Positions 1-64,000 of a stretch of 64,000 nucleotides of DNA are shown here, piece after piece. Location: positions 844 through 64,843 of the forward strand of contig JAIBJN010000002.1 in NCBI GenBank assembly GCA_020029595.1. The letters are read 5' to 3'. The notes under the pieces were generated by a model that was not told the origin of the DNA, searched no databases, and worked only from the letters and a program-made list of their open reading frames with translations. Made by a program: the position numbers and the translations under genes. Numbering within the stretch: the first letter of the stretch is position 1; every line of letters starts with the position of its first letter. The DNA comes from Actinomycetota bacterium. GTDB taxonomy: Bacteria > Actinomycetota > Thermoleophilia > Gaiellales > Gaiellaceae.

Positions 1-820
1 CGAAGGACTGCACGCGGGTCGTGCCGTCGACGATGATCGGACCCTCGATGCGCTCGAGGCTGACGTTGGCCGCGTCGCGATAGTTGGGGTTCTTCACCAT
101 GTTGATCGACGCGTCATGGTCCCACGACTCGAGCATGAACGGGCCGTTGGTGACGATGTTCTCCGGGTCCGTCCAGTTGTCGCCGAACTCCTCGACGGTC
201 GCCTGGTGGACCGGCAGGAACGAATGGTGCGAGGCCTGCTGAACGAACCACGGCTGCGGCGACGTCAGCTCAACCTGGAGCGTGTAGTCGTCGACGGCAG
301 TCACGCCGACCGCGTCGGCCAGCGCCTCGCAGTTCTTCTCGCAGCCGTTGTACTCGGCCGCGCCCGTGATCCCGTACAGCTGGTACGCGTAATCGGCCGC
401 CAGCTCCGGGCTCAGCGTCCGCTTCCACGAGTACACGAAGTCGTTCGCGGTGACGGGATCGCCGTTCGTCCACGTGGCATCGTCACGCAGGTTGAACGTG
501 ACGGTGTTGCCGTCGACCTCCCAGCTCTCGGCGAGCGCCGGCTCGGCCGCGAGCGTGTCGGGATTGAGCCTCACGAGCGGGTCCATGAGCGCCAGGAGCA
601 CGTTCGAGGACGTCGTGTCCGTGGCCTTGCCCGGGTCGAGCGACGGGGGCTCCGCGCCCCAGCCAATCCGGAACACCTGCTCGGCCGCCGGCTGGCCGCC
701 GTCCGTCGCCCCGGTCTCCTCGGCGGCGGCATCGTCGTCGTCGCCGCCGCAGCCGGCGGCACCGAACGCCAGCACCGCGACGAGCGCCGCGACGAGCAGA
801 AGCCATCTGTTTCTTCGCAC
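1..820 (-). CDS. ABC transporter substrate-binding lipoprotein, family 5 (peptide/nickel type); 3' end cut by window edge
   Basis: Absent from the ORF track because it runs off the window. Reverse-complement translation from GTG (818-820) gives VRRNRWLLLVAALVAVLAFGAAGCGGDDDD... (lipobox AAGC). It continues FRIGWGAEPPSLDPGKATDTTSSNVL...LAESWEVDGNTVTFNLRDDATWTNGDPVTANDFVYSWKR, typical of SBP_bac_5. AGGAGG lies just upstream. Confidence 0.85.
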   Translation of the reverse strand, partial: MRRNRWLLLVAALVAVLAFGAAGCGGDDDDAAAEETGATDGGQPAAEQVFRIGWGAEPPSLDPGKATDTTSSNVLLALMDPLVRLNPDTLAAEPALAESWEVDGNTVTFNLRDDATWTNGDPVTANDFVYSWKRTLSPELAADYAYQLYGITGAAEYNGCEKNCEALADAVGVTAVDDYTLQVELTSPQPWFVQQASHHSFLPVHQATVEEFGDNWTDPENIVTNGPFMLESWDHDASINMVKNPNYRDAANVSLERIEGPIIVDGTTRVQSF

Positions 821-908
821 TGCTGCCCTCCTCTATGTCACGTCAACGGCCGCACAACGATCTGGCCGGGCGGCCACTAGGTGCTATGACGCGCCTGGCC
901 GGCTGAAG

Positions 909-1847
909 TTAGCGCGAGGGGAGGACGCGCCTCTCCACGACCTGGCTGTCGACGAGCTTCGTCGTGCAGCCGCCCACCGTGAAGAGGGCGCCGTCGACGT
1001 AGAACGTCTGCAGGCCGTGGCGCGTGACGAGCGAGCGCGGCCCTGTGCTCCAGCTCCCGGTGTCCGCGTCGTAGATCTGATACGTGCTCTCCCAGATCGC
1101 GTGGATCTCGTCTCCGACCACCGCCGCGCCCAGGAGCTCCATCGGCTCCGGCATCTCGGGCCCTTGCCGCCAGCGCCCGCTCGCGGGATCGAGAATCCAC
1201 ACGTCCCGCAGGATCTCCTCCCCGCGCCGGCCGCCGATCATCCAGATCTCGTCGCGGAAGGCGACGGCGTCGAAGGCGTGGTTCGGGAACGGCAGCGGCG
1301 CGCCCTCGGTCCACGTGTCCGTCGCGGGGTCGTAGACGAAGACCTCGCGGCGCTCTTCGCCCTCGTGGTAGCCGCCGAGGACGTAGACCTTCCCCCCGAA
1401 CGCGACCGCAGCGTGGTTGAAGCGCGGCTCGGGGAGCGGCGCGCGCTCCGTCCACGTCTCGGTCGCGGGGTCGTAGGCGTAGAGCGCGCGGCTGTTCCCC
1501 TCGGCCGTGGTGCCGCCGACGACGTAGAGGACGCCGTCGACCGCGGCGGCGGCGCCGGCGCGCACGGGCTCGGGCATGCGCGGCAGCGTCGTCCAGCTGT
1601 CCGTCGCGGGGTCGTAGCGCGCAAGCAGGTCGAGGGGCCGCCCCGTCTCCCCCACCATGCCGCCCGCCGCGTAGATCTGTCCGTCGATCTCGGCTGCGGC
1701 GACGTAGCTCCGCCGCTGGGACATGGACTCGGCGAACGTCCACTGCGCGGCTTCGGCATCCTCGGCCCCCGGGCCCAGGCTGCCGACCACGGCCGCGAGC
1801 GCGACGAGAAGCAGCACGACGAGGACGACGGCGAGCGCGCGCATCAT
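909..1847 (-). CDS. secreted or membrane-anchored Kelch-repeat (beta-propeller) protein
   Basis: 312-aa ORF. N-terminal hydrophobic segment MMRALAVVLVVLLLVALAAVV. Repeated blades of the form YDPATDSWT..P.MPEP / YDPATETWTERAPLPEPR / YDPATDTWTEGAPLPFP with GG..G motifs. Confidence 0.8.
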   Translation of the reverse strand: MMRALAVVLVVLLLVALAAVVGSLGPGAEDAEAAQWTFAESMSQRRSYVAAAEIDGQIYAAGGMVGETGRPLDLLARYDPATDSWTTLPRMPEPVRAGAAAAVDGVLYVVGGTTAEGNSRALYAYDPATETWTERAPLPEPRFNHAAVAFGGKVYVLGGYHEGEERREVFVYDPATDTWTEGAPLPFPNHAFDAVAFRDEIWMIGGRRGEEILRDVWILDPASGRWRQGPEMPEPMELLGAAVVGDEIHAIWESTYQIYDADTGSWSTGPRSLVTRHGLQTFYVDGALFTVGGCTTKLVDSQVVERRVLPSR

Positions 1848-1914
1848 CGAATACAGACGCCCGCTGCGCTCCTTCCGTTAGGGGGCGACACCAACAAGCA
1901 GGTCCTCTCCCGGG

Positions 1915-2805
1915 CTACTGGGTGAGGGCGTCCGCGCCCGCGACGACCTCGAGGATCTCCTGCGTGATCTCCGACTGGCGCGCGCGGTTCATGTCGAGCG
2001 TGAGGCTGTCGATGAGCTCGCCGGCGTTCTTCGAGGCGTTCCGCATGGCCGTCATCCGGGCGCCGTGCTCGGAGGCGGCCGACTCGAGGAGCGCGCGGTA
2101 GACCGTCGTCTCGAGGTACGTCGGGAGCAGGCGCGCGAGAATCTCCTCCGGCTCGGGCTCGTAGATGAAATCGCCCTCGAGCGCGATCTCGTAGGCGCTC
2201 TTCTCCTCCTCCTCGAGCAGCGTGCGCGGGATCGGGAGGACGTCCTCGACCGAGACCGTCTGCGTGAGGGGCGAGACGTAGTGGTTGTAGACCATGACGA
2301 CGCGGTCGACCTCGCGCCCCGTGAAGAGCTCGGCGAGCTTGTGTGAGATCGCCACCGCGTCCGCGTAGGTCGGCCGGTCGGTGAAGTCCACCCACGCCTG
2401 CTCGATCGCGTAGCGCCGGAAGCGGAGGGTCGAGCGGCCCTTCTTGCCGGCCACGACCCAGCGGACGTCGGCCCCACCGGCCCTGACCTCGCGCTCCAGC
2501 TGGAGGGCGCGCCGGACGATCTGCGCGTTGAACGCCCCGGCGAGGCCGCGGTCGCCCGTGAGCGGCAGGATCGCCACCGAGCGCAGATCCTCGCGCGCCT
2601 CGAGGAGCGGGAAGCCGCGCGAGGGCGTCGCCCTGGCCGTCCCGATCATGAGCTCGCGCATCCGCTCGGCATAGGGACGCAGCGCCGCGATCCGCGCTTC
2701 CGCGCGCCGGAGCTTGGCCGCGGCGACGAGCTCCATCGCCTTCGTGATCTTGCGCGTGTTGCGGACGGAGCGGAGCCGCCGCTTGATGTCCTGGACGGTT
2801 GCCAT
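1915..2805 (-). CDS. atpG: F0F1 ATP synthase subunit gamma
   Basis: 296 aa. MATVQDIKRRLRSVRNTRKITKAMELVAAAKLRRAE... and C-terminal ARQSEITQEILEVVAGADAL are canonical gamma motifs. Follows atpA. Confidence 0.95.
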   Translation of the reverse strand: MATVQDIKRRLRSVRNTRKITKAMELVAAAKLRRAEARIAALRPYAERMRELMIGTARATPSRGFPLLEAREDLRSVAILPLTGDRGLAGAFNAQIVRRALQLEREVRAGGADVRWVVAGKKGRSTLRFRRYAIEQAWVDFTDRPTYADAVAISHKLAELFTGREVDRVVMVYNHYVSPLTQTVSVEDVLPIPRTLLEEEEKSAYEIALEGDFIYEPEPEEILARLLPTYLETTVYRALLESAASEHGARMTAMRNASKNAGELIDSLTLDMNRARQSEITQEILEVVAGADALTQ

Positions 2806-2820
2806 GGAGCCGCGCCGGCG

Positions 2821-4359
2821 CTACGCGACGGCGCCCGCCACTCCCGTCTCGGCGTGTACGGCGAAGCTCTCCTTGAACTTCTCGATCTGCGCCCGCGCGG
2901 CCTGCTGGGCCTCGTCCGGGAGGTCTCTCCCGTCCCGGATCCCTTCGTAGACCGTGCCCTCCGTGCGCAGGAACTCGCGCAGCTCCTCCTGGAAGCGCGG
3001 GACCTGTGCCGGGGGGATGTCGTCGAGGTAGCCCTGGATGCCGGCGAAGATCGCGATCACCTGCTCCTCGAGGGGCCACGGCTGGTACTGCGGCTGGTTC
3101 AGCGTCGCCACCATGCGCTCCCCGCGCGCGAGCGTCCGCTGCGTCTGCGGGTCGAGCTCGGAGCCGAACTGCGCGAACGCCTCCAGCTCGCGGTACTGCG
3201 CGAGATCGAGACGCAGGCGGCCGGCGACCTTCTTCATCGCCCTCGTCTGCGCGTTCCCGCCGACGCGGGAGACGGAGATGCCGACGTTGATCGCCGGGCG
3301 CACGCCCGAGTAGAAGAGGTCGGACTCGAGAAAGATCTGCCCGTCGGTGATCGAGATCACGTTCGTGGGGATGTAGGCGGCGACGTCGCCGGCCTGCGTC
3401 TCGATCACGGGCAGCGCCGTCAGCGAGCCTCCGCCAAGCTCGTCCGAGAGCTTGCAGGCGCGCTCGAGCAGGCGCGAGTGGAGGTAGAAGACGTCGCCGG
3501 GGAAGGCCTCGCGGCCCGGCGGGCGGCGCAGGAGGAGCGACATCTGCCGGTACGCGTCCGCGTGCTTGGAGAGGTCGTCGTACATGCAGACCGCGTGCTT
3601 CCCGTTGTAGAGGAAGTGCTCCCCCATCGCGCAGCCCGCGTAGGGAGCCATCCACTTGATCGGGGCCGCCTCCGTCGCCGAGGCCGTGACGATGATCGTG
3701 TAGTCCATCGCCCCCGCCTCCTTGAGGCGCTCGTACACCTGGGCCACGGTCGAGGCCTTCTGCCCGATCGCGACGTAGATGCAGATCATGTCCTGCCCTT
3801 TTTGGTTCAGGATCGTGTCGACGAGGATGGCGGTCTTCCCCGTCGAGCGGTCGCCGATCACGAGCTCCCGCTGGCCCCGGCCGATCGGGATCATGGCGTC
3901 GATCGCCTTGATGCCGGTCTGGAGGGGCTCGCTCACCGGCTGGCGGCTGACGACGCCGGGCGCCTTGAACTCGAGCAGGCGGCTCTCGGACGACGCGAGC
4001 GGCCCCTGGCCGTCGAGCGGCTCGCCGAGCGGGTTGACGATGCGGCCGACGAGCCCGTCGCCGACGGGGACGCTCATGACGCGGCCTGTGCGCTTCACGG
4101 TCCCGCCCTCGCCGACCTTCTGCCACTCGCCGAAGAGCGCGACGCCGACGTTGTCGTCCTCCAGGTTGAGCGCGATGCCGGTGACGTCGTGCTCGAGCTC
4201 GAGCATCTCCATCGCCATGCAGCTCTCGAGCCCGTACACGCGGGCGATGCCGTCGCCGATCTGGAGGACGGTGCCGACCTCCGCGAGGTCGGTCTCGACG
4301 TCGTAGGCCTCGATGCGCTGCTTGAGGATCGACGTGATCTCTTCGGGACGAAGTTTCAA
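2821..4359 (-). CDS. atpA: F0F1 ATP synthase subunit alpha
   Basis: 512 aa. Walker A GDRSTGKT, plus ...[23 protein letters not shown]... and [16 protein letters not shown] start at 4359. Confidence 0.97.
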
Positions 4360-4363
4360 GGGG

Positions 4364-4897
4364 TCAGCTCCTCGCTGTCAGTTCCTGGCGTAGCTGGTCG
4401 AGCCGGCCGCGCACGCTCGCGTCGAGGCGCTGCGAGCCTGCCTGGATGACGAGGCCGCCGATCAGGTCCGGGTCGACCCGGCGCGTGGCCTCCACGCGCC
4501 GGCCGGAGGCCTGCTCGATCTGGTGGACAACCTGCGCGGCCTCCTGGTCGGAGAGCTCGACCGCCGTCGTCAGCTCGAGCTCGAGGACGCGCGCCTCCTG
4601 CGCGATCAGCCGCTCGAACTCGGCCTGGATCTCCTCGATCTCGGCGATGCGGCCCTTCTCGGCCACGAGGAGGAGGAAGTTGCGAACGAGCTCCTCGGCA
4701 TCCCCGAGCGCGGCCGCGAGGGCGTCCCGCTTGACGTGCGCCTCGATCTGTGGGTTGCGAAGGAGCGAGCGCAGCTCATCCGACTCACGAACGGCGGCGA
4801 CGAAGTCCGCCAGCTCCTCGCGCACCTCGGCGAGGCGACCCCTCTCGCCGGCGGCCTGGAGGAGCGCCTCTGCGTACACGCGGTGGGCGACTGCCAA
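4364..4897 (-). CDS. atpH: F0F1 ATP synthase subunit delta (OSCP)
   Basis: The ORF 4364..4963 contains ...[20 protein letters not shown]...[25 protein letters not shown], a delta/OSCP pattern. I place the start at TTG 4897 (177 aa). ATG 4963 would add an implausible Arg/Ser/Trp-rich leader, so the start is uncertain. Confidence 0.8.
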
Positions 4898-5066
4898 GCC
4901 TAGTGCCCCTTCAGGTGATGTTGCCCAGCTTCTGCGTCGCGAGCACCAAGCCGGAGTTCGCACTCGTCCGCAGCCGAGGCTGGACGCCTCGGTAAGGGCG
5001 AGGGTGGGCTCCGGCGCCGCGTGATCGCGGGGCAGAAGCGGGCGTGTATTGCCTGGAGGGGCACTG

Positions 5067-5645
5067 CTAGTTCTCCGACGCGATCCGCTTGACGTCGACT
5101 TCGGCGATCGTCTCGTCGATCAGCCGGCGCTGGTCGTCGTCGTCCAGGACCTTGCCGGTGACCTTCTCGGAGGCGAGCAGCGTCAGCTCGACGACGTCGC
5201 GGCGGATCTGCTCGCGGAGGCGGGCGTTCTCGGCCTCGAGCTCCTCGCGGTTCTTCTCCAGCCGCTCCTTGAGATCCGCGTCCGCCTGCTCGCGCGCCTG
5301 GTCGAGCTGGCGCTGCGCCTGGCGGCGCGATTCGTCGAGGATCCGCTCGCGGTCGGCCTTCGCCTCCTCGCGCTCCCGCGCGACGAGCTCGCGCAGCTCG
5401 CGCGCCTCCGCGCGGGCCTTGTCGGCCTCGTCGAGCGCCTCGCGGATGCGGTCGCGACGCTGGTCGATCATCGCCTGGATCCGGCGGAAGGCGAAGCGCC
5501 TGAGGACCCAGAGGACGACGAGGAACGTGACGACGGTCCAGACCATGAGGCCCGGGACGACGTCGATCAGCGAGCCCTCGTCCTCCTCGGCCGTCGTCGT
5601 CGTCTCCTGGGCGAAGAGGACGGCCTGCAGCAACGCGTCCCGCAT
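5067..5645 (-). CDS. atpF: F0F1 ATP synthase subunit b
   Basis: One TM helix (VVPGLMVWTVVTFLVVLWVL) followed by a long charged coiled-coil (RRDRIREALDEADKARAEARELRE...). ATG at 5645 overlaps the atpE stop (TAATG). The track ORF start at 5723 would overlap atpE. Confidence 0.85.
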   Translation of the reverse strand: MRDALLQAVLFAQETTTTAEEDEGSLIDVVPGLMVWTVVTFLVVLWVLRRFAFRRIQAMIDQRRDRIREALDEADKARAEARELRELVAREREEAKADRERILDESRRQAQRQLDQAREQADADLKERLEKNREELEAENARLREQIRRDVVELTLLASEKVTGKVLDDDDQRRLIDETIAEVDVKRIASEN

Positions 5646-5908
5646 TAGACGAGCACGAAGGCCAGCAGGCCGCCGAGGAGCGCGTAGAAGACGACCGCCT
5701 CGGTGAGCGCGAACCCGAGCCACTGGATGCCGGTGAGCTCACCGCGGAGCTCGGGCTGGCGCGCGACCGCCTGGATCATGGAGCCGAAGATGTTGCCGAT
5801 GCCGATGCCGGCGCCGACCGCACCGAGGCCCACCCCGACGCCGAAGGCGATGGCCTTGCCCAGATCCGCAAGCCCCGCGTCGGTCGTCTGTGCGAGCAGT
5901 ATGTCCAC
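5645..5908 (-). CDS. atpE: F0F1 ATP synthase subunit c
   Basis: C-terminal part of track ORF 5645..6850: VDILLAQTTDAGLADLGKAIAFGVGVGLGAVGAGIGIGNIFGSMIQAVARQPELRGEL...LTEAVVFYALL (GxGxGxG, RQPE, carboxylate E). GTG at 5908 is preceded by AAGGAGG. Confidence 0.9.
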   Translation of the reverse strand: MDILLAQTTDAGLADLGKAIAFGVGVGLGAVGAGIGIGNIFGSMIQAVARQPELRGELTGIQWLGFALTEAVVFYALLGGLLAFVLV

Positions 5909-6084
5909 GGAATCCTCCTTTAGTGGTTCAGCCGGCGACACTGCCGGATTTCTGGCGCGCGAAAAGCAAGCGACGCTAGGACGCAGGGAGCGTCCATGCT
6001 GAGAAGCATGGGCGCGACTGAGGACGACGCCTGGCACAGCTTTGCAGCCGCCCAGAAACCGGCGTGTGTCGTCGGGTGAGCCAC

Positions 6085-6915
6085 TTAGTGTTCCGGTTCG
6101 ATGGCCGCGCCGATGTAGATGCCCGAGAGCAGCGCGAAGACGAAGGCCTGGATGGTGACGACGATGCCGACCTCGAAGAGATAGATGACGAGACCGAAGC
6201 CCACCGAGAAGGGCACCAGCCACCAGGCCGAGAAGATGAAGATGAGCCCGAGCATGACGAGGATCAGCATGTGGCCCGCGAGCATGTTGGCGAAGAGTCG
6301 CACCGAGAGCGAGATCAGGCGCATGAACTGCGAGATGACCTCGAGCGGGACGATGAGGGCGAGGAGCGGCTTCGGCGCGCCCTCCGGGATCCAGCTCTTG
6401 AAGTAGCGGACGACGCCGTTGTAACGAATGCCCTCGACGTGGGTCGCACCAAAGGTGAGAAGCGCGAGCGCGAGCGTCACGCTGAGGTTCGCGGTCGCCG
6501 CGTAGATCCCCAGGGTCGGAAGCTCGACGCCGAAGGCGTCGAACTTGTCGTTCGAGATCGGGAGCGGGACGAACCCGACGATGTTCAGGACCCAGATGAA
6601 GAGGAAGAGCGAGGCGACGTACGGAAACCAGATGTGGAGCGCCTTCGAGGGGATGCTCGACTCCGCGATCTGCTCCTGGACGGCCTCGTAGATCGCCTCT
6701 CCGGTCGTCTGGCGCCGGTCCGGCCGCAGCGAGAGGCCGAAGCGCATGAGCCAGATCCCGAGCAGGATCGTCAGGAGACCGCCGAGCCAGATGTAGGCCA
6801 CCGCCTTGTTGACCGAGAGGTCGAGCGGCCCGAGGTGAAGCGGGATCCACTCCTCGAGGATGAACTCGTGCTGGGGGTCGAAGTCGCTCTCGGCGGCGGC
6901 GAAGAGGACGCTCAT
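6085..6915 (-). CDS. atpB: F0F1 ATP synthase subunit a
   Basis: Polytopic. Contains ...SLSVRLFANMLAGHMLI... (the essential Arg motif). ATG at 6915 overlaps the stop of the upstream small membrane ORF (ATGA). The longest ORF start at 7146 is Arg-rich junk. Confidence 0.9.
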   Translation of the reverse strand: MSVLFAAAESDFDPQHEFILEEWIPLHLGPLDLSVNKAVAYIWLGGLLTILLGIWLMRFGLSLRPDRRQTTGEAIYEAVQEQIAESSIPSKALHIWFPYVASLFLFIWVLNIVGFVPLPISNDKFDAFGVELPTLGIYAATANLSVTLALALLTFGATHVEGIRYNGVVRYFKSWIPEGAPKPLLALIVPLEVISQFMRLISLSVRLFANMLAGHMLILVMLGLIFIFSAWWLVPFSVGFGLVIYLFEVGIVVTIQAFVFALLSGIYIGAAIEPEH

Positions 6916-7325
6916 CGCCGCGGGCTCCCCGAGAAGTAGAGGGCGAGGCTCGCCACGAGCTCCGTGCTGTAGGCCGCCGCGTACACGAGCGCGCCCGCCA
7001 GCGCGAGCGAGGGGTCGACGACCGCGACGGCGAGGAGCACGAGCACGAGCGCGATCCCGCGGCCCATCATCCCGAAGGCCGCGATGCCCGAGCCGCGCAG
7101 CGTCGGCTCGCCGATCCCGACGCGGGCGAGGAGGAGTCCGACGCACTGGCTCGCAGCCCAGAGGAGCGCCCCGAGCGCCCAGCCCTGCACGTCCCAGCCG
7201 GCGAGGAGGAAGATCGGGAGCGCGAGTGCGACGACGGCTCCGCCCAGCACGACCGGCGTCCGCCGCTCGGGCATGGGGCGCGGGGTCAGGAGCGCGCCGG
7301 GCATCAAGGAGCGCTCCGAGCGCAA
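6912..7325 (-). CDS. small polytopic membrane protein, AtpI-like (ATP synthase protein I position)
   Basis: 137-aa ORF with about 4 hydrophobic helices (VVLGGAVVALALPIFLLAGW, ALLWAASQCVGLLLA, GIALVLVLLAVAVV, LAGALVYAAAYSTELV). Sits immediately 5' of atpB with a 4-nt overlap. The call rests on position and topology only, and the start is uncertain. Confidence 0.55.
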   Translation of the reverse strand: MRSERSLMPGALLTPRPMPERRTPVVLGGAVVALALPIFLLAGWDVQGWALGALLWAASQCVGLLLARVGIGEPTLRGSGIAAFGMMGRGIALVLVLLAVAVVDPSLALAGALVYAAAYSTELVASLALYFSGSPRR

Positions 7326-7427
7326 GCGGTGGCGGCCACGTCGGAGTGCATCTTATTCGCCCACAGCCTATCAGTCCGGCGGGTGGGCTCGTGACAGTGA
7401 GATCCCCGCTCTCGTGCGGAAAAGAGG

Positions 7428-8852
7428 CTACTTTGTGCGGACGGCCAGGCGGGCGCCGAGCTCCCGCACGACGTCCACGAGGAGATCGATGTCGCCCTCG
7501 CGCGTTCGCCAGTTCACGATCGCCGGCCGGAAGGCGATCGTGCCGCCGTAGAGCGTGGTCCCGACGTAGACGCGTCCGTCGGTGAGGAGGTCGTCTCCCA
7601 GGCGGGAGTTGAGCTCGTCGAGGTCAGCCTCGGAGACGCCGTCCGGCCGGTAGCGGAAGCACACGATGTTGAGCGGCACGTCTGCCAGCCGCTCGAGGTC
7701 GGGGGCTTCGTCAACACGCGCGGCCAGCCGCTGGGCGAGGTCGAGATGGTGCTCCACGAGCTCCCGGTAGCCGCTGCGGCCGTACGCCCTCAGCGTGGCC
7801 CACACCGCGAGCGCGCGTCCCCGGCGCGACATTTCCGGCCCGAGGAATCCGAAGTTGGGCCGTGCGTCGTCGGGCGGCGGCAGGTAGGCGGCCGTCGGCG
7901 TGAACGTCTTGGCGAGCAGCGAGGCGTCGCGGACGAAGGCGAAGCCGCAGTCATACGGGACGTTGAGCCACTTGTGGCCGTCCGAGATCGCGGAGTGCGC
8001 CCGCTCGACCCCCTCCGCGAGGTGCGCCGTACGGGGCGTGACGCGGGCGAAGAGTCCGAACGCCCCGTCGACGTGGAGCCAGGCGCCGTGCTCGTCCGCC
8101 AAGTCGGCCATGCGCGCGAGCGGGTCGAAGTCACCGGCGTTCACCTCCCCGGCGTTCCCCACCAGGATCGCCGGCGCGCCGTCGAGCGCGCGCAGCGCGG
8201 CCTCGAGAGCGTCCTCGTCGAGCCTGCCGACCGTGTCGCGGCTGAACGTCCGCACCGCTTCGCGTCCGACCCCGAGCATGGCCAGCGCCTTGATCGCGCT
8301 CGCGTGGATGTAGCCGCTCGAGAACACGGGGGCCGGAGGGAGCCCGGCCAATCCCTCCTCGTTGACGTCGCGTCCGTGTTGCTCGCCCCACCAGCTCCTC
8401 GCCGCGGCGAGGCCGACGAAGTTCGCCATCGTCGCGCCCGTCGTGAGGACGCCGCCCCAACTCGCCGGGAGCCCGAAGAGCTCCTGCAGCCACTCGAGGC
8501 TCACGACCTCGAGCTCCGCGGCGAGCGGCGAGGCGACCCACCCGCCGGCCATCTGATCGAGCGTCGAGGCGAGCATGTCGGCCCCGAGAGCCGCCGGCGT
8601 GGCCCCGCCGACGACGAAGTGGAAGAAGCGCGGCCCGCCCGAGGCGATTGCCGCGTCGGGGCCATACTCGAGCAAGGTCGTGAGTGCGGAGAGGGTCCCG
8701 TCACCCTCCTCGGGGAGCGGGCCGGCGAACCTGGCGGCACTCTCCTCTGCGGTCGGCGAGCGGACCGGACGCTCCTCGAGCTCAGCGAGGTACTCGCGCG
8801 CCCGCTCGGCGACAAGGGCGACCGCCTGCTCCGCTTCGCGAGGCTCGATCAT
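7428..8852 (-). CDS. PLP-dependent group II decarboxylase (aromatic-L-amino-acid decarboxylase-like)
   Basis: 474 aa. SDGHKWLNVPYDCGFAFVRD matches the PLP-lysine motif S-x-x-HKW-x-x-x-x-DC of group II decarboxylases. GATMANFVGLAAAR lies upstream. Confidence 0.85.
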   Translation of the reverse strand: MIEPREAEQAVALVAERAREYLAELEERPVRSPTAEESAARFAGPLPEEGDGTLSALTTLLEYGPDAAIASGGPRFFHFVVGGATPAALGADMLASTLDQMAGGWVASPLAAELEVVSLEWLQELFGLPASWGGVLTTGATMANFVGLAAARSWWGEQHGRDVNEEGLAGLPPAPVFSSGYIHASAIKALAMLGVGREAVRTFSRDTVGRLDEDALEAALRALDGAPAILVGNAGEVNAGDFDPLARMADLADEHGAWLHVDGAFGLFARVTPRTAHLAEGVERAHSAISDGHKWLNVPYDCGFAFVRDASLLAKTFTPTAAYLPPPDDARPNFGFLGPEMSRRGRALAVWATLRAYGRSGYRELVEHHLDLAQRLAARVDEAPDLERLADVPLNIVCFRYRPDGVSEADLDELNSRLGDDLLTDGRVYVGTTLYGGTIAFRPAIVNWRTREGDIDLLVDVVRELGARLAVRTK

Positions 8853-8856
8853 GTGC

Positions 8857-9996
8857 TCACGCGCTCTTGAGCCGCTCCTCCTCTTCCTCCTCGTCGGCGC
8901 GCCAACGCCCCGCCCAGGCGCGCACGCGCCCGAGCTTGAGGATCTCGAGCACGATCACCATGTAGAGCGAGGTCGCCAGGACGACGAGGCCGATGCCGGC
9001 GACGAGGGCGGTCGGCCACAGGTGCCACTCGCCGTGGCTGCGGAAGGGCACGAAGCGCGTGGCCAGCGCGCCGCCGGCGAGCACGAGGCCCCAGACGTAG
9101 AAGTAGAGCGCGGCCCGGCGCTGCGTGAAGCCGATGTTGCGGAAGCGGTGGTACAGGTGCCAGGGCGTCGGCTCGGTCAGAGGCCTGCCGTACTTCAGGC
9201 GTTTGGCAATCACGAAGGAGGTGTCGAGGATCGGGACTGCGAGGACGATGAGCGGGAAGATGAGGGCCACGGTCGCGGCCGTCTTCAACGCGCCCTGGAT
9301 GGCCACCGCCGCGAGGACGAAGCCGAGCAGATGAGAGCCCGAGTCTCCCATGAAGATGCGGGCCGGGTAGAAGTTGTGACGCAAGAACCCGAGGCACGCG
9401 CCGGCGACGATCGCCGAGAGCACCGCGGCCTCCGGCCTCCCCAGCTCGAGGGCGAGGATGGCGAACGTCACCCCCGCGATCGCGCTGATCCCCGCGGCGA
9501 GCCCGTCCATGCCGTCGAGGAGGTTGATCACGTTCATCATTCCGACGATCCAGACGACCGTGACGAGCACGGAGAACCAGAAGGGAAGCTCGTGGACCCC
9601 GAGGAGCGGGAGGCTGAAGCGGTCGATGTAGACGCCGAAGTGGATCGCGATGGCGGCCGCCGCACCCTGCCCGCCGAGCTTGGCCCACCACGACAGGCCG
9701 CGGAAGTCGTCGGCCATGCCGACTGCCGTCGCCACGGCCGCGCCGAGCAGGATCCCGCGGTAGGCGCCGGAGAGGTCGAGGAACGCGAGGCCCGAGATGA
9801 AGATCCCGAGGAAGATGGCGAGGCCGCCGAGCCGCGGCACCGCACGCCGGTGCATGCGGCGGGCCTCCCCCGGCTCGTCCACGACTCCGAGGACGCGCGC
9901 CACGCGTCCTACGGCCGGCGTCAGGACGACCACGACGGCGAAGGCGACGAGGAAGCCCCAGAGCACGTCGAGATGGGCGGTGAACACGTTCCACAT
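8857..9996 (-). CDS. wecA: polyprenyl-phosphate N-acetylhexosamine-1-phosphate transferase (MraY/WecA family)
   Basis: 379 aa, polytopic. PRLGGLAIFLG, MNVINLLDGMDGLA and FMGDSGSHLLGF are the family motifs. The position between upp and the atp operon matches actinobacterial wecA/rfe. Confidence 0.8.
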   Translation of the reverse strand: MWNVFTAHLDVLWGFLVAFAVVVVLTPAVGRVARVLGVVDEPGEARRMHRRAVPRLGGLAIFLGIFISGLAFLDLSGAYRGILLGAAVATAVGMADDFRGLSWWAKLGGQGAAAAIAIHFGVYIDRFSLPLLGVHELPFWFSVLVTVVWIVGMMNVINLLDGMDGLAAGISAIAGVTFAILALELGRPEAAVLSAIVAGACLGFLRHNFYPARIFMGDSGSHLLGFVLAAVAIQGALKTAATVALIFPLIVLAVPILDTSFVIAKRLKYGRPLTEPTPWHLYHRFRNIGFTQRRAALYFYVWGLVLAGGALATRFVPFRSHGEWHLWPTALVAGIGLVVLATSLYMVIVLEILKLGRVRAWAGRWRADEEEEEERLKSA

Positions 9997-10011
9997 CGGA
10001 CTAGCTTCCGC

Positions 10012-10653
10012 TCACTTCGTGCCGTAAAGGCGGTCGCCTGCGTCGCCGAGCCCAGGAACGATGTAGCCGCGCTCGTCGAGCCCGCGGTCGATCGAGGCGA
10101 CGACGACGTGGACGTCCGAGTGGGCGGCGTGGAGGCGCTCGATGCCCTCGGGTGCCGCGATGATGGCGATCATCCGCACCGACTGCGCACCCGCCCGCTT
10201 GAGGATGTCCACAGCGGCGGTGGTCGAGTTCCCCGTGGCCAGCATCGGGTCGAGGAGGATGACGTCCCGCTCGGCGACGTCGGCCGGCAGCTTCACGTAG
10301 TACTCGACCGGCTGCAGCGTCTCCTCGTTGCGGTAGAGGCCGATGAACCCGACCCGCGCGGCCGTGAGCAGCGAGAGGACGCCGTCGAGCATCCCGATTC
10401 CCGCGCGCAGGATCGGAACGACGGCGACCTTCTTCCCCGAGATCCGAGGCACCGTCATTCGCTCGAGCGGCGTGGCGATCTCGACTTCTTCGACGGACAG
10501 GTCTTTCGTCACCTCGTAGGTCAGGAGGACGGCGAGCTCGTTGACGAGCTGGCGGAAGAACTGCGTCGGCGTCTCCGCGTCTCGCATGAGCCCGAGCTTG
10601 TGCTGGGCGAGGGGGTGGTCGACGACTGTGACGCGGGCCGCGGTGACACTCAC
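10012..10653 (-). CDS. upp: uracil phosphoribosyltransferase
   Basis: 213 aa. [58 protein letters not shown] overlap with the glyA stop. Confidence 0.93.
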
Positions 10654-11948
10654 GTGACGTACTCCGGGAAGCCGCGGTAGCCGGGGTAGAGCGGGCGCCG
10701 CTCGCAGAGGGCTTCGCTTCGCGCGCGCAACCCGTCGAGGTCGTTTCCCCCGAGCGCCCCGCCGATGATCTCACCTACCTCGCGCAGGTCGCCCTCGTCG
10801 AAGCCGCGCATGGTCACGGCCGGAGTCCCGAGCCTGATGCCAGAGGCCTCCATCGGCGGCCGCTCGTCGAAGGGCACCGTGTTGCGGTTCGCCGTGATCC
10901 GCACCTCGTGCAGCCGCTCCTCTGCGGCGCGGCCGGTCCACTCGCTCCGGCGCAGGTCGACCTGGACGAGGTGGGTGTCTGTACCACCGGTGAGGAGGTC
11001 GAAGCCGCCGTCGAGCAGGGAGGCGGCGAGCGCGTCGGCGTTCGCGCGGATCTGGCCCTGGTAGGCGCGGAAGGCGTCGGTGGCCGCGATCTTGAAGCAG
11101 GTCGCCTTCGCGGCGATCACGTGCAGGAGCGGGCCGCCCTGCATCCCCGGGAAGACCGCCTTGTCGACCGCGGCGGCGTGCTCCTCCTTGCAGAGGATGA
11201 ATCCCGCGCGCGGGCCGGCGAGGGTCTTGTGGCTCGTGGATGTGACGTAGTCGCAGTGCGGCACCGGGTTCGGGTGGAGCCCTGCGGCAACGAGCCCGGC
11301 GATGTGGGCCATGTCGCAGAGGAGGCGGGCGCCGACCTCGTCGGCGATGGCGCGGAAGCGCTCGACGTCGATCGTGCGCGGGTAGGCGGACGCGCCGCAG
11401 ACGATCAGCTTCGGCCGGTGCTCCTTCGCCAGCCGCAGCACCTCGTCGAAGTCGATCAGGCTTGTTTCGCGGTCGACGCCGTAGCCGGCTACGTCGTAGA
11501 GCTTCCCGGAGAAGTTGACCTTGAGGCCGTGCGTGAGGTGTCCGCCGTGGTCGAGCCGCATGGCGAGGATCGGGTCGCCCGGGTCGAGGCAGCTGAAGTA
11601 GACGGCCATGTTCGTCTGGGCTCCCGCGTGGGGCTGCACGTTCGCGTGCTCGGCGCCGAAGAGCGCCTTCGCCCGGTCGATGGCGAGCTGCTCGATCTCG
11701 TCGACGACCTCGCAGCCGCCGTAGTAGCGGCGTCCGGGGTAACCCTCGGCGTACTTGTTCGTCGGCACGCTCCCGACCGCTTCGAAGACCGACGGCCACG
11801 TGAAGTTCTCCGACGCGATCAGCTCGATCGTCCCGCGCTGGCGCTCGAGCTCGCGGCCGATCAGCTCGACGAGGTCGGGATCGACGTCCGCGAGCGCAGC
11901 CCGCTGCAGCTCCTCGAGGGATCCCACCGCGATCGCCATCCGTGCCAC
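10650..11948 (-). CDS. glyA: serine hydroxymethyltransferase
   Basis: 432 aa. [53 protein letters not shown] (PLP lysine). Confidence 0.97.
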
Positions 11949-11998
11949 TCTACTCCGCGGCCCTGGACGGGCAAGCCTGTCCGTGCAATCGTCAGCGA

Positions 11999-12286
11999 GT
12001 GGGGATTGTGGGGATCCTGGCCGTCGCGGCTCTCGTGGTCGTGCCGCTCGTGCGCGAGTATGCGGACTTCCGGCGCTCGTGGGGGCTCGGCCGGCTGGCG
12101 GCGCTCGGCGTGACGGGGCTCATCGTCCCCGCGCTTGCGATCGGGCTCGCGCTCGCGCTGCCGTTCTCGCAGTGGCCCTTCGTGCAGTGGGGCGTGACCG
12201 TGGCGGCGGCCCTGGCCGCCTACTCGCTCGCCGTGCGCGCGGTCGAGGGCGCGCTCGCGCCCGAGCGGGTCTCCCACTCGCGCTGA
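11999..12286 (+). CDS. hypothetical small membrane protein
   Basis: Part of the plus-strand ORF 11942..12286. From GTG 11999 it reads [18 protein letters not shown]...[17 protein letters not shown]...[16 protein letters not shown] (3 hydrophobic helices). No homology recognised, and it overlaps the tail of the convergent epimerase ORF. Weak call. Confidence 0.3.
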
Positions 12287-13305
12287 GGCGCGCCGTTCCC
12301 GGCCGGATCGGGCGCGGGGCCGGCCGTGCGCTGGTGCTTGATCACGTCGGCGAGGACGACGTCGAGATCGAGCGTCGCCTGCCAGCCGATGGCGGCGGCG
12401 ATCTTCTCCGTGGCCGGGACGCGGTGGTACATGTCCTCGATTCCGAGGCCGTAGACCTCCTCGTAGGGGACGAACGCGAGCTCCGACTCCGAGCGCGTCA
12501 TCTCGATCACGCGTTGCGCAAGGTCGAGGATGCTGATCGACTGCTGCGAGCCGACGTTGTAGATCTCCGCGCTCGTCTCCGGGCTCTCCATCAGGGCGGA
12601 GAGCGCGCGCACGGTGTCCGCGACGTGGCAGAAGCAGCGCGTCTGGGTGCCGTCCCCGTGGATCTCGAGTGGCTCGCCGGCCAGAGCGCGCTCGACGAAG
12701 CGCGGGATGACCATGCCGTACTGGCCGCTCTGGCGCGGGCCGACGGTGTTGAAGAGGCGGACGATCACGCAGTCGAGGCCGCGCTCCTGGTGATAGGCGA
12801 GCGCTAGGAGCTCGTCCATCGCCTTCGAGTCGGCGTAGGCCCAGCGGCGCGCCGTCGTCGGCCCGTAGACCCGGCGGGCGTCCTCGGGAAGAGGCGTCTG
12901 GTCGCGGTGGTCGCCGTACACCTCGGAGGTCGAGGCGAGGAGCAGGCGCTTCCCGAACCGGTGCGCGTGCTCGAGGATGACCTCCGTTCCGCGGACGTTC
13001 GTGAGGAGCGTGTGAACAGGCTGCTCCACGATCAGGCGCACGCCGACCGCTGCGGCCAGGTGGTAGACGACGTCGCACTTGTAGACCAACTCGTTGACGA
13101 CGGTGGGCGAGAGCACGGAGTCGACCACCAGGTGGAAGTCCCAGCGCTCCCGCAGGTGCGCCACGTTGTCGAGCGAGCCGGTGGAGAGGTCATCGAGCGC
13201 GTAGACCTCCCAGCCGTCGTTCAGCAGAGCCTCGCAGAGATGCGAGCCGATGAAGCCGGCGCCGCCCGTGACGAGCGCCTTTCGCCGTGTCGAGATTGGC
13301 TCCAC
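12220..13305 (-). CDS. NAD-dependent sugar nucleotide epimerase/dehydratase (extended SDR)
   Basis: From GTG 13305: [28 protein letters not shown]... with YADSKAMDE (YxxxK) and FNTVGPRQ. The track start at 13500 overlaps tsaC. The C-terminal roughly 35 aa are low complexity. Confidence 0.85.
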   Translation of the reverse strand: MEPISTRRKALVTGGAGFIGSHLCEALLNDGWEVYALDDLSTGSLDNVAHLRERWDFHLVVDSVLSPTVVNELVYKCDVVYHLAAAVGVRLIVEQPVHTLLTNVRGTEVILEHAHRFGKRLLLASTSEVYGDHRDQTPLPEDARRVYGPTTARRWAYADSKAMDELLALAYHQERGLDCVIVRLFNTVGPRQSGQYGMVIPRFVERALAGEPLEIHGDGTQTRCFCHVADTVRALSALMESPETSAEIYNVGSQQSISILDLAQRVIEMTRSESELAFVPYEEVYGLGIEDMYHRVPATEKIAAAIGWQATLDLDVVLADVIKHQRTAGPAPDPAGNGAPQREWETRSGASAPSTARTASE

Positions 13306-13315
13306 GCCGCGGAGT

Positions 13316-13930
13316 CTAGCCCCCGGAGCTGACGGAGAGCGCGTCCCGGACGCGCGCCAGCGCCTCCTCGGCGGGCACGGCGCCCTCGCGGAGGACGACC
13401 GGCTCCGGTCCGCTGATGTCGAGCACCGTGGACGGCCTCCCCGGCAGCTCGCCCGCGTCCACGACGGCGCCGCAGGCGTCGAGTATCTCCCGGGGGACAT
13501 CTTCGAGCCGGGCGGGGTCGGGCTCGCCGTGGCAGTTCGCGCTCGTCGCCGCGACGGCTCCCACCCGCCGGACGACCTCCAGCGAAGGCGGCGGCAGGTT
13601 TGGCACGCGGACGCCGATTGTCTCCGGTCTCGTCCCGGAAAGCCAACGGAAGCGCCGCGCCGGGTTCGGGAGGATCAGCGTGTACGGGCCCGGCAACAGA
13701 GCGCGCGCGAGGACCGCGCCGCGGCCGCGGGCCTCCGGCACAGCGTCGAGAATCGTGTCCAGGTCGGCGGCGAGCAGCTGCACCGGCATCGTCTCGGGCC
13801 GCTGCTTGACAGCGAAGAGCCGCCGGCAGGGACCCTCGCGGTAGGCGTCTGCACAGAGCCCGTAGACCGTGTCGGTCGGGACAAGGATCAGCTGCCCGGC
13901 GCGCAGCGCCGCGACGGCTTCGTCGCTCAC
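13316..13930 (-). CDS. tsaC: L-threonylcarbamoyladenylate synthase (Sua5/YrdC/TsaC family)
   Basis: From GTG 13930 (GTGA overlap with the prmC stop): [29 protein letters not shown]...FAVKQRP...SANCHGEP...STVLDISG. 204 aa. Confidence 0.85.
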   Translation of the reverse strand: MSDEAVAALRAGQLILVPTDTVYGLCADAYREGPCRRLFAVKQRPETMPVQLLAADLDTILDAVPEARGRGAVLARALLPGPYTLILPNPARRFRWLSGTRPETIGVRVPNLPPPSLEVVRRVGAVAATSANCHGEPDPARLEDVPREILDACGAVVDAGELPGRPSTVLDISGPEPVVLREGAVPAEEALARVRDALSVSSGG

Positions 13931-14763
13931 GCCTGTCCCCTCCAGCGAGCGTCGACGACCCGGTCGCGGCCCGCGAGGTCGGGCGTGCAGAGGACGTCGT
14001 CGTAGCCGAGGGAGCGGAGGCCCGAGGCAACCGCCGCGGCCTGGCCGTCGCCGCACTCGAGGACGAGCCGGCCGCCGCCAGGGAGGACCACGAGCGCGTC
14101 GCGGGCAATCCGTTCCCACACCCCGTCCCCGACGACGGCCTCGTACGGCTCGTAGAGCCGGATCTCGGGCTGGAGCGAGTCGTACTCGGCCACCGGCACG
14201 TAGGGCGGATTGGAGACGACGAGGTCGAACGGCCCGGGGAGTCCGGCAAGAAGGTCGCCGTGCCTGAGCTCCACCCGGCCGTTCACGTCGACGCGTGAGA
14301 GGTTCTCCCGCGCGAGGGCAAGGGCGCCCTCGGAACGGTCGACGGCGACGATACGAGCTCCGTGGTGCTCGTCGGCGATCGCAAGGGCGATAGCTCCCGA
14401 GCCGGTCCCGACGTCGAGGACGCGAGGAGCGTCGAGCTCGCGCAGGTGCAGAAGGCAGCGCTCGACCACGACCTCGGTCTCGGGGCGCGGGACGAGCGCG
14501 CGGCGGTCGACCGCCAGCGTGAGCCGCCGGAACCCCCACTCCCCGAGGACGTAGGCAAGCGGCTCCCGCGCCCGCCGACGCTCGACGAGCGCCCCCAGGC
14601 GCGCCAGCTCCCCGTCCGCCATGGCGCGGTCCGACGCGTACAGCCGCGACCGCGTCTTGCCAAGCACGTGCGCGACGAGCAGCTCCGCGTCGACCCGCGG
14701 CGACGGCACGCCGGCCTCGTCGAGCGTCCGCGCGACGACGTGCACCGCGTCGAGGGGCTTCAC
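13927..14763 (-). CDS. prmC: release-factor glutamine N5-methyltransferase
   Basis: From GTG 14763 (GTGA overlap with the prfA stop): ...[18 protein letters not shown]...LVPRPETE...[14 protein letters not shown]...LVVSNPPYV (NPPY). Confidence 0.9.
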
Positions 14764-15815
14764 ACGGTCGCGGCCGCTTCGAGCGCGCGCCGGCGCTCCT
14801 CCGCCGCGAGCGCCTCGGTGAGCTCCCCGAGCTCGCCGTCCAAGACGGCGTCCAGCCGGTGGAGCGTGAGCTTGATGCGATGGTCGGTGACCCGGTTCTC
14901 GGGAAAGTTGTACGTGCGGATCTTCTCCGCGCGGTCGCCGCTCCCGATCTGCGAGCGCCGCTGGGCCGAGAGCTCCTCCTGCTGGCGCCGCAGCTCCGCC
15001 TCGAGCAGCCGGGCCCTCAGCACGCGCATCGCCTTCTGCTTGTTCTGGAGCTGGGACTTCTCGTCCTGCATCGCCACGACGATCCCCGTCGGCAGGTGCG
15101 TGATGCGCACCGCCGAGTCGGTCGTGTTGACGCTCTGTCCGCCCGGCCCCGTCGAGCGGTACACGTCGATCTTCAGGTCCGCCTGATCGAGCTCGACGTC
15201 GACCTCCTCGGCCTCGGGCATGACCGCGATCGTGGACGTGGACGTGTGGATCCGTCCCTGCGACTCCGTCTCCGGAACCCGCTGCACCCGGTGCGTGCCC
15301 CCCTCCCACTTGAAGACCGAGTATGCGCCGTCCCCCTTGACGCCGAACGTCACGTCCTTGTAGCCGCCGCCGTCGTTCGGGCCGGAGCCGAGCAGCTCCC
15401 ATTTGAAGCCGCGTCGCTCGGCATAGCGCGTGAGCATACGAAAGACGTCCCCCGCCCAGAGCGCGGCCTCGTCGCCGCCCGCGCCCTGCCGGATCTCGAC
15501 GACGACGTCCTTGACATCGTTCGGGTCGCGCTCGACGAGCGCGAGCTTCAGGTCCTCCTCGAGTCGCTCGAGCCGCGCCTCGATCTCCGGCAGGAGCTCG
15601 CGCAGGTCGGGGTCGGAGCGCGCGGCGTCGGCATCCTCGCGCGCCTCCTGCCACTCGAGCGCGAGCTTGTGCGGGCCCTCGAGCTCCTTCAGCCGGCGCC
15701 CGGCCTCGGCGGCCGCGTGGCGGTCGGCGTAGAGCGCAGGGTCGTTCATGCGCTCCTGCGCCTCGGCGTAGGAGCGCTCCAGCTCGTCGACCAGGTTGTC
15801 CATCTGCGCCGTCAT
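14760..15815 (-). CDS. prfA: peptide chain release factor 1
   Basis: From ATG 15815: [16 protein letters not shown]... with [18 protein letters not shown] and [24 protein letters not shown] (GGQ motif). 351 aa. Confidence 0.95.
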
Positions 15816-15892
15816 GACGGGTTCAGAATAGCCCTGAAAGCCCCTAGAACACGTGCTCCACGCCCGCTCGAGCGCGCCCACCGGGTCCGGCT

Positions 15893-16810
15893 CTAGGCCA
15901 TGACCTCGACCTTGCGCTCCTCCGGCGTGAGGCGGCCCTCCAGGCGGAGCACCTCGCGGAGCGCGCGGATCGAGACCTCGATCTGGTCGAGCGAGGGGTC
16001 CCGGGTCGTGAGGCGCTGGAGCCACAGCCCGGGCGCGAGGATTGTGCGCAGGATCGGGTTTTGGGGATGCTTCCCGGCGAAGCGGATCACCTCGTAGGCA
16101 ATCCCCGCGATCACCGGGAGCAGGAGGATGCGGGAGGCGATCAGCCAGAACCACCCCGGCTGGCCGACGAAGGCGAAGACGAAGATGGCGATCACCATCA
16201 CGTAGAGAAGGAACGCCGTCCCGCAGCGGACGTGGATGAGGCTGTGGCGCTGGACCGCCTCGGGCTCGAGCTGATCGCCCGCCTCGTAGGCGTTGATTGC
16301 CTTGTGCTCGGCCGCGTGGTACTGGAACACGCGCTTGAGATCCGGCATGAAGCCCACGATCACCAGGTAGAGGACGAAGATCGTCACGCGAACGAGACCC
16401 TCGACGACGACGAACCAGCCCGTCGACTCGATAGGCAGCCAGCTCGTGATCAGCGCCGGCGAGACCTTGAAGAGGAGGAGCGCGAAGCCGATCGCGAGGG
16501 CGAAGGCGAACAGGAGCTGCCCCCGCGAGAGCTCGGTCTTCACTTCCTCATCCTCCTCGCCCTCCTCCTGCGCCGCGTAGTTGGCCGAGATGGCGAGCGC
16601 GCGGAAGCCGATCGCGAGAGACTCACCGAGCGCGAAGATGCCGCGGACGACGGGGATGCGCGCCCACCGATGCCTGAGCAGGAACGACGAGATCGGCCTG
16701 TTGACCTCGGCGATCTCGCCGTCGGGCTTGCGCACGGCGACCGACCACGCGGAGGGGCCGCGCATCATCACGCCCTCCAGCACCGCCTGGCCGCCGATCG
16801 GCGCGCTCAC
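15893..16810 (-). CDS. DUF1385-family membrane protein (YqhQ-like)
   Basis: 305 aa. [14 protein letters not shown]...[13 protein letters not shown]...RCGT is the DUF1385 pattern. Lies between rpmE and prfA, as in many Gram-positives. Confidence 0.8.
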
Positions 16811-16825
16811 GACTGCGAGCGCTCC

Positions 16826-17050
16826 TTAGTGTTCGCCGCGCCCGGCGGCGCCGGCCTTCTCCAGGCGCCGCTGGAACCGCTCCACGCGGCCGCCCGTGTC
16901 GACGAGCTTCTGCTTCCCGGTGTAGAACGGATGACATTCGGAGCAGATCTCGACATGGAGCTCGGGCTTCGTGGAGCGCGTCTGGAATTCGTTGCCGCAG
17001 GAGCAGCGAACAGTGGCAAGGACGTAGTCGGGGTGGATATCCATCTTCAT
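16826..17050 (-). CDS. rpmE: 50S ribosomal protein L31 (Cys-containing, zinc-ribbon type)
   Basis: 74 aa. [10 protein letters not shown]...CSCGNEF...[26 protein letters not shown]. Confidence 0.95.
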
Positions 17051-17057
17051 AGTCGGC

Positions 17058-17972
17058 CTAGCGGGAAATCGGCTTGAGGATACCAGAGGCCGTTTGGCCG
17101 TCTACGTTGCCGCCGGAGACGACAACGGCGACGGTCGCACCCTCCACGCGGGGCACCTTCCCGGCCAGGAGCGCCGCTACTCCGGCCGCCGCTCCCGGCT
17201 CCGCGGCGAGCTTGGCGCGCTCGTAGAGGAAGCGGAAGCCTTCCGCGATCGCGTCCTCGGTGACGAGAACGGACTCGACCCCGAGCCGGGCGCAGACCTC
17301 GATCGCAATCCGACCGGCGAAAGGAGCGTTCAGCGCGTCGGCGAGCGATTCGGGCCGGAGGGGCACGGGTTCCCGAGCTTCGAGCGCAACATGAAGGGCG
17401 GCCGAACCCTCGGGCTCCACGGCCACGATTCTCCTGTCGGGAAGCGCGGTAGCGATTCCTGAGACGAGGCCGCCGCCGCCTACTGGTACGACGACGACGT
17501 CCACGTCTGGGAGATCTTCGAGGATCTCGAGTCCGACGGTCCCCTGGCCGGCGACGACGAGCGGGTCGTCGAACGGGTGGACGAGCGTCCGGCCGGTCTC
17601 GCGCCGAAGCTCCTCGATGCGGGCGAAGGCTTCAAGGTGGTCCGCCGCGGTCTGATCGACCACCGCCCCGTACGCCTTTGTCGCGGCGACCTTGAGCTCG
17701 CTGGCCCCCTTCCACGTGACGAGGAGGCAGTCGATGCCCTCGCGGGCACAGCCCCACGCGAGCGCCTGCGCGTGGTTACCCGCGGAAATCGAGATGACGC
17801 CGCGCGCCTTTTCCTCGTTGGTGAGATCGGCGAGCTTCGTGAGGACGCCGCGCGGCTTGAAGCTCCCGGTCTTCTGCAGGAGCTCCGCCTTCAGGAAGGC
17901 GCGACCGCCGAAGGCCCGCCCGAGCGTCTCAGACGACAGGAGTGGCGTCCGGTGCAGGCGGCCGGCGATCAC
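17058..17972 (-). CDS. threonine/serine dehydratase (PLP fold type II, short catabolic type)
   Basis: C-terminal part of track ORF 17058..19292: ...HRTPLL...[19 protein letters not shown] (PLP Lys)...[10 protein letters not shown]...[11 protein letters not shown]. Start set to GTG 17972, just below the ETF-QO stop, and uncertain by a few codons. Confidence 0.85.
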
Positions 17973-17986
17973 GGCCGCGGCCGCTT

Positions 17987-19684
17987 CTACATCAGGGCGT
18001 ATTCGGGGCCGTCCCCGCCCTCGGGCGGCGTCAGCCGGCCGCCCTTCGCCGAGATCGCGCCGCACTGGACGCAGTTCGAGGCCGTCACCTCGACGTCGAC
18101 GACGTTCCCGGCCGGGCTCGCCTCGCCGGCGAGCTCGTAGACCTGCGCCGGGCACATGTGCCGCCAGGCCTCGGCGACCTCGCGCCGGACCTTCCGGTCG
18201 ACGCGGATATGGCTCGGCGCGTCGTCGCGCGTCCGGTTCCCGGAGAGGTAGACGCTCGAGAGCTTGTCGAAGACGAGCTCGCCGTCGGCGGTGGGATAGG
18301 CCCGCGCGCGGTCGCCGACGGTCACGGAGATGTCGGTGTCGCGCTCGAGCTCCATCGTTCCGGGCGGGAGCTTGCCGAGCGTGTTGAGAGAGAGCCCGGC
18401 GAGGAGCGCTCCGCGAGTGAAGCCGTGTTTGAAGGCCGGGCGCAGGTTCCGCATCCGATGCAGATCGGTCCAGATGTAGCTCCCGCGCACCCCCTCGTCG
18501 TAGCCCTCGAGCGAGCCCGGCCCCCACGCCGTCTGCCCGGGGCGCACCGCCTCGAAGGCCGTCTCCGCCGCGAGGATCCCCGACTTCATGGCGTAGTGAA
18601 CACCCTTGAGGGCGGGCACGTTCACGAAGCCCGCCGAGTCGCCGACGATCATCCCGCCGGGGAAGGAGAGGCGGTCGGGGAGCGCCTGGAGGCCCCCTTC
18701 GGGGATCGTCTTGGCACCCCAGGCGACGCGCGTGCCTCCGGCCAGGATCCCGTGGACGAACGGGTGGGTCTTGAGCTCCTGGAGGAGGTCGTGCACGGAG
18801 AGCGTGGCATCCGTGTAGTCGAGCCCGACGACCATCCCGAGCGCCACCTTGTCCTCGCCCAGCGGGTAGATGAAGCTCCCGCCGAATTCGCGGTACTGCT
18901 TTCCCCCCCGCAGAGGCCAGCCCATCGTGTGCATGATCCTGTTGGGCGGGCGCGGGACCTCCCAGACCTCCTTGACGCCGAGCGCGTACACCTGCGGGCG
19001 CGAGGCGAGCCCGAAGCGCGCGGAGGCCACGCCGGCGAGGTGGCCCTGCGTTCCCTCGGCGAGGATGGTCACGCGCGCGCGCAGGTCCGAGCCGGGCTCG
19101 AAGGTGGGAAGCTCCTCCCCGTCCTTCCCGCGACCCCGGTCGCCCGTACGGACTCCGAGGACGCGACCCCCGCCGACGAGGAGCGTGCGCGCGCTCGTCT
19201 CCGGGACGATCGTGACGCCCACCTCCTCGGCGCGCTCGGCGAGCCAGCGCCCGACCTCGGAGATGGAGGCGACGTAGTGATTGTGGTTCCACATCGTCGG
19301 GGGCGCCGGGACGCGCAGGTGCCGCTTGGGCGTCAGGAAGTACACGCCCTCGCGCACGACCGCTCCTCGGAAGGGCATCTCCTCCGTGTGGAGGCCCGGG
19401 AAGAGCTCGCGGAAGGCGCGCGGGTTGATCACGGCGCCCGAGAGCAGGTGCGCGCCCGGCGCCCGACCCTTCTCCACAACCGCGACCGGGACGTCGCCGA
19501 GGCGCTCGCGGACGTCGGGCTGCTCCTCGAGGAGCTGGCCCAGGCGGATCGCCGCGGACAGGCCCGCGGGACCGGCGCCGACGACGAGGACGCCGACGTC
19601 GATGCGCTCGTCGGGCGGGTCGGTCGGCTCGGCGACGAACTCGCGCCAGTCGAAGGGCGGCGGGAAGTCGGCCGGGCGGGTCAC
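17987..19684 (-). CDS. electron-transfer flavoprotein:quinone oxidoreductase (ETF-QO, FixC-FixX-like)
   Basis: From GTG 19684 (GTGA overlap with the etfA stop): ...DVGVLVVGAGPAGLSAAIRL (FAD fold) ... C-terminal MCPAQVYE...NCVQCGAI (4Fe-4S ferredoxin-like). 565 aa. Confidence 0.9.
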   Translation of the reverse strand: MTRPADFPPPFDWREFVAEPTDPPDERIDVGVLVVGAGPAGLSAAIRLGQLLEEQPDVRERLGDVPVAVVEKGRAPGAHLLSGAVINPRAFRELFPGLHTEEMPFRGAVVREGVYFLTPKRHLRVPAPPTMWNHNHYVASISEVGRWLAERAEEVGVTIVPETSARTLLVGGGRVLGVRTGDRGRGKDGEELPTFEPGSDLRARVTILAEGTQGHLAGVASARFGLASRPQVYALGVKEVWEVPRPPNRIMHTMGWPLRGGKQYREFGGSFIYPLGEDKVALGMVVGLDYTDATLSVHDLLQELKTHPFVHGILAGGTRVAWGAKTIPEGGLQALPDRLSFPGGMIVGDSAGFVNVPALKGVHYAMKSGILAAETAFEAVRPGQTAWGPGSLEGYDEGVRGSYIWTDLHRMRNLRPAFKHGFTRGALLAGLSLNTLGKLPPGTMELERDTDISVTVGDRARAYPTADGELVFDKLSSVYLSGNRTRDDAPSHIRVDRKVRREVAEAWRHMCPAQVYELAGEASPAGNVVDVEVTASNCVQCGAISAKGGRLTPPEGGDGPEYALM

Positions 19685-20640
19685 GTGCGACGCTCTCGGA
19701 CGAGCTCGGTCAGCTTGGGGACGATCTGGTGGAGGTCGCCGACGACGCCGACGTCGGCGTACTCGAAGATGGGGGCGTTCGGATCCTTGTTGATGGCGAC
19801 GATCGTCCCGGAGGCCTGCATGCCGACCTTGTGCTGGATCGCGCCCGAGATCCCGCACGCGAAGTAGAGCTTCGGCGACACCGTCTTCCCGGTCTGCCCG
19901 ACCTGCGTCGCGTACGGGTACCAGCCCGCGTCGACGACCGCACGCGTCGCGGCGACGGCGCCGCCGAGCGCCTGCGCCAGCTCCTCGAGGAGCCCGAACT
20001 TGTCGGGCGACCCGAGCCCGCGCCCACCGGCGACGATGACGTCAGCGTCCTCGATCGAGGGCCCCTCGCTCTCCGCGTGCGCGCGCTCGAGCATGACGGC
20101 CTGCCGCGAGAAGTCCTGAGTCTGGACGGCGAGCTCCTCCACCTCGGCCTCACCGCCGCCCTCGACCGGCTCGAAGGTCCCGGAGCGGACGAGCGCGAGC
20201 CGCGGCTCCCCCTTCCAGCCGACGTCGGCGTAGACGGAATCCTGGAGCGCGGGCCGCCTCCCGACGAGCTTCCCGTCACGAACCTCGAGATCGACCAGGT
20301 CCCAGTTGAGTCCGGCAGGGAGACGGGCCGCGAGGCCAGCGGCGACGTCCGTCGCGAGCACGGAGGCTCCGAAGAGCACGGTGTCGAAGCCGCGCTCTCG
20401 AACGAGCGCCTCGAGGACGTCGACGCGCGGCTGCGGGAGCGGCGCAACGAGCGCAGGGTCGTCGGCGACGTAGACCCGCGCCGCCCCATAGCGCCCCGCC
20501 TGCGCGGCGAGTCCCTGCACCCCCGACCCGCAGACGACGGCGGCGACGTCGCCGCCGAGCTGCGCGGCCTTCGTGAGGACGCCGAGCGAGCCCTTGACGA
20601 GCTCACCCTCGTGGTCCTCCAGGTAGACGAGCGTCGGCAT
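19681..20640 (-). CDS. etfA: electron transfer flavoprotein subunit alpha
   Basis: 319 aa. ...VIVAGGRGLGSPDKF...VGQTGKTVSPKLYFACGISGAIQHKVGM...IVAINKDPNAPIF. Confidence 0.93.
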   Translation of the reverse strand: MPTLVYLEDHEGELVKGSLGVLTKAAQLGGDVAAVVCGSGVQGLAAQAGRYGAARVYVADDPALVAPLPQPRVDVLEALVRERGFDTVLFGASVLATDVAAGLAARLPAGLNWDLVDLEVRDGKLVGRRPALQDSVYADVGWKGEPRLALVRSGTFEPVEGGGEAEVEELAVQTQDFSRQAVMLERAHAESEGPSIEDADVIVAGGRGLGSPDKFGLLEELAQALGGAVAATRAVVDAGWYPYATQVGQTGKTVSPKLYFACGISGAIQHKVGMQASGTIVAINKDPNAPIFEYADVGVVGDLHQIVPKLTELVRERRT

Positions 20641-20653
20641 CAGCGAGCCACTC

Positions 20654-21433
20654 TCAGATCAGCTTCCTCTCCGTGAGGTACTCGACGACCTTCTCCGCCG
20701 CGGCGCCGTCTCCCTCGATCCGGACGGAGTCGCCGCGCGAGGGCGGGTCGGCGAGCGCGTAGACCTCGGTGCGGGAGCCGGCCTCCCCGATCTCGTCGGC
20801 GCCGAGGCCGAGGTCGGCGGCGTTGAGCGTCTCGTGCGGCTTCTTCTTCGCGCCCATGATCCCCTTGAGCGAGGGGTAGCGCGGCTCGTTGATCGCATCG
20901 GACACGGCCACGATGCACGGAAGCGGGGCCTCGATGAGGTCGTAGCCGTACTCGGTCTGGCGCTTCACGGCGACCTTGCCCTCGGCGAGCTCGAGGCTCG
21001 CCGCCTGCGAGACGACAGGTAGGCGGAGGAGGTCGGCGAGGGCCGACCAGAGGACGGCACCGTCGGAGTCGCCTCCCTGCTGGCCGAGGAGGATCAGATC
21101 GGGCTCCTCGCGCTCGACGGCCTTCGCCAGTGTGCGGGCGGTCGCCACGAGGTCGGAGCCTGCCAGCGCGTCGTCGGCGACATGGACGGCGCGGTCAGCC
21201 CCGATCGCGAGCGCCTTGCGCAGCGAATCGGCCGCGGGCAGCGGCGCCATCATGACGGCGACCACCTCGCCCTCTCCCGTCCGCTCCTTGATCCGAAGCG
21301 CCTCCTCGAGGGCGTGCGCGTCGAACGGGTTCAGCGTAGCGGCGCCGCCGCGGTCGAGCCTGAGGGTGCCCGGGTCGATCCGCGTGCGCGCGGACGCCTC
21401 CGGCACCTCCTTGACGCAGACGGCGAGCCTCAC
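20654..21433 (-). CDS. etfB: electron transfer flavoprotein subunit beta
   Basis: 259 aa. MRLAVCVKEVPE...LNPFDAHALEEALRIKE...LILLGQQGGDSDG. Confidence 0.93.
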   Translation of the reverse strand: MRLAVCVKEVPEASARTRIDPGTLRLDRGGAATLNPFDAHALEEALRIKERTGEGEVVAVMMAPLPAADSLRKALAIGADRAVHVADDALAGSDLVATARTLAKAVEREEPDLILLGQQGGDSDGAVLWSALADLLRLPVVSQAASLELAEGKVAVKRQTEYGYDLIEAPLPCIVAVSDAINEPRYPSLKGIMGAKKKPHETLNAADLGLGADEIGEAGSRTEVYALADPPSRGDSVRIEGDGAAAEKVVEYLTERKLI

Positions 21434-21556
21434 CGGTGCCGGATCCTATCGAGTGCCCCAAGCCGCCTCCGGCTCAAGTCTTTGCACCTTCCTGCCGAAG
21501 GCCTGTTAGTCTCCGCGCCTTCCAGGCGCCGCACCGGAGCGTCGGACCGCTCGAAC

Positions 21557-22447
21557 ATGAGCCGCCACCGGACGACAGCCGCAGCCCTTCTCGTCCTCCT
21601 CGCCGCGTGGGGCCTCTCGGGGACGGCGAGCGCCGCCGTGCCGAGGCTCGTTTTCCCGGTCGTCGCCGACACGTTCTACTTCGACGACTTCGGCGCTCCC
21701 CGTGGGAGCGGCCGGCACCAAGGCAACGACCTGGTGGCGGCGAAACGCTCCCCCGTCGTCGCCGTCGAGGCCGGCCGCGTGGTCAAGTGGACGTCCTCTC
21801 GGACGGCCGGGTGCATGCTCTACCTCCACGGGCGGAGCGGGACGGAGTACATGTACGTCCACCTGAACAACGACCGGACGCTTCGCAACGACAACGCCGG
21901 CGGCTGTAAGAACGGCATCGCCTACGCGCCGGGCCTGGTCTCGAACCAGCAGGTGCAGGCCGGCCAGCTCATCGCCTACGTCGGCGACTCGGGGGACGCG
22001 AACGGAATCGTCTCCCACCTCCACTTCGAGCTGCACCCGAACGGCGGAGCGGCCGCCTCGCCGTACAGGCGCCTGCGCGCCGCGTACAGGCACCTCTACC
22101 CGCGGCCGGCCGCAGCGGTCGAGACCCTTCGCATGCGCGTCCACGGGACGGTCGTGGCCGCGTTCCTCGACCTCGACCCCCAGCGGATCCGGATCCGCGT
22201 CACCCAGCTCCGCCTCTCGAATGGCTGGATCGTGAAGCCGAAGCGCGACGTCACGCTCTCGGTGCCCGTGGATGCCGCCCTCCGCCGTTCCGTCCCGGGG
22301 ACGCTCTCCGAGCCAACGACGATCGACAGGTTCACGCCGGGGAGTCGGGTGATCGTCTGGGCGAACGAGTTCCCGCAGGATCTTCTCTCCGCACGGGCGG
22401 CGCCCGGCCTCCATACGATCCGCGACATCCTTCTCCTGTCGGACTGA
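21557..22447 (+). CDS. secreted M23-family metallopeptidase
   Basis: From ATG 21557: MSRHRTTAAALLVLLAAWGLSGTASA (signal peptide) ...HQGNDLVA...YVGDSGDANGIVSHLHFELHPNGG (HxxxD / HxH M23 motifs). The track ORF start at 21182 overlaps etfB antisense. Confidence 0.85.
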   Translation: MSRHRTTAAALLVLLAAWGLSGTASAAVPRLVFPVVADTFYFDDFGAPRGSGRHQGNDLVAAKRSPVVAVEAGRVVKWTSSRTAGCMLYLHGRSGTEYMYVHLNNDRTLRNDNAGGCKNGIAYAPGLVSNQQVQAGQLIAYVGDSGDANGIVSHLHFELHPNGGAAASPYRRLRAAYRHLYPRPAAAVETLRMRVHGTVVAAFLDLDPQRIRIRVTQLRLSNGWIVKPKRDVTLSVPVDAALRRSVPGTLSEPTTIDRFTPGSRVIVWANEFPQDLLSARAAPGLHTIRDILLLSD

Positions 22448-22479
22448 CAGCGGTCCTGACGCCGAGCCGCCAGGTGGGC

Positions 22480-23115
22480 TCAGGCCCCGAGGGCGGCGCG
22501 GAGCGCTCGCGCCACCCGCTCGGGATCGCCCGCGTCGCCGATCGCGCGCACGACCGCGATCCGCCGTGCCCCCGCGGCGACGACATCGGCGACGTTCGTC
22601 CCGTCGATCCCGCCGACCGCGAACCAGGGAACCCGCGCGTGCGCCGCCGCGTAGCGGACGAGGTCGAGGCCGACCGCGGGGCGCCCCGGCTTCGTCGGCG
22701 TCGCGTGGACGGGCCCGACGCCGATGTAGTCGGCCTCGGCGCGAAGGAGCTCGTCCGGGGAGTGCGTCGAGAGGCCGACCGGGAGGCCGAAGCGACGCAC
22801 CGCCTCGACCGGAAGGTCGTCCTGGCCGACGTGGACGAAGTCCGCGCCGACGAGGACGGCGAGGTCGGGGCGGTCATTGACGACGAGGGGGACGCCCAGC
22901 CGCCGCGTGAGCTCGCGCGCCTCCTCGAGCGCCGTCAAGAGCCTCCCGTCGGAGAGCTCCTTCTCCCGCAGCTGCACCATGTCGACGCCGCCGCGCACGG
23001 CCGCCTCGAGGAACGCGGGCAGGTCCGGCCGCGAGCCGGTGATGAGGAAGAGGCGGGCCGAGCGGGCCGGCTCAGCCGCCGGCGACGGGCCGGGCGACGA
23101 CGAGGCTGTCGCCAT
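22480..23115 (-). CDS. thiE: thiamine-phosphate synthase
   Basis: 211 aa. ...VDMVQLREKELSD...PLVVNDRPDLA...ADFVHVGQDDLP...GVGPVHATPTKPG...FAVGGI. Confidence 0.9.
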   Translation of the reverse strand: MATASSSPGPSPAAEPARSARLFLITGSRPDLPAFLEAAVRGGVDMVQLREKELSDGRLLTALEEARELTRRLGVPLVVNDRPDLAVLVGADFVHVGQDDLPVEAVRRFGLPVGLSTHSPDELLRAEADYIGVGPVHATPTKPGRPAVGLDLVRYAAAHARVPWFAVGGIDGTNVADVVAAGARRIAVVRAIGDAGDPERVARALRAALGA

Positions 23116-23278
23116 CCTCGAGCCTCACCTCCGCGTAGCGCGCGCGCTCCACAGGCTCGCCGTTCCGCTCGACGAGCGCGTAGCGTGCGCCGACCCCGAG
23201 CCGCTCGAGGAGCGCCGCCAGCGTCTCCCCTCTCCCCACGGGCTGCTCGCGGCCGTTGACGACGACGTGCCCGCTCAC
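23072..23278 (-). CDS. thiS: sulfur-carrier protein ThiS
   Basis: 68 aa, ubiquitin-like, ending in ...VVARPVAGG (C-terminal GG). Lies between thiG and thiE. Confidence 0.85.
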
Positions 23279-24054
23279 GCCCCGTGGATCGCCCCCGCGA
23301 CCGGGCTGGAGGCCGCCGCGTCAGAGCCCTCCTCCATGATCCCCGCCCTGTGGGCTTCCCGCCCCGCCTCGACCGCGAGCCGGAAGGCCCGCGCCATCGC
23401 CACGGGGTCGCCCGCGCGCGCGATGGCCGTGTTCACGAGGACGGCGTCGGCGCCCATCTCCATCGCCTCCGCCGCGTGTGAGGGCGCGCCGAGCCCGGCG
23501 TCCACGACGAGCGGGACCTCGGCCTGCTCGACCATGATGCGGATCGCATCGCGGAGCTTGAGCCCGCGGCCGCTCCCGATCGGCGCGGCCAGCGGCATCA
23601 CCGTCGCGCACCCGACCTCCTCGAGCTTCTTCTGGAGCACGGGGTCGGGGAGCACGTAGGGGAGGACCGTGAAGTCCTCCTCCACGAGCTGCGCCGCGGC
23701 CCGGAGCGTCTCGACCGGGTCCGGCAGCAGGTAGCGGGGGTCCGGGATCACCTCGAGCTTGACCCAGTCCGGAAGGCCGCCCGCCCTGGCCAGCCGCGCT
23801 GACCGCACCGCCTCCTCGGCCGTCTCGCAGCCCGAGGTGTTCGGGAGGAGCAGGACGTCCTCCGGGAGGAAGGCCGTGATGTCCTCGCCCGGGGCGTCGA
23901 AGTCGATCCGGCGCACCGCGACGGTGACGATCTGCGAGCCCGAGGCGGCGAGCGCCTCCCGCATCGTCTCGAAGGTGTCGTATTTGCCGGTACCCGTCAG
24001 GAGCCGCGAGCGAAACTCGCGCCCGGCGATGACGAGTGGATCGTGAGTGTTCAA
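23275..24054 (-). CDS. thiG: thiazole synthase
   Basis: 259 aa. ...[10 protein letters not shown]...LLPNTSGC...VKLEVI...[17 protein letters not shown] start at 24054 directly behind the TPP aptamer. Confidence 0.95.
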
Positions 24055-24056
24055 TC

Positions 24057-24137
24057 GAGTCCCTTCGCTGGCATGACCCAGATCAGGTGGTGGCGGTCGC
24101 AGCCTCGTGGCCGCCTCTCAGCCCCCGACAGGGGCTC
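24057..24137 (-). promoter_or_regulatory. TPP (THI-box) riboswitch controlling thiG-thiS-thiE
   Basis: The minus-strand RNA reads GAGCCCCUGUCGGGGGCUGAGAGGCGGCCACGAGGCUGCGACCGCCACCACCUGAUCUGGGUCAUGCCAGCGAAGGGACUC. It contains the invariant THI-element blocks CUGAGA, ACCUGAUCUGG, AUGCCAGCG and AGGGA in the right order and spacing. P3 is GGCGG...CCGCC. P1 is GAGcCCC/GGGaCUC. Confidence 0.9.
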
Positions 24138-24164
24138 CCGCTGGAACCAGGGTAGCAGCGGCCG

Positions 24165-25919
24165 TCACGGAGACGGCTCCGGCCGGAGCGAGAGCTCGAG
24201 GACGTAGGCGGCCATCACGTCCTCCTCCCCGAGCTCGAGATGCCAGGCGTCGGAGAGCTGCTCGACCCGGGCGATCTGGTCGCGGTTCTCGAGGAAGAGG
24301 TCGGAGAGGGGGAAGAATCCGAACTCGGCCACGCTTGCGTCGAGACCGAGCGACTCGACGAGCTCGGCCGTCCGGAGCTGGCTGAGGATCGAGAGCTGCA
24401 TGACGTAGGCCCGCCCGTCCTCGGTCAGAAGCCGCGGGAGGAGCCCCAGCAAGTGGTCGAGGAGGTTCCGGCCCCAGAAGTCGACCGGGCGGTGGCCGGT
24501 CGACTCCTCGAAGGGATCGACCGGCATCTGGTAGAGGCTCGCGACGACGACGTCGTAGCGCTCCTCGGGCTCGTACGTATAGAGGTCGACCTCGGCGCCG
24601 GTGACGCGCTCGGAGACGCCGTTGCGGAAGGCGTTCGCGAGAGCGTTCGCCACGGCTCGCCGCTGGATGTCGATCGCGTGGACGTGCTCGGCGCCGTCGA
24701 GCGCGAGCTGGACGGCCAGGAGCCCAGTGCCGCAGCCGACGTCGAGACAGCGCTTGCCCGCACCGATTCGTCCCCGCCAGAGGTGCTTCCAGAGGAGGAG
24801 GCTGCCGACCGTGGGGACGAAGACGCCCGGCTCGCAGACGATGTCCGGGAACGGCAGCGGGTAGAGCAGCCGTCCGTCCTCGTCGAGCCAGGGCTTCGGG
24901 GGCGAGGCCGGCTCGGCCGGCGCGGGCGGCGCCGCGGGAGGACCGCTCCGGGGCCGGCCGGGCTTCGTGCCCTCGAGCGCGCGGCGGGCGGCGGCGAGGT
25001 GTTCCGGCGAGGTGCCGCAGCAGCCGCCGACGATCTGGGCCCCCTCCTCCCGCCACTGCAGCGCCAGCTCCGCGTACTCGGCCGGGCCGACGCGCGTGTC
25101 GAAGCGCCAGCCCGCGTCCGAGTAGTAGCCGAGATTCGGATAGACGCCGAGGGGGAGGTCGACGAAGTCTCGGAGCCAGGGGAGCATCCCGGGAACGTGG
25201 TCGGGCGGGAGGCAGTTGATGAGGAGCGCGCTCGCGCCCACCTCCTCGAAAGTGCGCGCGGCACGGCCGAAGACGTCCCCCTCCGGCCCTCCCCAATGCT
25301 GGCCGTAGACGCCGCAGACGCCGTGGCGGCAGCGGCGAAAGGAGAGCCAGACGGGAAGCCCGGTCCCGATCACGAGCTCGACGCTCGGGACGGTGAGGCC
25401 CTCCCGGACGAGCGACATGGTCTCCATGAGCACGATGTCGGGCGGCTCCTCCTCGAGGACGCGCAGGAGGAGCTCGAGCGTCGAGTGTCGCGCGGGGCTG
25501 TCGATGTCCCCGTTGACGCTGAACGCGACCGCGCACGTCTCCGTCCGCCCGGCCTCCTCGACCGCCTGCCGCGCCAGGCGGATCCCGAGCCGCGCGATGT
25601 CCATCCAGTGCGTCGTGGCGCCGCGCCCGACGAGTCCGGCGGCCTCGAGCTCCGCCCCGGCGAGAATCGCCCAGGTGTTCGTGGAGATGACGTCGCAGCC
25701 GGCGTCAACGTAGCGGCGGTGGACGTCGAGCACCGAGTACGGGACGTCGTAGAGCGCCCCCGTACCCCAGAGGCCGCGGTCCGAGTCGCGGAGCTGGCCT
25801 GCGTGCTCGCGTCCGAGCTCGGTCGCGTTCCCGCCGTCGAGGATGACGGCAACGTCGTCGGAGATCAGCCGCTGAATCCGCTCGTAGGCGGGAGAGAGTC
25901 GCTCGACCCGCGTGACCAT
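24165..25919 (-). CDS. fusion protein: N-terminal homocysteine S-methyltransferase domain plus C-terminal class I SAM-dependent methyltransferase domain
   Basis: 584 aa. The N-terminal half has VILDGGNATEL, ISTNTW, LLINCLPP and IVGGCCGTSPEH (the Cys / Cys-Cys zinc ligands of Pfam S-methyl_trans). The C-terminal half has RCLDVGCGTGLLAVQLALDGA (SAM motif I) and YDVVVASLYQMP. Confidence 0.8.
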   Translation of the reverse strand: MVTRVERLSPAYERIQRLISDDVAVILDGGNATELGREHAGQLRDSDRGLWGTGALYDVPYSVLDVHRRYVDAGCDVISTNTWAILAGAELEAAGLVGRGATTHWMDIARLGIRLARQAVEEAGRTETCAVAFSVNGDIDSPARHSTLELLLRVLEEEPPDIVLMETMSLVREGLTVPSVELVIGTGLPVWLSFRRCRHGVCGVYGQHWGGPEGDVFGRAARTFEEVGASALLINCLPPDHVPGMLPWLRDFVDLPLGVYPNLGYYSDAGWRFDTRVGPAEYAELALQWREEGAQIVGGCCGTSPEHLAAARRALEGTKPGRPRSGPPAAPPAPAEPASPPKPWLDEDGRLLYPLPFPDIVCEPGVFVPTVGSLLLWKHLWRGRIGAGKRCLDVGCGTGLLAVQLALDGAEHVHAIDIQRRAVANALANAFRNGVSERVTGAEVDLYTYEPEERYDVVVASLYQMPVDPFEESTGHRPVDFWGRNLLDHLLGLLPRLLTEDGRAYVMQLSILSQLRTAELVESLGLDASVAEFGFFPLSDLFLENRDQIARVEQLSDAWHLELGEEDVMAAYVLELSLRPEPSP

Positions 25920-25927
25920 CGGCGCGG

Positions 25928-26701
25928 CTACCGCCCGCGGAACTCGGGCTGGCGCTTCTCCGCGAACGCTGCCATGCCCTCCTGCTGGTCCTCGCTCGCG
26001 AAGAGCATTGCGAAGAGTCGCGCCTCCGCGGCGAGATTCGCGCCGTGCTCCCCCTGGAGCGAGAGGTTGACGGCCTCCTTCGCGTAGGCGAGGGCGAGCG
26101 GGCTCTTCGCCGTCAGAGCCCGGCAGAGCTCGAGCGTCCTCTCACGGAGATCGCCCGGCTCGCAGACGGCGTTCACGAGGCCACGGTCGAGCGCCTCGGC
26201 CGCGTCCACCTGCCGGCCGGTGAGGACGAGCTCCTTGGCGAAGCCGAGGGTCGTCGTGCGCGCGAGCCTGAGCGACCCGCCCCAGCCGGGAAGGATGCCG
26301 AGGTTGATCTCCGGCTGCCCGAGCCGGGCGTTCGCGGACGCGAGGCGCAGGTCGCAGGCGAGCGCGAGCTCGCAACCGCCGCCGAGGGCGAAGCCGTTGA
26401 TCGCGGCGATCGTCGGCTTCGGCATCGTCTCGAGCAGCTCGCCGCAGGCGTGCCCGAGCTCCCCCCAACGGCGCGCCTCGAGGACGCCGAGGCTCTGCAT
26501 GTACTTGATGTCCGCGCCGGCGATGAAGGCTTTCTCGCCCGCCCCGGTAAGGACGACGACGCGCGCGTCCGCATCCTGGGCCAGCTCCGCGAGGCGGTCG
26601 CGCAGCGCCTCGGCGTGCTCGACGTCGAGGGCGTTCATCGCCTCGGGGCGGTTCACGGTGACGACGGCTGCGCCGTCATTGCGCTCCACGTCTATGGCCA
26701 C
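25928..26701 (-). CDS. enoyl-CoA hydratase/isomerase (crotonase) family protein
   Basis: From GTG 26701: [25 protein letters not shown]...VVVLTGAGEKAFIAGADIK...INGFALGGGCELALACD...LGILPGWGG. 257 aa. The rest of track ORF 25928..27889 is an artefact. Confidence 0.9.
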   Translation of the reverse strand: MAIDVERNDGAAVVTVNRPEAMNALDVEHAEALRDRLAELAQDADARVVVLTGAGEKAFIAGADIKYMQSLGVLEARRWGELGHACGELLETMPKPTIAAINGFALGGGCELALACDLRLASANARLGQPEINLGILPGWGGSLRLARTTTLGFAKELVLTGRQVDAAEALDRGLVNAVCEPGDLRERTLELCRALTAKSPLALAYAKEAVNLSLQGEHGANLAAEARLFAMLFASEDQQEGMAAFAEKRQPEFRGR

Positions 26702-27105
26702 TACGACGCCTCGACGGGGACGTGCGTCCGCAGGAACTCGACGATCTCGGAGACGGGCGAGCCCGGCGTGAAGACCTCGGCGACGCCCTGCTCCTTGAGC
26801 GCTGCGACGTCCTCGCGCGGGATCGTCCCGCCGACGACGACGAGCACGTCCTCGACCCCGTTCTCGCGGAGGCCGTCGAGGATCCGCGGCACGAGCGTCA
26901 TGTGCGCGCCGGAGAGGATCGAGATGCCGACGGCGTCGGCGTCCTCCTGGATTGCGGTCTCGACGATCTGCTCCGGCGTCTGGTGCAGGCCCGTGTAGAT
27001 GACCTCCATGCCGGCGTCCCGCAACGCTCGCGCGATGATCTTCGCCCCCCGGTCGTGACCGTCGAGTCCAGGCTTTGCGATCACGACCCGGATCTTCCTG
27101 GCCAT
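26701..27105 (-). CDS. methylmalonyl-CoA mutase-type cobalamin-binding subunit (stand-alone B12-binding domain)
   Basis: From ATG 27105: [28 protein letters not shown] (DxHxxG)...GISILSGAH (SxL)...[10 protein letters not shown] (GG). 134 aa. Its stop overlaps the next start (TAGTG). Confidence 0.88.
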
Positions 27106-27118
27106 ACTGCGCCAGTAT
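27104..27118. repeat. perfect 6-3-6 inverted repeat ATACTGcgcCAGTAT filling the 13-bp gap between two divergent start codons
   Basis: 27103-27121 reads CATACTGCGCCAGTATATG. CAT is the minus-strand ATG of the B12-binding subunit and ATG 27119 is the MBL hydrolase start. It is AT-rich relative to its surroundings. Confidence 0.6.
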
Positions 27119-27829
27119 ATGGAGGTGCGCCTGACCGTCATCGGCTCCTCCCCCGCCTGGCCGAACCCGGGAAGCGCACAGTCCGGCTACCTCGTGGAGG
27201 GCGAGGGAGCGCTCCTCCTCGACTGCGGCCCGGGCGTGCTCGGGCGCCTCCGCGAGCTCGGGCTCTACCCGGGCGCGATCGCGATCACCCACTTCCACCT
27301 CGACCACTGGGGCGACCTGGTCTCCTGGGCGTGGCTGAACGCCTACGGCCCCCCGAAGCACCGCATCGACTGCGCGCTCTGGCTTCCGCCCGGCGGGAAG
27401 CACGAGCTCGCCGAGTTCGCGGCGCGCTGGGGAAACCAGGACATGTTCGAGAACGCCTTCGAGCTCCACGAGTTCGAGCCGGGCGTCGTGTTTCACACCG
27501 CGGGCTTCGACGTGGAGGCGTGCCGGCTCCCGCACTACGCGCTCACGTCCCACGGCTTCCGCGTGACGCACGACGGGAGGACGCTCGCCTACTCGGGCGA
27601 CTCGGCTCCGACAGAGGAGCTTGCCGGGCTCGCCCGCGGCGCCGACCTCTTCCTCTGCGAGGCGACGCTCGCCGACGCGGCGAACGACGGACCATTGCGG
27701 GGGCACCTCTCGGCGGAGGAGGCGCTCGCCGCCGCGGACGGCCCGATCCTCCTTACGCACCGGCCGATCGAGCTGCCCGCTCCCGACGGCGTGCCCGTGG
27801 CCCGCGACGGCCTGGTCGTCGAGATCTAG
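27119..27829 (+). CDS. MBL-fold metallo-hydrolase
   Basis: 236 aa. [18 protein letters not shown]...LLLDCGPG...[12 protein letters not shown] (HxHxDH)...SGDS. Confidence 0.85.
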
Positions 27830-27915
27830 GCTCCAAGATCGTCTACAGGCGGCAACGGTCCAGACCTTCGATGCCGGCGGGCAGTACACTCCGTTAACAC
27901 TCCTCCTGAAGTGTC

Positions 27916-28158
27916 ATGGCACGGCGGAGAGCCGAGAGAATCGACGACGTCACCCTCAAGATCCCGCGCCCCCTCTACGAGCGCCTCCGCCAGGTGATCG
28001 AGGGGACGGGATTCCATTCGGTGACCGAGTTCTGCGTCTACGTCCTCCGGGACCTCGCGGCGAGCCAGACGCCGACTCCGGACCACGACCGACTCACCAC
28101 CGAGGAAGTCGCGGCCATCCGCGGCCGGCTCCGGGCGCTCGGGTACCTGGAAGACTGA
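27916..28158 (+). CDS. ribbon-helix-helix (CopG-like) DNA-binding protein
   Basis: 80 aa. VTLKIPRPLYERLRQVIEGTGFHSVTEFCVYVLRDL fits a beta-strand/helix/helix RHH N-terminal domain. The C-terminal part is ...EEVAAIRGRLRALGYLED. Confidence 0.65.
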   Translation: MARRRAERIDDVTLKIPRPLYERLRQVIEGTGFHSVTEFCVYVLRDLAASQTPTPDHDRLTTEEVAAIRGRLRALGYLED

Positions 28159-28230
28159 GCGTCCCGTGACCACGTTCCGGACGCGCTGCGAGCACGACCT
28201 CGAGGGCCTCTACCGGGAGCGGCTCGGCCG

Positions 28231-29622
28231 ATGACCAAGGTGATGATCCTCGGGCTCGACTGCGCGGAGCCGTCGCTGGTCCTGGAGCGCTGGCGCCACG
28301 AGCTCCCGGTCCTCTCCGGGCTCATGGACAAGGGCGCCCACGGGCGGCTCACCTCCGTGATCCCGCCCATCACCGTGCCGGCCTGGTCCTGCATGATGTC
28401 GAGCCGCACTCCCGGCGACCTGGGCGTCTACGGTTTCCGCAACCGCTCCGACCACTCCTACGACGGGCTCTTCATCGCCAACTCGACCGCGATCCGCGAG
28501 CCGCGCCTCTGGGATCTCGCGACAAGAGCGGGCAAGCCGTCGATCGTCCTCGGCGTCCCGGGCACCTACCCGCCTCGACCGCTGAACGGGGTGATGGTGA
28601 GCTGCTTCCTGACGCCGTCCACCGAGAGCCAGTTCACGTTCCCTCCCATCCTCAAGCGGGAGGTCGAGGAGGTCGTCGGGGAGTACCTCTTCGACGTCCG
28701 CGACTTCCGCACGGACGACAAGGACTACCTCCTGCGGCAGGTCTACGAGATGACGGATCGGCGCTTCCGGCTCGCCGAGCACCTCCTCGAGACGAAGCCG
28801 TGGGAGCTCTTCGCCATGGTGGAGATGGGCCCGGACCGGATGTACCACGGCTTCTGGAAGCTGATGGACCCGGAGCATCGGAAGCACGAGCCCGACAACC
28901 CTTTCCAGAGCGCGATCCTGGACTACCACAAGCACCTCGACCGGCTCATGGGCCGCCTGCTTGCGCACGCCGACGAGAAGACGGCCGTGTTGGTCGTCTC
29001 CGACCACGGCGGCAAGCGGATGGACGGCGGAATCCGCGTCAACGAGTGGCTGAGACGCGAGGGCCTCCTCGCCACGCTCCGCGACCCCGAGGAGGCCGTT
29101 CCTCTCCGCGAGGCCGGGATCGACTGGTCGCGGACGGTTGCCTGGGGCGAGGGCGGCTACTACTCCCGCATCTTCCTGAACGTCGCCGGCCGGGAGCCTG
29201 AAGGGATCGTTTCGCCCGAAGACTACGAGCGCGTCCGCGGCGGCCTCGCGGAGCGGCTCGCCGCCATCCCCGACGAGAACGGGGATCCGCTCGACACGCG
29301 CGTCTACCTCCCCGAGCAGGTCTACGAACAGGCGAACGGCGTCCCGCCCGATCTCATCGTCCACTTCGGAGACCTCTACTGGCGCTCCGTGGGCACAGTG
29401 GGCGGCCGCGAGGGCGTCCACACGTTCGAGAACGACACCGGCCCGGACGATGCGAACCACGCACAGGAGGGCCTCTTCGTGCTCGTCGCCCCGGGGGTTC
29501 ACCCCGGCCCGCGTGAGGGCGCCCGCCTCCTAGACGTCGCCCCCACGGTGCTCGAGCTCATGGGACTCGACGTTCCCGCCTCGATGCGCGGGACGAGCCT
29601 GCTTTCGGCTGGCGTGGCATGA
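28231..29622 (+). CDS. alkaline-phosphatase-superfamily enzyme (type I phosphodiesterase/nucleotide pyrophosphatase family), cytoplasmic
   Basis: 463 aa. MILGLDCAEP..., PPITVPAWSCMMSSRTPGDLGVYGF (Thr nucleophile context), VLVVSDHGG. No signal peptide. Confidence 0.75.
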   Translation: MTKVMILGLDCAEPSLVLERWRHELPVLSGLMDKGAHGRLTSVIPPITVPAWSCMMSSRTPGDLGVYGFRNRSDHSYDGLFIANSTAIREPRLWDLATRAGKPSIVLGVPGTYPPRPLNGVMVSCFLTPSTESQFTFPPILKREVEEVVGEYLFDVRDFRTDDKDYLLRQVYEMTDRRFRLAEHLLETKPWELFAMVEMGPDRMYHGFWKLMDPEHRKHEPDNPFQSAILDYHKHLDRLMGRLLAHADEKTAVLVVSDHGGKRMDGGIRVNEWLRREGLLATLRDPEEAVPLREAGIDWSRTVAWGEGGYYSRIFLNVAGREPEGIVSPEDYERVRGGLAERLAAIPDENGDPLDTRVYLPEQVYEQANGVPPDLIVHFGDLYWRSVGTVGGREGVHTFENDTGPDDANHAQEGLFVLVAPGVHPGPREGARLLDVAPTVLELMGLDVPASMRGTSLLSAGVA

Positions 29623-29675
29623 GCCCTAGTCCTTTGGCCGGGTGACCACGGGCCGCTCGGCCCTAAGATGAGCGG

Positions 29676-30614
29676 GTGGGCACGGCTCTCGTAACCGGCG
29701 GGGCCGGCTTCCTCGGCTCCCACCTCTGCGACTACCTACTTGCGCAGGGCGACCGCGTCATCTGCCTTGACAACCTCGACACGGGAAATCTCCAGAACAT
29801 CGAGCACATCCGTGACGACGCCTTCGACTTCGTGAACCACGACCTCACAGAGCCACTCTTCATCGAGCAGCCGATCGACTACGTCTTCCATCTCGCGAGC
29901 CCCGCGAGCCCGATCGACTATGCCCGGCTGCCCCTGCACACGCTCAAGGTGGGCTCCTACGGCACGCACCACGCGCTCGGGCTCGCGAAGTTCAAGCGCG
30001 CGCGCTTCCTGCTCGCCTCCACGAGCGAGGTGTACGGGGACCCCCAGGTGCACCCCCAGCCCGAGACGTACTGGGGGCACGTGAACTCCATCGGCCCGCG
30101 CGGCGTCTACGACGAGGCGAAGCGCTACGCCGAGGCGCTGACGATGGCCTACCACCGCCAGCAGGGTGTCAACACGTGTATCGCGCGGATCTTCAACACG
30201 TACGGCCCGCGCATGCGGCCACACGACGGGCGCGCGATCCCGACGTTCGTCCGCCAGGCGCGTGAGGGCGAGCCGGTCACGATCTTCGGAGACGGATCGC
30301 AGACCCGTTCCTTCTGCTTCGTGGACGACCTTGTCCGCGGGCTCCACCTCCTCGCCACGAGCGGCGAGCACCTGCCCGTCAACCTCGGGAACCCTCGGGA
30401 GATGACCCTTCTCGAGCTCGCCGAGGCGGTCATCCGCGTCTCTGGCTCGAAGAGCGAGCTCGTCTTCCAGGCTCTGCCCGTCGACGATCCGCAGGTCCGC
30501 CAGCCGGACATCACCCGCGCACGCCAGGTTCTCGGCTGGGAGCCCGAGGTCGAGCTCGAGGAAGGCTTGAGGCGAACGATGGCCTCGCTGGAGTCCGGCG
30601 CGCCCGCGCGCTGA
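29676..30614 (+). CDS. UDP-glucuronate decarboxylase (UDP-xylose synthase)
   Basis: 312 aa. [51 protein letters not shown] (YxxxK), [11 protein letters not shown]. Very close to the UXS/ArnA-decarboxylase consensus. Confidence 0.9.
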
Positions 30615-30649
30615 GCCAGGCGCGGGCCCTAGGTCTGTAGTCGGTACAG

Positions 30650-32026
30650 CTAGGCGGGTAACTCCGGCGCGGGCTCCTCGGCCTCCGGCAGTTGCCAAAC
30701 GACCGCCGAGGGCCGGCCGATGCCCTCGTACGTGAAGCCGGCCGCGCGGGCGGTTGCCGGGTCGAGTAGGTTCCGCCCGTCCACGATGAGAGGCGTCCGC
30801 ATAGCCTGCCGCACCTCAGGCGAGGCCAACCGGCCGAGCTCGGGCCACTCGGTCACGACGACTGCGGCGTCGGCGCCGTCGACGGCCTCGAGGAGGGTCT
30901 CGGCGAACTCCACCCCTCCGAGGAGCTCTCGGGCTTCCTCGAGCGCGACGGGATCCCAGGCGCGCACGACCGCGCCCTCAGTGAGGAGGCGGGGCACGAG
31001 CACGAGACTCGGCGCCTCCCGCATGTCGTTCGTGCCCGGCTTGAAGGCGAGGCCCAGGAGCGCCACGGTCCGGCCCCGCAGGTCACCGAGGTGGGCCTGG
31101 AGCTTCTGCACGATGCGCCGCTTCTGGAGCTCGTTGACCTCGATCACCGCCGTGAGGAGCTGGAAGTGGTACCCGGAGTTCGCCGCGAGCTGCTTGAGAG
31201 CCGAGGCGTCCTTGGGAAAGCACGAGCCCCCGTAGCCGATGCCCGCTTTCAGGAAGTGCGGCCCGACGCGGTCGTCCAGCCCGACCCCGCGCGCCACCTC
31301 CTCGATGTCTGCCCCGACGAGCTCGCAGACGTTCGCAATCTCGTTGATGAAGCTGATCCTCGTCGCAAGCGCCGCGTTCGAGGCGAGCTTGATCATCTCC
31401 GCGGAGGCGACGTCGGTGCGCACGATCGGCGCTCCGAGCGGCTCGTACAGGGCCGCCACGCGGTCGCCGTCGGCATCCACGAAGGCCCCGACGACGACGC
31501 GGGCCGGCTCTCTGAAGTTCGCCAGGGCCGTCCCCTCCGCGAGGAACTCCGGGTTCGAGACGTAGCCCACGAAGGGAAGGCCGCGCGCGTCGAGGCGCGC
31601 CCGCACTCGCTCGCCGGTCCGCACGGGGACTGTGCTCTTCATGACGAGCACGATCCGCTCGTCGAGGCCGGAGAGCTCGTCGACGACCTGCCAAACCGCG
31701 GAGAGGTCGGCGTCGCCGGAGTACGCAGAGGGCGTCCCGACGCAGACGAAGGCGAGGCCGGCCGACTCGACGACGTCGCGCATCTCGAGCGTGAAGCGGA
31801 GCCGATCGCGGTTCCGGGCGAGCATCTCGCCGAGACCGGGCTCGTGGATCGGAACCTCCCCGGCCGCGAGGGCCGCCACACGCTCCGGCACGACGTCCCT
31901 GACCGTCACGCGGTGGCCGAGCTCGGCGAAGCAGGCGGCCGTGACGAGGCCGACCCACCCCGCACCCAGGACGCCAAGGGGCTCGCGGTCCACGGAAGGG
32001 AGTCTAGTGCGCCCTCCGCGGCTCAC
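30650..32026 (-). CDS. UDP-glucose/UDP-N-acetylhexosamine 6-dehydrogenase family protein
   Basis: 458-aa ORF. LGVLGAGWVGLVTAACFAELGH (NAD fold), GYGGSCFPKD (catalytic Cys), LGLAFKPGTNDMREAP. GTG at 31993 is a likely alternative start. The substrate (UDP-Glc or UDP-GlcNAc) cannot be told from the sequence alone. Confidence 0.9.
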   Translation of the reverse strand: MSRGGRTRLPSVDREPLGVLGAGWVGLVTAACFAELGHRVTVRDVVPERVAALAAGEVPIHEPGLGEMLARNRDRLRFTLEMRDVVESAGLAFVCVGTPSAYSGDADLSAVWQVVDELSGLDERIVLVMKSTVPVRTGERVRARLDARGLPFVGYVSNPEFLAEGTALANFREPARVVVGAFVDADGDRVAALYEPLGAPIVRTDVASAEMIKLASNAALATRISFINEIANVCELVGADIEEVARGVGLDDRVGPHFLKAGIGYGGSCFPKDASALKQLAANSGYHFQLLTAVIEVNELQKRRIVQKLQAHLGDLRGRTVALLGLAFKPGTNDMREAPSLVLVPRLLTEGAVVRAWDPVALEEARELLGGVEFAETLLEAVDGADAAVVVTEWPELGRLASPEVRQAMRTPLIVDGRNLLDPATARAAGFTYEGIGRPSAVVWQLPEAEEPAPELPA

Positions 32027-32144
32027 TGTCCCCCGTCAAGGGGATGCGAACCTGCCGCAGGCGTTGCTCTCACGTTGGAGGGGTGGTGCCGGGCTATCCA
32101 CACGACCAAAGGTGAGCTATGGTCCAGTTCCTTCGTGCAGTTCG

Positions 32145-32166
32145 ATCGAAAGGCGGCCCTTTCGAT
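32145..32166. repeat. 22-bp palindrome ATCGAAAGG-CGGC-CCTTTCGAT overlapping the ATG of the first LuxR-type gene
   Basis: 9-bp arms at 32145-32153 and 32158-32166 with loop CGGC. The last two bases of the right arm are the A and T of ATG 32165. A GAAAGG Shine-Dalgarno-like element lies in the left arm. Confidence 0.7.
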
Positions 32167-32932
32167 GAGTCTTTCTGAGCATCGCACCGCAGTTCTGCTG
32201 GACCGGCATCCCATCTGGCTGGACGTCGTGGAGCAGGTTCTCGAGCGCATCGGAGTCGAAGTCGAGGGCAAGGCAACCTCTCCCGACCGCGCCCTCGCTC
32301 TCATCGAGGAGCACAGGCCCAGCCTGCTCGTGCTGGGCATCGGGATGGGCGATCGAGAGCTAGACGGGATCGAATACGTCGGTCTCGCACGGCAGCGCGC
32401 GCCAGAACTCAAGGTGGTCGTGCACTCCGCGCACGCCGATCCGCAGCACGTCGACGCGGCGCTCGCGGCCGGCGCGCAGGCCTACGTGCTCAAGTCCGCA
32501 CACGCCGACGACCTCGCCTCTGCGATCCGGCAGGCATTCGATCACTCCGTTTACCTCGCCCGCCGACGCAACGGGAGGCGGCAGCTGGCCCCCGAGTCCG
32601 TCGCCGAGACGTGGGGGCTCACCCGCCGTGAGCTCGAGATCCTCACCCTGGTGGCGGAGGGGCACTCGAACGCACAGCTCGCGCGGATGCTGTGGGTGAC
32701 GGAGCAGACCGTCAAGTACCACCTCTCCAACGTCTACCGCAAGCTCGATCTCTCGAACCGGACCGAGGCAGGTCGGTGGGCGCAGCTCCACGGCCTGCTC
32801 CCGACCGAGTCGACGCCGAACGGAGGGGTGCCCCCGCCGGAGCCGCACGAGCGCGACGGCCACGCGTTCGGGGCCAGGCCCGCGCCTGCACATCGAGATG
32901 AGGGGGCGACGGCGGGCTGGCGGGACCACTGA
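32165..32932 (+). CDS. LuxR/NarL-family regulator with atypical (aspartate-less) receiver domain, copy 1
   Basis: From ATG 32165: MSLSEHRTAVLLDRHPIW... The receiver fold is kept (conserved S in VVVHSAH, K in YVLKSA), but the phospho-acceptor position reads SLLVLGIGMG (G instead of D). The C-terminal HTH is [43 protein letters not shown]. 255 aa. Confidence 0.85.
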   Translation: MSLSEHRTAVLLDRHPIWLDVVEQVLERIGVEVEGKATSPDRALALIEEHRPSLLVLGIGMGDRELDGIEYVGLARQRAPELKVVVHSAHADPQHVDAALAAGAQAYVLKSAHADDLASAIRQAFDHSVYLARRRNGRRQLAPESVAETWGLTRRELEILTLVAEGHSNAQLARMLWVTEQTVKYHLSNVYRKLDLSNRTEAGRWAQLHGLLPTESTPNGGVPPPEPHERDGHAFGARPAPAHRDEGATAGWRDH

Positions 32933-33050
32933 GAGTTCTCCACCGGGTTTCCCCAGCTTCTCCACAGATCTCCACGAGCCCCCATTCGAGGGATTCTCGC
33001 GGGGTGAGGACGTTTTCCACACTTTCGGCTAGGTCCCACACTTGCGGTTC

Positions 33051-33080
33051 CTGCTTCGATGCGATAGAAGCAGCGTTTTG
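33051..33080 (+). terminator. hairpin plus T-tract (possible weak intrinsic terminator or attenuator) between the two LuxR genes
   Basis: CTGCTTC-gatgcgata-GAAGCAG (7-bp stem, 9-nt loop) followed by CGTTTTG. It lies 118 nt after the copy-1 stop and 30 nt before the copy-2 start. The T-tract is short, so this is speculative. Confidence 0.3.
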
Positions 33081-33089
33081 CGGCTCTCG

Positions 33090-33111
33090 ATCGAAAGGCG
33101 GCCCTTTCGGT
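33090..33111. repeat. second copy of the palindrome, ATCGAAAGG-CGGC-CCTTTCGGT, overlapping the GTG of the second LuxR-type gene
   Basis: Matches the first palindrome at 21 of 22 positions. The right arm ends in the G and T of GTG 33110 (one G-U wobble). Confidence 0.7.
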
Positions 33112-33772
33112 GAACACTCACCTGGACAAACGCACTGCCGTCCTCCTGGACCAGTACCCGCTGTGGTTGGAGACATTGGCGCAGGTCGTCGAGCGAGTCG
33201 GCGTCGACGTGGTCGCGAAGACCAACTCCTCTTCCGCAGCCCTGGCCGTCATCGAGGCACGGTCTCCCAACCTCCTCATCACAGGCATCAAGACGCCCGA
33301 GGCGGACGTCGACGGCGTCGGCCTCATCTGCCGGGCGCGCGAGCTGCACCCGGAGCTGAAGGTGATCGTCCTCTCCATGTACGACGATCCCCAGCTCATC
33401 GAGGCGGCGTTCGCTGCGGGCGCCGTCGCCTACGTTCTCAAGACGGCACACCCCGATGACCTCACGTCCGCCGTCCGGCAGGCGTTCGAGCACTCCATCT
33501 ACCTGGCCGGCGCCCGGCCTGCCCGAGCGCCCGCGGCTCGCCCGACGGACTCGCCGGGGCTGACGCGACGGGAGCTGGAGATCCTTCGGCTGGTCGCCGA
33601 GGGGCATTCGAACGCCGAGCTTGCCCGGATGCTGTGGGTCACCGAGCAGACGGTGAAGTTCCACTTGTCGAACATCTACCGGAAGCTCAACGTGTCCAAC
33701 CGGACAGAGGCGAGCCGCTGGGCCCAGCTCCGCGGTCTCCTGCAGGCACCGGCCGTGCCGGCGACCGCATAG
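33110..33772 (+). CDS. LuxR/NarL-family regulator with atypical (aspartate-less) receiver domain, copy 2
   Basis: 220 aa. [12 protein letters not shown]..., acceptor position [11 protein letters not shown] (G instead of D), [46 protein letters not shown]. Clearly paralogous to copy 1. Confidence 0.85.
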
Positions 33773-33785
33773 GGGTCGGGGCGAC

Positions 33786-34328
33786 GTGCTCCTTCATCGA
33801 GGCCCCGTGAGGGCGGGATCGAGCGCGGACGCGCCGCTGTCCACCGAACCGGCGAACGACGCCCCGCATCGCCTCATTCGGGACGTGACGTTCGGGGAGG
33901 GCGTGATCGTGCATCCCTTCACGAACCTCTACGGATGTCGGATAGGTGCGCACACGCGCATCGGCCCCTTCGTCGAGATCCAGGGTGGCGTGGTCATCGG
34001 GGCGCAGTGCAAGATCCAGAGCCACGCCTTCCTGTGCGAGGGCGTCGACATCGAGGACGAGGTCTTCGTCGGTCACGGCGTCGTGTTCGTGAACGACAAG
34101 TTCCCCCGGGCGACGATCGACGAGGGGCTCCTCCAGACGAACAGCGACTGGACCGTACTCGCGACGACCGTCGAACGGCGCGCGTCCCTCGGCTCGGGCG
34201 CGGTGATCCTCGGCGGCGTGCGAATCGGCGAAGGCGCCCTGGTGGGCGCCGGTGCAGTCGTCACACGAGACGTTCCGGCCGGCCAGGTCGTCGCCGGAAA
34301 CCCCGCCCGCGAGCTCGTGCGGCGCTAG
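33786..34328 (+). CDS. left-handed beta-helix (hexapeptide) sugar N-acetyltransferase, WlbB/WbpD-like
   Basis: 180-aa [60 protein letters not shown]...[40 protein letters not shown]. The layout matches UDP-2-acetamido-3-amino-2,3-dideoxyuronate N-acetyltransferases. The start is uncertain. Confidence 0.8.
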
Positions 34329-34390
34329 GAACCGGTCGACGACATCGGGACCGTTCGGAAGCGTGGCCGCGCCACTGCCGTTCATGGGAC

Positions 34391-35434
34391 ATGACGCGCC
34401 CTTGCGGGGTCGTCCTCGTCCTCAATCGCCGACGCGCCGTGGGCCCGAGCCCCGCGGTCTGGCCGCCGCAGCTCATGCCGGTCGCCAATCGCCCCCTGCT
34501 CGACCACGCCCTTGGGGCCCTGCGGGCCGCCGGGGTGGCGGAGATCGTCGTGGTCGCCGACTCCTCGAGCGGATCCAGGGTGCGAGGAGCCCTGACGAAC
34601 TCGAGGTCTCGGAGCGCGGTACACGTCATCGACGCGCCCCGTTCCGGCGGCGAGGTGGCCGCGCTCGACGCCGCCCGCCGGATGACCGGGGACGCCCCGC
34701 TCGTCGTCCATCGCGGTGACGCGCTCGCCGGCGATCTCCTGTCCCACGAGCTGCCGCGCTTCCTCGCCGGCCAGGCGGATGCCGCGGTGCTCTTCCTCGA
34801 GCCGGGCTTGAGGCAGGAGGACCCGTCCCGTCACCTCTCCGCGTGGGCGCGCCACAGCCGCCCGGAACCCCTGGGCATCGAGCTGCTCTCCTCGCCCATG
34901 CTGGATGCTCTCTGCACCCTGAACCGAACCGGGGGAGGAAAGCGCAGGCTCGCCGGCCCGTTGGCGCAGGCCGGAGGCTCCGGCTGGGAGGTCGAGCAGC
35001 GCGTCCTCACGCACGGGTGGCGCCTGCACGAGAGCGCCGAGAGCGTTCTCGACGGCAATCGCTTCGCTCTCGAGGACCTCAGCGCGGACTGGCACCCCGA
35101 CTCGCTCGTACGAACGCGCCTCGAAGGCCGAGTCGCAATCCATCCCTCGAGTCGCGTGGAGGACTCGCTGCTCCGCGGCCCCTGCGTGATCGGTGCGAAC
35201 GCCACGATCCGCCACGCGTACGTGGGGCCCTACACGGCGATCGGTCCCGGCTGCGTGATCGAGAACGCCGAGCTCGAGCACTCGGTGATCCTGCAGGACG
35301 CGACCATTCGCGACGTCGGTTGGCGGCTCGAGCACAGCGTCGTGGGCGCCCGCGCCCGCGTAGCGCGCGAGTTTCGCCTCCCGCAAGCCGTTCACCTCTG
35401 TCTCGGCGACGACGCGCGCATCTCCGTGAGTTGA
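34391..35434 (+). CDS. sugar-1-phosphate nucleotidyltransferase-like protein (long RmlA-type with C-terminal LbH domain) with a degenerate active-site loop
   Basis: From ATG 34391, 347 aa. PQLMPVANRPLLDHALGALRAAGVAEIVVV and the C-terminal IGANATIRHAYVGPYTAIGPGCVIENAELEHSVILQDATI match long-form G1P thymidylyltransferases. The GGxGTRLxPLT loop is replaced by VLNRRRAVGPSPAVWP. Confidence 0.7.
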   Translation: MTRPCGVVLVLNRRRAVGPSPAVWPPQLMPVANRPLLDHALGALRAAGVAEIVVVADSSSGSRVRGALTNSRSRSAVHVIDAPRSGGEVAALDAARRMTGDAPLVVHRGDALAGDLLSHELPRFLAGQADAAVLFLEPGLRQEDPSRHLSAWARHSRPEPLGIELLSSPMLDALCTLNRTGGGKRRLAGPLAQAGGSGWEVEQRVLTHGWRLHESAESVLDGNRFALEDLSADWHPDSLVRTRLEGRVAIHPSSRVEDSLLRGPCVIGANATIRHAYVGPYTAIGPGCVIENAELEHSVILQDATIRDVGWRLEHSVVGARARVAREFRLPQAVHLCLGDDARISVS

Positions 35435-35604
35435 CCCGGCCCGCCGCCGTCAGTCGGACTTTTCTCGGACCGACTTTTTCTCGACTCCGAAGACCGCTTC
35501 TCGCCTCGTTCTCCTCCCGTAGAGGACAAGGCGCGGGCGGCGCGCGCCATTCGCCGGGCCACGCGCTCGGCGCTCGGGCGAGCGCCCACCGACAGGAGGG
35601 CGAG

Positions 35605-36252
35605 ATGGGGAGCGACATGCGAACGCGGGCGGACAAGCTCGTGGCAAGCAGCGGGACGCGGCTGAGGCGCAACCGGACGATCACCAACTCGCCCGAGGAG
35701 GAGCGGGCGGTCGCGCAGGCGGTGGCCCGGGCGAAGGCCGGCGACCGCGAGGCGATTCGGTACCTCTACCTCCGCTACGCGAACAACGTCTACGGCTACG
35801 TGCGAAGCATCGTTCACGACGACTACGAGGCCGAGGACATCACCCAGCACGTCTTCGCAAAGCTCATCACAGTCATCGACCGGTACGAGCCCCTCGCGGT
35901 GCCTTTCTCGCGGTGGATGCTGCGGCTCGCGCACAACGCCGCGATCGACTACCTGCGCGCGTGCAACGCGATTCCCTGCGAGGAGGTGCGAAAAGCCGAT
36001 GAGCCCGCGGACGAAGGCCGGGGCGACCGCTCGAGCTGTCTGCGCAGCGCCCTGGCCGAGCTTTCAGATGACCAGCGCAACGTCGTCGTCTTGCGCCATC
36101 TCGTAGGCCTCTCCCCGGGCGAGATCGCCGAGCGGATGGATCGGACCGAGAGCTCGATTCACGGCCTCCATCATCGCGCCCGCGGCGCATTGCGGGCGCG
36201 CCTCGAGCAGATGGAGTCCGGTCCGGTCACTGCGCAGGGGGTGACCCGGTGA
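35605..36252 (+). CDS. ECF-type RNA polymerase sigma-70 family factor
   Basis: From ATG 35605 (AGGAGGG 7 nt upstream), 215 aa. Region 2 is AEDITQHVFAKLITVIDRYEP...FSRWMLRLAHNAAIDYLR. Region 4 is LSDDQRNVVVLRHLVGLSPGEIAERMDRTESSIHGLHHRARGALR. Confidence 0.88.
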   Translation: MGSDMRTRADKLVASSGTRLRRNRTITNSPEEERAVAQAVARAKAGDREAIRYLYLRYANNVYGYVRSIVHDDYEAEDITQHVFAKLITVIDRYEPLAVPFSRWMLRLAHNAAIDYLRACNAIPCEEVRKADEPADEGRGDRSSCLRSALAELSDDQRNVVVLRHLVGLSPGEIAERMDRTESSIHGLHHRARGALRARLEQMESGPVTAQGVTR

Positions 36253-37466
36253 CGCGGACGGCCTTCTCGCCGTCCCTCCACGTGGCTGACCTCCGCCTCG
36301 AAGCGCCGGCGCCGGCCCCTGCGGACGCCGAGATTCCCTTCGCACGCCTCGATCACGCCGACTCTGAGCTCCTTCACGAGCTCCTGGCGGCCGTCGCGCG
36401 GGTCGCGGAGAGCGGGGCCTTCACTCTCGGAGAGGAGGTCGATGCGTTCGAACGCGAGTTCGCGGCCTATTGCGGCACCGAGCATGCCGTGGGCGTCTCC
36501 TCCGGGACGGACGCGCTCGCGCTCGCCCTTCGGGCGCTCGGAATCAGCCCGGGCGACGAGGTGATCGTCCCCGCGAACTCGTTCATCGCGACCGCTGAGG
36601 CGGTGACGCTGGCCGGCGCAAGGCCGCGCTTGGTCGACGTCGATCCCGCCTCGCACCTGCTCACCGCAGACATCTTGGCCGCGGCGATCACGCCGCGCAC
36701 GCGCGCGGTGATCCCGGTCCACCTCTACGGGTGCACGGTGGACCTCGATCCGCTCACCGAGGTCGCCCGTAGCCACGACATCGCGGTCGTCGAGGACGCT
36801 TGCCAGGCCCACGGCGCTCACTACCGCGGACGACGGGCCGGCGCGGTGGCCGACATCGGCTGCTTCAGCTTCTATCCGACGAAGAACCTGGGAGGCTGGG
36901 GCGACGGCGGTGCGGTGGTCACGAGCCGGCCGGAGCTCGCCGAGCGCGTCCGGCTGCTCCGCTCCCACGGCGAACAGCCTCGCTACCACCATCATGTCTG
37001 CGGCTCGACCGCCCGGCTCGACGCGCTTCAGGCGGCGGTGCTGCGGCTGAAGCTGTGCCGGCTGGACGGGTGGAACGCAGAACGGAGGGCGCTCGCCGCC
37101 AGGCTTCGGAGCGCGCTTGCCGGGACCGGTGTCGGGCTCCCTCCGAAGCCCGACCCCCACGGCGACCACGTCTACCACCTCTTTCCCGTCTTCTCGACGG
37201 CGCGCGATGCTCTCCGAGCGCACCTAGGGGAAGGCGGCATCGCCACCGCGGCGCACTATCCCGTTCCGATCCATCTTGCCGAGGCCTACCGGCACCTCCG
37301 CCTGCGTCGCGGCGCGCTGCCGGTGGCCGAACGTCTCGCCCAGACGACCTGCAGTCTCCCCTTGTGGCCGGGGATGCGTGACGACCAGATCGATCGCGTC
37401 GCCGCGGCAGTAGCGTCGTTCGATTCGAAACGGAGGCCCGGGTGGAGGCCCACGACCTCCTCGTAG
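36249..37466 (+). CDS. DegT/DnrJ/EryC1/StrS-family sugar aminotransferase (WlbC/WbpE-like)
   Basis: 405 aa. FTLGEEVDAFEREFAAYCGTEHAVGVSSGTDALALAL, IVPANSFIATAEAV, FSFYPTKNLGGWGDGG (PLP Lys). GTG 36249 overlaps the sigma stop (GTGA). GTG 36282 is an alternative start. Confidence 0.92.
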   Translation: MTRTAFSPSLHVADLRLEAPAPAPADAEIPFARLDHADSELLHELLAAVARVAESGAFTLGEEVDAFEREFAAYCGTEHAVGVSSGTDALALALRALGISPGDEVIVPANSFIATAEAVTLAGARPRLVDVDPASHLLTADILAAAITPRTRAVIPVHLYGCTVDLDPLTEVARSHDIAVVEDACQAHGAHYRGRRAGAVADIGCFSFYPTKNLGGWGDGGAVVTSRPELAERVRLLRSHGEQPRYHHHVCGSTARLDALQAAVLRLKLCRLDGWNAERRALAARLRSALAGTGVGLPPKPDPHGDHVYHLFPVFSTARDALRAHLGEGGIATAAHYPVPIHLAEAYRHLRLRRGALPVAERLAQTTCSLPLWPGMRDDQIDRVAAAVASFDSKRRPGWRPTTSS

Positions 37467-38113
37467 AGCGAACCCCCGTCCGCGCCCGCACGCAGGCGAC
37501 GGCACAGCGCGCGGTGGACATCGTCGTCGCCGCGACGCTCTTGCTGCTGCTCCTTCCGGTACTGGCGCTCACTGCGGTGGCGGTACGGATCGACTCACCG
37601 GGCTCCGCCCTCTTCCGCCAGCGCCGACTGGGCCTTGGCATGAAGACATTCGCCGTCCTGAAGTTCAGGACGATGCGGGCGGACGCCGACGGGGCGGTCC
37701 ACCGTGATTACGTCCGCTCCCTGATCGAAGCCGACCCCTCGCCCGCGGGCCGCGACGGCCTCTACAAGCTTGCGGTTGACGATCGGGTGACTCGGGTCGG
37801 GCGCGTGCTGCGGTCGTGGAGCCTCGACGAGCTTCCGCAGCTTTGGAACGTGCTCCGCGGCGAGATGTCGCTGGTGGGCCCGCGCCCCGTGATTCCATAC
37901 GAGGCCGAGTTCTATCCCCAGTGGTACCTGCGTCGCTTCGCGGTGAGGCCCGGGATCACAGGCCTCTGGCAGGTGAGCGGCCGCAACGAGCGCACGTACG
38001 AGGAGATGGTGCGTTTCGACATCGAGTATGTCGAGAGCGGCTCGCTACGGCTCGACCTCCTCATCCTGCTCAAGACCGTGTCGGTGGTCGTTCGGCGCAA
38101 GGGAGTGGCGTAG
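37442..38113 (+). CDS. small (PglC/WbaP C-terminal-type) polyprenyl-phosphate sugar-phosphate transferase
   Basis: 223 aa. One N-terminal hydrophobic helix. ALFRQRRLGLGMKTFAVLKFRTM, SLDELPQLWNVLRGEMSLVGPRP, GITGLWQVSGRN. Confidence 0.9.
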   Translation: MEAHDLLVERTPVRARTQATAQRAVDIVVAATLLLLLLPVLALTAVAVRIDSPGSALFRQRRLGLGMKTFAVLKFRTMRADADGAVHRDYVRSLIEADPSPAGRDGLYKLAVDDRVTRVGRVLRSWSLDELPQLWNVLRGEMSLVGPRPVIPYEAEFYPQWYLRRFAVRPGITGLWQVSGRNERTYEEMVRFDIEYVESGSLRLDLLILLKTVSVVVRRKGVA

Positions 38114-39247
38114 GTGGCTGAGCCGTTCCCGCCGTATCGCGCCCACCTCAACGGGCACGCCAACGGAAGCGCCGACGGCTGGGCCCATGCTCGTCCGGCG
38201 GAGAACGGGGACCGGCCGCCCGTGCGGACAGCGGTCGTCGGGTACGGCTACTGGGGACCGAATCTCGCTCGCAACGTCGCCGAGCGGCCGGAGCTCGAGC
38301 TGGCCGGGCTGTGCGAGCTCGACCGCCGGCGGGCCGACGCGTTTGCCCAAAAACATCCCGGCCTGACCGTGTGGCGAGAGCTCGACGGTCTCCTACTCGA
38401 GCCTGACGTGGACGCCGTCCTCCTCGCCACCCCGCCGCAGACGCACTACCCGTACGCGCGGCGGGCGCTGGAGGCGGGCAAGCACGTGCTCGTGGAGAAG
38501 CCGCTCGCCACGACCGCCGAGAATGCCCGCGAGCTCATCGAGCTCGCGCGCGCCCGCGAACTGGTTCTCATGCCGGGGCACACGTTCGTCTACAGCGCCT
38601 CGGTGAATGCCGTCCGTCAGCTGATTAGAGACGGGGTGCTCGGCGAGGTCTACTTCATCACCTCGTCGCGGATGAACCTGGGCAAGTATCAGCTCGATGG
38701 AGTCATCTGCGACCTGGCCCCACACGACCTCTCGATTCTCCTCTACTGGCTGGAGGAGCGGGTCGTTCAGGTTGCGGCCTCGGCGCAGAGCGTGTTCCGG
38801 ACCGGCGTCGCGGAGACGGCGTTTCTCACCCTCACGTTCGAAAGCGGAACGACGGCCAATATCCAGATCTCATGGCTGGCTCCGAGGAAGGTCCGCCAGA
38901 TGATCGTCGTGGGCAGCCGGCGGATGGTCCAGTACGACGACACCGCGTCTGACGAGCCCGTGCGCGTCTACGACCGCGGGATGGACTTCGCGGCCGCTCC
39001 GGCCAGCTTCGGCGAGTATCAGCTGACCTACCGTACAGGCGACGTCGTGATTCCACGAGTCGACGCCGTCGAGCCGCTCAGCCTCGAGCTGGAGGACTTT
39101 GCGCGCGCTGTCAGGACCGGCGGCGAGCCGCGCTCGAGCTCGGCCCTGGGGCTCGAGATCGTCGCAGTGCTCGAGGCGGCAGAGACGTCGCTGCGCGGGG
39201 GCGGCGAGCCGGTGACCCCGGTGCTGGCCGAGAGGGTTGCAGCGTGA
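38114..39247 (+). CDS. Gfo/Idh/MocA-family NAD-dependent sugar dehydrogenase (WlbA/WbpB-like)
   Basis: 377-aa ORF. TAVVGYGYWGPNLARN, AVLLATPPQTHYPYARRALEAGKHVLVEKPLA. The first roughly 38 aa are atypical, so GTG near VRTAVVGYG may be the true start. Confidence 0.88.
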   Translation: MAEPFPPYRAHLNGHANGSADGWAHARPAENGDRPPVRTAVVGYGYWGPNLARNVAERPELELAGLCELDRRRADAFAQKHPGLTVWRELDGLLLEPDVDAVLLATPPQTHYPYARRALEAGKHVLVEKPLATTAENARELIELARARELVLMPGHTFVYSASVNAVRQLIRDGVLGEVYFITSSRMNLGKYQLDGVICDLAPHDLSILLYWLEERVVQVAASAQSVFRTGVAETAFLTLTFESGTTANIQISWLAPRKVRQMIVVGSRRMVQYDDTASDEPVRVYDRGMDFAAAPASFGEYQLTYRTGDVVIPRVDAVEPLSLELEDFARAVRTGGEPRSSSALGLEIVAVLEAAETSLRGGGEPVTPVLAERVAA

Positions 39248-40551
39248 CGGCTCAGGCCGCGGCGGCGGACCACCGGGCCCAGACCGCACTTCCTCCCCAT
39301 TCCGCGACCGCGGCGGGCCGGGCGCTGCGCATCTGCATGGTTCACTACTCCGACTTCCACATCGACTCGCGAATCCAGCGGCAGGCCCGCGCCCTGGCCG
39401 AGCGTGGGGACGAGGTCGATCTCGTGTGCCTGTCGGCGCCGGGCGAGCGGCGCGTAGGGGCGGGCCTGATCCGAATTCACCGGGTCGGCGGCGGCAAGGC
39501 GCAGGGCGGGGCCGCGAGCTACGTCTGGGGCTACCTGCGCTTCTTCGCGAGGGCGCTCGCGCGCGTGGCAGCGCTCGACTCGGAGCGGCGCTTCGACGTC
39601 GTCGAAGCGCACAACATGCCCGATTTTCTCGCCTTCACCGCCCTCCGGCCCAAGCTTCGGGGGACTCCGGTGATCCTCAACGTCCACGACACCTTTCCCG
39701 AGCTCTTCGCGACGATGTTCCGAAGGCGCCCGGACGGGCTGGCCGTCCGGCTTGTCACAGCCCAGGAGCGCCTGAGCGCAGCGTTCGCCGACGCGGTCGT
39801 GGCGGTGACACCCGAGGCGGCAGAGCGACTCGCATCGCGAGGCGCGGGCGGACGGCGTTCCCTCGTCGTCATGAATGCGCCCGACGAGCGCGTGTTCGGC
39901 CCGCCCCGCCCGCCCGCGACGATTCCTGCAGGCGGCGCGATCCAGGCGATCTATCACGGTGGGCTCGCGCCGCGGTTCGGCGTCGAGCTGCTCGTGGACG
40001 CCGTCGGTCGACTGTACGACACCCTTCCGCGGCTCTCGCTGCGCGTGTGCGGGACTGGGCCGAACAGAGACCGGCTGGCCGCACTCGCCGAGGAGCGCGC
40101 GCCCGGTCGGATTCACGTCGCAGCCGCCGCGGTACCGTTCGAGCAGATCCCCGCCGAGCTCGAGCGCGCGCACCTCGGCGTGGTACCGACGCGCCCCGAC
40201 CGGTTCACCGAGCTGCTCCTGCCCGTCAAGCTGCTCGAGTACGTTCACATGGGGCTCCCAGCGGTCGCACCGCGCCTACCCGTCATCGAACGCTATTTCG
40301 GCGGCGGCGAGGTCACGCTCTTCGAGCCCGGCTCGGCGGCCGCCCTGGCCGAAGCGATCGCGGGCGTCTGCGCCGACCCGGCCGCCGCGCGCGAGCGGGC
40401 CCTGAGGGCGTCGGCGCGGCTCGCCGCAGTCGGTTGGCCCCAGCAGCGCCAGGGCTACCTGGGCCTGGTCGACGAGCTGGTCGCGGGACGCCGGCGGCGC
40501 GCCGAAATCACGCAATCGCAGATGAAGGTCGAGCGGCAAGGAAGGCGTTAG
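39244..40551 (+). CDS. GT-B glycosyltransferase (GT4-like)
   Basis: 435 aa. RICMVHYSDFHIDSRIQRQARALAERGDEV..., NVHDTFPELF, C-terminal ...LPVKLLEYVHMGLPAVA (E-x7-E region). GTGA overlap with the preceding gene. Confidence 0.85.
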   Translation: MTAQAAAADHRAQTALPPHSATAAGRALRICMVHYSDFHIDSRIQRQARALAERGDEVDLVCLSAPGERRVGAGLIRIHRVGGGKAQGGAASYVWGYLRFFARALARVAALDSERRFDVVEAHNMPDFLAFTALRPKLRGTPVILNVHDTFPELFATMFRRRPDGLAVRLVTAQERLSAAFADAVVAVTPEAAERLASRGAGGRRSLVVMNAPDERVFGPPRPPATIPAGGAIQAIYHGGLAPRFGVELLVDAVGRLYDTLPRLSLRVCGTGPNRDRLAALAEERAPGRIHVAAAAVPFEQIPAELERAHLGVVPTRPDRFTELLLPVKLLEYVHMGLPAVAPRLPVIERYFGGGEVTLFEPGSAAALAEAIAGVCADPAAARERALRASARLAAVGWPQQRQGYLGLVDELVAGRRRRAEITQSQMKVERQGRR

Positions 40552-40597
40552 TGCCTCGGGAAGCGGCATCTGTCCTGACGGCTCCCGCCTGATTCGC

Positions 40598-41599
40598 ATG
40601 GAACTGGCGCAGATCCTCAAGATTCTCTGGGACCGCAAGGTCTGGCTCGCCCTGGTCGCCCTCCTGGCCTTGCTGGCCAGCCTGTCGACGATCCTCCGCA
40701 TCGGGCCAGGCGGCATCGAGGAGCGCTCGCACACCTACGGAGCCGCGCAGGCTCAGTTCCTCATCGACTCGCCACGCTCCTCCTTGATCGACCTGACGCA
40801 GGACACGGAGGCGCTTGCGACCCGCGCGCAGGTCTACGCGCAGTTCATGCGCTCGAACGCCGTGAAGGTGGAGATCGCTCGCATCGCCGGCATCGACGCC
40901 GACCGGATCGTGGCGCAGGGGCCGTACACGACGGCGGGCGGAACGCAGAACATCCCGCGCCCAGCTCCCGTGCGGTCGAACGAGGTCCGAGGCGAGGGAG
41001 ACGTCTACCGGCTCGTATTCGACGCGCAGCTGGGACTGCCGATCGTCTCGGTCTACGCGCAGGCTCCGACGGCCGAGGAAGCGATCAAGCTTGCCGACGC
41101 GACGGTCGAGGGGATCGGTTCATACGTGAGCGAGCTCGAAGACGCCGAGAACGTCCCGTACGAGGATCAGACGGAGATTCGCGAGCTGGGCCCGGCCGAG
41201 GGAGGCACCGTGAACCCTGGCGTCGATCCCGTGATCTCGCTCTTGGTGTTCCTGGCGGCGCTGGTCGCCGGTTGCGCCGCCATCCTCGCTGCTGTGGCGC
41301 TCCGGCAAGGGTTCTACCGCCTTGCAGCTCAGGCCGAGCCGGTCGCCGACGAGGAGCCCGACACGAGCCTGACGGCCGCGCCGGGCCCGAAGACGAAGGA
41401 CGATGAACTCCATGGGCTCGAGCCCGAAGTCACCGAGTCCTTCAGCCGGTTGAGCGTCGAGGTCGACGGCTCCTCCCACTCGCTTGCCTTCGGGGCGATC
41501 GACAGGCTCGTCGGCGAGGGGCTCGTCGACGAGAGGACAGCCGGTCGCTGGAAGCAGCACATCGAGGAGGAATCCCCCGTTCGCGAAGCGGCGCGATGA
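40598..41599 (+). CDS. polysaccharide co-polymerase / chain-length determinant (Wzz-like), no kinase domain
   Basis: 333 aa. N-terminal LAQILKILWDRKVWLALVALLALLASL, a large middle domain, a second TM helix VISLLVFLAALVAGCAAILAAVAL, then an acidic tail. The call rests on topology and N-terminal motif only. Confidence 0.55.
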   Translation: MELAQILKILWDRKVWLALVALLALLASLSTILRIGPGGIEERSHTYGAAQAQFLIDSPRSSLIDLTQDTEALATRAQVYAQFMRSNAVKVEIARIAGIDADRIVAQGPYTTAGGTQNIPRPAPVRSNEVRGEGDVYRLVFDAQLGLPIVSVYAQAPTAEEAIKLADATVEGIGSYVSELEDAENVPYEDQTEIRELGPAEGGTVNPGVDPVISLLVFLAALVAGCAAILAAVALRQGFYRLAAQAEPVADEEPDTSLTAAPGPKTKDDELHGLEPEVTESFSRLSVEVDGSSHSLAFGAIDRLVGEGLVDERTAGRWKQHIEEESPVREAAR

Positions 41600-42972
41600 G
41601 CGCCGTGACGGCGCGTACCCCGTCGCGGCTCCGGGAGTCGGCGCGACGGACGTTCCTCATCGCAACGACAGATACCGGCGAGGATGCCTGGCCGCATACG
41701 ACCCGGGTCCTGCCGTGGCTCCTCGCGGGATTCCTGGCAATGCTCTGGCTCCTTCCCTTCCGGGCCATCTACCTGCCGGGGGTGGGTAACCCGGACCGAC
41801 CCGCACTCGTTGCGATTGCCGGTCTCTGGCTCGCAGCCTTGGCGGTCGTCCAGGGTGCGGCGCGACCGCGCGTCCAGGTCACGCGCCTGCACGCGGCGAT
41901 CTCTGCCTTCTTCGTCTGCGCGGTCGCGAGTGTGGCCCTGAACACCGACGTCCTGGCCAACCTCGGCGAGCTCGGGTTGGCAAGCAAGAAGCTCGTCCTC
42001 CTCGCTTCCTACGCCGCGTTCTTCATCCTCGTGGGCTCGGTCATCAGGCCGGCCGAGATCCCACGCTTCGTCGGCCTCGTCCTCGGACTGGCCACGATCG
42101 TGTCGGTAGCCGCGATCGTCGAATACCGGTTCGAAGTCAACCCCTTCTACGACCTGGCCGCGAACCTCGCCTACACGGTCGCTCCCTCCGACCTGCACGA
42201 AATCGACCCGACGGGACGAACCACGGTCTACGGGCCGATGGATCATCCGCTCGAGCTTGCGCTCATGCTCGCGCTCGTCTTGCCGTTCGCGCTCGTGCCG
42301 ATGCTCGAGGAAGCGAGACACTCGTACCGACTCCGCTGGCTTCTCCTCACGGGCGTGCTCCTGGCCGGGGTCTTCGTGACGCAGCGAAAGACCGGTCTGA
42401 TCGCGGCCGGCGTGGGCGCACTCGCGGTCCTCGCGCTCCGTCCGCGGGCCGTGCGGCGGGCAGTCCCGCTGGGCATCGGGCTCATGCTCATTCTGCACCT
42501 CGTGGCGCCCGGCGCGATGGGGTCCCTCCGCCAGCAGCTCGAGCCCACCCGCCTCACGAGCACGAAGTCGATCGGTGACCGTTCCGACGACTACGATGCC
42601 ATCGTCCCAGACTTGCTGAGACATCCGGCGCTCGGGCGGGGCTACGGCTCCTACGAGCCATACAAATACCGCATCCTCGATAACCAGTACCTCGGGCTCC
42701 TCGTCACCGTCGGGTTCGTGGGGACGGCCGCCTACGGGCTCCTTCTTCTCACCGCGATGGCCAGCGCGAGACGTCCAGTTCCGGGGGCGCGTCCGCTGCC
42801 GGCGCGGCAGATCGCGGCCCCGATCGCGGCCGTGGCCGCGTTCGCCGTCGGCGGGGCGCTCTTCGACGTTCTCGCGTTTCCGCACGTCACCTACTCGTTC
42901 TTCTTCCTTCTCGGCCTCGTCGCCGCCGCCCGGGCCGGACCGCACAGCAACCCGACCTCCCGCGGAGGCTGA
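41596..42972 (+). CDS. O-antigen polymerase/ligase family membrane protein (Wzy-like)
   Basis: 458 aa with about 10-12 TM helices and a central loop ...VFVTQRKTGLIAAGVGALAVLAL... typical of the Wzy_C region. ATGA overlap with the Wzz-like gene. Confidence 0.7.
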   Translation: MSAVTARTPSRLRESARRTFLIATTDTGEDAWPHTTRVLPWLLAGFLAMLWLLPFRAIYLPGVGNPDRPALVAIAGLWLAALAVVQGAARPRVQVTRLHAAISAFFVCAVASVALNTDVLANLGELGLASKKLVLLASYAAFFILVGSVIRPAEIPRFVGLVLGLATIVSVAAIVEYRFEVNPFYDLAANLAYTVAPSDLHEIDPTGRTTVYGPMDHPLELALMLALVLPFALVPMLEEARHSYRLRWLLLTGVLLAGVFVTQRKTGLIAAGVGALAVLALRPRAVRRAVPLGIGLMLILHLVAPGAMGSLRQQLEPTRLTSTKSIGDRSDDYDAIVPDLLRHPALGRGYGSYEPYKYRILDNQYLGLLVTVGFVGTAAYGLLLLTAMASARRPVPGARPLPARQIAAPIAAVAAFAVGGALFDVLAFPHVTYSFFFLLGLVAAARAGPHSNPTSRGG

Positions 42973-43041
42973 TCGTCGAGCCGTTCACGGCGGTGCTCGC
43001 CCGGAGTCGGCGCGCTGACCGAGCCGATTTCGACGTGGGAC

Positions 43042-46000
43042 CTACTCGTCGGCGCCGGCGTCGCAGGCGGCTCCCTGCGGGCGGGCGTTCCCGTCGATGT
43101 CCGTTGCCGGGCAGACGCTACCGCCTCGGTCGATTGCCGGCGAGCCCGACCTCAGATGCAGGTCGACCGCCACGGTGTCCACCCAGCCGGGGTCGGGAGT
43201 GCCGTTCAGCGCGAGATCTGTCCCACCGCACTTGGCGGCGTTCGTCCCGGACGAATACCAGACGTTGTAGGAGTAGCTCACCTGCGAGTTGCACATGAAG
43301 TTGAACTGCTCGCCGAGGTTGCTGCTCACGACGAAGTTCGAGTAGTTGCTCGTTCCGCTCTCGAAGATCGGCGTCTGGGCGAGGCTGTTGTTCCGGAACT
43401 GGACGCCCTCGAAGCGCACTCGCCGGTCGAAGAAGACCGTGTAGTAGCCCCCCGAGATCGTCTCCCCGAAGAAGTTGTTCTCGATCACGACGTTGCGGAA
43501 CGGCTGGGAGCTGTTCGGATTGCTCGTGAGGAAGAGGCCCATGACTGCGCAGCGCTCGAACCGGGAGTTGCGGATCGTCAGGTTTTGCACGGAGACGACG
43601 TGCAGACACTCGGTGTGAACGCTCGCGGAGGAGCGCGTGTAATCGTGGAAGCGGACACCGTCAATGACGATGTTCGTTGGCACCGTCGCGCCGGGTGCGG
43701 GCGCCGTGACGAAGGAGTAGGCGTCCGGAGAGGGCCCGTACTCACCGCCCGAGATGCTGACGTCGCGTGTCCCGAAGACGATGAAGTTCGTGCCCTTCGT
43801 GTCCTTGAAGGTGAAGTCGGAGATTCCGTCCCACGTCCGCCATTCGTCGCGGAAGGTAAGGCCCTCGATCGTGATGTGGCCCGACTCGAACTCGGTGAAG
43901 GCGAAGGAGGGAGTCTGCCCCGCCGCCGCCCTGAAGACGACGTCCGCGCTCGAGGTCTTGGAGGCGTCGAACGTGACGCGTTGGGTCCCATACGTTCCAC
44001 CGGCCACCTCGACGACGTCGCCGGGCCGGGCGAGGCGGTACGCGCGCTCGAGGGAGCGGCAGGGCGCGGCCTGGGAGCACGGGTTCGCGTCCGAGCCGCC
44101 GGGTGCGAGGTGGAGGTCTGCGTTGCCGGTCGAGCAGGCCTCGGTGGAGGCTGTGAGCGTCGCCCGGGGAGAGCGATTGCCGGCGGCGTCCCGCGCCTCG
44201 ACGGCGAACGCGTAGTTGGTGCCGCACGCGAGCCCGGAAGCCGCGAAGCTCGTCCCTGCGGTCGAGCCGACGCCGGACCCGTCGCGGTAGACGTCGTAGC
44301 CGGTCACGCCGGCGTCGTCGGAGGACGGGTTCCACGACAAGGAGACGCTCGTCTGCGTCGATTCCGTCCTCGTGAGGCCTGTCGGCGCCGTCGGTGCCTG
44401 CGTGTCCGCGACGGGACACGTCGCGGTCGTGGCGGTCAGGGTCGCCTTGGCCGAGCTGTTTCCGGCCAAGTCGTAGGCGTCGACCGCCAGCGTGTACGTC
44501 GTCTCGCAGGCGAGTCCGCTGAACGTATAGCTCGTCGTCGACGAGCTCGCGACGCTAGTCCCGTCCCGGTAGAGACCGTAGCCGGCTACCCCGACGTCGT
44601 CCGTCGACGTCTCCCAGGACACGGAGATGCTCGTGGCCGTCTCGCCACCGTTCAGGAGCGCAGAAGGCGCCGTGGGCGGGCTGGTGTCCGACGGCTCACG
44701 GACGGGGCTACTCATGTCCTTCACGACCTCCCCGTTCGAGAGGGCGCGGCGGTACACGCGCACCTCGTCGATCTCGCCTCGGAACCACTCGCCCCAGACG
44801 GCGTTGCCGCCGACGCGAAGCGGCCCGGCCGAGTCGGTCATGCTCCCCGAGACCGCCCGACTCGAGACCTGGGCGCCGTTGACGTACAGACGAAGGTGGG
44901 AGCCGTCGAACGTCGTGGCGAGGTGGGTCCACGCGTTGAGAGGGAGCTGGGACGTCCCTCGCGCGTCGAGGTCGGCACCCCCGATGACGACGTGGCCACT
45001 CGGCCGGTTCGAGGTCGTGTCGGCATAGAGGCCGTACGTGAACGAACCCGGGCCCTCCTTCAACACCACGGTGCGCCAGGTCCCGAGTGCGGTGGGCCGG
45101 ACCCAGGCCTCCAGGGTCATGGCGCTCGAGAGGTCGAGCGACGCCGCGTCGGCCACGCTCAACCAGTCGTCGACGCCGTCGAACCCCAGGGCGCCGCCGA
45201 AGCGGCCTCCCGTCGTCGGCGAGGCGCCGGCGGCGAGCCCGTTGTTCCCGAGCCCGGAGGCGTCCCGGATGGAAAGCCCGACAGGGTCGTTGAAGCCGTA
45301 GGCGGCGACGAGGCCCGTCGCCCTGGACTCGCGGGCGCCGGCGTCCGGCGCACCGCCGAGTGGGCGCGTCTCGCCAGTGATGTCGGACGTCGGGTAGCCC
45401 GGCGGTGCGCCCAGGTCGATCGCGGCGGCACCAGGGAGGAGCTCGAAGTTCTGCTCCTCTTGGTCGACGAAGCCGCTCGGCGCCACGACGTCGGCGGTGC
45501 CGCATTCCGTCCCGTTCTCCCACACGTTGTAGTCGGCAGTGACGCCCGTCCGGGCGCAGCCCGTGAAGCTCGTGGCGATGTTCGAGTAGAAGCGCAGGTC
45601 GGCGAGCGTCGTGCTCGCCGGATCGATGCCGAACGCGGCGTTGGTCGAGTTGTGGCGGACGAGGAATCCTCTCCAGCTCGCGCCGCTCTGGTCGTCGAGG
45701 TAGACGGCGTAGGAGCCGGAGCGGCAGCACTCGATTTCGCTGTTCTCGACGGTCACGTTCGTCGGCGAGGCGGCGCCCCCCTTCTCGAAGAGGAGACCGG
45801 CGAACTCGCAGTCATAGAGGTGACTCTTGCGGATCGTGAGGCCGCTCACGCCCGTCACCGTCAGACAGCTCAGCCTGGAGCCTTGGGCGGACGCGTGGTA
45901 CCCGTGGATCGTGGTTCCGTCGACAGTGACGCTCCTCGCCGCGCGAGTGCCGCTCGCGGTGACGAGGCTCGGGACGTCCGTGGAAGGCCCGACGCTCCCG

Positions 46001-46485
46001 CCGAGGACCCTCACGCCGTTCGCGCCGTGGATCCGGAAGTAGCCCGTCGCGACCGAGCGGAACGTCAGGTCGGACGCGGTCGAGAGCGCCCTCCAGCCGG
46101 AAACGCGGAGCCTTCGGAGCTCGAGGTGGCGCGCGCGGACGTCGAGCCGCCCGACCACGACGACACGGGCACCCGTGACCGGGCGGAAGACGACGTCGCG
46201 CAAGGACTTCTTCCGGCGGTCCAGTCGGATGACCTGGCTCCTGTAGACGCCGGGCCGGAGGAGCACCGTCTGGCCCGGCCTTGCGAGCCTGTAGGCGCGG
46301 TCGAAGGTCCGACATGGCTTCAGCCTCGTGCATGCGCTGCGGTCGGAACCTCTCGTGGACACGTAGAGGCTGCTCGCAGCCTCGGCCGAGCCTGCGAGCA
46401 CGGCGAAAGCGAACGTGCTGAGAAGTGCGGCGAGGAGGATCCTGCGTTTCCCGGGGGTGGGCGCGGCTCCCACATCGGGCGCCAT
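43042..46485 (-). CDS. large secreted multidomain protein: beta-helix / LamG / FN3 / FN3 / beta-helix
   Basis: Track ORF 43042..46578. I start it at ATG 46485 (MAPDVGAAPTPGKRRILLAALLSTFAFAVLAGSAEA, a signal peptide). Module 1 is LYVSTRGSDRSACTRLKPCRTFDRAYRLARPGQTVLL...DAGARE. The LamG region is FDGVDDWLSVADAASLDLSSAMTLEAWVRP...IDEVRVYRRALS. There are two FN3 domains (SISVSWETSTDDVGVAGYGLYRDG; VSLSWNPSSDDAGVTGYDVYRDG). Module 2 is LHLAPGGSDANPCSQAAPCRSLERAYRLARPGDVVEV...DIDGNARPQGAACDAGADE. Confidence 0.8.
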   Translation of the reverse strand: MAPDVGAAPTPGKRRILLAALLSTFAFAVLAGSAEAASSLYVSTRGSDRSACTRLKPCRTFDRAYRLARPGQTVLLRPGVYRSQVIRLDRRKKSLRDVVFRPVTGARVVVVGRLDVRARHLELRRLRVSGWRALSTASDLTFRSVATGYFRIHGANGVRVLGGSVGPSTDVPSLVTASGTRAARSVTVDGTTIHGYHASAQGSRLSCLTVTGVSGLTIRKSHLYDCEFAGLLFEKGGAASPTNVTVENSEIECCRSGSYAVYLDDQSGASWRGFLVRHNSTNAAFGIDPASTTLADLRFYSNIATSFTGCARTGVTADYNVWENGTECGTADVVAPSGFVDQEEQNFELLPGAAAIDLGAPPGYPTSDITGETRPLGGAPDAGARESRATGLVAAYGFNDPVGLSIRDASGLGNNGLAAGASPTTGGRFGGALGFDGVDDWLSVADAASLDLSSAMTLEAWVRPTALGTWRTVVLKEGPGSFTYGLYADTTSNRPSGHVVIGGADLDARGTSQLPLNAWTHLATTFDGSHLRLYVNGAQVSSRAVSGSMTDSAGPLRVGGNAVWGEWFRGEIDEVRVYRRALSNGEVVKDMSSPVREPSDTSPPTAPSALLNGGETATSISVSWETSTDDVGVAGYGLYRDGTSVASSSTTSYTFSGLACETTYTLAVDAYDLAGNSSAKATLTATTATCPVADTQAPTAPTGLTRTESTQTSVSLSWNPSSDDAGVTGYDVYRDGSGVGSTAGTSFAASGLACGTNYAFAVEARDAAGNRSPRATLTASTEACSTGNADLHLAPGGSDANPCSQAAPCRSLERAYRLARPGDVVEVAGGTYGTQRVTFDASKTSSADVVFRAAAGQTPSFAFTEFESGHITIEGLTFRDEWRTWDGISDFTFKDTKGTNFIVFGTRDVSISGGEYGPSPDAYSFVTAPAPGATVPTNIVIDGVRFHDYTRSSASVHTECLHVVSVQNLTIRNSRFERCAVMGLFLTSNPNSSQPFRNVVIENNFFGETISGGYYTVFFDRRVRFEGVQFRNNSLAQTPIFESGTSNYSNFVVSSNLGEQFNFMCNSQVSYSYNVWYSSGTNAAKCGGTDLALNGTPDPGWVDTVAVDLHLRSGSPAIDRGGSVCPATDIDGNARPQGAACDAGADE

Positions 46486-46540
46486 CGGCTCTTCGTACGA
46501 ACCCGGTAATAGCTGGATCGGGGCTAGGCGACGATCACTG

Positions 46541-47716
46541 TCAACGCCGCCACTCGTCCGCGCCCGCATCCGGGGCACGTCCGAAGGGGCGGCGCTGCCC
46601 GTCGATGTCGCGGGCGGGGAAGCTGCTCGGGTTGCCCCGGCCGATCGCCGCCGCGCCGGCGCGGAGGTGGAAGTTCTGCGCCTGCGGGTCGACGAAGCCG
46701 CTCGGGGCCCTGCGATCGTTCGCGCCGCACCTCGAGCCCTGGTACCAGACGTTGTAGTTGACGCGGACGCCCGCGCGTCCGCACCCCTGGAAGGAGGGAC
46801 CGATGTTCCCGAAGAAGCGGAGCGCCGCGACCGTCCTGTTGTCCGGGCCGATTCCGATCGCCTTGTTCGTCGAGTTGTTGCGGACGAGGAAGTTCGCCCA
46901 CCGTTCTCCGTGCTGGTCTCCCAGGTAGATCGAGAAGTAGCCCTGGCCGCAGCAGTCGAGGAAGTTGTTCTCGATCGTCACGTTCGTCGGCGTCGGGACG
47001 GGGCTGCCGGGAATCTTGGTGAAGAGAATGGCGAAGAACTCGCAGTTCGAGAACCTGCTCCTGCGGACAGTGAGTCCGTTCGCTCCAAAGACGTGCAGGC
47101 AGTCGACGTGCGAGCTTCCGTCCGTCTGGCGGTAGTCGTGGATCCTGACGCGGTCGAGAAGGATATTCCTCGCCACCTTCGTGTCGTTCGCGCCCTCGGA
47201 CTGGATGCTGGAGTACGCGTTGTTCGTCGGGCCGTAGCTGCCGCCGATGACCCGCACGCTGCTCGAGCCCATGATCGCGAACCTCGCCGCCCTGACGTTG
47301 CGGAACGTGACGTCGCTGGCCTCCCGCCAGGTACGCCAGTGTGGCGAGAAGTGCATCCCGCGGACCTCGAGGTGAGCCGCGTGAACGTCCAGGGAGTCGA
47401 CGTTCACGCTCGCCCCGGGCGCCGGGCGAAAGACCACGTCCGCTCGCGACCTCTTGGAGGCGTCGGCGGCGATCGTCTGAGCTCCGTAGCTTCCGCCCGC
47501 CACCTGGACGATCTGGCCCGGCCTGGCCACCCGGTAGGCGCGGTTGAACGACCGGCAGGGGGCGGTCCGAGAACAGCGGCTCGCGTCAGAACCGCCCGGA
47601 GCGAGGAAGACGGTCGGAGACGGCACGCGGCGGGAGGAGACGCTCGACTCCGCCGGCCCAGGAGAGGCCAGGGCGATGGCGGCGGCGGCTGCGAGGACGA
47701 GAGGTAAACGGCCCAT
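46541..47716 (-). CDS. secreted right-handed beta-helix protein (single module, paralogue of the modules in the neighbouring large protein)
   Basis: 391 aa. Signal peptide MGRLPLVLAAAAAIALASPGPAES. Then FLAPGGSDASRCSRTAPCRSFNRAYRVARPGQIVQV...NVTIENNFLDCC...DIDGQRRPFGRAPDAGADE. Confidence 0.8.
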   Translation of the reverse strand: MGRLPLVLAAAAAIALASPGPAESSVSSRRVPSPTVFLAPGGSDASRCSRTAPCRSFNRAYRVARPGQIVQVAGGSYGAQTIAADASKRSRADVVFRPAPGASVNVDSLDVHAAHLEVRGMHFSPHWRTWREASDVTFRNVRAARFAIMGSSSVRVIGGSYGPTNNAYSSIQSEGANDTKVARNILLDRVRIHDYRQTDGSSHVDCLHVFGANGLTVRRSRFSNCEFFAILFTKIPGSPVPTPTNVTIENNFLDCCGQGYFSIYLGDQHGERWANFLVRNNSTNKAIGIGPDNRTVAALRFFGNIGPSFQGCGRAGVRVNYNVWYQGSRCGANDRRAPSGFVDPQAQNFHLRAGAAAIGRGNPSSFPARDIDGQRRPFGRAPDAGADEWRR

Positions 47717-47928
47717 TCGAAGACGGCGGTCGAGCGGGCGGAAGCCGCGTAGTATGCCCGTACGGGCTGACGGCTGCGTCAGGTGCGCCGAGGCTGTCAG
47801 CTCGATGGCGTCGCACCGCCCTCTGGCTCACGACTCCGACGTGCCCCGAGTCGATGCCGGCTTCCGCGGCGATACGTCTCAGCGCGTCCGGCGTGAAGTG
47901 CCAGCTCCCGCTCGTGCTGTCGCCGGCG

Positions 47929-48834
47929 TCATGCGTCGGCGCGCGCTCTCGCCAAGCCGATCGTCCGGAGCATCCGCTGCCTCAGCTCCCACCGGGCGAA
48001 GCGGCGGAAGTCCGCGTCGGGTACGCGCTCCGCTCGCCGCACGGCCGCCCGCGCGTAGCCGTAGAAGAACGCAAGTCCCGAGAGCACGACGGGGCGGCTG
48101 CGGGCGGCCTTGAGGGAACGAAGGGCAACCCATGGGAGGCTGAAGTGCGCAATGTACGCGCACTCTCCGTGACGGGCGCGCCCGCGGAGCGTCCCGTCGG
48201 CACTGCCGAGCCGCCGGTGATGCACGGCGACGAGCTCCCGGAAGCTGCGCGTCCGGAAATCCTTCATGCGCGCGTAGGTCTCATCGATCGTGTCCCAGCC
48301 GAGGCGCTCCTGAAGGCCCCCGATCGCCTCGAAGCAGACGCGCGTGTAGCACTTGAGCGCTCCATGGACGTGGTGCGGCGGGATCGGGATGCGCCGAAAG
48401 CGGCCGCGCCGCGCTTCAGCGAGGTCGCCGCAGGCGATCCCGAGCCGCGGGTCGGCCGCGAAGCAGGCGAGTAGCTCGCGGAGGTAGTGCGGGGGGAGCT
48501 CGACATCCCCATCGAGCTTCATGATGTGCGTGAAGTCGCACCGTCCGACCGCCGCCAAGCCGACGTTGAACGCCCTCGGCGCGGCGCCGCCCGCGAGCCG
48601 GTCGCGTGCCGTCTCCGAGCCCCCGCCGCGAGTCTCCACGACCCGCATGAAGGGAACCTCGGGGGCGAGTCGGCGCAGGATTGCGAGCGTGTCGTCGTGC
48701 GAGCCGTCGTCGACCACGACCCAGTGAGCGGGCCGAAGCTCTTGCGCGGCGACCGCGCGGACCACCCGCTCGATGTGCGCTGCCTCGTTTCGCACGGGGG
48801 AGATGACGAGCACGCGTTCGCCGGCGTTCACCAC
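47929..48834 (-). CDS. family 2 glycosyltransferase
   Basis: From GTG 48834, 301 aa. VLVISPVRNEAAHIERVV...VVVDDGSHDDT...KLDGDVELPP (DxD). Confidence 0.85.
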   Translation of the reverse strand: MVNAGERVLVISPVRNEAAHIERVVRAVAAQELRPAHWVVVDDGSHDDTLAILRRLAPEVPFMRVVETRGGGSETARDRLAGGAAPRAFNVGLAAVGRCDFTHIMKLDGDVELPPHYLRELLACFAADPRLGIACGDLAEARRGRFRRIPIPPHHVHGALKCYTRVCFEAIGGLQERLGWDTIDETYARMKDFRTRSFRELVAVHHRRLGSADGTLRGRARHGECAYIAHFSLPWVALRSLKAARSRPVVLSGLAFFYGYARAAVRRAERVPDADFRRFARWELRQRMLRTIGLARARADA

Positions 48835-48927
48835 ACATGCAACGCGCCGGGGCGGCGCGAACTTTCGGGCGAGCGGGGAGTGCTCCGCGTGCAAGCGGCG
48901 GCCCCGCTGCCGCGTTTGTCTCCCGGA

Positions 48928-50859
48928 ATGTGTGGGATTTGCGGCATCGCGTCCGCCGACCCGGCGCGGCCTCCGCTGGACCGCGGGACCCTCGCCAGGA
49001 TGACGGACTCGATCATCCACCGGGGGCCCGACGAGGATGGAGCTTGGATCGAGCCCGGCGTCGCGCTCGGGATGCGCCGGCTCTCCATCATCGACCTCGC
49101 CGGAAGCCACCAGCCCGTCGCGAACGAGGACGGTGCCGTCCGGGCCGTCTTCAACGGGGAGATCTACAACTTCGCCGAACTGCGTGAGCACCTGCGCCGA
49201 CGCGGGCACCGGCTGGAGACGTGCGGGGACTCCGAGACGCTCGTCCATCTGTATGAGGACCACGGGGTCGACTTCCTGCGTCACTTGCGCGGGATGTTCG
49301 CGATCGCGCTCTGGGACCGGCGGGCCCGCCGGCTCGTACTTGCGCGCGACCGCATGGGCGTCAAGCCCATGTACTACGCCGAGACGCAGGGCGGCCTAGC
49401 GTTCGCCTCGGAGGTCAAGGCGCTGCTCGCCGGCGGCCTCCTCGAGCCGCGGCTCGACCCCCTGGGCGCCGAGCTCTTCCTCGCCCATGGTTTCGTGCCC
49501 GGGCCGCGCACGCTGTTTGCCGGGGTCCGCAAGCTGCCGCCCGCCTCCCTGCTCGTCTGGGAACGAGGCCGCGTCGCCGAGCTGCGCGAGTACTGGACGC
49601 CATGGGACGGCGAGGCCACTCCTTCGGCCGGCTGGGAGGACGACCAAGAGGCCCTGCTCGGGCTGCTGCGAGAGGCGGTGAAGGCGCGGATGGTCTCCGA
49701 CGTGCCGCTCGGCGTCATGCTCTCCGGCGGCCTGGACTCGAGCCTGATCGCCACGCTCATGGCCGAGCGCTCCAGCCGTCGGGTGGAGACCTTCTCGATC
49801 GGCTTCATCGAGGACGGGGACGCCAACGAGCTCGACGACGCCCGACTGGTGGCGCGCCGGATCGGCGCAGAGCACCACGAGATGACGACCAGTGCCGTAG
49901 GGCATCCCGAACTTCTCGACGAGGCGATGTGGCATCTGGAGGAGCCGATCGCGGACGTCTCCTGTCTTGGGTTTCTCCTCCTCAGCCGCTTGGCGCGCCG
50001 GTCCGTTACGGTCGCGCTCTCCGGCCAGGGCGCTGACGAGCTGCTCGGCGGCTACCGCAAGCACGAAATCGCCTCGCTGGCAGCGGGGGCGCGGCTCGTC
50101 CCCGGCCCCGTACGGCGGGCGGTGGGGGCGCTCGCGTGCCTGGGCCCGCCCGGCTCCACCTTCCGGCGAGGCCTCCTTGCCGTGACCACCGACGACCCGG
50201 CCGTCCGTCTCCTCGCGATGAGCCGAGTCCTCCAGCCGCACGAGCGGGCCACGCTGCTGAGCCCCGAGTTCCTCGAGCCCGCTGCCGAGGAGGAGATCGC
50301 CGCAGTCGTCCGCTCGCACATTCCTCCGGTGGCGCAGAGTCCCCTCGGCGAGACGCTGCACCTCGACACTCGGCTCGCCCTTGTCGACAACATGCTCCTC
50401 TACTTCGACAAGATGTCGATGGCGGCGTCGCTCGAGGTGCGGGTGCCATTCATGGACCACGACGTCGTCGCCTATTGCTCGCGCCTTCCCGACTCCCGCC
50501 GCGTCTGGCGCCTGCGCCGCAAGGAGCTCCTGCGCCGCGCCAGCCGGGGCCTCATCGACGACGCGATCATCGACAAGCCCAAACGCGGGTTCTTCCACGC
50601 GGCGCTCGGGACCTGGCTCTCCGTGCACCGGGAGGCGCTCGTACGCGAGACGCTCCTCGACGGCCGGACGCTGGCGCGGGGGCAGTACCGTCCGGAGGCC
50701 GTGAGCCGCCTTGTCGCCTCGGCCGCGGCGCGCGACAAGAAGGCGAGCCAGTGCCTCTTCTCGCTCCTTCTGCTTGAGCGCTGGCAGCGGCTGTTCGTGG
50801 ACGGTGACGCACCTGGGCTCCGGCCCGAGCCGGCCGAGCGGGTGGCGCTCGCATCCTGA
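48928..50859 (+). CDS. asparagine synthase (glutamine-hydrolysing) family amidotransferase, copy 1
   Basis: From ATG 48928, 643 aa. MCGICGIAS (Ntn Cys2), HRGPDEDG, FNGEIYNF, LSGGLDSSLIA (PP-loop SGGxDS), LLYFDKMSMAASLEVRVPFMD. Confidence 0.93.
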   Translation: MCGICGIASADPARPPLDRGTLARMTDSIIHRGPDEDGAWIEPGVALGMRRLSIIDLAGSHQPVANEDGAVRAVFNGEIYNFAELREHLRRRGHRLETCGDSETLVHLYEDHGVDFLRHLRGMFAIALWDRRARRLVLARDRMGVKPMYYAETQGGLAFASEVKALLAGGLLEPRLDPLGAELFLAHGFVPGPRTLFAGVRKLPPASLLVWERGRVAELREYWTPWDGEATPSAGWEDDQEALLGLLREAVKARMVSDVPLGVMLSGGLDSSLIATLMAERSSRRVETFSIGFIEDGDANELDDARLVARRIGAEHHEMTTSAVGHPELLDEAMWHLEEPIADVSCLGFLLLSRLARRSVTVALSGQGADELLGGYRKHEIASLAAGARLVPGPVRRAVGALACLGPPGSTFRRGLLAVTTDDPAVRLLAMSRVLQPHERATLLSPEFLEPAAEEEIAAVVRSHIPPVAQSPLGETLHLDTRLALVDNMLLYFDKMSMAASLEVRVPFMDHDVVAYCSRLPDSRRVWRLRRKELLRRASRGLIDDAIIDKPKRGFFHAALGTWLSVHREALVRETLLDGRTLARGQYRPEAVSRLVASAAARDKKASQCLFSLLLLERWQRLFVDGDAPGLRPEPAERVALAS

Positions 50860-50864
50860 GCGCG

Positions 50865-51803
50865 ATGACTCCGGCACCCGACGTCTCGATCGTCGTCGTC
50901 ACTCACGAAGGGCGCGAACGCGCCCTGGCGACGCTGCGGTCTGCTCGAGCTGCGACCGGCGGCGTCTCGGCGGAGTGGCTCGTCGTGGACAGCGGATCGA
51001 CCGACGGCACCCCGGACGCCGTCGAGCGGGAGTTCCCCCGGATGGTCGTCACCCGCCTGCCCAACGTGGGGTTCGCGGCCGCCAACAACGTGGCGCTTCG
51101 GGAGGCGCGCGGGCGGTACGTGCTGCTTCTCAACCCCGACATCGAGATCCTGGAGGGCACGTTGGAGGAGCTCGTCGCGGCGGTTGACGACCGTCCCGAG
51201 GTGGGGGCCGCAAGCATCGTGCAGCTCTGGCCGGACGGCCGCCTCCAGCGCACGATCCGACGCTTCCCTTCGCCCTCGCGACAGCTCGGCGAGGCCCTCT
51301 TCCTCTCGCGCCTGCCGGGGCTCGGCCACCTGCGGGAGGAGGAATGGGACGCAGACGCCTACGAGCGCGAGGTCTCCGCCGACTGGCTCGTCGGCTCCTT
51401 TCTGCTCGTGCGCAGAGAGGCAATTGCCGACGCCGGGCCGCTCGACGAGCGCTTCTTTCTCTTCTCCGAGGAGACCGATTGGTGCCGCCGGCTCCGGGGC
51501 GCGGGCTGGGACGTGCGCCACTTGCCGCTCATGCGAGCGGTGCACCACACGGGTCGGATGCTGCGCCCGGACCTCTACGCGCAGAACAGCCACTCGAAGC
51601 TCCTGTACGTCCGCAAGCACTTCGGCCCGGCCCGGCGGGGAGCCTTCCGCGGAGCGCTGGCGCTGCGCCACGCCCTGCGGGTCGCCGCTCTTGCACCCAC
51701 AGCGCTCACCCGCCCGGCCGCACGCGGTCGCGCACACGCCGAGGCGAAGGCGCTCGCGGTTGTGCTCGGCCTAGCGCAGCCCCCTGCCAGACCGCCCGGC
51801 TGA
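50865..51803 (+). CDS. family 2 glycosyltransferase
   Basis: 312 aa. VSIVVVTHEGRE..., LVVDSGSTDGT, GFAAANNVALREARGRYVLLLNPDIE (DxD-like), FSEETDWCRR. Confidence 0.88.
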   Translation: MTPAPDVSIVVVTHEGRERALATLRSARAATGGVSAEWLVVDSGSTDGTPDAVEREFPRMVVTRLPNVGFAAANNVALREARGRYVLLLNPDIEILEGTLEELVAAVDDRPEVGAASIVQLWPDGRLQRTIRRFPSPSRQLGEALFLSRLPGLGHLREEEWDADAYEREVSADWLVGSFLLVRREAIADAGPLDERFFLFSEETDWCRRLRGAGWDVRHLPLMRAVHHTGRMLRPDLYAQNSHSKLLYVRKHFGPARRGAFRGALALRHALRVAALAPTALTRPAARGRAHAEAKALAVVLGLAQPPARPPG

Positions 51804-51866
51804 TCCCGCGCCCTCAGAACTCCATTCGGTCCGGCAGCCGAGGTCTTCGCTTTCGAAAGGGGTTCT

Positions 51867-53786
51867 TTAGGCGGACGCGAGCGTGGTCGTCGAGGCCGTC
51901 GCGGAACTCGCTGCCACCTCGCGCTGCCAGAGCTCGAGGACCAGCAAAGACCAGAGACGGGGAGCCTCCGCATCGACGCCTGCGGCGTGCTGCGCGAGCA
52001 TCGCCTCCACGGACTCCCGGCGGAACCAGCCGCGGCCGACGGCCTCCCCGTCGAGCAATATCTCGCGCGCCCATCCGGAGAGCTCGTGTCGCAGCCAGTC
52101 GCTGATCGGAACCGAGAAGCCCTGCTTGGGGCGATCGAGGGTTTCGTCGGGGAGCCAGCCTCGCAGCGCCTGGCGGAAGATCCATTTCTTCTCCGAGCGC
52201 CGTACCTTCAGGTCAGCCGGGACGGCGGCCGCGAGCTCCATGACCTCGTGGTCGAGGAGCGGCGAGCGTGCCTCGAGCGAGTGAGCCATCGTGGCGATGT
52301 CGATCTTGGCAATCAGGTCGTCGGGCAGGTACGTGCACGTGTCCACCTCGAGCATCCGGTCGACCACGTCGCCACCCGTGGCTGCCTGCCACGGGTGGCG
52401 GACGACGTCGACGGCGTCCTCGACTCGCACCTCGGCCAGGAGGGCGTCCGAGTAGAGCGCGGCGCGCTGCTCGTCGTCAAAGATCTGGACGTAGCGCGCG
52501 TACCTGCCCGCCGAGTCGAGAGCGAGCGTTCGCGCTAGTCGCCTGGCGCGCTGGACGGGGTGGGAAATCTCGCCGGTGGCCGGCAGCCGCTCGCCGAGGG
52601 TCGCCCCCGCGCGCCTGAGCCAGCCCGGAAGCGCCTGGAGGCGGTCGGCAAGCGCGTTGGCCACGTAGCGGGTGTAGCCGCCGAACGCCTCGTCGCCCCC
52701 GTCTCCGTTGAGCGCCACGGTCACATAGCGCCTGGTCAGCGAGGCGAGGTAGAAGCTCGGGATGGCGGACGAGTCGGCGAACGGCTCGCCGTGATGCCGG
52801 ACGATTCGCGGCAGAACATCGATCGCGTCCGGGCGCACGACGAACTCGTGGTGGTCCGTGCCGAACAGCTCGGCGATCCGGCGCGCGTGGGGCAGCTCGT
52901 CGAAGGCCTCGCGGTCGAAGCCGATCGAGAAGGTCCGGACCGGCCCAGAGGAGGCCTCGGCCATGGCTGCGACCACCGCGGAGGAGTCGATCCCGCCCGA
53001 GAGGAAGGCGCCGAGCGGGACGTCGGCGACGAGGCGCCGGCGGGTGGCGGCGCGGAGGGCGTCGCGGATGCGCTCGCACAGCTCCTCGGTCGCAAGGGGC
53101 TCGAGCTTGCGGCCGTAGTCGAGGGCCCAGTACCGGTCGACGGCCACTCGGCCGTCGCGCCAGAGGAGCGTGTGCGCCGGCGGCAGCTTGCGAACCGCCC
53201 GGAACGCCGAGAGCGGGGCAGGGACGTAGCCGTAGGCAAGGTAGCGGTCGATGGCCGCGTAGTCCGCGTCCCGCGGGACCTCCGCGTCCTCGAGGAGCGC
53301 GCGCACCTCGGACGCGAACGTAAGCCGTCCGTCACGGAGCGCGTAGAAGAGCGGTTTCTTACCCAACCGGTCGCGCGCGAGCAGGAGCTGCCGCCGGCGC
53401 GCGTCCCAGAGCGCGAAGGCGAACATCCCGTGCAGGCGGCGGACGCAGGCGGGCCCGAGCTCCTCGTAGAGGTGGACGATCGTCTCCGTGTCTCCCTGCG
53501 TGGCGAAGCGGTGCCCCCGCGCCTCGAGCTCCCGACGCAGCTCGCGGTAGTTGTAGATCTCCCCGTTGAGAACGACGACGACCGACCCGTCCTCGTTGGG
53601 GATGGGCTGGTCACCCGTCTCGAGATCGATGATCCGGAGCCGCTGAATCCCGAGCCCGATGCCGTCGTCGGCGAAGAGGCCGCGGGAGTCGGGCCCGCGG
53701 TGCTCCAGGGCCGCGCACATGCGGGGGACGAGCTCCGGGTCGATCGGAGCCCGATCGGCGCGCACCTGGCCGGCGATTCCGCACAT
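51867..53786 (-). CDS. asparagine synthase (glutamine-hydrolysing) family amidotransferase, copy 2
   Basis: From ATG 53786, 639 aa. MCGIAGQV, HRGPDSRG, LNGEIYNY, LSGGIDSSAVVA, IATMAHSLEARSPLLD. The ATG overlaps the flippase stop by 1 nt (TGATG). Confidence 0.93.
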   Translation of the reverse strand: MCGIAGQVRADRAPIDPELVPRMCAALEHRGPDSRGLFADDGIGLGIQRLRIIDLETGDQPIPNEDGSVVVVLNGEIYNYRELRRELEARGHRFATQGDTETIVHLYEELGPACVRRLHGMFAFALWDARRRQLLLARDRLGKKPLFYALRDGRLTFASEVRALLEDAEVPRDADYAAIDRYLAYGYVPAPLSAFRAVRKLPPAHTLLWRDGRVAVDRYWALDYGRKLEPLATEELCERIRDALRAATRRRLVADVPLGAFLSGGIDSSAVVAAMAEASSGPVRTFSIGFDREAFDELPHARRIAELFGTDHHEFVVRPDAIDVLPRIVRHHGEPFADSSAIPSFYLASLTRRYVTVALNGDGGDEAFGGYTRYVANALADRLQALPGWLRRAGATLGERLPATGEISHPVQRARRLARTLALDSAGRYARYVQIFDDEQRAALYSDALLAEVRVEDAVDVVRHPWQAATGGDVVDRMLEVDTCTYLPDDLIAKIDIATMAHSLEARSPLLDHEVMELAAAVPADLKVRRSEKKWIFRQALRGWLPDETLDRPKQGFSVPISDWLRHELSGWAREILLDGEAVGRGWFRRESVEAMLAQHAAGVDAEAPRLWSLLVLELWQREVAASSATASTTTLASA

Positions 53787-55324
53787 CAGGACATCGTCGA
53801 GGAGAGGGCCGGCACCGACTCCGGCGTGCCGGAGGGGCGGTCGCGCCACCTCGCCGGCGCGAGGTTCCGAGCGAGGAGCACGACATCCGACCAGGCTGCA
53901 GCGAACAGAGCCCTGATCGTGACCAGATACGCGGAGGCCCCGACGAGGCCGACCCCGGCAAGTGTGACCGGCGCCGGCAGGCCCGCCGAGGTCAGGAGCT
54001 CTCGGAGCGGAAAGCCGGCGGCGAGGAGCGCCGCGCTTCCGACCACCGCCGGGGCGAGATCGGTGAGCAACCGGCGCATCGGAACGCCGACGTGGGGCCC
54101 GAGCAGCAGGCCGTAGACCCCGACGAGGATCAGGACGTACACGCCGACGACGCCGACGCAGACGGCGGTCAGACCGCGACCGGCCGTGGCGAGCACCACG
54201 GAGACGTACACCACGAGGACGGCGAGATTGAAGTGGAGCAGCGTTCGCGGCCGGCCCACCGCGAGCATGACCTGCGGGTAGCCGGTTAGCACGGCGGCGA
54301 TCATGCCCGCCACCGCGAGAATCTGGGTCGGAACGACCGCGCCGCGCCAGGGCGACCCGAAGAGCCACGGGATCAGGACGGGTGCCACCACGATCAGGAG
54401 GGCGAGCAGCGGGACGACGGCCGTCGCGTGCAGCCGGGTGGCGCGCTGGTGGAAACGCCGCAGCTCGGCGGGAGTGTCAGTGCGCGAGTAGATGGGGAAG
54501 GCGAGGCGAAGCATGATCCCGCTGATCTTCTCCTGGTAGCCGATGCCGAGCTGGAAGGCCCGCCAGAAGAGCCCCGTCTGGGTCGGGCTTACGCGGGTCG
54601 CCAGGATCACGTAGGGGGCGGTTGAGAAGGCAACGTGCACGAGGCCGGCGAGCGCGGCCGGAACACCGAAGCCCGCAATGCCGCGGGCGGCACGGCGGCT
54701 TCCCCGACGCATGCCGTACGGCGCCGCCGCGTAGAGCATGAGGGAGCTTGTGGCGGTCGCGGCGAGCGCACCGCCGATGAGTGCCTCGGCGTCGAGGCCC
54801 CTCAGCGCGAGCGCGATCGAGAGAGCCGCGCCCACGGCGAGAGAGAGCACCTCCACGACGCTCACCCGGCGGAAATCGAGGCGCCGCCACATCGTCGCGC
54901 GAGGCACCGCGCCGACGCTTGCGAGCAGGAACACGGGCGAGACGAGCGCGATGAGCCCGGCCACGCGCTCTCCGAAGAGCGGCTCCCCGAGGGGTCGGGC
55001 GAGCGCGAAGGTGAGGGTGCTCAGGAGCAGCCCGGCGACCAGGCTCATCACCACGGCGCTGTCGCGGTCGGTCTGGGTGACGCTCTTCCGCTGCACGAGC
55101 GCCGAGGCGCATCCCTCGAAGGTGAGGATCACGGCCAAGGGCACGATGGCCAGCGGGACGGCCGCGCGCCCGAATTCCGCGGGCGACACCATCCGGGCGA
55201 GGGCGACCGCCGCGGCGAACGCAAAGATCTCGGCGGCGACGCGGGCCAGAGCGACCCAGCGCACACCTCTGAACGTCGCGTCGCGCAGCGACTCCGAGGG
55301 CGCTTGACTGAGCTGGTCGGTCAT
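53786..55324 (-). CDS. MOP-superfamily polysaccharide flippase (Wzx-like)
   Basis: From ATG 55324, 512 aa, about 12-14 TM helices. N-terminal FRGVRWVALARVAAEIFAFAAAVALARMVSPAEFG is typical of Wzx-type 'polysaccharide biosynthesis protein'. Confidence 0.8.
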   Translation of the reverse strand: MTDQLSQAPSESLRDATFRGVRWVALARVAAEIFAFAAAVALARMVSPAEFGRAAVPLAIVPLAVILTFEGCASALVQRKSVTQTDRDSAVVMSLVAGLLLSTLTFALARPLGEPLFGERVAGLIALVSPVFLLASVGAVPRATMWRRLDFRRVSVVEVLSLAVGAALSIALALRGLDAEALIGGALAATATSSLMLYAAAPYGMRRGSRRAARGIAGFGVPAALAGLVHVAFSTAPYVILATRVSPTQTGLFWRAFQLGIGYQEKISGIMLRLAFPIYSRTDTPAELRRFHQRATRLHATAVVPLLALLIVVAPVLIPWLFGSPWRGAVVPTQILAVAGMIAAVLTGYPQVMLAVGRPRTLLHFNLAVLVVYVSVVLATAGRGLTAVCVGVVGVYVLILVGVYGLLLGPHVGVPMRRLLTDLAPAVVGSAALLAAGFPLRELLTSAGLPAPVTLAGVGLVGASAYLVTIRALFAAAWSDVVLLARNLAPARWRDRPSGTPESVPALSSTMS

Positions 55325-55436
55325 CAGTGTGGAGGGGCCCGGCGGCCGCTCACCGTCTCGAAAGACGAACGAAGCGGAGTCGAGCAGACTTCCGCTCTCG
55401 CAGAAGCGAAGCGACCGGCCCGACGTTCTTCTGGTG

Positions 55437-56618
55437 ATGGCGATCGCGGTCGCGCTCGAATCCGAGCCCAGGGTGGAGCCACGCGATGTCGTGTTTGCGC
55501 TGTCGTTCACCACCTGGAGCGGGGCCGTCGGCCGAGGCCTCTGCATGCCCGAGGATCGGCTGGCGGCCGCCCTCCCCTCCTCCGAGCGCGTCCGGCGCCT
55601 GCTTGTCTGCGACCCCTACCGCAGCCTGCCGGTGAAGACCGCCCGCACGCTCCTCGGGTCGCGCGAGGCGCCGTTTCCCACCTCAGAGACCGTGGGGCTC
55701 CACCAGCCGCTGAGGCTCCGCCGCTTCGACCCGACGAGCGTGCGGGCAATCGAGCGCTCGTTCGCCGCGTACGACCGGAGCGTCCGCCAGGCGGCCGAGG
55801 CGCTCGGACTCGAGCGGCCGGCGATCATCACGACGCACCCGCTCCTGGCGGGGTTCGGACGCTTCGAGTGGGCCGGCGCGGTGACCTACTACGCCTGGGA
55901 CGACTGGGCGGCGTCGCAGCCGCATCGCCGCTGGTGGCCCTCGTACGGCGAAGGGTTCGCACGCATCCGTTCGTCGGGACACCGCGTCGTTGCCGTGTCG
56001 GAGGCCGTGCTTCGCCGCGTAGCTCCCACCGGCCCTCAGGCCGTCGTACCCAACGGTGTCGAAGCCTCGGAGTGGCTTCGTCCGAGGCCGGCGCCGCCCT
56101 GGTTCGCCGAGCTGTCCCGGCCGCGGCTCCTCTACACGGGAGCTCTCGACGGTCGCCTGGACGTCGCGCAGGTGGCCCGGGTGGCCGACGCGCGTCCAGA
56201 GGCCTCGGTCAGCCTCGTCGGGCCGGTTCAGGACGAGAGCCACCTGGCACCGCTGCTTGGCTTGCCCAACGTCCGGCTCTTCCCGCCCGTGGACAGGTGT
56301 GAGCTTGCCGGTCTCGTCGCCGCCGCCGACGCGTGCCTCATTCCCCATGTCCGGACCGCCATGACCGAGGCGATGAGCCCGCTGAAGCTCTACGAGTACC
56401 TGGCCGCGGGCCGGCCGGTCGCAGCGGTTGACCTGCCGCCGATCCTCGGGGTGAGCCCGCGAGTCGCCCTCGCTCCCGCGGGGGGCGACCTTCTTCCGGC
56501 CGTCGAGCGCGCGCTCGACCTCGGCCCCGCGGCGGAGGGGGAGCGACGACGCTTCATCGCGGAGAACGCGTGGGAGCGTCGCTTCAAGCGGATTCTCGAC
56601 GTCGCTCTCGCGCCGTAG
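55437..56618 (+). CDS. GT-B glycosyltransferase (GT1/GT4-like, TuaH-like layout)
   Basis: Track ORF 55329..56618. Likely start at ATG 55437 (393 aa). C-terminal ...IPHVRTAMTEAMSPLKLYEYLAAGRPVAAVDLPP is the nucleotide-sugar binding E-x7-E region. Confidence 0.7.
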   Translation: MAIAVALESEPRVEPRDVVFALSFTTWSGAVGRGLCMPEDRLAAALPSSERVRRLLVCDPYRSLPVKTARTLLGSREAPFPTSETVGLHQPLRLRRFDPTSVRAIERSFAAYDRSVRQAAEALGLERPAIITTHPLLAGFGRFEWAGAVTYYAWDDWAASQPHRRWWPSYGEGFARIRSSGHRVVAVSEAVLRRVAPTGPQAVVPNGVEASEWLRPRPAPPWFAELSRPRLLYTGALDGRLDVAQVARVADARPEASVSLVGPVQDESHLAPLLGLPNVRLFPPVDRCELAGLVAAADACLIPHVRTAMTEAMSPLKLYEYLAAGRPVAAVDLPPILGVSPRVALAPAGGDLLPAVERALDLGPAAEGERRRFIAENAWERRFKRILDVALAP

Positions 56619-56630
56619 CGGGCGCTGCGT

Positions 56631-59600
56631 CTATCGCGGCCCGAAGACCCGCCCGGCCCGCCGCCAGGTAACGCCGGCCCCAAAGCCGAGCCTGGAGACC
56701 TGGGTCTTGGTGAGTCGGAAGTCGTTTCGGGCCGGGGCACGAAACTGCGGCCGCACCGACCTGTCGCGCGACTGCGCGCCCCAGTTCCACCCACCCGTGA
56801 TCACGTTTCGATACTGGTTGAGCACCGCTGGGTCGCGGTAGTCGGACTCGTAGCCCGCCTCCACGACCATGCCGTTGAAGACGTTGTTGCGGACGATGAG
56901 ACCGCGGTTGTCGTTCTCCTGCAGGACGACGGGGGCCTGGACGTTCCAAACGGTATTGCGCGCGATCACGGCGCCGATCGTCCGGTACAGCTGGATCTGC
57001 CAGAACGGGCCGCTGACGCGCACGAAGAGGTTGTTCGCCACCACGACGTCGCTGACGCGGCCGTCCTTGATGAAGAACCCCTGGCCGCGGTTGTCGTGGA
57101 CGTAGTTCCCGCGGAAGACGAGCCCGTCCCCGCCCCACACCGTCTGGAGGGTGTCGTTGTGGGAGCCGTTCTCGATCACGCCGGTGATCTCGTTCCCCTC
57201 GACGACCACCTGGCGGAAGTTGGTCAGGAACAGGGCGTCCGTGCTGGGCCGAGCGATGCGATTGCCGCGGATCGTCACGTAGCGGACGGGCGGCAGGTCC
57301 GTCGCGTTCGGGTCGGGCGCTCCCGGGACGTTTGCCGCGGTCGAAACAAGCTCGACACAGTTGTCGCAGTCGTGGATCGAGTTGTGCTCGATCAGAAGGT
57401 GGTGCGTCCCCCACTTCGCCGACACGCCGCGAAGATTGGAATCCAGGATCTGGATGTGATGGGCGCCCTCGGGCGCGAGGTCGACCTGGCCGTTCACGCG
57501 CACCCGCCTCACGCGCATGTAGGAGGCCGTCGGGGAGAAGTTGAGGTCGGCGAAGAAGACGCTCGCGCCTGAAGAAGGTCTGATCGTAACCCAGCCGGTT
57601 CGGCTCCCGCTGAGAAGAGCAGAGCCGTAGCTGCCGCCTCGCACGTAGACCGTCCCTCCGTTCGGCGCTCTCCGCACTGCCGCCTGCAGCTCGCTGACCG
57701 AGTCGACGACGATCGGCCGAGGCGCGGCCTCCACTCGACCTTCCGAGGACACGAGCGCGGCCGCGGCCACGGTGGCGGCAACGAGGGCGCGCCCGGCCTG
57801 ACGGCTCGGAGCCGCCTTTGCAGCAGTGCGGTGCAGGGGCGTAAAGATGATCGCGGACGGTGATCGCGGGACGACGGCAGCCTGGCTGATCAGCCGCAGG
57901 CCGGACGGCCGCTCGATGGTACGCATCGCCGGTTTGGGCGCTGTGTGCACCGTGTTAGCGTCCTGTAAGGCCGCCGCCGCAGGGAGCCGCGCGGCAACGG
58001 GCGGAAGCAGCGCGAGAACCTCAAATCCCCGTGACGGATACGTTCCTGCGGCAGGAGCGCCGAGATCGCCCAAGACGAGCGTGCTCGCGGCCTCCTCCCG
58101 CAGCCACGCGCCGAGCCTGCGGTTGTAGTCCACGCCGAAGGTGCGGGAGCCGAACGGAGTGAAGTCCCGCGCGCCGACGACCGCAAGGCCGACGTGCTCC
58201 CGCTGCAGCGCACGGACTGCGGCGAGCTCGTCCGCGGGAGAGTCGAGCAGACCCGGGAGCAACATGAGCTCCGGGAGCGCGGGCCGGCGAGCGGTCATGA
58301 AGTAGAGACCCCCGTCCGAGGGCGCCGCCAGGATCGCGTCTCCCGGTCCCGTCGTCTCCCCCACGACGTCCACGGCAGCCTGGATCGCCGGGGCCGAGCG
58401 CTCGTCGGCGATGTACGTGCCCCGCGCGGTACGGACCGGCGTCGTGCGGTCGGCGTAGAGACCGACGAGCGCATACAGCGCCAATCCCAAGGCGACGGCG
58501 CCGAGCGCGGCGAGCACGGCCGACCGCGCAGCGGGCCAGCGGTCCGCGACGCGCTGGTGGAGGAGGCCGGCGAGAAGTACGAGCGGTGCCGCGTAGTACG
58601 GCGCGTACGAGCCCTCGCCGGTGAACGCGTTGTAGGCGCGGAGACCGAGGGCGGTGGTCGCGGCGAGAAGCGCGAGGTCGACCGCCCAGGAATCCGAAAA
58701 CGGCGGGGGGCGCCGACGGACGAAGCGCGTGCCCGCCCACGCGGCGACGGCGGCGGCCAGGAAGGGCAGCCAGCTCATCCCGATCGTCAGGTGATGGACT
58801 TCCTGCTCGATCGCCGCGCGCTGGTCGGGGAACGCCCCGACCACGCGGACACAGATGTCCAGCGCGAGCAGGGCCGCGACCGCGGCCGCCGGGGGAGCGG
58901 CTGCGGCGAGCAGGCGATGCAGACCGCCGCGCCCGGACTCGCGCCAGCCAACGACGCCCGCGACCAGGCCCGTGAGTACGAGCCCGTAGACCGCCCCGCG
59001 CCCCACCAGGCCGGCGAGGCTCTCGAGGGAAAACGGCATCCAGTGCTCCTGGGAGCGGAAGCCCGCCTGGCGGATGAAGTCGACCGGCCACAGGTTCTCG
59101 GTGAAGAGCCGATTCGCGCCCGCCTGGGCGGCGAAGACTCCGAGGATCGCTCCGGCGATCGCGACGGCCGGGAGAGCAAGCCGAACCGCCGCAGCGCTCG
59201 CCGCCCGGCGCCCTGCGTCGCGCCAGGCCCCGATCGCATACGCGACCGACGCCGCGACTGCGACGGCGGCGAACTCGGGCCGTGTGAGCGCAACCAGGCC
59301 GATGGCCACCCCGGCGAGCCACAGGCGACCCCGCGTAAGCGCGAGCAGCTGCAGCAGCAGGAAGAGGAGTCCGATCGTTGCCGAGTTCGTGTGCGGGAGG
59401 ACGAAGTTGAACGCCGTACCGGAGAACCCGATCGCCAGCAGGACCGCCGTCGCCAGGCCCGCCGCCACGGGCCGCAGCCAGTGCCGCGCCAGGGCGTAGA
59501 AGACTCCGAGGATCGCGGCGGCCTGCACGAGCCCGAACACGAACGCAACGGTGAAGCTCGGGCCGAAGAGGCGGAAGGCGCCGGCCAGCCCGTAGAGCCC

Positions 59601-59840
59601 CAGCGGCCCGTAGAAGTAGCGTACGTCTCGGTAGGGCACGTCACCGTGGGCGACGAGGTCCGCGGTCGTGAGCTCGGCGCCGGCGTCGATCTCGGGGTTC
59701 CCCCACTTGCGCCAGGTCAGCCCCACCATCAGCATGAAGACCAGCCCGAGGACAACGAGAGCTGCGGCGTCCTGCGTGAGGTGAAGGTGTCCGGCCCGCG
59801 CGCGCTCGGGGCACGTCGCGCTCCGCGGGTCGACGCTCAC
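56631..59840 (-). CDS. polytopic GT-C-like membrane protein fused in frame to a C-terminal right-handed beta-helix domain
   Basis: From GTG 59840 (GTGA overlap with the upstream flippase-like gene), 1069 aa with no in-frame stop. The N-terminal roughly 630 aa have many TM helices plus a first-loop acidic motif NPEIDAGAEL...YRDVRYFYGPLG. The linker contains KAAPSRQAGRALVAATVAAAALVSSEGRVEAA. The C-terminal part is GGTVYVRGGSYG...HNSIHDCDNCVEL...VVVEGNEITG...VVANNLF...IARNTVWN... (beta-helix repeats). Confidence 0.7.
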   Translation of the reverse strand: MSVDPRSATCPERARAGHLHLTQDAAALVVLGLVFMLMVGLTWRKWGNPEIDAGAELTTADLVAHGDVPYRDVRYFYGPLGLYGLAGAFRLFGPSFTVAFVFGLVQAAAILGVFYALARHWLRPVAAGLATAVLLAIGFSGTAFNFVLPHTNSATIGLLFLLLQLLALTRGRLWLAGVAIGLVALTRPEFAAVAVAASVAYAIGAWRDAGRRAASAAAVRLALPAVAIAGAILGVFAAQAGANRLFTENLWPVDFIRQAGFRSQEHWMPFSLESLAGLVGRGAVYGLVLTGLVAGVVGWRESGRGGLHRLLAAAAPPAAAVAALLALDICVRVVGAFPDQRAAIEQEVHHLTIGMSWLPFLAAAVAAWAGTRFVRRRPPPFSDSWAVDLALLAATTALGLRAYNAFTGEGSYAPYYAAPLVLLAGLLHQRVADRWPAARSAVLAALGAVALGLALYALVGLYADRTTPVRTARGTYIADERSAPAIQAAVDVVGETTGPGDAILAAPSDGGLYFMTARRPALPELMLLPGLLDSPADELAAVRALQREHVGLAVVGARDFTPFGSRTFGVDYNRRLGAWLREEAASTLVLGDLGAPAAGTYPSRGFEVLALLPPVAARLPAAAALQDANTVHTAPKPAMRTIERPSGLRLISQAAVVPRSPSAIIFTPLHRTAAKAAPSRQAGRALVAATVAAAALVSSEGRVEAAPRPIVVDSVSELQAAVRRAPNGGTVYVRGGSYGSALLSGSRTGWVTIRPSSGASVFFADLNFSPTASYMRVRRVRVNGQVDLAPEGAHHIQILDSNLRGVSAKWGTHHLLIEHNSIHDCDNCVELVSTAANVPGAPDPNATDLPPVRYVTIRGNRIARPSTDALFLTNFRQVVVEGNEITGVIENGSHNDTLQTVWGGDGLVFRGNYVHDNRGQGFFIKDGRVSDVVVANNLFVRVSGPFWQIQLYRTIGAVIARNTVWNVQAPVVLQENDNRGLIVRNNVFNGMVVEAGYESDYRDPAVLNQYRNVITGGWNWGAQSRDRSVRPQFRAPARNDFRLTKTQVSRLGFGAGVTWRRAGRVFGPR

Positions 59841-61300
59841 GATCGCGCCGGCCGCAGCGCGCCCACCAGGACCCCGACCTGGTGGCGGGCGACGAGCACG
59901 ACGCCGCCGCAGTACAGCACGGTGCCCACCGCACCGGCCACGAGGGTCGCGGGCAGTCCGTCGGCGAGCAACTCTCCGACGGCCGCCCCGGCCCCGAAGG
60001 CCGCGGCCGCGAGCGCGAGGAAGCGGAGCGCGTCGCCGGCGAGCTCCCGCGCGAGCCCGCTTGCCCCCGGGCCCGCACCCGTCCGCACGAGGACGACGGC
60101 GAAGAGCGCCGGCGCAACGGCCAACACCGCGATCGTCCCCTCCACCCCGAACACCTTGCTCGCGACGACCGTCGCCGCGACGTGGACGACGAGCAGCGGT
60201 AGCGCCAGCACGTTGACCAGGCGAGCGCGCCCCAGGGCGAACATGAACGGGAGGAGCAGGTTCACCAGCAGCGCGAAGACCGTCCATGAAACCAGCAGGA
60301 CTGTGAACGTGCGCAGCGTCTCCACCCCTTGGGCGTCGAGGCTGGCCGGGAAGAGCTCATGGATGAGCGGCGCGCCGGCCGTCACGAGAGCGGCCAGGGC
60401 GGGCGCCACGAGCAGCATCGCATACCGGAAGCCGACTGGAACGGTCGCGGCCACGACCGCGCGTCGCGCGGCCCGCGCCTCGCGCGTCATGTCGGGGATA
60501 CGCGACATCCCGAGCGCCACCCCCGTGCCGGCGACGAGGTAGCTCGCGAAGAGGTAGGCGTAGGACAGCACCGTAGCGTCGCCGGGCGCCGAGTGGCTGA
60601 CGTAGGCGAGCGTCACGACAAAGAGGGCGCTGAACGCGAGGTAGACCGCCGTGCGGCCCAGGAGGAGGCCCGACCTGGCAACGAGCGACCGCAGGCGAAA
60701 GGCGCCGGTTCGGGGGCCCAGCCCACCGGCAGCGCGCAGACCGGCGAGCATCCAGCCCGAGGTGACCACCGCCATGGCGAGCATCGACCAGCCCAGGGTG
60801 AGCTCGCCCGCGCTCGACATGACGGCGAGGTACGTGAGGAGTCCCGCCAGCGCGCCGGCGACGTAGCTCGCCGCGACGGTCGTGAACCGCCCTCTGATGG
60901 CCAGGACCGTGGCACCCCCCGCCGCCCAGAGCTGGAGGACCGTCGCGGCGCCGAGAACCGGCAGCGCGGTCTCGGTGACGACCCGGTCCTCGGGCGCGAG
61001 CCCGGGGGCGAGCAGCTGGGCGAGGGGGCCCGCGAGCGGCCCCGTGGCAACGAGGACGGGAACGGCGAGGAGCCCCAGCCCGGCCGCAAACTCCCGCACG
61101 CTCAGGCGGGCGCCGGGCTCCACGAGCAGCGGCACCGAGGTGAGGCGCAGGCTCTGGCTGAAGACGCCGAACGTCGTGTAGAGGGCGAAGGCGACGAAGA
61201 ACCCGTCGGTGCGGCCGGTGACGCCGAACTCGCTCAGGTACAGGACTGCCTGGATCGCCGAAGCCGCGGCCATGGAGAAGGTCGCGAGCGACATCGCCAT
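59837..61300 (-). CDS. polytopic membrane protein, MOP-flippase (MurJ/Wzx)-like
   Basis: C-terminal part of track ORF 59837..62515. From ATG 61300 (GGGAGG 11 nt upstream; ATG 61327 is an alternative) it is 487 aa with about 12-14 TM helices. The layout is MurJ/MviN-like (N-terminal ...AASAIQAVLYLSEFGVTGRTDGFFVAFALY). Family assignment is tentative. Confidence 0.55.
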   Translation of the reverse strand: MAMSLATFSMAAASAIQAVLYLSEFGVTGRTDGFFVAFALYTTFGVFSQSLRLTSVPLLVEPGARLSVREFAAGLGLLAVPVLVATGPLAGPLAQLLAPGLAPEDRVVTETALPVLGAATVLQLWAAGGATVLAIRGRFTTVAASYVAGALAGLLTYLAVMSSAGELTLGWSMLAMAVVTSGWMLAGLRAAGGLGPRTGAFRLRSLVARSGLLLGRTAVYLAFSALFVVTLAYVSHSAPGDATVLSYAYLFASYLVAGTGVALGMSRIPDMTREARAARRAVVAATVPVGFRYAMLLVAPALAALVTAGAPLIHELFPASLDAQGVETLRTFTVLLVSWTVFALLVNLLLPFMFALGRARLVNVLALPLLVVHVAATVVASKVFGVEGTIAVLAVAPALFAVVLVRTGAGPGASGLARELAGDALRFLALAAAAFGAGAAVGELLADGLPATLVAGAVGTVLYCGGVVLVARHQVGVLVGALRPARS

Positions 61301-61389
61301 GCCTGCGCGCGCCTCCCGCCTGCGCATCGGCGCGGCGGGCGCCCGCAGCAGCCGCGCGGGGAGCGGGTGGCTGTATCGGCCCATGTGGA

Positions 61390-64000
61390 CTACGGAGTGC
61401 CGTTGATGTAGTGCTCGGAGATCGTCGCGGCGCCGAGGGCGCGATCGTAGACAGCCAGCTCGTCCAGGACGCCGGCGCCGAAGAGCGCGCTGCCGCCGCG
61501 CGACATGAAGTACAGGGCCGCGTTGGCGAACGGTCCGGCGCCGGTCCCGCTGGCGCTCTTCGCGTACGCGATCGGCTGCCCGTCGACGTACGGCGTGATC
61601 TGCGTGGCGGACGGAGCGGTGGCGTCGAGCACGAACGCGTAGTGGTGCCAGGCGCCGGCGCTCGGGCGCGTGAACCTCGCCGTGTTGCGGGAAAGGTCGC
61701 GACCGATTCCCACGCTGAAGTCGCCGTCGGAGCTGTTCGGAACGACGATGAAGCCGCCGTCGTTCTGGTTGAAGTTCTGCGTCAGCTCGAGCGCCAGGTC
61801 GTCGTCGTCGGCGAAGGCGTCCCACTTGAGCCAGAACTCGACGGTGATCGCGCTCGTCGCGGACAGGTTCACGTTCGCCTGGGCAAAGTCGTCGCTTCCG
61901 TCGTAACGCGCGGCGACGTTGACTGGACCGGCCAGCCCGCCGGGGACACCAAAGGTCACGCCACCACCGGCCGTCGCGGGACTCGAGCCCCTGCTGTCGG
62001 CGAAGGTCGTCCCGCCTGTCTCCTCCATGCGCCAGTAGCTCACGAGCCCGGCGGTCGCGAGGACGGAGGCCTCGTAGGAGGCAGACTTGACGCTGAGCGA
62101 CTGCGTCTTCGTGGCAGTCAGGCCGTCGTCGTCCGTGACCCGAAGACCGACGGCGATCGTCGCGGCGCTCGTATAGGCCCTGGTCGTCGTCGGCGTCGCG
62201 CCCGTGTTGACCTCGTAGGTGCCGTTGCCGTCGAGGTCCCATTGGTATCCGACGATCGTCCCGTCGACGTCGGTGGAGCTCGAGGCGTCGAACTGCACCG
62301 TCTGGTTCAGGACGGCCGGATTCGGCGTGATCGTGAGGTCCGCAGTCGGTGCCGCATTGCCGACAACGAGGGTCTGCGTTTGGATGTCGGTGCCGTTCGA
62401 GTTGTCCAGAACTCGGAGGCGCACGTTGACGACCTGAGCTGTCGAGTAGGAGCGATTGACGATGCGGTTCGTGCCCGAGTCGGTCTCGAAGCTGCCATTG
62501 CCGTCGAGATCCCACTGGAACTTCACGATCGACCCGTCGGGATCGAAGGAAGCGCCGGCGTCGAACCTGACGTTGCGGTTGGGCCTCACCTGGGTCCGCG
62601 ACATGGTGAAGCTCGCGATCGGCCTGCGGTTGGTGCCCGACGAGGCGTAGTGGTCCGCGATCGTGGCCGCGTCCAGCGCCTGGTTGAAGATCGCCACCTC
62701 GTCCAGGTCTCCGCCCCCGAAGAGGCCGGTGCCGGCACGGGACATGAGGTAGAGCGTCGCGTTCGCGAACGCGCCGCCTCCCGTCCCCGAGTCACGCTTC
62801 GTGTAGGACACCGCCTGCCCATCCACGTACGGGGTGATCTGCGTGGCCGCCGGCGCCTCGGCATCGAGCACGAACGCGTAGTGATGCCAGGTGCCCGTGC
62901 TCGGCCTGGTGAAGAACGCGTTGTTGCGCGTGCCGAAGCGCCCGATTCCCACGCCGAATGTCCCGCCGAGCTGCGGGGCGTCGGGGTCGACGAGGAAGCC
63001 CCCGTCGTTCCCGTTGAAGTTGTTCGTGAACTCGAGCGCGAGTTGATCCTCGTCCCGGTAGCGAGTCCACTTGAGCCAGAATTCCACGGTGACGGCGCTC
63101 GTGCCCGAGAGGTTGACCGGAGCGCTCGCGAAGTCGTCCACGCCGTCGAACCGCACCGCCGTATTGGCATCGCCAGCGACTCCGCCGGCGACCCCGAACA
63201 CCGGGGCGCCTGTCGCGCCACCCGCCGCCGTGGCGTGGCTCGTTCCCTTGCTGTCTGCGAGGGTCGGGCCCGTCGCCTCGCCCATCCGCCAGTAGCTCAC
63301 GAGCCCCGCCGTGTCGAGGATCGTGTCGCCGTGCGCGCTCACGCCGCCGGCGTTGACGCCGAGCGGAAGGGTGGCCACGCCTGTCTTTCCGCCGGCATCC
63401 GTGACCCGCAACCCGACGTTGACGGTGGCGACCGAGGCGTACGTCTTCGACGTCGTCGCCGTCGTTCCGGTATCCAGCTCGTAGGTCCCGTTGCCGTCGA
63501 GGTCCCACTCGTACTTGACGATCGCGTTGTCCACGTCGCTCGACGCGGACGCGTTGAACTGGACGGCCAGGTCGACGATGGCCGGGTTCGGGGACGCGGT
63601 GAACGACGCGGTCGGCGGCTGGTTGCCGACGAGCAGGGTGTGCACCTCCGTGTCGGTGCCCGTCAGGTCGTCGGTGACTCGCAGCCGCACGTCCACGCCG
63701 CCCTCGGCCGCGAAGCCGCGCGTGACGGTCGGGTCGGCGCCCGAGTCGAGCTCGAACGATCCGTTGCCGTCGAGGTCCCACTCGTACCTCGCGATCGTGC
63801 CGTCCGGGTCGCTCGAGGTAGACGCGTCGAACGTCACTCCGACGCCCACACCCGCGGGGTTCGGCGTCATCGTGAACCGTGCGACCGGCCGCCGGTTCGT
63901 GCCGAAGCTTGCGTGGTGCTCCGCGATCGTGGCCGCAGAGAGGGCGCGGTCGTAGATCGCCACCTCGTCGAGATAGCCGCGGCCGAAGAGGCTCGCGCCG
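61390..64000 (-). CDS. giant secreted repeat protein built of tandem [PKD-PKD-LamG] supermodules; 5' end beyond the window
   Basis: The reading frame is open to the window edge. The track's 'M' at 63963 is an internal GTG in ...LDEVAIYDRAL. PKD units look like RFTMTPNPAGVGVGVTFDASTSSDPDGTIARYEWDLDGNGSFE. LamG units look like LVSYWRMGEATGPTLADS...VRFDGVDDFASAPVNLSGTSAVTVEFWLKW...WHHYAFVLDA...ITPYVDGQ...LDEVAIFNQALDAATIADHY. Confidence 0.85.
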   Translation of the reverse strand, partial: GASLFGRGYLDEVAIYDRALSAATIAEHHASFGTNRRPVARFTMTPNPAGVGVGVTFDASTSSDPDGTIARYEWDLDGNGSFELDSGADPTVTRGFAAEGGVDVRLRVTDDLTGTDTEVHTLLVGNQPPTASFTASPNPAIVDLAVQFNASASSDVDNAIVKYEWDLDGNGTYELDTGTTATTSKTYASVATVNVGLRVTDAGGKTGVATLPLGVNAGGVSAHGDTILDTAGLVSYWRMGEATGPTLADSKGTSHATAAGGATGAPVFGVAGGVAGDANTAVRFDGVDDFASAPVNLSGTSAVTVEFWLKWTRYRDEDQLALEFTNNFNGNDGGFLVDPDAPQLGGTFGVGIGRFGTRNNAFFTRPSTGTWHHYAFVLDAEAPAATQITPYVDGQAVSYTKRDSGTGGGAFANATLYLMSRAGTGLFGGGDLDEVAIFNQALDAATIADHYASSGTNRRPIASFTMSRTQVRPNRNVRFDAGASFDPDGSIVKFQWDLDGNGSFETDSGTNRIVNRSYSTAQVVNVRLRVLDNSNGTDIQTQTLVVGNAAPTADLTITPNPAVLNQTVQFDASSSTDVDGTIVGYQWDLDGNGTYEVNTGATPTTTRAYTSAATIAVGLRVTDDDGLTATKTQSLSVKSASYEASVLATAGLVSYWRMEETGGTTFADSRGSSPATAGGGVTFGVPGGLAGPVNVAARYDGSDDFAQANVNLSATSAITVEFWLKWDAFADDDDLALELTQNFNQNDGGFIVVPNSSDGDFSVGIGRDLSRNTARFTRPSAGAWHHYAFVLDATAPSATQITPYVDGQPIAYAKSASGTGAGPFANAALYFMSRGGSALFGAGVLDELAVYDRALGAATISEHYINGTP

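Follow-up and report, generated by a model that had tools for sequence, protein, structure and literature searches.

The tuaABCDEFGH operon of Bacillus subtilis encodes a priming transferase, a Wzx flippase, a GT4 glycosyltransferase, a UDP-glucose 6-dehydrogenase (UGD), the Wzy and Wzz proteins, and GT2 and GT4-like glycosyltransferases. TuaA is presumably the Bac_transf primer, TuaC the GT4, TuaG the GT2 and TuaH the GT4-like enzyme, as NCBIfam model names also have it. TuaB is the Wzx, TuaD the UGD, TuaE the Wzy and TuaF the Wzz protein (PMC9018123). In multi-component transmembrane glycosylation systems, such as CsbB/GtcA/YfhO and the GacI/J/K/L proteins of Streptococcus pyogenes, a wall polymer is decorated outside the membrane by a GT-C glycosyltransferase whose gene lies next to that of a flippase; the flippase of the Gac system is of the MOP/Wzx type (e.g. 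GacK), and large GT-Cs may include domains that bind carbohydrates extracellularly (PMC8035078). The Vibrio VPS (RbmB) and alginate (AlgL/AlgG/AlgE) loci combine their polymer genes with genes for right-handed beta-helix enzymes that cut or epimerise the product. A triad of oxidoreductase, C3 aminotransferase and N-acetyltransferase occurs in pathways to UDP-2,3-diacetamido-2,3-dideoxy sugars, such as WbpA/B/E/D/I of Pseudomonas aeruginosa (with WbpB/E/D as the triad), WlbA-D of Bordetella and GnnA/GnnB. AsnB-type amidotransferases that make uronamides (WbpS) accompany diacetamido-sugar pathways.

The window analysed here, the whole stretch of 64,000 nucleotides, comes from an uncultured soil actinobacterium of a Thermoleophilia lineage whose metagenome-assembled genomes are labelled Solirubrobacterales, Thermoleophilaceae or Gaiellaceae; the literature on this lineage yielded no glycan structure or experiment. 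The last 36 kb of the window is a real cluster that builds, exports and trims an acidic cell-surface sugar polymer. With gene calls based on GC3 frame plots and with Pfam and NCBIfam annotation, 21 of the 26 genes between 27.9 kb and the window end are assigned to surface-glycan synthesis, export or processing, compared with only 2 of the 34 genes in the upstream 27.9 kb (Fisher p = 1.6e-9). This enrichment bears out the claim of an earlier reading made from the DNA letters (hereinafter, the sequence-only reading) that a large locus for envelope glycan and surface proteins occupies this part of the window. The parts of the locus are all of known kinds, but they recur as a set throughout a whole bacterial order that has barely been studied. 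Overall, the cluster is probably a single modular locus for a Wzx/Wzy-dependent acidic envelope heteropolysaccharide, co-inherited across uncultured Thermoleophilia. The best reading of the polymer is a uronic-acid/diacetamido-sugar type, analogous to teichuronic acid, that would be either wall-associated ('teichuronic-acid-like') or a tightly bound exopolysaccharide; wall attachment is only putative because no LCP-type wall ligase was found within the window. The steps proposed below follow from family membership unless marked otherwise. The genes are as follows.

27916..28158, +, small protein of 80 aa, RHH-like on visual inspection only; membership of the locus uncertain
28231..29622, +, cytoplasmic alkaline-phosphatase-superfamily phosphodiesterase/nucleotide pyrophosphatase (PF01663, 145 bits)
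29676..30614, +, UDP-glucuronate decarboxylase (UXS), UDP-GlcA to UDP-xylose
30650..32026, -, UDP-glucose 6-dehydrogenase family (UGD), makes UDP-GlcA
32165..32932, +, RR1, NarL/LuxR-type regulator whose receiver is aspartate-less (REC and GerE domains)
33110..33772, +, RR2, aspartate-less NarL-type regulator, core gene of the lineage
33786..34328, +, hexapeptide-repeat sugar N-acetyltransferase, C3 amino group (Hexapep domain)
34391..35434, +, sugar-1-phosphate nucleotidylyltransferase with a left-handed beta-helix tail (NTP_transf_3 and LbH domains)
35605..36252, +, ECF sigma factor, at the head of the operon that runs from DegT to Wzy (Sigma70_r2 and r4_2 domains)
36249..37466, +, DegT-family sugar C3 aminotransferase (PF01041, 395 bits)
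37442..38113, +, small monotopic phosphoglycosyl transferase of the PglC type, priming enzyme (Bac_transf, 210 bits)
38114..39247, +, GFO/IDH/MocA oxidoreductase, likely UDP-GlcNAc 3-dehydrogenase
39244..40551, +, GT4 glycosyltransferase (Glyco_trans_4_4 and Glyco_trans_1_4 domains)
40598..41599, +, divergent Wzz/polysaccharide co-polymerase (two TM segments with a loop of ~180 aa between them)
41596..42972, +, Wzy_C-domain membrane protein, likely repeat-unit polymerase (PF04932, 42 bits vs a 31.7 cut-off)
43042..46485, -, secreted 1147-aa protein: beta-helix, LamG, two FN3, beta-helix (Pfam domains)
46541..47716, -, secreted protein of 391 aa, a lyase/hydrolase-like right-handed beta-helix (AF2 pLDDT 93)
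47929..48843, -, GT2 glycosyltransferase, GT2a (Glycos_transf_2)
48928..50859, +, AsnB-type glutamine amidotransferase 1, AsnB1 (GATase_7 and Asn_synthase domains)
50865..51803, +, GT2 glycosyltransferase, GT2b (Glycos_transf_2)
51867..53786, -, AsnB-type glutamine amidotransferase 2, AsnB2 (TIGR03108, 637 bits vs an 817 cut-off)
53786..55324, -, Wzx (MOP-family) repeat-unit flippase (Polysacc_synt_3, 161 bits; 12 TM segments)
55329..56618, +, GT4-like glycosyltransferase, divergent from Wzx (weak Glyco_trans_1_4 and Glyco_transf_4)
56631..59840, -, ArnT-like GT-C (aa 1-620), disordered linker and lyase-like beta-helix (aa 706-1017)
59837..61300, -, distant MurJ-like MOP-family membrane protein, second flippase candidate
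61390..64000, -, giant secreted protein, C-terminal 869 aa with repeated PKD-PKD-LamG modules; runs off the window

Among the precursor genes, the predicted UXS stands: it matches the human UXS1 structures 2b69 and 4gll with 360 bits (E = 1e-106), a strong family assignment on homology. The predicted UGD has to be moved to 30650-32026. The original candidate at 28231-29622 is ruled out by its match to the PF01663 phosphodiesterases; this protein has no predicted TM segment and no sequence match in the PDB. The actual UGD-family protein contains all three UDPG_MGDP_dh domains of Pfam and passes the NDP-sugar dehydrogenase subfamily model, its top NCBIfam match is TuaD (472 bits, under the 700-bit cut-off), and the TviB/WbpA-type match reaches only E = 1e-8. 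UGD would supply UDP-GlcA, part of which UXS would convert to UDP-xylose. The RHH-like protein shows a beta-strand/helix/helix pattern and has no Pfam or NCBIfam match, and its gene is absent from a close relative (L085).

The dehydrogenase/aminotransferase/acetyltransferase triad that had been recognised by eye is indeed present (38114-39247, 36249-37466 and 33786-34328, respectively). The top NCBIfam match of the dehydrogenase is the archaeal UDP-GlcNAc 3-dehydrogenase (158 bits, under the cut-off of 450), and its leading PDB matches include 7bvj, which we take to be GnnA. The leading PDB matches of the aminotransferase are 2oga (presumably DesV), 7b0d, QdtB and WbpE, all of them, we assume, C3 aminotransferases, and those of the acetyltransferase include WlbB (3mqg), QdtC and a WxcM-like protein (4mzu), presumably enzymes that N-acetylate a C3 amino group. 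The described triads are thus represented among these matches by WbpE, WlbB and 7bvj. From UDP-GlcNAc, the three enzymes would produce a 2,3-diacetamido sugar (UDP-GlcNAc3NAc). Unlike the Wbp pathway, the locus encodes no WbpA-type UDP-GlcNAc 6-dehydrogenase (the UGD resembles UDP-glucose dehydrogenases) and no WbpI epimerase, and its 3-dehydrogenase is closer to the archaeal enzyme than to WbpB, so that the product is more likely to be the neutral GlcNAc3NAc. The nucleotidylyltransferase (rmlA_long, 137 bits, under the cut-off) may activate a further sugar. Both AsnB-type amidotransferases were identified correctly: each begins with MCGI (AsnB2 with its start at 53786), and AsnB1, like AsnB2, matches the EPS amidotransferase model TIGR03108 under the cut-off (481 bits). 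With the Cys2 nucleophile intact, these enzymes would convert carboxyl groups to amides, and the products are probably uronamides made from uronic acids. No match to a Tua, Wbp or Gnn equivalog model reaches the curated cut-off.

The assembly and export genes also largely agree with the sequence-only reading. The PglC-type primer (37442-38113) has one hydrophobic segment and structural counterparts in PglC and in the catalytic domain of WbaP; it would prime undecaprenyl phosphate, plausibly with the diacetamido sugar. The five glycosyltransferases counted previously become four GT-A/GT-B (Leloir) enzymes (39244-40551, 47929-48843, 50865-51803 and 55329-56618), with the GT-C counted apart; GT2a and GT2b contain no TM segment, and the start of the GT4-like protein lies within 55329-55437. 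These four enzymes, presumably cytoplasmic, would assemble the repeat unit. Wzz-like and Wzy-like proteins are encoded, as proposed, at 40598-41599 and 41596-42972. The window copy of Wzz matches the Wzz model with E = 0.052 only and is assigned to this family because its orthologs match PF02706, which is hit by 7 of the 10 aligned family members (nine orthologs and the window copy; best 1.2e-8). The Wzy_C protein has about 11 TM segments; ligases and O-oligosaccharyltransferases contain Wzy_C domains too, and hence the polymerase role is only likely. Two flippase-like proteins are present, Wzx (53786-55324), which weakly matches an 'O-glycosylation flippase' model, and the MurJ-like protein (59837-61300), with only 31.6 bits for TIGR01695 and at least nine TM segments. 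Wzx would flip the repeat unit, which the Wzy_C protein would polymerise under the control of the translationally coupled Wzz-like co-polymerase.

The tua operon has the same functional cast, and Tua models are among the best or the only NCBIfam matches of UGD, Wzx, GT2b and the GT4-like protein, all under the equivalog cut-offs (472/700, 122/580 and 51/550 bits). Compared with tua, the locus has in addition the C3-diacetamido-sugar pathway, UXS, two AsnB enzymes, the GT-C with its MurJ-like partner, the secreted beta-helix enzymes, the giant LamG/PKD protein, an ECF sigma factor and aspartate-less regulators, and neither a link to phosphate starvation nor a wall ligase is evident. The Wzx/Wzy/Wzz pathway with a small phosphoglycosyl transferase is organised as in tua, Gram-positive capsule and secondary-wall-polymer loci. 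Given that this pathway, the amino-sugar triad and the aspartate-less receivers are all known classes, as is every other component, the suggestion that the locus is not a described system is unsupported.

Co-inheritance was assessed in loci of other species that contain the GT-C gene (80 related loci in total, with flanks limited to 10 kb), the counts being made in the 61 loci with full flanks of ±10 kb. Around GT-C, the same families recur in shuffled order, with identities of about 45-65%: the giant LamG/PKD protein in 57 loci (93%), the MurJ-like protein in 82%, the GT4-like protein in 44 (72%), Wzx in 39 (64%), GT2b in 32 (52%), Wzy and Wzz in 34% each, beta-helix proteins in 33-36%, GT2a orthologs (60-67% identical) in 20 (33%) and AsnB2 in 21%. 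In one locus (L009), the gene order of the window is retained from the LamG/PKD gene to GT2a except for the beta-helix, which has a gene of its own in the opposite orientation. Because the same families surround GT-C in 61 of 61 loci despite rearrangement, the right-hand ~21 kb, from 43 kb on, is one co-inherited system rather than a set of chance neighbours. The middle operon, from the sigma factor to GT4, is near GT-C in only 3-8 loci owing to the 10-kb limit on the flanks. The five leftmost genes (g01-g05, 27.9-32.9 kb) have no counterpart near GT-C in the 80 loci, are absent from the close relative L085 and from L086, and look like a strain-specific add-on. The idea of one linked locus thus holds from ~43 kb on and is not supported for this left module, and the converse idea of merely adjacent clusters fails for the part from ~43 kb.

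A possible, although doubtful, interpretation of this unevenness is that there are two or three neighbouring clusters with separate functions, each for a different envelope product: UDP-GlcA/UDP-Xyl supply with a regulator (27.9-32.9 kb), the Wzx/Wzy genes (33-56.6 kb) and the giant protein with the MurJ-like and GT-C proteins (56.6-64 kb). Apart from the isolation of the left module, this scheme is favoured by the far greater constancy of the MurJ-like, GT-C and LamG/PKD genes (82-100%) than of Wzy and Wzz, and by the ten transcription units of the 27.9-64 kb part, with strand switches at 30.6, 32.1, 43.0, 48.9, 51.8, 55.4 and 56.6 kb, all seven as originally reported. However, Wzx, GT4-like, GT2, AsnB, Wzy/Wzz and beta-helix genes recur beside GT-C across species in differing orders, which implies functional linkage, the restriction to 10-kb flanks partly explains why some genes have lower counts, and the window has a single priming transferase for two flippases. 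Within units, genes are tightly packed, with 4-nt overlaps between sigma and DegT, GFO and GT4, Wzz and Wzy, and the MurJ-like gene and GT-C (GTGA, with the GT-C gene downstream), a 25-nt overlap between DegT and the PglC-type gene, a zero gap between the latter and GFO, and base 53786 common to the AsnB2 start and the end of the Wzx ORF.

The GT-C-like protein noticed earlier is real and is fused to a beta-helix (56631-59840; 1069 aa, AF2 model pLDDT 83). In Foldseek searches, the GT-C part matches ArnT best (5f15, E = 4e-7), followed by STT3/AglB, DPY19 and AftA, and the beta-helix part matches PL6 lyases, AlgE4 and RbmB; there is a faint PMT_2 match and no sequence match in the PDB. Residues D52, D72 and R74, in the segment following the first TM helix, are invariant. 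The family is small and lineage-restricted (117 representatives at E <= 1e-30 among 1.84 billion), and we know of no described GT-C with a C-terminal lyase-like beta-helix. As in the CsbB/GtcA/YfhO and Gac systems, a flippase gene lies beside a multi-spanning GT-C (in 42 of the 61 loci, the MurJ-like gene is the same-strand neighbour of GT-C); unlike these systems, the GT-C here is lineage-restricted and fused to a lyase-like domain, and none of the genes was identified as the membrane-linked GT-A enzyme that would supply the GT-C with its lipid-linked sugar. The MurJ-like and ArnT-like proteins could form a multi-component transmembrane glycosylation module that transfers a lipid-carried sugar onto the polymer outside the membrane, and the beta-helix of GT-C, in this strain, could bind or cut the acceptor.

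The secreted beta-helix/LamG/FN3/PKD proteins, expected to exceed 3,400 aa, comprise 1147 + 391 + >869 aa, or about 3,480 aa with the 1069-aa GT-C fusion. The 1147-aa protein has two choice-of-anchor Q motifs, a PelN-like match and a signal-peptide-like N-terminus; the 391-aa protein resembles GH136, the pectate lyase Pel9A, rhamnogalacturonan lyase, PL6 lyases and RbmB (Foldseek E = 3e-7 to 1e-3); the giant protein has four PKD and two Laminin_G_3 domains within the window, and its homolog in L003 is 3322 aa long. Compared with the VPS and alginate loci, the likeness of the beta-helices to RbmB, PL6 and AlgE4 is at the fold level only (TM-scores 0.3-0.5). These folds are like those of enzymes that act on uronic-acid polymers (PL6, Pel9A-type, rhamnogalacturonan and alginate lyases, RbmB, AlgE4), which fits a UGD-dependent polymer, and the secreted beta-helix proteins may trim or remodel it. 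The giant protein might bind the polymer at the surface or might itself be decorated by it.

An unlikely alternative is S-layer-like O-glycosylation of surface proteins, in which an oligosaccharide is built on undecaprenyl phosphate, flipped and moved en bloc to the giant LamG/PKD and beta-helix proteins; the enzyme that moves it would be the ArnT/PMT-like GT-C or else the Wzy_C protein in the role of an oligosaccharyltransferase of the PglL/WsaB type. Consistent with such a route, the giant protein is the most constant neighbour of GT-C and is often co-directional with the MurJ-like and GT-C genes, the secreted proteins contain Pro/Thr/Ser-rich linkers, GT-C is similar in fold to the STT3/AglB oligosaccharyltransferases and the DPY19 protein mannosyltransferase (with the faint PMT_2 match), and Wzx weakly matches the O-glycosylation flippase model. 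However, Wzz is translationally coupled to Wzy, and the two are same-strand neighbours in 20 of 21 loci, which argues for polymerisation rather than single-unit transfer; lyase-like enzymes likewise imply a polymeric substrate. Polymer synthesis and protein glycosylation could also coexist.

The claim of unusual composition is weakly supported: GC3 is ~0.88 in the locus and ~0.93 in the upstream genes (p = 6e-6), but GC is 0.700 vs 0.711 (p = 0.08), and tetranucleotide frequencies of the two window halves correlate with r = 0.989. Recent acquisition as a foreign genomic island, to which the 5-point drop in GC3 and the different cluster downstream of RR2 in the close relative might point, is highly improbable considering the tetranucleotide match to the housekeeping half, the GC difference of only 0.011, the lack of a tRNA in the window and of an integrase or transposase among the Pfam matches of the genes scanned, and the fact that close homologs all come from the same class, in which the locus is widespread.

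Of the three transcription factors considered dedicated to the locus (the possible regulators number four with the RHH-like gene), the ECF sigma factor qualifies, being joined to its operon by the overlap with DegT; its orthologs (57-58%) occur in 3 related loci and adjoin the PglC-type gene in L048 and L052. In contrast, RR2 is a core gene, with abundant homologs (66-78% identical): in L085, where housekeeping proteins are 71-90% identical to those of the window, and in L086, RR2 occupies the same position after the MBL gene, and in L085 it is followed by a lasso-peptide cluster instead of the glycan locus, so that RR2 is not locus-dedicated. Aspartate-less receivers are a described regulator class (PMC4395418), in which a REC domain without the phospho-acceptor Asp is combined with a DNA-binding output and no cognate kinase gene is nearby, as is the case here (PMC4395418, PMC12632262). 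Compared with such regulators in general, RR2 belongs to a highly conserved Thermoleophilia NarL-type family with an invariant Gly59 in the acceptor position (D59 in NarL, D55 in VraR) and retained D14, S89 and K111. The sigma factor would head the DegT-to-Wzy operon, with two putatively phosphorylation-independent NarL-type regulators encoded upstream of it. RR1, a 60% identical paralog of RR2, also has Gly in the phospho-acceptor column, and the two genes share the 20 nt immediately 5' of the start region.

The 26 genes between 27.9 kb and the end of the window, arranged in about ten transcription units, form a real and coherent locus whose conservation extends across a little-known class. 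Its parts and the way they work together are familiar, and the novelty lies in the particular combination, the order-wide conservation, a small family of GT-C glycosyltransferases and the fusion of a GT-C to a lyase-like domain. At ~70% GC, ORF lists of the window are full of shadows, and the genes were called from third-position GC periodicity and annotated by Pfam and NCBIfam profile searches. Glycan- or surface-related functions account for 21 of the 26 genes, compared with 2 of the 34 genes upstream (p = 1.6e-9), in agreement with the surface-glycan locus proposed in the sequence-only reading. The strand switches (30.6, 32.1, 43.0, 48.9, 51.8, 55.4 and 56.6 kb) fall exactly where that reading had placed them, and nearly all its gene calls hold against the profile annotation. 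The gene at 28231-29622, taken there for UGD, encodes instead a cytoplasmic PF01663 phosphodiesterase (AlkP-like, with no match in a PDB sequence search), and UGD is the minus-strand gene at 30650-32026. There are four Leloir glycosyltransferases, not five, in addition to the GT-C, and a possible fourth regulator is encoded by the short RHH-like gene, for which no family match was obtained.

The unusual composition ascribed to the locus is weak: GC3 is reduced (0.88 versus ~0.93, p = 6e-6), but the difference in mean GC (0.700 versus 0.711) is not significant, and a comparison of the two halves of the window gives a correlation of 0.989 between their strand-symmetrised tetranucleotide profiles. 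A tRNA scan found none, and neither an integrase nor a transposase is among the Pfam matches of the scanned genes. The reading as a foreign genomic island is rejected on composition and on the lack of a tRNA. The housekeeping half upstream (1-27.8 kb) comprises, besides the features listed below, genes for a PLP decarboxylase, a WecA-type transferase, upp, glyA, an epimerase, Sua5, PrmC, RF1, DUF1385, a PALP enzyme, ETF-QO, ETF alpha and beta, an M23 peptidase, ThiE, an enoyl-CoA hydratase, a B12-binding protein and an MBL-fold hydrolase.

Features of the housekeeping half with particular observations
909-7146, minus strand: atp operon with the genes atpB, E, F, H, A and G, and immediately after it the genes of a Kelch-repeat protein (909-1847) and a family-5 solute-binding protein; atpD and atpC (F1 beta and epsilon) are absent from their canonical position in the operon
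24042-24151, minus strand: TPP riboswitch upstream of thiG (62 bits, above the gathering score), the sole match of an Rfam scan of the window and outside the locus
24165-25919, minus strand: homocysteine S-methyltransferase domain joined to a class-I SAM methyltransferase domain (PrmA/MTS-like), a fusion kept at 82% identity in L085, the locus of a related MAG

The coherence of the locus can be gleaned from its inheritance. A scan for the GT-C in one genome per species gave 80 loci with 10-kb flanks, in MAGs labelled Solirubrobacteraceae, Solirubrobacterales, Thermoleophilaceae or Baekduia, and all window proteins were searched against these loci; the shares of the families were counted over the 61 loci that have full flanks.

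Presence of locus families in the 61 loci with full flanks
LamG/PKD giant protein: 93%
MurJ-like protein: 82%, adjoining the GT-C on the same strand in 42 loci
GT4-like glycosyltransferase: 72%
Wzx flippase: 64%
GT2b glycosyltransferase: 52%
Beta-helix proteins: 33-36%
Wzy: 34%
Wzz-like protein: 34%, beside Wzy in 20 of 21 loci
GT2a glycosyltransferase: 33%
AsnB2 amidotransferase: 21%

The DegT, GT4, PglC-type and ECF sigma genes are also met at the edge of the 10-kb flanks. The families typically show 45-65% identity to those of the window, and their order and orientation vary between lineages; one locus (L009) keeps the window gene order from LamG/PKD to GT2a, except that the beta-helix is separate and on the opposite strand. 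Since the families remain together through rearrangement, they are functionally linked. The alternative that several independent clusters are merely adjacent fails for the right-hand ~21 kb (from ~43 kb onward), where the families co-occur despite rearrangement. The comparison also shows that the locus is inherited vertically within the lineage and is no island.

The left module (27.9-32.9 kb), which consists of the RHH-like, AlkP-like, UXS and UGD genes and the first response regulator (RR1), differs in this respect: it has no counterpart near the GT-C within the 10-kb flanks of related loci, and is absent from L085 and L086, two MAG loci labelled Gaiellaceae that are collinear with the housekeeping half (71-90% amino-acid identity) and in which the ortholog of the second response regulator (RR2) directly follows the MBL-fold hydrolase gene. 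Together with the labels of the MAGs that carry GT-C homologs, this collinearity places the organism among the uncultured Thermoleophilia. Downstream of this ortholog, in L085 10811-20666 and L086 4594-14563, the glycan locus is replaced by an ABC transporter and a lasso-peptide-type cluster, in which PqqD, transglutaminase-like proteins and Asn_synthase cyclases are encoded. What occupies this site thus varies, and RR2 belongs to the core genes without being strictly dedicated to the glycan locus; the left 5-kb module is a putative functional part of the locus.

Both response regulators have receiver domains (Response_reg 58-62 bits, Pfam), in which the acceptor aspartate is replaced: Gly59 of RR2 aligns with D59 of NarL and D55 of VraR, and this glycine is invariant in 16 family sequences, with D14, S89 and K111 retained. 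RR1, a 60% paralog, likewise carries the glycine. These alignments place RR1 and RR2 in a known class, that of the aspartate-less or pseudo-receiver regulators (PMC4395418, PMC12632262). Soil metagenomes abound in RR2 homologs with 66-78% identity. The two genes share an identical 20-mer, TCGATCGAAAGGCGGCCCTT (32142-32161 and 33087-33106), whose end lies 3 nt ahead of the start codon; this points to a duplication in place that took in the 5' leader. Several TCCACA(C) repeats upstream of RR2 (32933-33109) are possible auto-regulatory sites. The ECF sigma gene and the DegT gene overlap by 4 nt. Three related loci have sigma genes with 57-58% identity to that of the window, and in two of these loci (L048 and L052) the sigma gene lies beside the PglC-type gene.

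The sugar precursors can be predicted from homology. Judging by its score of 360 bits against human UXS1 in a PDB search, UXS is a bona fide member of its family. UGD scores 472 bits against TuaD (cut-off 700) and 378 bits against AglM among the NCBIfam models, and matches the TviB type only at E = 1e-8; the WbpA-type UDP-GlcNAc dehydrogenase is rejected in favour of the UDP-glucose type, and neither the UDP-GlcNAc 6-dehydrogenase (WbpA) nor the 2-epimerase (WbpI) required for the uronic-acid form is present in the locus. The best solved relatives of the DegT aminotransferase are 2oga, 7b0d, QdtB and WbpE, which are C3 aminotransferases, and those of the acetyltransferase include WlbB, QdtC and a WxcM-like protein, enzymes that N-acetylate C3 amino groups; with these relatives the locus is a candidate for a UDP-2,3-diacetamido sugar pathway of the Wbp/Wlb/Gnn kind. 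The GFO/IDH/MocA dehydrogenase comes closest to the archaeal UDP-GlcNAc 3-dehydrogenase, with a score of only 158 bits against a cut-off of 450 (NCBIfam), and has among its top PDB matches 7bvj, which is GnnA. The predicted product of these three enzymes is UDP-GlcNAc3NAc. Small PglC-type transferases commonly use di-N-acetylated sugars, and we infer that UDP-GlcNAc3NAc would be the substrate of the one in the locus. The two AsnB proteins keep the N-terminal cysteine (MCGI), and their top-scoring model is TIGR03108, that of the EPS-associated amidotransferases. WbpS-type enzymes form uronamides, and by analogy AsnB1 and AsnB2 likely do so as well.

Assembly and export appear to follow the Wzx/Wzy pathway, of which the phosphoglycosyl transferase, the Wzx flippase and the Wzz co-polymerase are all found. 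The PglC-type protein scores 210 bits on Bac_transf (cut-off 27) and matches the WbaP and PglC structures, and Wzx, with 12 TM segments, scores 161 bits on Polysacc_synt_3 (cut-off 23). The polymerase candidate, with ~11 TM segments, carries a Wzy_C domain (42 versus 31.7 bits), a domain that is also found in WaaL ligases and PglL-type transferases, and has no PDB or NCBIfam match. The Wzz-like protein has the two-TM topology of a co-polymerase; it barely touches the Wzz model itself (PF02706, E = 0.052), and 7 of the 10 aligned family members match this model, the best at 1.2e-8. Overlapping stop and start codons couple sigma with DegT, DegT with PglC, GFO with GT4, Wzz with Wzy and the MurJ-like gene with the GT-C, and the last base of the Wzx ORF belongs to the AsnB2 start as well.

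The GT-C protein of 1069 amino acids has no sequence match in the PDB and was modelled with AlphaFold from 71 sequences (mean pLDDT 83).

Architecture of the GT-C fusion protein (AlphaFold model)
Residues 1-464: multi-helix membrane domain
Residues 465-620: small alpha/beta domain
Residues 622-705 (window 57726-57977): disordered linker with the Ala-rich stretch RALVAATVAAAALVSSEGRVEAAP
Residues 706-1017: right-handed beta-helix

In Foldseek searches, the membrane part finds ArnT first (E = 4e-7, probability 1.0), followed by STT3/AglB, DPY19 and AftA, and the beta-helix finds PL6 chondroitinase and alginate lyases, RbmB, AlgE4, GH87/GH28 and phage tailspikes. The GT-C fold is accompanied by an acidic motif in the first outer loop: D52, D72 and R74, which lie in the segment that follows the first TM helix, do not vary among the 71 sequences. 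With 117 representatives at E <= 1e-30 among 1.84 billion, the family is a small one. In most relatives the GT-C stands alone, with ~620 amino acids, and the fusion is common to nine. An assembly artefact is excluded as the source of the fusion by these nine independent homologs of ~980-1090 amino acids with the same architecture. The Ala-rich stretch of the linker resembles a signal peptide left over from the time when a gene of its own encoded the beta-helix as a secreted protein. Upstream of this stretch there is an internal Met, and the beta-helix may be translated separately.

The MurJ-like protein scores 31.6 bits on the MurJ model, whose cut-off is 235, so that it is rejected as the housekeeping lipid II flippase; its topology and its adjacency to the GT-C in 42 of the 61 loci support a putative role as a dedicated flippase. 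No membrane-linked GT-A lipid-sugar synthase was found among the two GT2 proteins of the locus, neither of which has a TM segment or a GtrB/CsbB-type match. The candidate acceptors are the polymer, the wall and the giant LamG/PKD protein. The copy of this protein in the window is truncated where the window ends, beyond which the source contig continues for only ~2.5 kb; a homolog in a related locus (L003, 1-8363) has 3322 amino acids and also contains a DMFA2_C (dimethylformamidase-like) domain.

Right-handed parallel beta-helices are seen in models with pLDDT 93 and >90. The free beta-helix protein (pLDDT 93) resembles, at the fold level, GH136, Pel9A-type pectate lyase, rhamnogalacturonan lyase, PL6 lyases and RbmB (Foldseek), and the NCBIfam matches of the beta-helix proteins comprise choice-of-anchor Q motifs and a PelN-like N-terminus. 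The conserved residues H193, D194, H203, R279, N281 and R376 are candidates for a catalytic role. Many of these fold relatives act on uronic-acid polymers, and the modelled folds, of putative lyase or hydrolase activity, fit a UGD-fed glycan.

Among known systems, the tua operon of Bacillus subtilis, in which the roles of TuaB, D, E and F are supported (PMC9018123), parallels the locus gene for gene in function. UGD, Wzx, GT2b and the GT4-like protein match the corresponding Tua models (NCBIfam) but all remain below the equivalog cut-offs (TuaD 472/700, TuaB 122/580 and TuaH 51/550 bits; TuaG E = 6e-7), and no LytR_cpsA_psr (LCP ligase) domain is present in the scanned window genes, although the ligase could be encoded elsewhere; the locus is therefore akin to tua in function without belonging to it. 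For the pair of MurJ-like protein and GT-C, multi-component transmembrane glycosylation systems are a fitting parallel; among their components are Wzx-type flippases (GacK) and GT-Cs that carry extracellular carbohydrate-binding domains (PMC8035078).

Taken alone, the locus reveals no new mechanism. The Thermoleophilia (Solirubrobacterales, Gaiellales and relatives), actinobacteria that abound in soil, have few cultured representatives, and a literature search on the envelope glycans of Solirubrobacterales and Thermoleophilia found nothing relevant. Surface-polysaccharide loci are usually hypervariable. The retention of 45-65% identity by the enzymes of this locus across dozens of species suggests a conserved, probably structural, envelope polymer with a status like that of teichuronic acid or the rhamnose wall polysaccharides. 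A bolder reading, which we regard as unlikely, would make the product a surface layer that defines Thermoleophilia and has no characterised counterpart: the family-restricted, ArnT-like GT-C and the MurJ-like flippase would couple a Wzx/Wzy-made glycan rich in uronamide, xylose and diacetamido sugars to, or build it on, the multi-thousand-residue LamG/PKD protein, with a ‘transfer-and-trim’ fusion to a glycan-cutting beta-helix in some strains, under the control of phosphorylation-independent NarL-type regulators and the in-operon ECF sigma. Handles for study are offered by the priming transferase, the predicted sugars (GlcA/uronamide, Xyl and GlcNAc3NAc) and the small GT-C family without a solved relative detectable by sequence; the candidate depolymerases could be of use in chemistry, in phage-receptor work and as cultivation-independent markers.

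A metagenome scan with the PglC alignment used patterns that proved too generic and yielded ordinary phosphoglycosyl transferases (41-54% identity), with a single collinear locus, L087 (DegT-PglC-GFO, 62-64%). In L084 (8200-9800), next to the RR2 ortholog, tblastn matches the PglC-type and GFO genes in several short pieces, and these genes may be decayed or carry sequencing errors. One MAG, MFD04944.bin.2.197, has two GT-C loci on different contigs (L037 and L065), so that the GT-C module can be duplicated within a genome.

Follow-up and report, generated by a model that had tools for sequence, protein, structure and literature searches.

In the window (the whole 64-kb stretch of DNA analysed here), two paralogous genes for LuxR-type regulators lie in tandem, and each of them starts inside a copy of the same palindrome. 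This raises the question of what the palindrome does at a start codon, and whether it acts as RNA or as DNA.

The element and the regulators that carry it

Copy 1 (ATCGAAAGGCGGCCCTTTCGAT) overlaps the LuxR1 ATG (32165-32167) and copy 2 (ATCGAAAGGCGGCCCTTTCGGT) overlaps the LuxR2 GTG (33110-33112), at the positions given by the first-pass annotation (32145-32166 and 33090-33111; Table 1). Both contain the run TCGATCGAAAGGCGGCCCTTTCG, which is identical at 23/23 positions, or at 27/28 when the following RTGA is included in the pairwise alignment. The upstream DNA around this run is otherwise unalignable between LuxR1 and LuxR2, and the coding regions differ at many positions, so that the earlier description of a conserved element between diverged flanks is accurate. 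A third full copy, which had not been seen on first reading, is indeed absent from the window: the two copies are the sole matches at up to three mismatches in 64 kb (0.00 expected from 100 shuffles), and with its filters off a covariance model gives no match besides them (45.4 and 40.3 bits).

Table 1. Coordinates in the window of the palindrome copies, the regulator genes and the upstream elements.
Feature	Positions	Strand	Description and basis
Palindrome copy 1	32145..32166	+	ATCGAAAGG-CGGC-CCTTTCGAT; string search, covariance model, 9-bp hairpin fold
Copy 1, family-conserved core	32147-32164		Left arm/SD CGAAAGG 32147-32153; loop CGGC 32154-32157; right arm (putative anti-SD mimic) CCTTTCG 32158-32164
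LuxR1	32165..32932	+	Atypical NarL-family response regulator, 255 aa; receiver and GerE HTH; Gly at phospho-acceptor (LLVLGIG)
Putative LuxR1 promoter	32095..32123	+	-35-like TATCCA 32095-32100; 17-nt spacer; -10-like TATGGT 32118-32123
Palindrome copy 2	33090..33111	+	ATCGAAAGG-CGGC-CCTTTCGGT; string search, covariance model, hairpin fold
Copy 2, core	33092-33109		Left arm 33092-33098; loop 33099-33102; right arm 33103-33109
LuxR2	33110..33772	+	Atypical NarL-family response regulator, 220 aa; GTG start; Gly at phospho-acceptor (LLITGIK)
Putative LuxR2 promoter	33042..33070	+	-35-like TTGCGG 33042-33047; 17-nt spacer; -10-like TAGAAG 33065-33070
Second conserved upstream box	33013..33034	+	TTTTCCACACTTTCGGCTAGGT; lies shortly upstream of the putative LuxR2 -35; also in orthologues L001/L004 and L148

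Both proteins consist of an N-terminal receiver domain (PF00072; E=8e-17 in LuxR1 and 1e-15 in LuxR2) and a C-terminal GerE/LuxR HTH domain (PF00196; E=2e-17 and 4e-20, respectively), all above the curated cut-offs, and their best solved relatives are NarL, VraR, ChrA, and DevR. In a profile alignment to NarL, Gly is found at D59 and R/Q at D14, and LuxR1 and LuxR2 are therefore atypical (pseudo-receiver) regulators; the positions of NarL D13, Ser/Thr, and Lys are retained. No cognate histidine kinase adjoins them among the neighbours within about 10 kb on each side, the immediate neighbours being a UDP-glucose dehydrogenase, a hexapeptide transferase, an NTP-transferase, a sigma-70 r2/r4 protein, and a DegT aminotransferase.

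The start codons are supported as ATG 32165 and GTG 33110. The LuxR2 frame contains a TAG at 33065 and no start codon from there to the GTG; the LuxR1 frame contains a GTG at 32135, whose equivalent in orthologues runs straight into a TAG; and the N-termini of homologues start directly after the element. The same upstream stops, together with relatives in which the start is shifted by -1 or +1 nt against the element, led us to reject a coding role, in which the element would read RKAALS in the frame of the ATG.

Some 100 species of Gaiellaceae/Thermoleophilia have the core CGAAAGG-CGGC-CCTTTCG, with about one copy in each genome. In the wider search that had been proposed at the outset, the exact 19-mer was found in 103 stretches of GTDB genomes, 99 of which lie in Gaiellaceae/Thermoleophilia-type contigs, and all 99 of these clade copies lie at most one base from the ATG, GTG, or TTG of a homologous regulator's own start. 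The regulators concerned are orthologous or paralogous and atypical, with Gly in place of the phospho-Asp; they form at least 20 clusters at 43-62% identity, and their flanks are unconserved and unalignable. LuxR1 orthologues of the MSPSEHRTAVLLD type have the same element, as do two LuxR2 orthologues (P0002 and P0029, 75-76% identity). When relatives were picked by protein alone (n=77), 49 carried the element, 24 exactly and 25 with 1-3 mismatches, and those lacking it have ordinary open purine-rich SDs followed by unrelated spacers. Metagenomes contain more than 584 relatives, some of them with divergent leaders (for example L141, L165, and L170).

At other genes the element was found neither in the window, nor in 751 kb of 99 related loci, nor in viral contigs, and the pattern GAAAG-N6-CTTTC and the covariance model likewise gave no site at other genes in the window and the related loci. 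A phage or mobile origin was rejected on the lack of a match in the viral contigs. No Rfam match was obtained at E<=1 in the region 31000-35000, and literature searches on the sequence string and on Gaiella plus response regulator returned nothing relevant. At the gathering level, the window has a single Rfam match, to the TPP riboswitch (24042-24151). Judged by these sequence comparisons, the palindrome is a real element common to about 100 Gaiellales species and belongs to one family of non-phosphorylatable response regulators.

Folding, arm variation, and the ribosome-binding site

The explanation that we consider reasonably probable is that the element is a cis-acting hairpin in a short mRNA 5' leader, where it would hide the ribosome-binding site of these orphan regulators. 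The first-pass annotation had recognized GAAAGG in the left arm as SD-like; the location was right, and the SD-like sequence is longer, GAAAGGCGG (GAAAGG-CGG), comprising the left arm and three loop bases. It matches GAAAGGAGG at eight of nine positions and lies 8 nt before the start codon.

Copy 1 alone folds into a 9-bp hairpin of -12.0 kcal/mol, which is retained in the MFE structure of the predicted leader. Copy 2 alone forms a hairpin of -11.2 kcal/mol, whose outermost U·G pair is supplied by the GTG start, and in a longer context its MFE structure is without the full hairpin. Each of the inner seven pairs can form in 96-100% of 48 sequences, and the RNAalifold consensus contains the 7-bp stem, at -8.4 kcal/mol. 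Of the two extra pairs of the window copies, the one with the A of the start codon is open in 15/48 relatives and the one with its U/T in 25/48. The start codon is thus buried in the right arm in the two copies of this window, as had been proposed, but not in the family, where the conserved 7-bp stem (C..G) ends one base before it.

The arms vary in a manner that keeps the helix. The left (purine) arm is changed in 25/49 sequences and the right (pyrimidine) arm in only one, which is explained by an RNA helix being destabilised least by A to G in the purine arm: all six changes at the three A-U pairs are of this kind and yield G·U, and two sequences have U·G or G·U in place of C-G (part of the tallies was taken from result tables and by eye). 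Loop length ranges from 4 to 7 nt across variants whose arms remain complementary, including 8-bp arms with a 6-nt loop (L164), a 5-nt loop (L156), a 7-nt loop with new outer pairs (L165), and a hairpin with a bulged A (L140/L144). The hairpins of the indel variants still reach the start codon or stop one base short of it. The distance of the element to the start codon is 0, rarely +/-1 nt, and that to the promoter-like boxes varies by 20-50 nt. Furthermore, the non-palindromic centre CGGC is varied in 1/48 sequences and its orientation to the gene is constant, which fits an SD function. The SD thus lies in a stem whose complementarity was maintained in evolution, as is typical of SD-sequestering leader hairpins. 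Counting against the hairpin, the A-to-G pattern is equally allowed by SD:anti-SD pairing alone. No significant covariation was detected in the stem (shuffles equal the observed values) because the stem barely varies.

The hairpin would be transcribed if the promoters lie where conservation suggests. Blocks resembling -35 and -10 boxes sit 20-50 nt upstream of the element and are conserved as TTTGCA-N17-TATGGT across LuxR1 orthologues and as CTTTAC[AT]-N17-TA(G/C)A(A/C)(C/G) in LuxR2 relatives. The promoters were placed by these blocks only, because a scan with an E. coli-type consensus found none. The putative promoters imply 5' UTRs of about 35 nt for LuxR1 and about 33 nt for LuxR2, each holding its hairpin.

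In such a leader, the purine arm and loop would serve as the Shine-Dalgarno sequence. The pyrimidine arm, CCUUUCG, is identical to the sequence presumed for the 3' tail of 16S rRNA in these organisms, and it would act as a built-in anti-SD mimic, paired with the SD and reaching just to the start codon. With a folding energy of about -8 kcal/mol (7-bp core) or -11 to -12 kcal/mol (window copies), the hairpin would be expected to keep initiation low until it is opened. We infer both this repression and its conditional relief, for which a small RNA acting on the invariant GGCGGCCCUUUCG, an RNA-binding protein, a helicase, or temperature would be possible agents; alternatively, nothing opens the hairpin and it would be a constitutive throttle. 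When the 64-kb window was searched for an sRNA candidate complementary to the right arm and loop (CGAAAGGGCCGCC), only the element itself matched well. The amount of regulator protein would be a plausible control point because the phospho-acceptor Asp is missing. In L148 and L100 the unit of hairpin and ATG is duplicated: from the first copy, a uORF of 16 codons runs across the second hairpin to a stop 2 nt past the main ATG, which on its sequence is a translational-coupling layout.

The near-invariance of GGCGGCCCTTTCG, in which no C-to-U change was seen, exceeds the needs of pairing and hints at sequence-specific recognition. It can tentatively be proposed that the hairpin is a sequence-specific translational operator whose invariant GGCGGCCCUUUCG face is read by a clade-wide trans-acting partner. 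Such a partner could be a protein that binds RNA, an sRNA that activates, a small ligand, or the regulator itself, if it acts on RNA as well as DNA.

A possible DNA operator and other explanations

Since a DNA palindrome necessarily gives an RNA hairpin, the RNA and DNA readings are not fully separable in silico. As DNA, the element would be a 20-bp inverted repeat (TCGAAAGG-CGGC-CCTTTCGA) bound by a homo- or heterodimer of the regulators, which would block transcription about 25 bp past its start and so give transcriptional auto- or cross-regulation, either alone or on top of an RNA effect. We regard this as unlikely. What stood of the initial proposal of a dimer operator are size and symmetry: an inverted repeat of about 16-20 bp, as bound by LuxR/NarL-type dimers, is present, comparable to the BldM box, the 16-bp palindrome TCACcCgnncGgGTGA of the atypical orphan NarL-type pair BldM/WhiI (PMC4125116). 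Moreover, the same site stands at both tandem paralogues, the HTH region is almost invariant in subfamilies of only about 50% identity, paralleling the invariant element, and conservation beyond pairing needs would suit specific recognition by a protein.

The symmetric half-sites, fixed spacing, and looser centre of a dimer operator are, however, not what the variants display. The arms are unequally conserved, the non-palindromic centre is nearly invariant instead of free, the spacing shifts by 1-3 bp in variants with perfect arms, and the position of the element follows the start codon and not the promoter boxes. Regulon sites at other promoters were not found in the window or the 751 kb of related loci, every one of the 99 clade copies being at its gene's own start, and some relatives with the same HTH peptides have no element at all. 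A separate conserved box at the promoters (GGTCTAGG / TTTCCACACTTTCGGCTAGGT) is the better operator candidate. The upstream box TTTTCCACACTTTCGGCTAGGT is a candidate DNA operator distinct from the palindrome, and in 25 loci GTCTAG precedes the element by 55-85 nt. The LuxR-dimer operator is hence less supported than the RNA hairpin, for which the fixed start distance and the helix-keeping variants speak, and the original interpretation as a whole is borne out in part.

It is quite improbable that the element is only an extended ribosome-binding site, in which the 19 nt combine SD and spacer for efficient initiation and self-complementarity has no function. GAAAGGCGG is a near-consensus SD at ideal spacing, and the SD half (GGAAGGCGRC) survives in relatives without the right arm (L003, L183, and L171). 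Against this, a spacer is not normally constrained in sequence, but the one in this element varies least of all its parts and is exactly complementary to the SD arm; complementarity is re-established in new registers by the indel variants L165, L164, and L156; and the spacers of element-less relatives are unrelated.

A local accident is hardly credible, and the upstream genes are divergent or variable. A recent tandem duplication or short gene-conversion tract, which the tandem arrangement of the paralogues might suggest, is contradicted by the orthologues of about 100 species, which share the element, and by its presence in subfamilies with as little as 43% identity. An intrinsic terminator or attenuator is flagged by a scan at copy 1 (hairpin followed by GAGTCTTTCT) and does not hold for copy 2 and most relatives, where RTG and varied codons follow the stem in place of a T-run.

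Known systems and meaning for the Gaiellales

The rpoS leader hairpin is opened by the sRNAs DsrA and RprA. With this leader and with riboswitch expression platforms, the sequestering hairpin proposed here shares a cis anti-SD that would pair with the SD shortly before the start. Of the two arms, the one facing the SD is better conserved, which would be expected of a target for an opener. It differs from them in that no sRNA, aptamer, or opener was found (the complement of right arm and loop was searched for in the 64-kb window) and in that the predicted leader measures only about 35 nt and holds a single minimal hairpin, invariant over the whole order. By the searches made, the element would be an example of an SD-sequestering hairpin that is listed neither in Rfam nor in the literature.

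RNA thermometers (ROSE, fourU) also place an SD-containing hairpin before transcription-factor genes (compare lcrF and prfA), and their melting at 30-42 C depends on mismatches, bulges, or weak pairs. The stem of the element, in contrast, is perfect over 7-9 bp, with three G-C pairs in the core and a predicted energy of -11.2 to -12.0 kcal/mol at 37 C, and is thus neither imperfect nor of low stability; its hosts, unlike those of the thermometers, are soil bacteria. The operators of the MS2 coat protein (replicase), of ribosomal proteins, and of ThrRS resemble it as short, near-invariant hairpins on one gene's RBS with sequence conservation beyond pairing needs. Unlike in those cases, no binding protein is known or predicted for the element, and GerE-type HTH proteins are not known to bind RNA.

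The regulators themselves resemble BldM and WhiI in that they are atypical NarL-type proteins with degenerate phosphorylation pockets, no adjacent kinase, and sometimes two paralogues (PMC4125116). The element is operator-like in size and symmetry, as are the BldM, DosR, and lux boxes, but unlike these it is tied to the start codon, conserved asymmetrically, tolerant in spacing, and absent from the other genes sampled.

Gaiellales are abundant, almost uncultured soil Actinomycetota, and their regulation is essentially undescribed. The element offers a compact cis-element of 18-19 nt that is specific to one gene family in about 100 species, found in neither Rfam nor the searched literature, and that marks regulators which are not phosphorylatable at the canonical Asp. 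It is also a precise sequence tag for finding these genes and for correcting their start-codon annotation in metagenomes. If the hairpin gates translation, the level at which these orphan regulators are controlled would be identified, and the element would provide a minimal model with which SD sequestration in high-GC Actinomycetota could easily be tested. Should it moreover be a translational operator read by a partner, it would represent a post-transcriptional switch not described before, which takes the place of phosphorylation as input to this orphan regulator family throughout Gaiellales.

Conservation of the start-codon element

Each of the tandem genes LuxR1 (32165-32932, forward strand) and LuxR2 (33110-33772, forward strand) encodes a receiver domain and a GerE/LuxR HTH. 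In a pairwise alignment, their upstream DNA cannot be aligned except for 23 identical bases (TCGATCGAAAGGCGGCCCTTTCG), and their coding regions differ at many positions. The palindrome is found at both starts with the sequence and coordinates described in the first-pass annotation, which had also seen no further full copy. A search allowing up to three mismatches (0.00 matches expected in shuffles) and a covariance model with filters off (45.4 and 40.3 bits) agree that these two sites are the sole matches in the window. The possibility that the start codons lie elsewhere had also been raised. In LuxR2, an in-frame TAG at 33065 is followed by no start codon until GTG 33110; an in-frame GTG at 32135 lies ahead of LuxR1, and in LuxR1 orthologues a TAG comes right after that GTG. 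Judged from these upstream stops, both starts are sound. LuxR1-type leaders (e.g., about 1455-1470 in the related locus L124) contain a conserved GTG-TAG, a start codon then a stop, 5' of the hairpin and in frame with the main ATG. The window has GTG-CAG in its place (32135-32140), which leaves GTG 32135 open in frame.

Coordinates of the element and of other features in the window and in related loci
Feature	Sequence	Position	Strand	Remarks
Palindrome copy 1	ATCGAAAGGCGGCCCTTTCGAT	32145-32166	+	ends in AT of ATG 32165
Palindrome copy 2	ATCGAAAGGCGGCCCTTTCGGT	33090-33111	+	ends in GT of GTG 33110
Putative LuxR1 promoter	TATCCA-N17-TATGGT	32095-32123		from conserved-box alignment
Putative LuxR2 promoter	TTGCGG-N17-TAGAAG	33042-33070		from conserved-box alignment
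Second box, LuxR2	TTTTCCACACTTTCGGCTAGGT	33013-33034		just 5' of -35-like hexamer, as in many subfamilies, where the box reads TTTCCACACTTTCG(G/T)CTAGGT or GAAGGTCTAGG
Second box, LuxR1 type	GGTCTAG core; GGTCCAG in this window	32121-32127		core overlaps -10 (TATGGTCTAG)
Second box elsewhere		L001 about 5900-5925; L148 1352-1373		related loci
TPP riboswitch RF00059		24042-24151	-	62.3 bits; 5' of ThiG
ThiG		23275-24054	-	downstream of TPP riboswitch
Sigma-70 family protein		34843-36252	+	regions 2 and 4 only (ECF-like); domains at residues about 308-451

The regulators have 7239 homologues at E<=1e-20, derived from Gaiellaceae MAGs and soil metagenomes. LuxR2 orthologues at 75-76% identity in another gene neighbourhood have TCGAAAGGCGGCCCTTTCGATG at their starts. 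A search for the exact 19-mer, covering a single genome for each GTDB species, returned 103 stretches, 99 of them on Gaiellaceae/Thermoleophilia-type contigs. All 99 have the ATG, GTG, or TTG of a homologous regulator (~220 aa) at offset 0, or at -1/+1 in about eight; the four matches in other taxa (Pectinatus, a Bacillota MAG, Streptomyces, and Acidimicrobiales) are not at such regulator genes. Because an exact-match scan cannot reveal variation, a further sample of metagenome contigs was selected on protein alone, by the peptides LWVTEQT[VI] and HL[SA]N[IV]YRKL. Among its 77 usable loci, the 19-mer is exact in 24 and has one, two, or three mismatches in 20, 4, and 1, respectively; the covariance model added three indel variants, a few loci hold remnants, and about 20 are without the element and use ordinary purine-rich SDs. 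Element-bearing proteins form at least 20 clusters with 43-62% identity between them, and the base directly 5' of the element, the remaining leader, and codons 2-6 are unconserved across the family. The element is usually single-copy per genome; one related locus (L027) resembles the window in having two tandem paralogues with the element at each. The element and a regulator typical of the family are also present on a 5.4-kb contig (L065, JBLNEO010000241.1) that is assigned to 'Pseudomonadota bacterium' but is probably a mis-binned Gaiellales contig.

RNA hairpin versus DNA operator

Of the two readings first offered for the palindrome, an RNA hairpin occluding translation initiation and a DNA operator for a LuxR/NarL dimer, the former is supported by the comparative evidence, that is, by stem variants, indels, a fixed distance to the start codon, and a duplicated unit. 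The family-wide core, CGAAAGG-CGGC-CCTTTCG, comprises a 7-bp stem and a tetraloop, after which comes the start codon, and RNAalifold predicts exactly this stem (-8.4 kcal/mol). Across 48 aligned sequences, each of the inner seven positions of the stem is paired in 96-100%. The three A-U pairs change six times, always from A to G to yield G·U and in different protein subfamilies; C-G became U·G in one case and G·U in another. The outermost core pair is an A·G mismatch in two sequences, and the two extra pairs of the 9-bp window copies are unpaired in 15 and 25. Significant covariation was not found in the stem of this alignment because the stem hardly varies, and the pairing variants are suggestive of a hairpin rather than decisive.

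The purine arm (positions 0-5) varies in 25 of 49 sequences and GGCGGCCCTTTCG in 2 of 49. Such asymmetry is the pattern that would be expected of an RNA helix, since an A-U pair loses least by turning into G·U and any substitution in the pyrimidine arm either removes a G-C pair or makes A·C, and it would be unexpected for a symmetric DNA-binding dimer. In the indel variants, the hairpin is retained and ends at the start codon or one base before, with differing loops: an AG insertion gives a 6-nt loop and 8-bp arms (L164), two loci have a bulged A (L140 and L144), one has a 5-nt loop (L156), and another lost inner pairs and gained outer ones around a 7-nt loop (L165). These changes in spacing would disrupt a dimer operator and not a hairpin.

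We consider it unlikely that the palindrome is a dimer operator in DNA; if it is one, it may act jointly with an effect in RNA. Its size and symmetry do suit an operator, the HTH hardly varies within the family, and the invariance of the element itself is striking. This reading is, however, weakened by the asymmetric conservation of the arms, a non-palindromic centre that scarcely varies, the variable arm spacing, the link to the start codon, and the absence of other copies both from the window and from 751 kb of 99 related loci. Moreover, some relatives share the HTH peptides yet lack the element, and a second conserved box (GGTCTAGG) near the promoters is a more conventional operator candidate. 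In many subfamilies, this box is found 5' of the -35, whereas in LuxR1-type loci it overlies the -10; as a candidate DNA operator, it would have opposite effects at LuxR1-type genes and at the other gene type.

Leaders and proposed translational control

When aligned, 28 leaders drawn from many subfamilies share a conserved -35-like CTTTAC[AT] and, about 17 nt on, a -10-like TA-rich hexamer (TATGGT, TAGAAC, TACAAC, and others), from which a variable 20-50 nt lead to the element. As the distance to the promoter-like boxes varies and that to the start is fixed, the function of the element appears tied to translation initiation. The putative window promoters would give leaders of about 35 nt (LuxR1) and 33 nt (LuxR2), consisting mostly of the hairpin; a consensus promoter scan reported nothing.

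GAAAGGCGG matches the extended SD GAAAGGAGG at eight of nine positions, 8 nt from the start, and CCUUUC equals the sequence generally present in the 16S rRNA 3' tail. Because of these resemblances, the mRNA would carry a built-in anti-SD mimic, the pyrimidine arm, that pairs with its own SD. The isolated hairpins fold at -12.0 (copy 1) and -11.2 kcal/mol (copy 2); in folds of the predicted leaders, copy 1 is fully kept and copy 2 persists as a 6-bp version. By established initiation-site rules, a hairpin this stable should make initiation orders of magnitude less frequent. The loop and right arm are more invariant than pairing requires, a hint that a partner recognises their sequence; no candidate partner or opener was found within the 64-kb window. 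In one lineage (L148 1432-1500, L100 1160-1242, L136 1-70), there is a tandem duplication of the hairpin-plus-ATG unit, and the first copy drives a 16-codon uORF (MGENTAPQS[K/R]GGPFRW*) that crosses the second hairpin, which is slightly altered, and ends 2 nt past the regulator ATG. This layout looks like translational coupling and would be sensible only if hairpin-plus-ATG works in translation.

Regulators, gene neighbourhood, and standing of the motif

Both LuxR1 and LuxR2 have Gly at the NarL phospho-acceptor position D59 and R/Q at D14; of the two acidic pocket residues, just one is kept. The phospho-acceptor column across the family is G/E/S/D, so most members are pseudo-receivers. The C-terminus of LuxR1 is extended by a Pro/Gly-rich tail of about 35 aa. 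No histidine kinase gene was found among the neighbours examined, within about 10 kb on each side. With the phospho-acceptor missing in both proteins and a kinase gene not nearby, control of regulator abundance could stand in for phosphorylation, which is plausible by analogy with the atypical orphan regulators BldM and WhiI (PMC4125116).

Unlike their relatives in the loci L001 and L004, the window regulators lie within a sugar-nucleotide/O-antigen-like cluster (hexapeptide transferase, NTP-transferase, DegT aminotransferase, GFO/IDH/MocA oxidoreductase, and Wzy_C ligase-like genes), in which the gene for the sigma-70 protein lies about 2 kb 3' of the pair. Around their LuxR2 orthologues, L001/L004 share with the window the thi genes, a homocysteine-S-methyltransferase/MTS fusion, and an enoyl-CoA hydratase, so the neighbourhood is partly syntenic; the glycan-biosynthesis genes and LuxR1 look like an insertion. 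After the LuxR2 orthologues, L001 (6811-12047) and L004 (6676-11015) have ABC transporter and lasso-peptide-like genes (PqqD, a transglutaminase-like protease, an asparagine-synthase-like cyclase, and a small ORF), and L004 has an additional second GerE-only regulator.

No Rfam family matches the element, the literature search returned nothing on it, and the viral contigs hold no copy. On comparative grounds, the element appears to be a new clade-wide, gene-family-specific 5' leader motif with a known kind of mechanism, the SD-sequestering hairpin, and it would be of greater interest if a specific trans-acting opener exists.

Follow-up and report, generated by a model that had tools for sequence, protein, structure and literature searches.

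The window, which is the whole stretch of 64,000 nucleotides of Actinomycetota DNA that was analysed, carries on its minus strand an ORF of 1069 codons followed by a stop codon. Translation of 56631-59840 gave zero internal stops, in agreement with the earlier note, which had left the strand unstated. The GTG at 59840 and the TGA that ends the upstream gene overlap in a GTGA junction, and a start at this GTG agrees with the N-termini of the homologues (MS/TxxL...). The longest possible ORF begins at an ATG at 60287 and was rejected because the extra part merely overlaps the upstream gene. The GC3 of 0.88, together with the hundreds of homologues found by database search, indicates that the ORF is a coding sequence and not a chance ORF of high-GC DNA. 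The 1069-aa product, whose AF2 model has an overall pLDDT of 87.7, consists of a 13-helix membrane domain with the GT-C fold, an outside alpha/beta domain of 170 aa, a disordered linker of 70 aa and a right-handed beta-helix (Table 1).

Table 1. Features of the fused ORF and its two nearest genes, in window coordinates
Feature	Coordinates	Strand	Basis
Full ORF, 1069 codons, GTG start, stop at 56631-56633	56631..59840	-	translation; N-terminal match to homologues
GT-C-fold membrane domain, aa 1-464, 13 TM helices, N-terminus inside	58449..59840	-	AF2, Foldseek, loop charges
PEIDAGAE motif, aa 49-56, in the first outside loop, with the acidic E50/D52 as candidates for catalysis	59673..59696	-	alignment, pattern search
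Extracytoplasmic alpha/beta domain, aa 465-633	57942..58448	-	AF2; unfused homologues stop here
TTA codon 625, candidate mutated former stop	57966..57968	-	rare codon; L001 comparison; inference only
Out-of-frame TAA (gcTAAc), alternative ancestral-stop candidate	57955..57957	-	DNA alignment; inference only
13 codons (QDANTVHTAPKPA) matching the former intergenic spacer	57927..57965	-	spacer length, GC3, AF2 pLDDT <50
In-frame ATG, codon 639 (MRTIERP), probable former start of the beta-helix gene	57924..57926	-	layout of stand-alone homologues
Disordered hydrophilic tail with which the former beta-helix precursor began, aa 639-684	57789..57926	-	homologous tails; pLDDT <50
Relic export signal: h-region ALVAATVAAAALV, aa 685-697; c-region SSEGRVEA; V-E-A↓A, aa 703-706	57726..57788	-	alignment, hydrophobicity, AF2
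Right-handed parallel beta-helix domain, aa 707-1069	56634..57722	-	Pfam PF13229, AF2, Foldseek
Translationally coupled upstream polytopic gene, ~500 aa; distant MurJ/MviN-like (MOP) flippase candidate	59837..61351 (5' end approximate)	-	TIGR01695
GT4-type glycosyltransferase gene, convergent, directly downstream	55329..56618	+	Pfam Glyco_trans_1_4 / Glyco_transf_4

The two domains and the neighbouring genes

All 13 TM helices lie within aa 13-464 and are modelled by AF2 with pLDDT >90. When the membrane domain was compared with the PDB by Foldseek, the match to ArnT 5f15 had an E of 2.7e-7 (prob 1.0), and AglB 3wak, STT3, DPY19, AftA, PglB and ALG12 were also matched, which bears out the GT-C fold proposed in the earlier note. 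That note had described about 630 aa as polytopic; this holds for the helical part, while aa 465-633 form a soluble alpha/beta domain, the usual C-terminus of the stand-alone membrane protein of ~620 aa in the homologue comparison. Matches to curated GT-C Pfam families were below the gathering score (18.8 vs 26.1 bits for PMT_2 PF13231 and 19.4 vs 25 bits for GT87 PF09594), and PMT_2 was matched at E<0.01 by 7 of 14 family members, with a best E of 5e-5. Relatives are labelled 'ArnT-like' or 'PMT' in the source databases. Thus, the assignment to GT-C stands at the level of the fold and no specific family can be assigned.

Lysine and arginine make up 21 of 85 residues in the inside loops vs 13 of 131 in the outside loops. 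By this positive-inside count the first loop with E50 and D52, which comes just after TM1, is outside. Since the N-terminus is inside and there are 13 TM helices, the domain preceding the linker is already outside as well. The acidic first-loop motif reported as EID was recovered as P49-E-I-D-A-G-A-E56, which is invariant across 14 aligned homologues, and with it as a search pattern 96 confirmed related loci were found.

The C-terminal beta-helix, also claimed before, was confirmed by a match to Pfam Beta_helix PF13229 of 41.9 bits vs a gathering score of 25.9 (E 1e-10) and by AF2, which models stacked beta coils with pLDDT >90 and places the helix at aa 710-1069. By Foldseek this part matched PL6 lyases, chondroitinase B, RG-lyase, AlgE4 and tailspikes (E 7e-6, TM ~0.45, identity 9-15%), and a profile search of the PDB gave only weak matches, to PfbA and GH110. 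The likeness to PL6 is at the level of the fold alone, with an identity of 11-14%. On consecutive coils there is a cluster of E, H, D and K residues (GNEITGV.ENG.HND.LQ...HDN.GQGFFIKDG) that is invariant in 32 proteins with a mean identity of just 30%.

The upstream flippase candidate matches TIGR01695 over its full length with an E of 1e-7 and a score far below the cutoff, and no Pfam match was found for it; the gene order that includes it is repeated at two related loci (L001 and L002). The GT4 neighbour is conserved at these two and at L089. Further genes of the cluster are Wzx and a GT2 at 50808-51800. Two further beta-helix paralogues lie nearby at 46544-47827 and 43045-46977.

The linker

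The linker (aa 634-704) is modelled with pLDDT <50, and GC3 is lowered around codons 581-640. Codon 625 is a TTA (Leu), which is very rare in the high-GC3 ORFs of the window (4 of 15221 codons), and at the comparable place the two-gene locus L001 reads ccc TAA c. The former intergenic spacer would be 39 nt in the window and is 37 nt in L001. An alignment of the DNA with L001 and L089 places an insertion of ~23 nt directly upstream of the out-of-frame TAA at 57955-57957, which makes this TAA another candidate for the ancestral stop, one that may have been bypassed by an upstream indel in a GCG repeat.

The ATG reported at 57926 (MRTIERP) is indeed in frame, as codon 639 (57926-57924), and translation from it gives a product of 431 aa. 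Upstream of it, neither a Shine-Dalgarno-like motif nor a promoter nor any notable RNA structure was seen. The stand-alone gene of L001 also lacks a well-spaced Shine-Dalgarno-like motif and has only an AGG abutting its ATG. The hydrophilic tail that follows has homologous counterparts of ~45-50 aa in five stand-alone beta-helix proteins (P0122-P0126) and in L001.

The segment that had been described as looking exactly like a signal peptide is present as described, from K675 to R684, from A685 to V697 and from SSEGRVEA705 to A706. It has the features of a Sec-type signal: a positive n-region (K675, R680 and R684), the h-region ALVAATVAAAALV and the c-region SSEGR-V-E-A↓A. In the 1069-aa ORF, however, it is not at the N-terminus but at aa 675-705, and even from the ATG at 57926 it lies behind an unusually long tail (~46 aa). 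In an alignment it matches the hydrophobic stretch at the N-terminus of stand-alone beta-helix orthologues, and judged from this the 'cryptic signal peptide' appears to be the relic of the export signal of the downstream gene. Its uncharged run is 15 aa long, its best 12-mer and 19-mer have KD values of 2.52 and 1.38, respectively, and AF2 models a helix of 12 residues there. The weakest genuine TM helices of the same protein have KD values of 0.91-1.43, and because the 19-mer value falls among these, the relic could still act as a stop-transfer sequence and the beta-helix could then be mislocalised.

Relatives, a second assembly and alternative explanations

In the clade of the window, which is in the Solirubrobacterales, all four members checked (P0006, P0009, P0012 and P0015) have two genes. 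The closest relatives of the membrane domain are 618-626 aa long, and behind each of them lies a Beta_helix gene of its own in the same direction, with shared synteny (GT4, Wzx and AsnB). In an NJ tree of the membrane domain the ORF of the window groups with these unfused proteins and lies outside the clade of the fused ones. The C-terminal 431 aa of the window protein are 62-71% identical to six stand-alone proteins (P0121-P0126). Five of these (P0122-P0126) are 424-428 aa long and have the tail and the hydrophobic segment as in the window; the remaining one (P0121) is a 385-aa call that begins inside the hydrophobic segment. The split state in the four clade members, together with the same tail and signal in the stand-alone proteins, argues that the ORF of the window is a young, lineage-specific fusion by stop loss. 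The suggestion that this is a recently fused gene pair is therefore well founded. No relative closer than the split-gene members of the clade was found that would locate the exact stop-loss event or date the fusion.

The two-gene state is uniform within this clade but not across the family, where there is an older clade of fused orthologues (P0002, P0003, P0004, P0005, P0007, P0008, P0011, P0013 and P0016, and the Thermoleophilaceae MAG L005). These Thermoleophilia fusions have the same two families in the same order and in the same gene neighbourhood as the window, and they arose independently, in another clade when the membrane domains are compared in a tree. Their linker is short, with two conserved Cys and with no hydrophobic segment, N-tail or signal relic. 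At the single genomic locus compared (L005), the beta-helix is ~36% identical to that of the window.

An N-terminal hydrophobic segment was seen in the upstream ORF of each adjacent stand-alone beta-helix protein that was inspected, and in several of them a lipobox-like Cys or a long stalk rich in S/T/P comes after it, which argues that the beta-helix is extracytoplasmic. The protein would thus be exported and tethered to the membrane, and it is most likely a glycan lyase, a hydrolase or an epimerase whose substrate is the surface glycan to which the glycosyltransferase presumably adds a sugar. A beta-helix gene is adjacent at 20 of 80 species loci and there is none within 6 kb at the other 60, so any functional link between the two proteins is facultative.

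We propose that the 1069-codon ORF probably arose when two neighbouring genes of a cell-surface glycan cluster of the Solirubrobacterales merged in frame, recently and in this lineage alone. Gene 1 (aa 1-633) would code for a GT-C-fold membrane glycosyltransferase with 13 TM helices, its N-terminus inside, and E50/D52 and the C-terminal alpha/beta domain outside; its product presumably takes a sugar from a flipped donor linked to polyprenyl phosphate and adds it to a surface glycan. Gene 2, starting at the ATG at 57926, would code for an exported, tethered, putatively catalytic beta-helix protein of 431 aa. Loss of the stop codon of gene 1, possibly by a change of TAA to TTA at 57968-57966 or by a frame-shifting indel before the TAA at 57957-57955, would have brought the 39-nt spacer and gene 2 in frame, and the N-tail and export signal of gene 2 would have been stranded in the disordered linker. 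Because both domains are normally outside and the h-region of the relic is short, the beta-helix of the read-through product most likely lies outside, held by a floppy tether. The product would then resemble the seamless older fusions and those forms of the relatives that are tethered as lipoproteins or by a stalk.

An error of sequencing or assembly in an organism that actually has two genes has in its favour that the fused state is unique in the clade and that one base change or an indel of 1-2 nt would be enough. It is nevertheless very unlikely, because a metagenome contig from another assembly (L003; JGI 3300027954), which is chimeric at its 5' end and may not be fully independent of the window, is identical base for base over 58817-56473 (2345 nt) except at 56546, a position outside the ORF. 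There is no stop or frameshift within 57700-58000 in this contig, and one would not expect a substitution error to turn up in both assemblies. The same two assemblies bear on whether the fusion happened recently by accident, is mildly deleterious and is leading to a pseudogene, with a relic signal that stops transfer or misfolds and a beta-helix that is lost. This is the sole fused case of its kind in its clade, the junction has rare codons and low GC3, the linker is unpolished next to those of the older fusions, and the beta-helix paralogues at 46544-47827 and 43045-46977 could compensate. Against this, the allele was found in both assemblies, all family-invariant residues of the beta-helix are retained, and its 363 codons have no stop or frameshift; we consider decay of this kind improbable. 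It is very improbable that the fusion was designed with the hydrophobic segment as a 14th TM helix that positions the beta-helix, which was one of the two options in the earlier note. The segment does form a short helix in AF2 and its 19-mer KD is about that of the weakest TM helices. With 13 TM helices and the N-terminus inside, however, the preceding domain is outside and an extra span would send the beta-helix to the cytoplasm. Moreover, the uncharged run is only 15 aa, the positive charges on its N-side are in the wrong orientation for an out-to-in span, all homologous beta-helix proteins inspected have an N-terminal hydrophobic export or anchor segment, and the linker of the older fusions is non-hydrophobic and without a TM helix.

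The merger that we propose can coexist with a locus that makes two products, where beside or instead of the 115-kDa protein, initiation at the ATG at 57926 would give a 431-aa precursor that signal peptidase cuts at VEA↓A. The ATG and the whole precursor architecture are intact, with the n-, h- and c-regions kept and a length close to the 424-428 aa of the stand-alone homologues, and the L001 gene suggests that such genes may start without a canonical ribosome-binding site. The lack of a Shine-Dalgarno-like motif, promoter or notable RNA structure 5' of this ATG speaks against it, as does the expectation that ribosomes arriving from the upstream frame would occlude the start site; a second product is thus possible but somewhat unlikely. 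The beta-helix could also be a non-enzymatic module that binds the acceptor for the GT-C enzyme, like the CBMs of EmbC, AftD and GT136 ORF12. C-terminal glycan-binding domains on the outside are common in GT-C enzymes (PMC11127046), and the matches by structure and by sequence include PfbA, a beta-helix adhesin that is not an enzyme. We find this unlikely because the dense invariant E/H/D/K cluster in 32 proteins is more suggestive of an active site or a metal site, the top structural matches are lyases, hydrolases and epimerases, and the beta-helix is usually encoded as a separate tethered protein.

Comparison with known systems

The polytopic fold is shared with ArnT (GT83; 5f15/5ezm), AglB/PglB/STT3 (GT66), DPY19 and AftA (Foldseek E from 2.7e-7 to ~1e-3), and identity to the solved GT-C structures is only 9-16%. 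As in PglB/AglB, a soluble C-terminal domain on the outside comes after the 13 TM helices, and the conserved acidic residues in the first outside loop just after TM1 are as in GT-C(A) enzymes. Unlike the ArnT/PglB-type enzymes, the window protein has a beta-helix beyond its C-terminal domain. The view that such an arrangement had not been described was too strong, because GT-C enzymes with appended extracytoplasmic carbohydrate-binding modules are known, namely GT136 ORF12 of Citrobacter youngae, EmbA/B/C and AftD (Kelly et al. 2024, PMC11127046), and because ~9 clusters of fused GT-C/beta-helix orthologues are present, unannotated, in public data. With GT136 ORF12, Emb and AftD the window protein shares a GT-C core with an outside C-terminal domain, which in those enzymes recognises glycans. 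The appended domain in the window is a pectate-lyase-fold beta-helix of 360 aa with enzyme-like invariant residues whereas that of the GT136 ORF12 type is an Ig-like CBM, and its attachment appears to be a recent accident with the signal peptide still inside. Three-component extracytoplasmic glycosylation requires a polyprenyl-P-sugar synthase, a flippase and a GT-C enzyme (PMC11127046); the window has a GT-C protein, a flippase candidate and a GT2 that is only a putative synthase, and the candidate is a MurJ-like MOP protein of ~500 aa rather than a small 4-TM transporter.

The beta-helix shares its fold and extracytoplasmic location with PL6 chondroitinase B and alginate lyases, rhamnogalacturonan lyase, AlgE4/AlgG and tailspikes. 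It differs from the PL6/AlgE4-type enzymes in being tethered to the membrane and not free in the periplasm, and at 9-15% identity no CAZy family can be assigned. Glycan-active enzymes such as AlgG/AlgL, PslG, PelA and BcsZ are encoded within polysaccharide biosynthesis clusters, and so is the beta-helix of the window. This is not a new type of system, appended-domain GT-C enzymes and clusters with glycan-cleaving or glycan-modifying enzymes being already known; it is a neat yet fairly ordinary evolutionary snapshot.

We suggest only tentatively, and with low confidence, that the GT-C protein and the beta-helix enzyme are partners in one extracytoplasmic 'make-and-trim' or make-and-epimerise machine for a surface glycan of Thermoleophilia. 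If so, the two independent fusions, one old and seamless and that of the window caught just after loss of the stop codon, would be Rosetta-stone evidence for direct contact between a lipid-linked-sugar transferase and a glycan-processing enzyme, and the other tethers of the relatives, a lipoprotein anchor or an S/T-rich stalk, would agree with this partnership. The allele in the window would then be a natural experiment in which a covalent tether is tolerated despite an unprocessed signal sequence in the linker. Under the proposed merger, with or without such a partnership, the locus represents an early stage of fusion by stop-codon loss, with the old start codon, N-tail and export signal still in the linker. 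Unfused closest relatives, the intermediate in the window and the polished sister clade form a series that connects an uncharacterised GT-C family of soil Thermoleophilia with a putative beta-helix glycan enzyme.

The reading frame, its domains and its split relatives

Translation of the minus strand from 59840 to 56631 gave 1069 sense codons followed by a stop, the codon count of the earlier note, and the in-frame ATG that the note placed at 57926 is exactly codon 639. The window has a GC content of ~72% and high-GC DNA here yields many long spurious ORFs. This ORF is clearly coding and not spurious, as shown by its GC3 of 0.88, the 653 homologues of its product returned by a database search and a Pfam Beta_helix match of 41.9 bits (cutoff 25.9). 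Since GTG 59840 and the upstream gene's TGA share the tetranucleotide GTGA, and the product from this start aligns from its first residues with the homologues, whose N-termini are MS/T-x-x-L, it is preferable to ATG 60287, from which the longest ORF (1218 aa) only overlaps the coding frame of the upstream gene.

An AlphaFold2 model of the protein, built on a 105-sequence alignment, had a mean pLDDT of 87.7 and its parts are listed in the table. With Foldseek against the PDB, the N-terminal part matched ArnT 5f15 (E 2.7e-7), AglB, STT3, DPY19, AftA, PglB and ALG12, and the C-terminal part matched PL6 lyases, chondroitinase B, GH136, PfbA, pectate lyases and tailspikes. The first-loop motif P49-EIDAGAE56 is invariant. 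The Pfam PMT_2 and GT87 matches to the membrane part were below threshold, and PMT_2 was matched by 7 of 14 relatives. When the 431-aa C-terminal product was modelled separately (pLDDT 85.5) the same generic beta-helix neighbours were found, and on these models the beta-helix fold assignment is secure; no CAZy family could be assigned from structural neighbours at a TM of ~0.45 and 11-14% identity. When the mixed alignment A3 was searched as a profile against the PDB, the profile collapsed to 725 positions and gave weak beta-helix matches only (PfbA, GH110) and nothing informative for the GT-C part.

Features of the predicted protein and of the surrounding cluster
Feature	Position	Strand	Remarks
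GT-C membrane part	aa 13-464		13 long helices (AlphaFold2)
Alpha/beta domain	aa 465-633		compact (AlphaFold2)
Linker	aa 634-704		pLDDT <50; no structure apart from a helix of 12 residues (682-693) where the hydrophobic segment lies (AlphaFold2)
Beta-helix	aa 710-1069		AlphaFold2
Large secreted proteins	43045-47827	-	include a 1311-aa LamG/fn3/Beta_helix/RGI-lyase-like and a 428-aa Beta_helix protein
AsnB-like glutamine amidotransferase gene	48475-50856	+
GT2 gene	50808-51800		between two divergent AsnB-like genes
AsnB-like glutamine amidotransferase gene	51870-53750	-
MurJ-like MOP protein gene	59837-61351	-	~500 aa, polytopic; TIGR01695 E 1e-7, full-length, far below cutoff
857-aa protein	61390-63963	-	four PKD and two LamG domains

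The family belongs to the Solirubrobacterales/Thermoleophilia. In a neighbor-joining tree of the membrane domain the window protein groups with the homologues P0015, P0006, P0009, P0014, P0010 and P0012, all of 618-626 aa, while the fused homologues P0002, P0003, P0004, P0005, P0007, P0008, P0011, P0013 and P0016 form a clade of their own, except that the unfused P0034 pairs with P0016. All four members of the window clade with inspectable contigs have a separate co-directional Beta_helix gene after the membrane gene, and a convergent GT4-type gene comes next where the contig reaches that far. Two loci of unfused relatives, L001 and L002, have the Wzx and AsnB-like genes as well, and the synteny of the split loci is the window's own gene order. 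The stand-alone proteins P0121-P0126 share 62-71% identity with the last 431 aa of the window protein. Of these, P0122-P0126 (424-428 aa) also have its layout, in which a Met is followed by a hydrophilic tail of ~45-50 aa, a hydrophobic segment and the beta-helix; P0121, called at 385 aa, starts within the hydrophobic segment. With the beta-helix of the older fused clade (locus L005) the identity is only ~36%. Because of these split relatives and the matching stand-alone precursor, the ORF consists of gene 1 (the ancestral membrane gene), the former spacer and the complete precursor of gene 2 (the ancestral beta-helix gene from ATG 57926). The suggestion that the locus is a recently fused gene pair is thus upheld, since the closest relatives are split and the precursor layout of gene 2 is intact in the window. 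This fusion is independent of the older fused clade and unpolished.

Among 80 species-representative genomes there was one fused locus, three were split and co-directional, 16 had a convergent beta-helix gene immediately downstream and 60 had none within the flank. A library of 1.84 billion representatives had the full fused architecture in a single 50%-identity cluster, P0002. An exact-sequence search gave no record of the 1069-aa product. The older fused proteins P0008, P0011, P0013 and P0016 have an extra conserved C-terminal tail, ...PYVDMGAHE(L/Q)RPGC, that is absent from the window protein and from P0002-P0007.

Probable loss of the stop codon at the junction

The junction of the split locus L001 reads ...ctc aca caa ccc TAA, 37 nt and ATG, and that of the window reads ...ctc cct gcg gcg gcg gcc TTA, 39 nt and ATG. 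TTA is very rare (4 of 15221 codons) and GC3 falls to 0.57-0.73 around codons 581-640, and because of this a TAA to TTA substitution at the junction may have removed the stop. A MAFFT alignment of the junction with L001 and L089, another unfused locus, placed a ~23-nt insertion in a GCG repeat and showed a TAA still standing at 57957-57955, though no longer in frame; by this alignment an indel ahead of this TAA would have shifted it out of frame. The two candidate scenarios are mutually incompatible and neither is preferred, because there is no closer relative in the collections searched: a metagenome scan for near relatives across the junction gave only the near-identical L003/L084 contig, and the next matches are at <=59% identity.

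That contig, Ga0209859_1005965 (L003), equals window positions 58817-56473 bar one mismatch at 56546, which is outside the ORF. The Solirubrobacterales part of L003 reproduces the junction independently. The L003 assembly is likely, though not certainly, independent of that of the window. Nucleotides 1-239 of L003/L084 are unrelated AT-rich sequence with GTTAAAC(G/A)TT repeats, after which 72%-GC Solirubrobacterales sequence begins inside the GT-C gene, and this 5' end looks like an assembly chimera.

Translation may also start internally at 57926. No Shine-Dalgarno-like motif was seen upstream of this ATG, and the stand-alone beta-helix gene of L001 is likewise without a well-spaced one. Scans of the junction for promoters, terminators and RNA structure gave nothing above background (z-score 0.25). 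A tRNA scan for tRNA-Leu(UAA) found no tRNA genes of any kind in the window.

Topology and the hydrophobic segment

Hydrophobic cores were taken as TM segments and K+R were then counted per predicted loop side, which gave 21 per 85 residues in predicted inside loops against 13 per 131 in predicted outside loops. Therefore the protein is predicted to be N-in with 13 spans and the domain of aa 465-633 outside, as in PglB/AglB-type GT-C enzymes. The stand-alone beta-helix proteins adjoining orthologous membrane genes have, every one, an N-terminal hydrophobic segment in the upstream ORF, and several have a lipobox-like Cys (e.g. LLAGCGG, VGCSS, LTACG) or a long S/T/P-rich stalk after it. In the older fused clade the beta-helix comes directly after the alpha/beta domain with a short linker that has two conserved cysteines, and the alignment showed no hydrophobic segment in this linker. 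Since the loop charges, the N-terminal segments of the stand-alone proteins and the older fusions agree, both the alpha/beta domain and the beta-helix would be outside, and an additional TM helix in between would leave the beta-helix on the wrong side of the membrane.

The segment itself is present as it had been described, K675-AAPSRQAGR / ALVAATVAAAALV / SSEGRVEA-A, and looks like a signal peptide. Its uncharged run is only 15 residues, the Kyte-Doolittle mean of its best 19-mer is 1.38 and the positive charges are on its N-side, all of them features of a signal-peptide h-region and not of an out-to-in span. A stop-transfer function is formally conceivable, as the mean of 1.38 falls within the range of the weakest real TM helices of the same protein (0.91-1.43). 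The final TM helix that the earlier note gave as one option was nevertheless not borne out, because the preceding domain is already outside, the uncharged run is short and the positive charges are N-side. A Tat signal, considered for the long N-tail, was rejected: the window protein lacks the twin arginine, and the RR of its relatives is 14 aa ahead of the h-region.

The gene cluster and its possible function

The MurJ-like gene is translationally coupled (GTGA) to the GT-C gene, an order kept in L001 and L002, and its product had no Pfam match; it may be the flippase for the lipid-linked donor of the GT-C protein. P0169 (887 aa) joins a MurJ-like part (aa 13-389, 70% identical to the window's upstream gene) and a GT-C domain (aa 525-853) in one called ORF, and could be another fusion in the cluster or a frameshifted or miscalled gene. 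P0224 (1108 aa) has an N-terminal extension of ~530 aa that is unrelated to the window's upstream protein. Other cluster genes code for Wzx, GT4, GT2, two AsnB-like amidotransferases and several large secreted PKD/LamG/fn3/beta-helix proteins. The pairing of the AsnB-like genes with GT2 recurs in L002 and suggests that a sugar acid or peptide moiety of the glycan is amidated, and the large secreted proteins may be paralogous glycan-active or surface-layer components. These contents fit a glycan pathway of the cell surface, with the GT-C protein presumably taking a sugar from a flipped lipid-linked donor and adding it outside the membrane.

In the beta-helix a dense E/H/D/K cluster is invariant among 32 proteins whose mean identity is only 30%, and for this reason a catalytic role (lyase, hydrolase or epimerase) is favoured over a purely binding one. 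In Actinobacteria, linkers of the mucin-like type are typical targets of O-glycosylation, and since many of the convergent beta-helix genes just downstream of a membrane gene (L014, L024, L026, L038, L053, L069, L082 and others) code for a Ser/Thr- or Pro-rich stalk of 100-200 aa between the N-terminal anchor and the beta-helix, the neighbouring GT-C might glycosylate these stalks.

No direct precedent for a GT-C/beta-helix fusion was found in the literature searched. That such an arrangement had never been described was overstated in the earlier note, since a GT-C protein with an appended outside glycan-active domain is of a known kind; three-component systems and CBM-bearing GT-C enzymes are a published comparison (PMC11127046). 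The main value of the locus is that it gives a snapshot of gene fusion and a hint that GT-C and beta-helix proteins work together.
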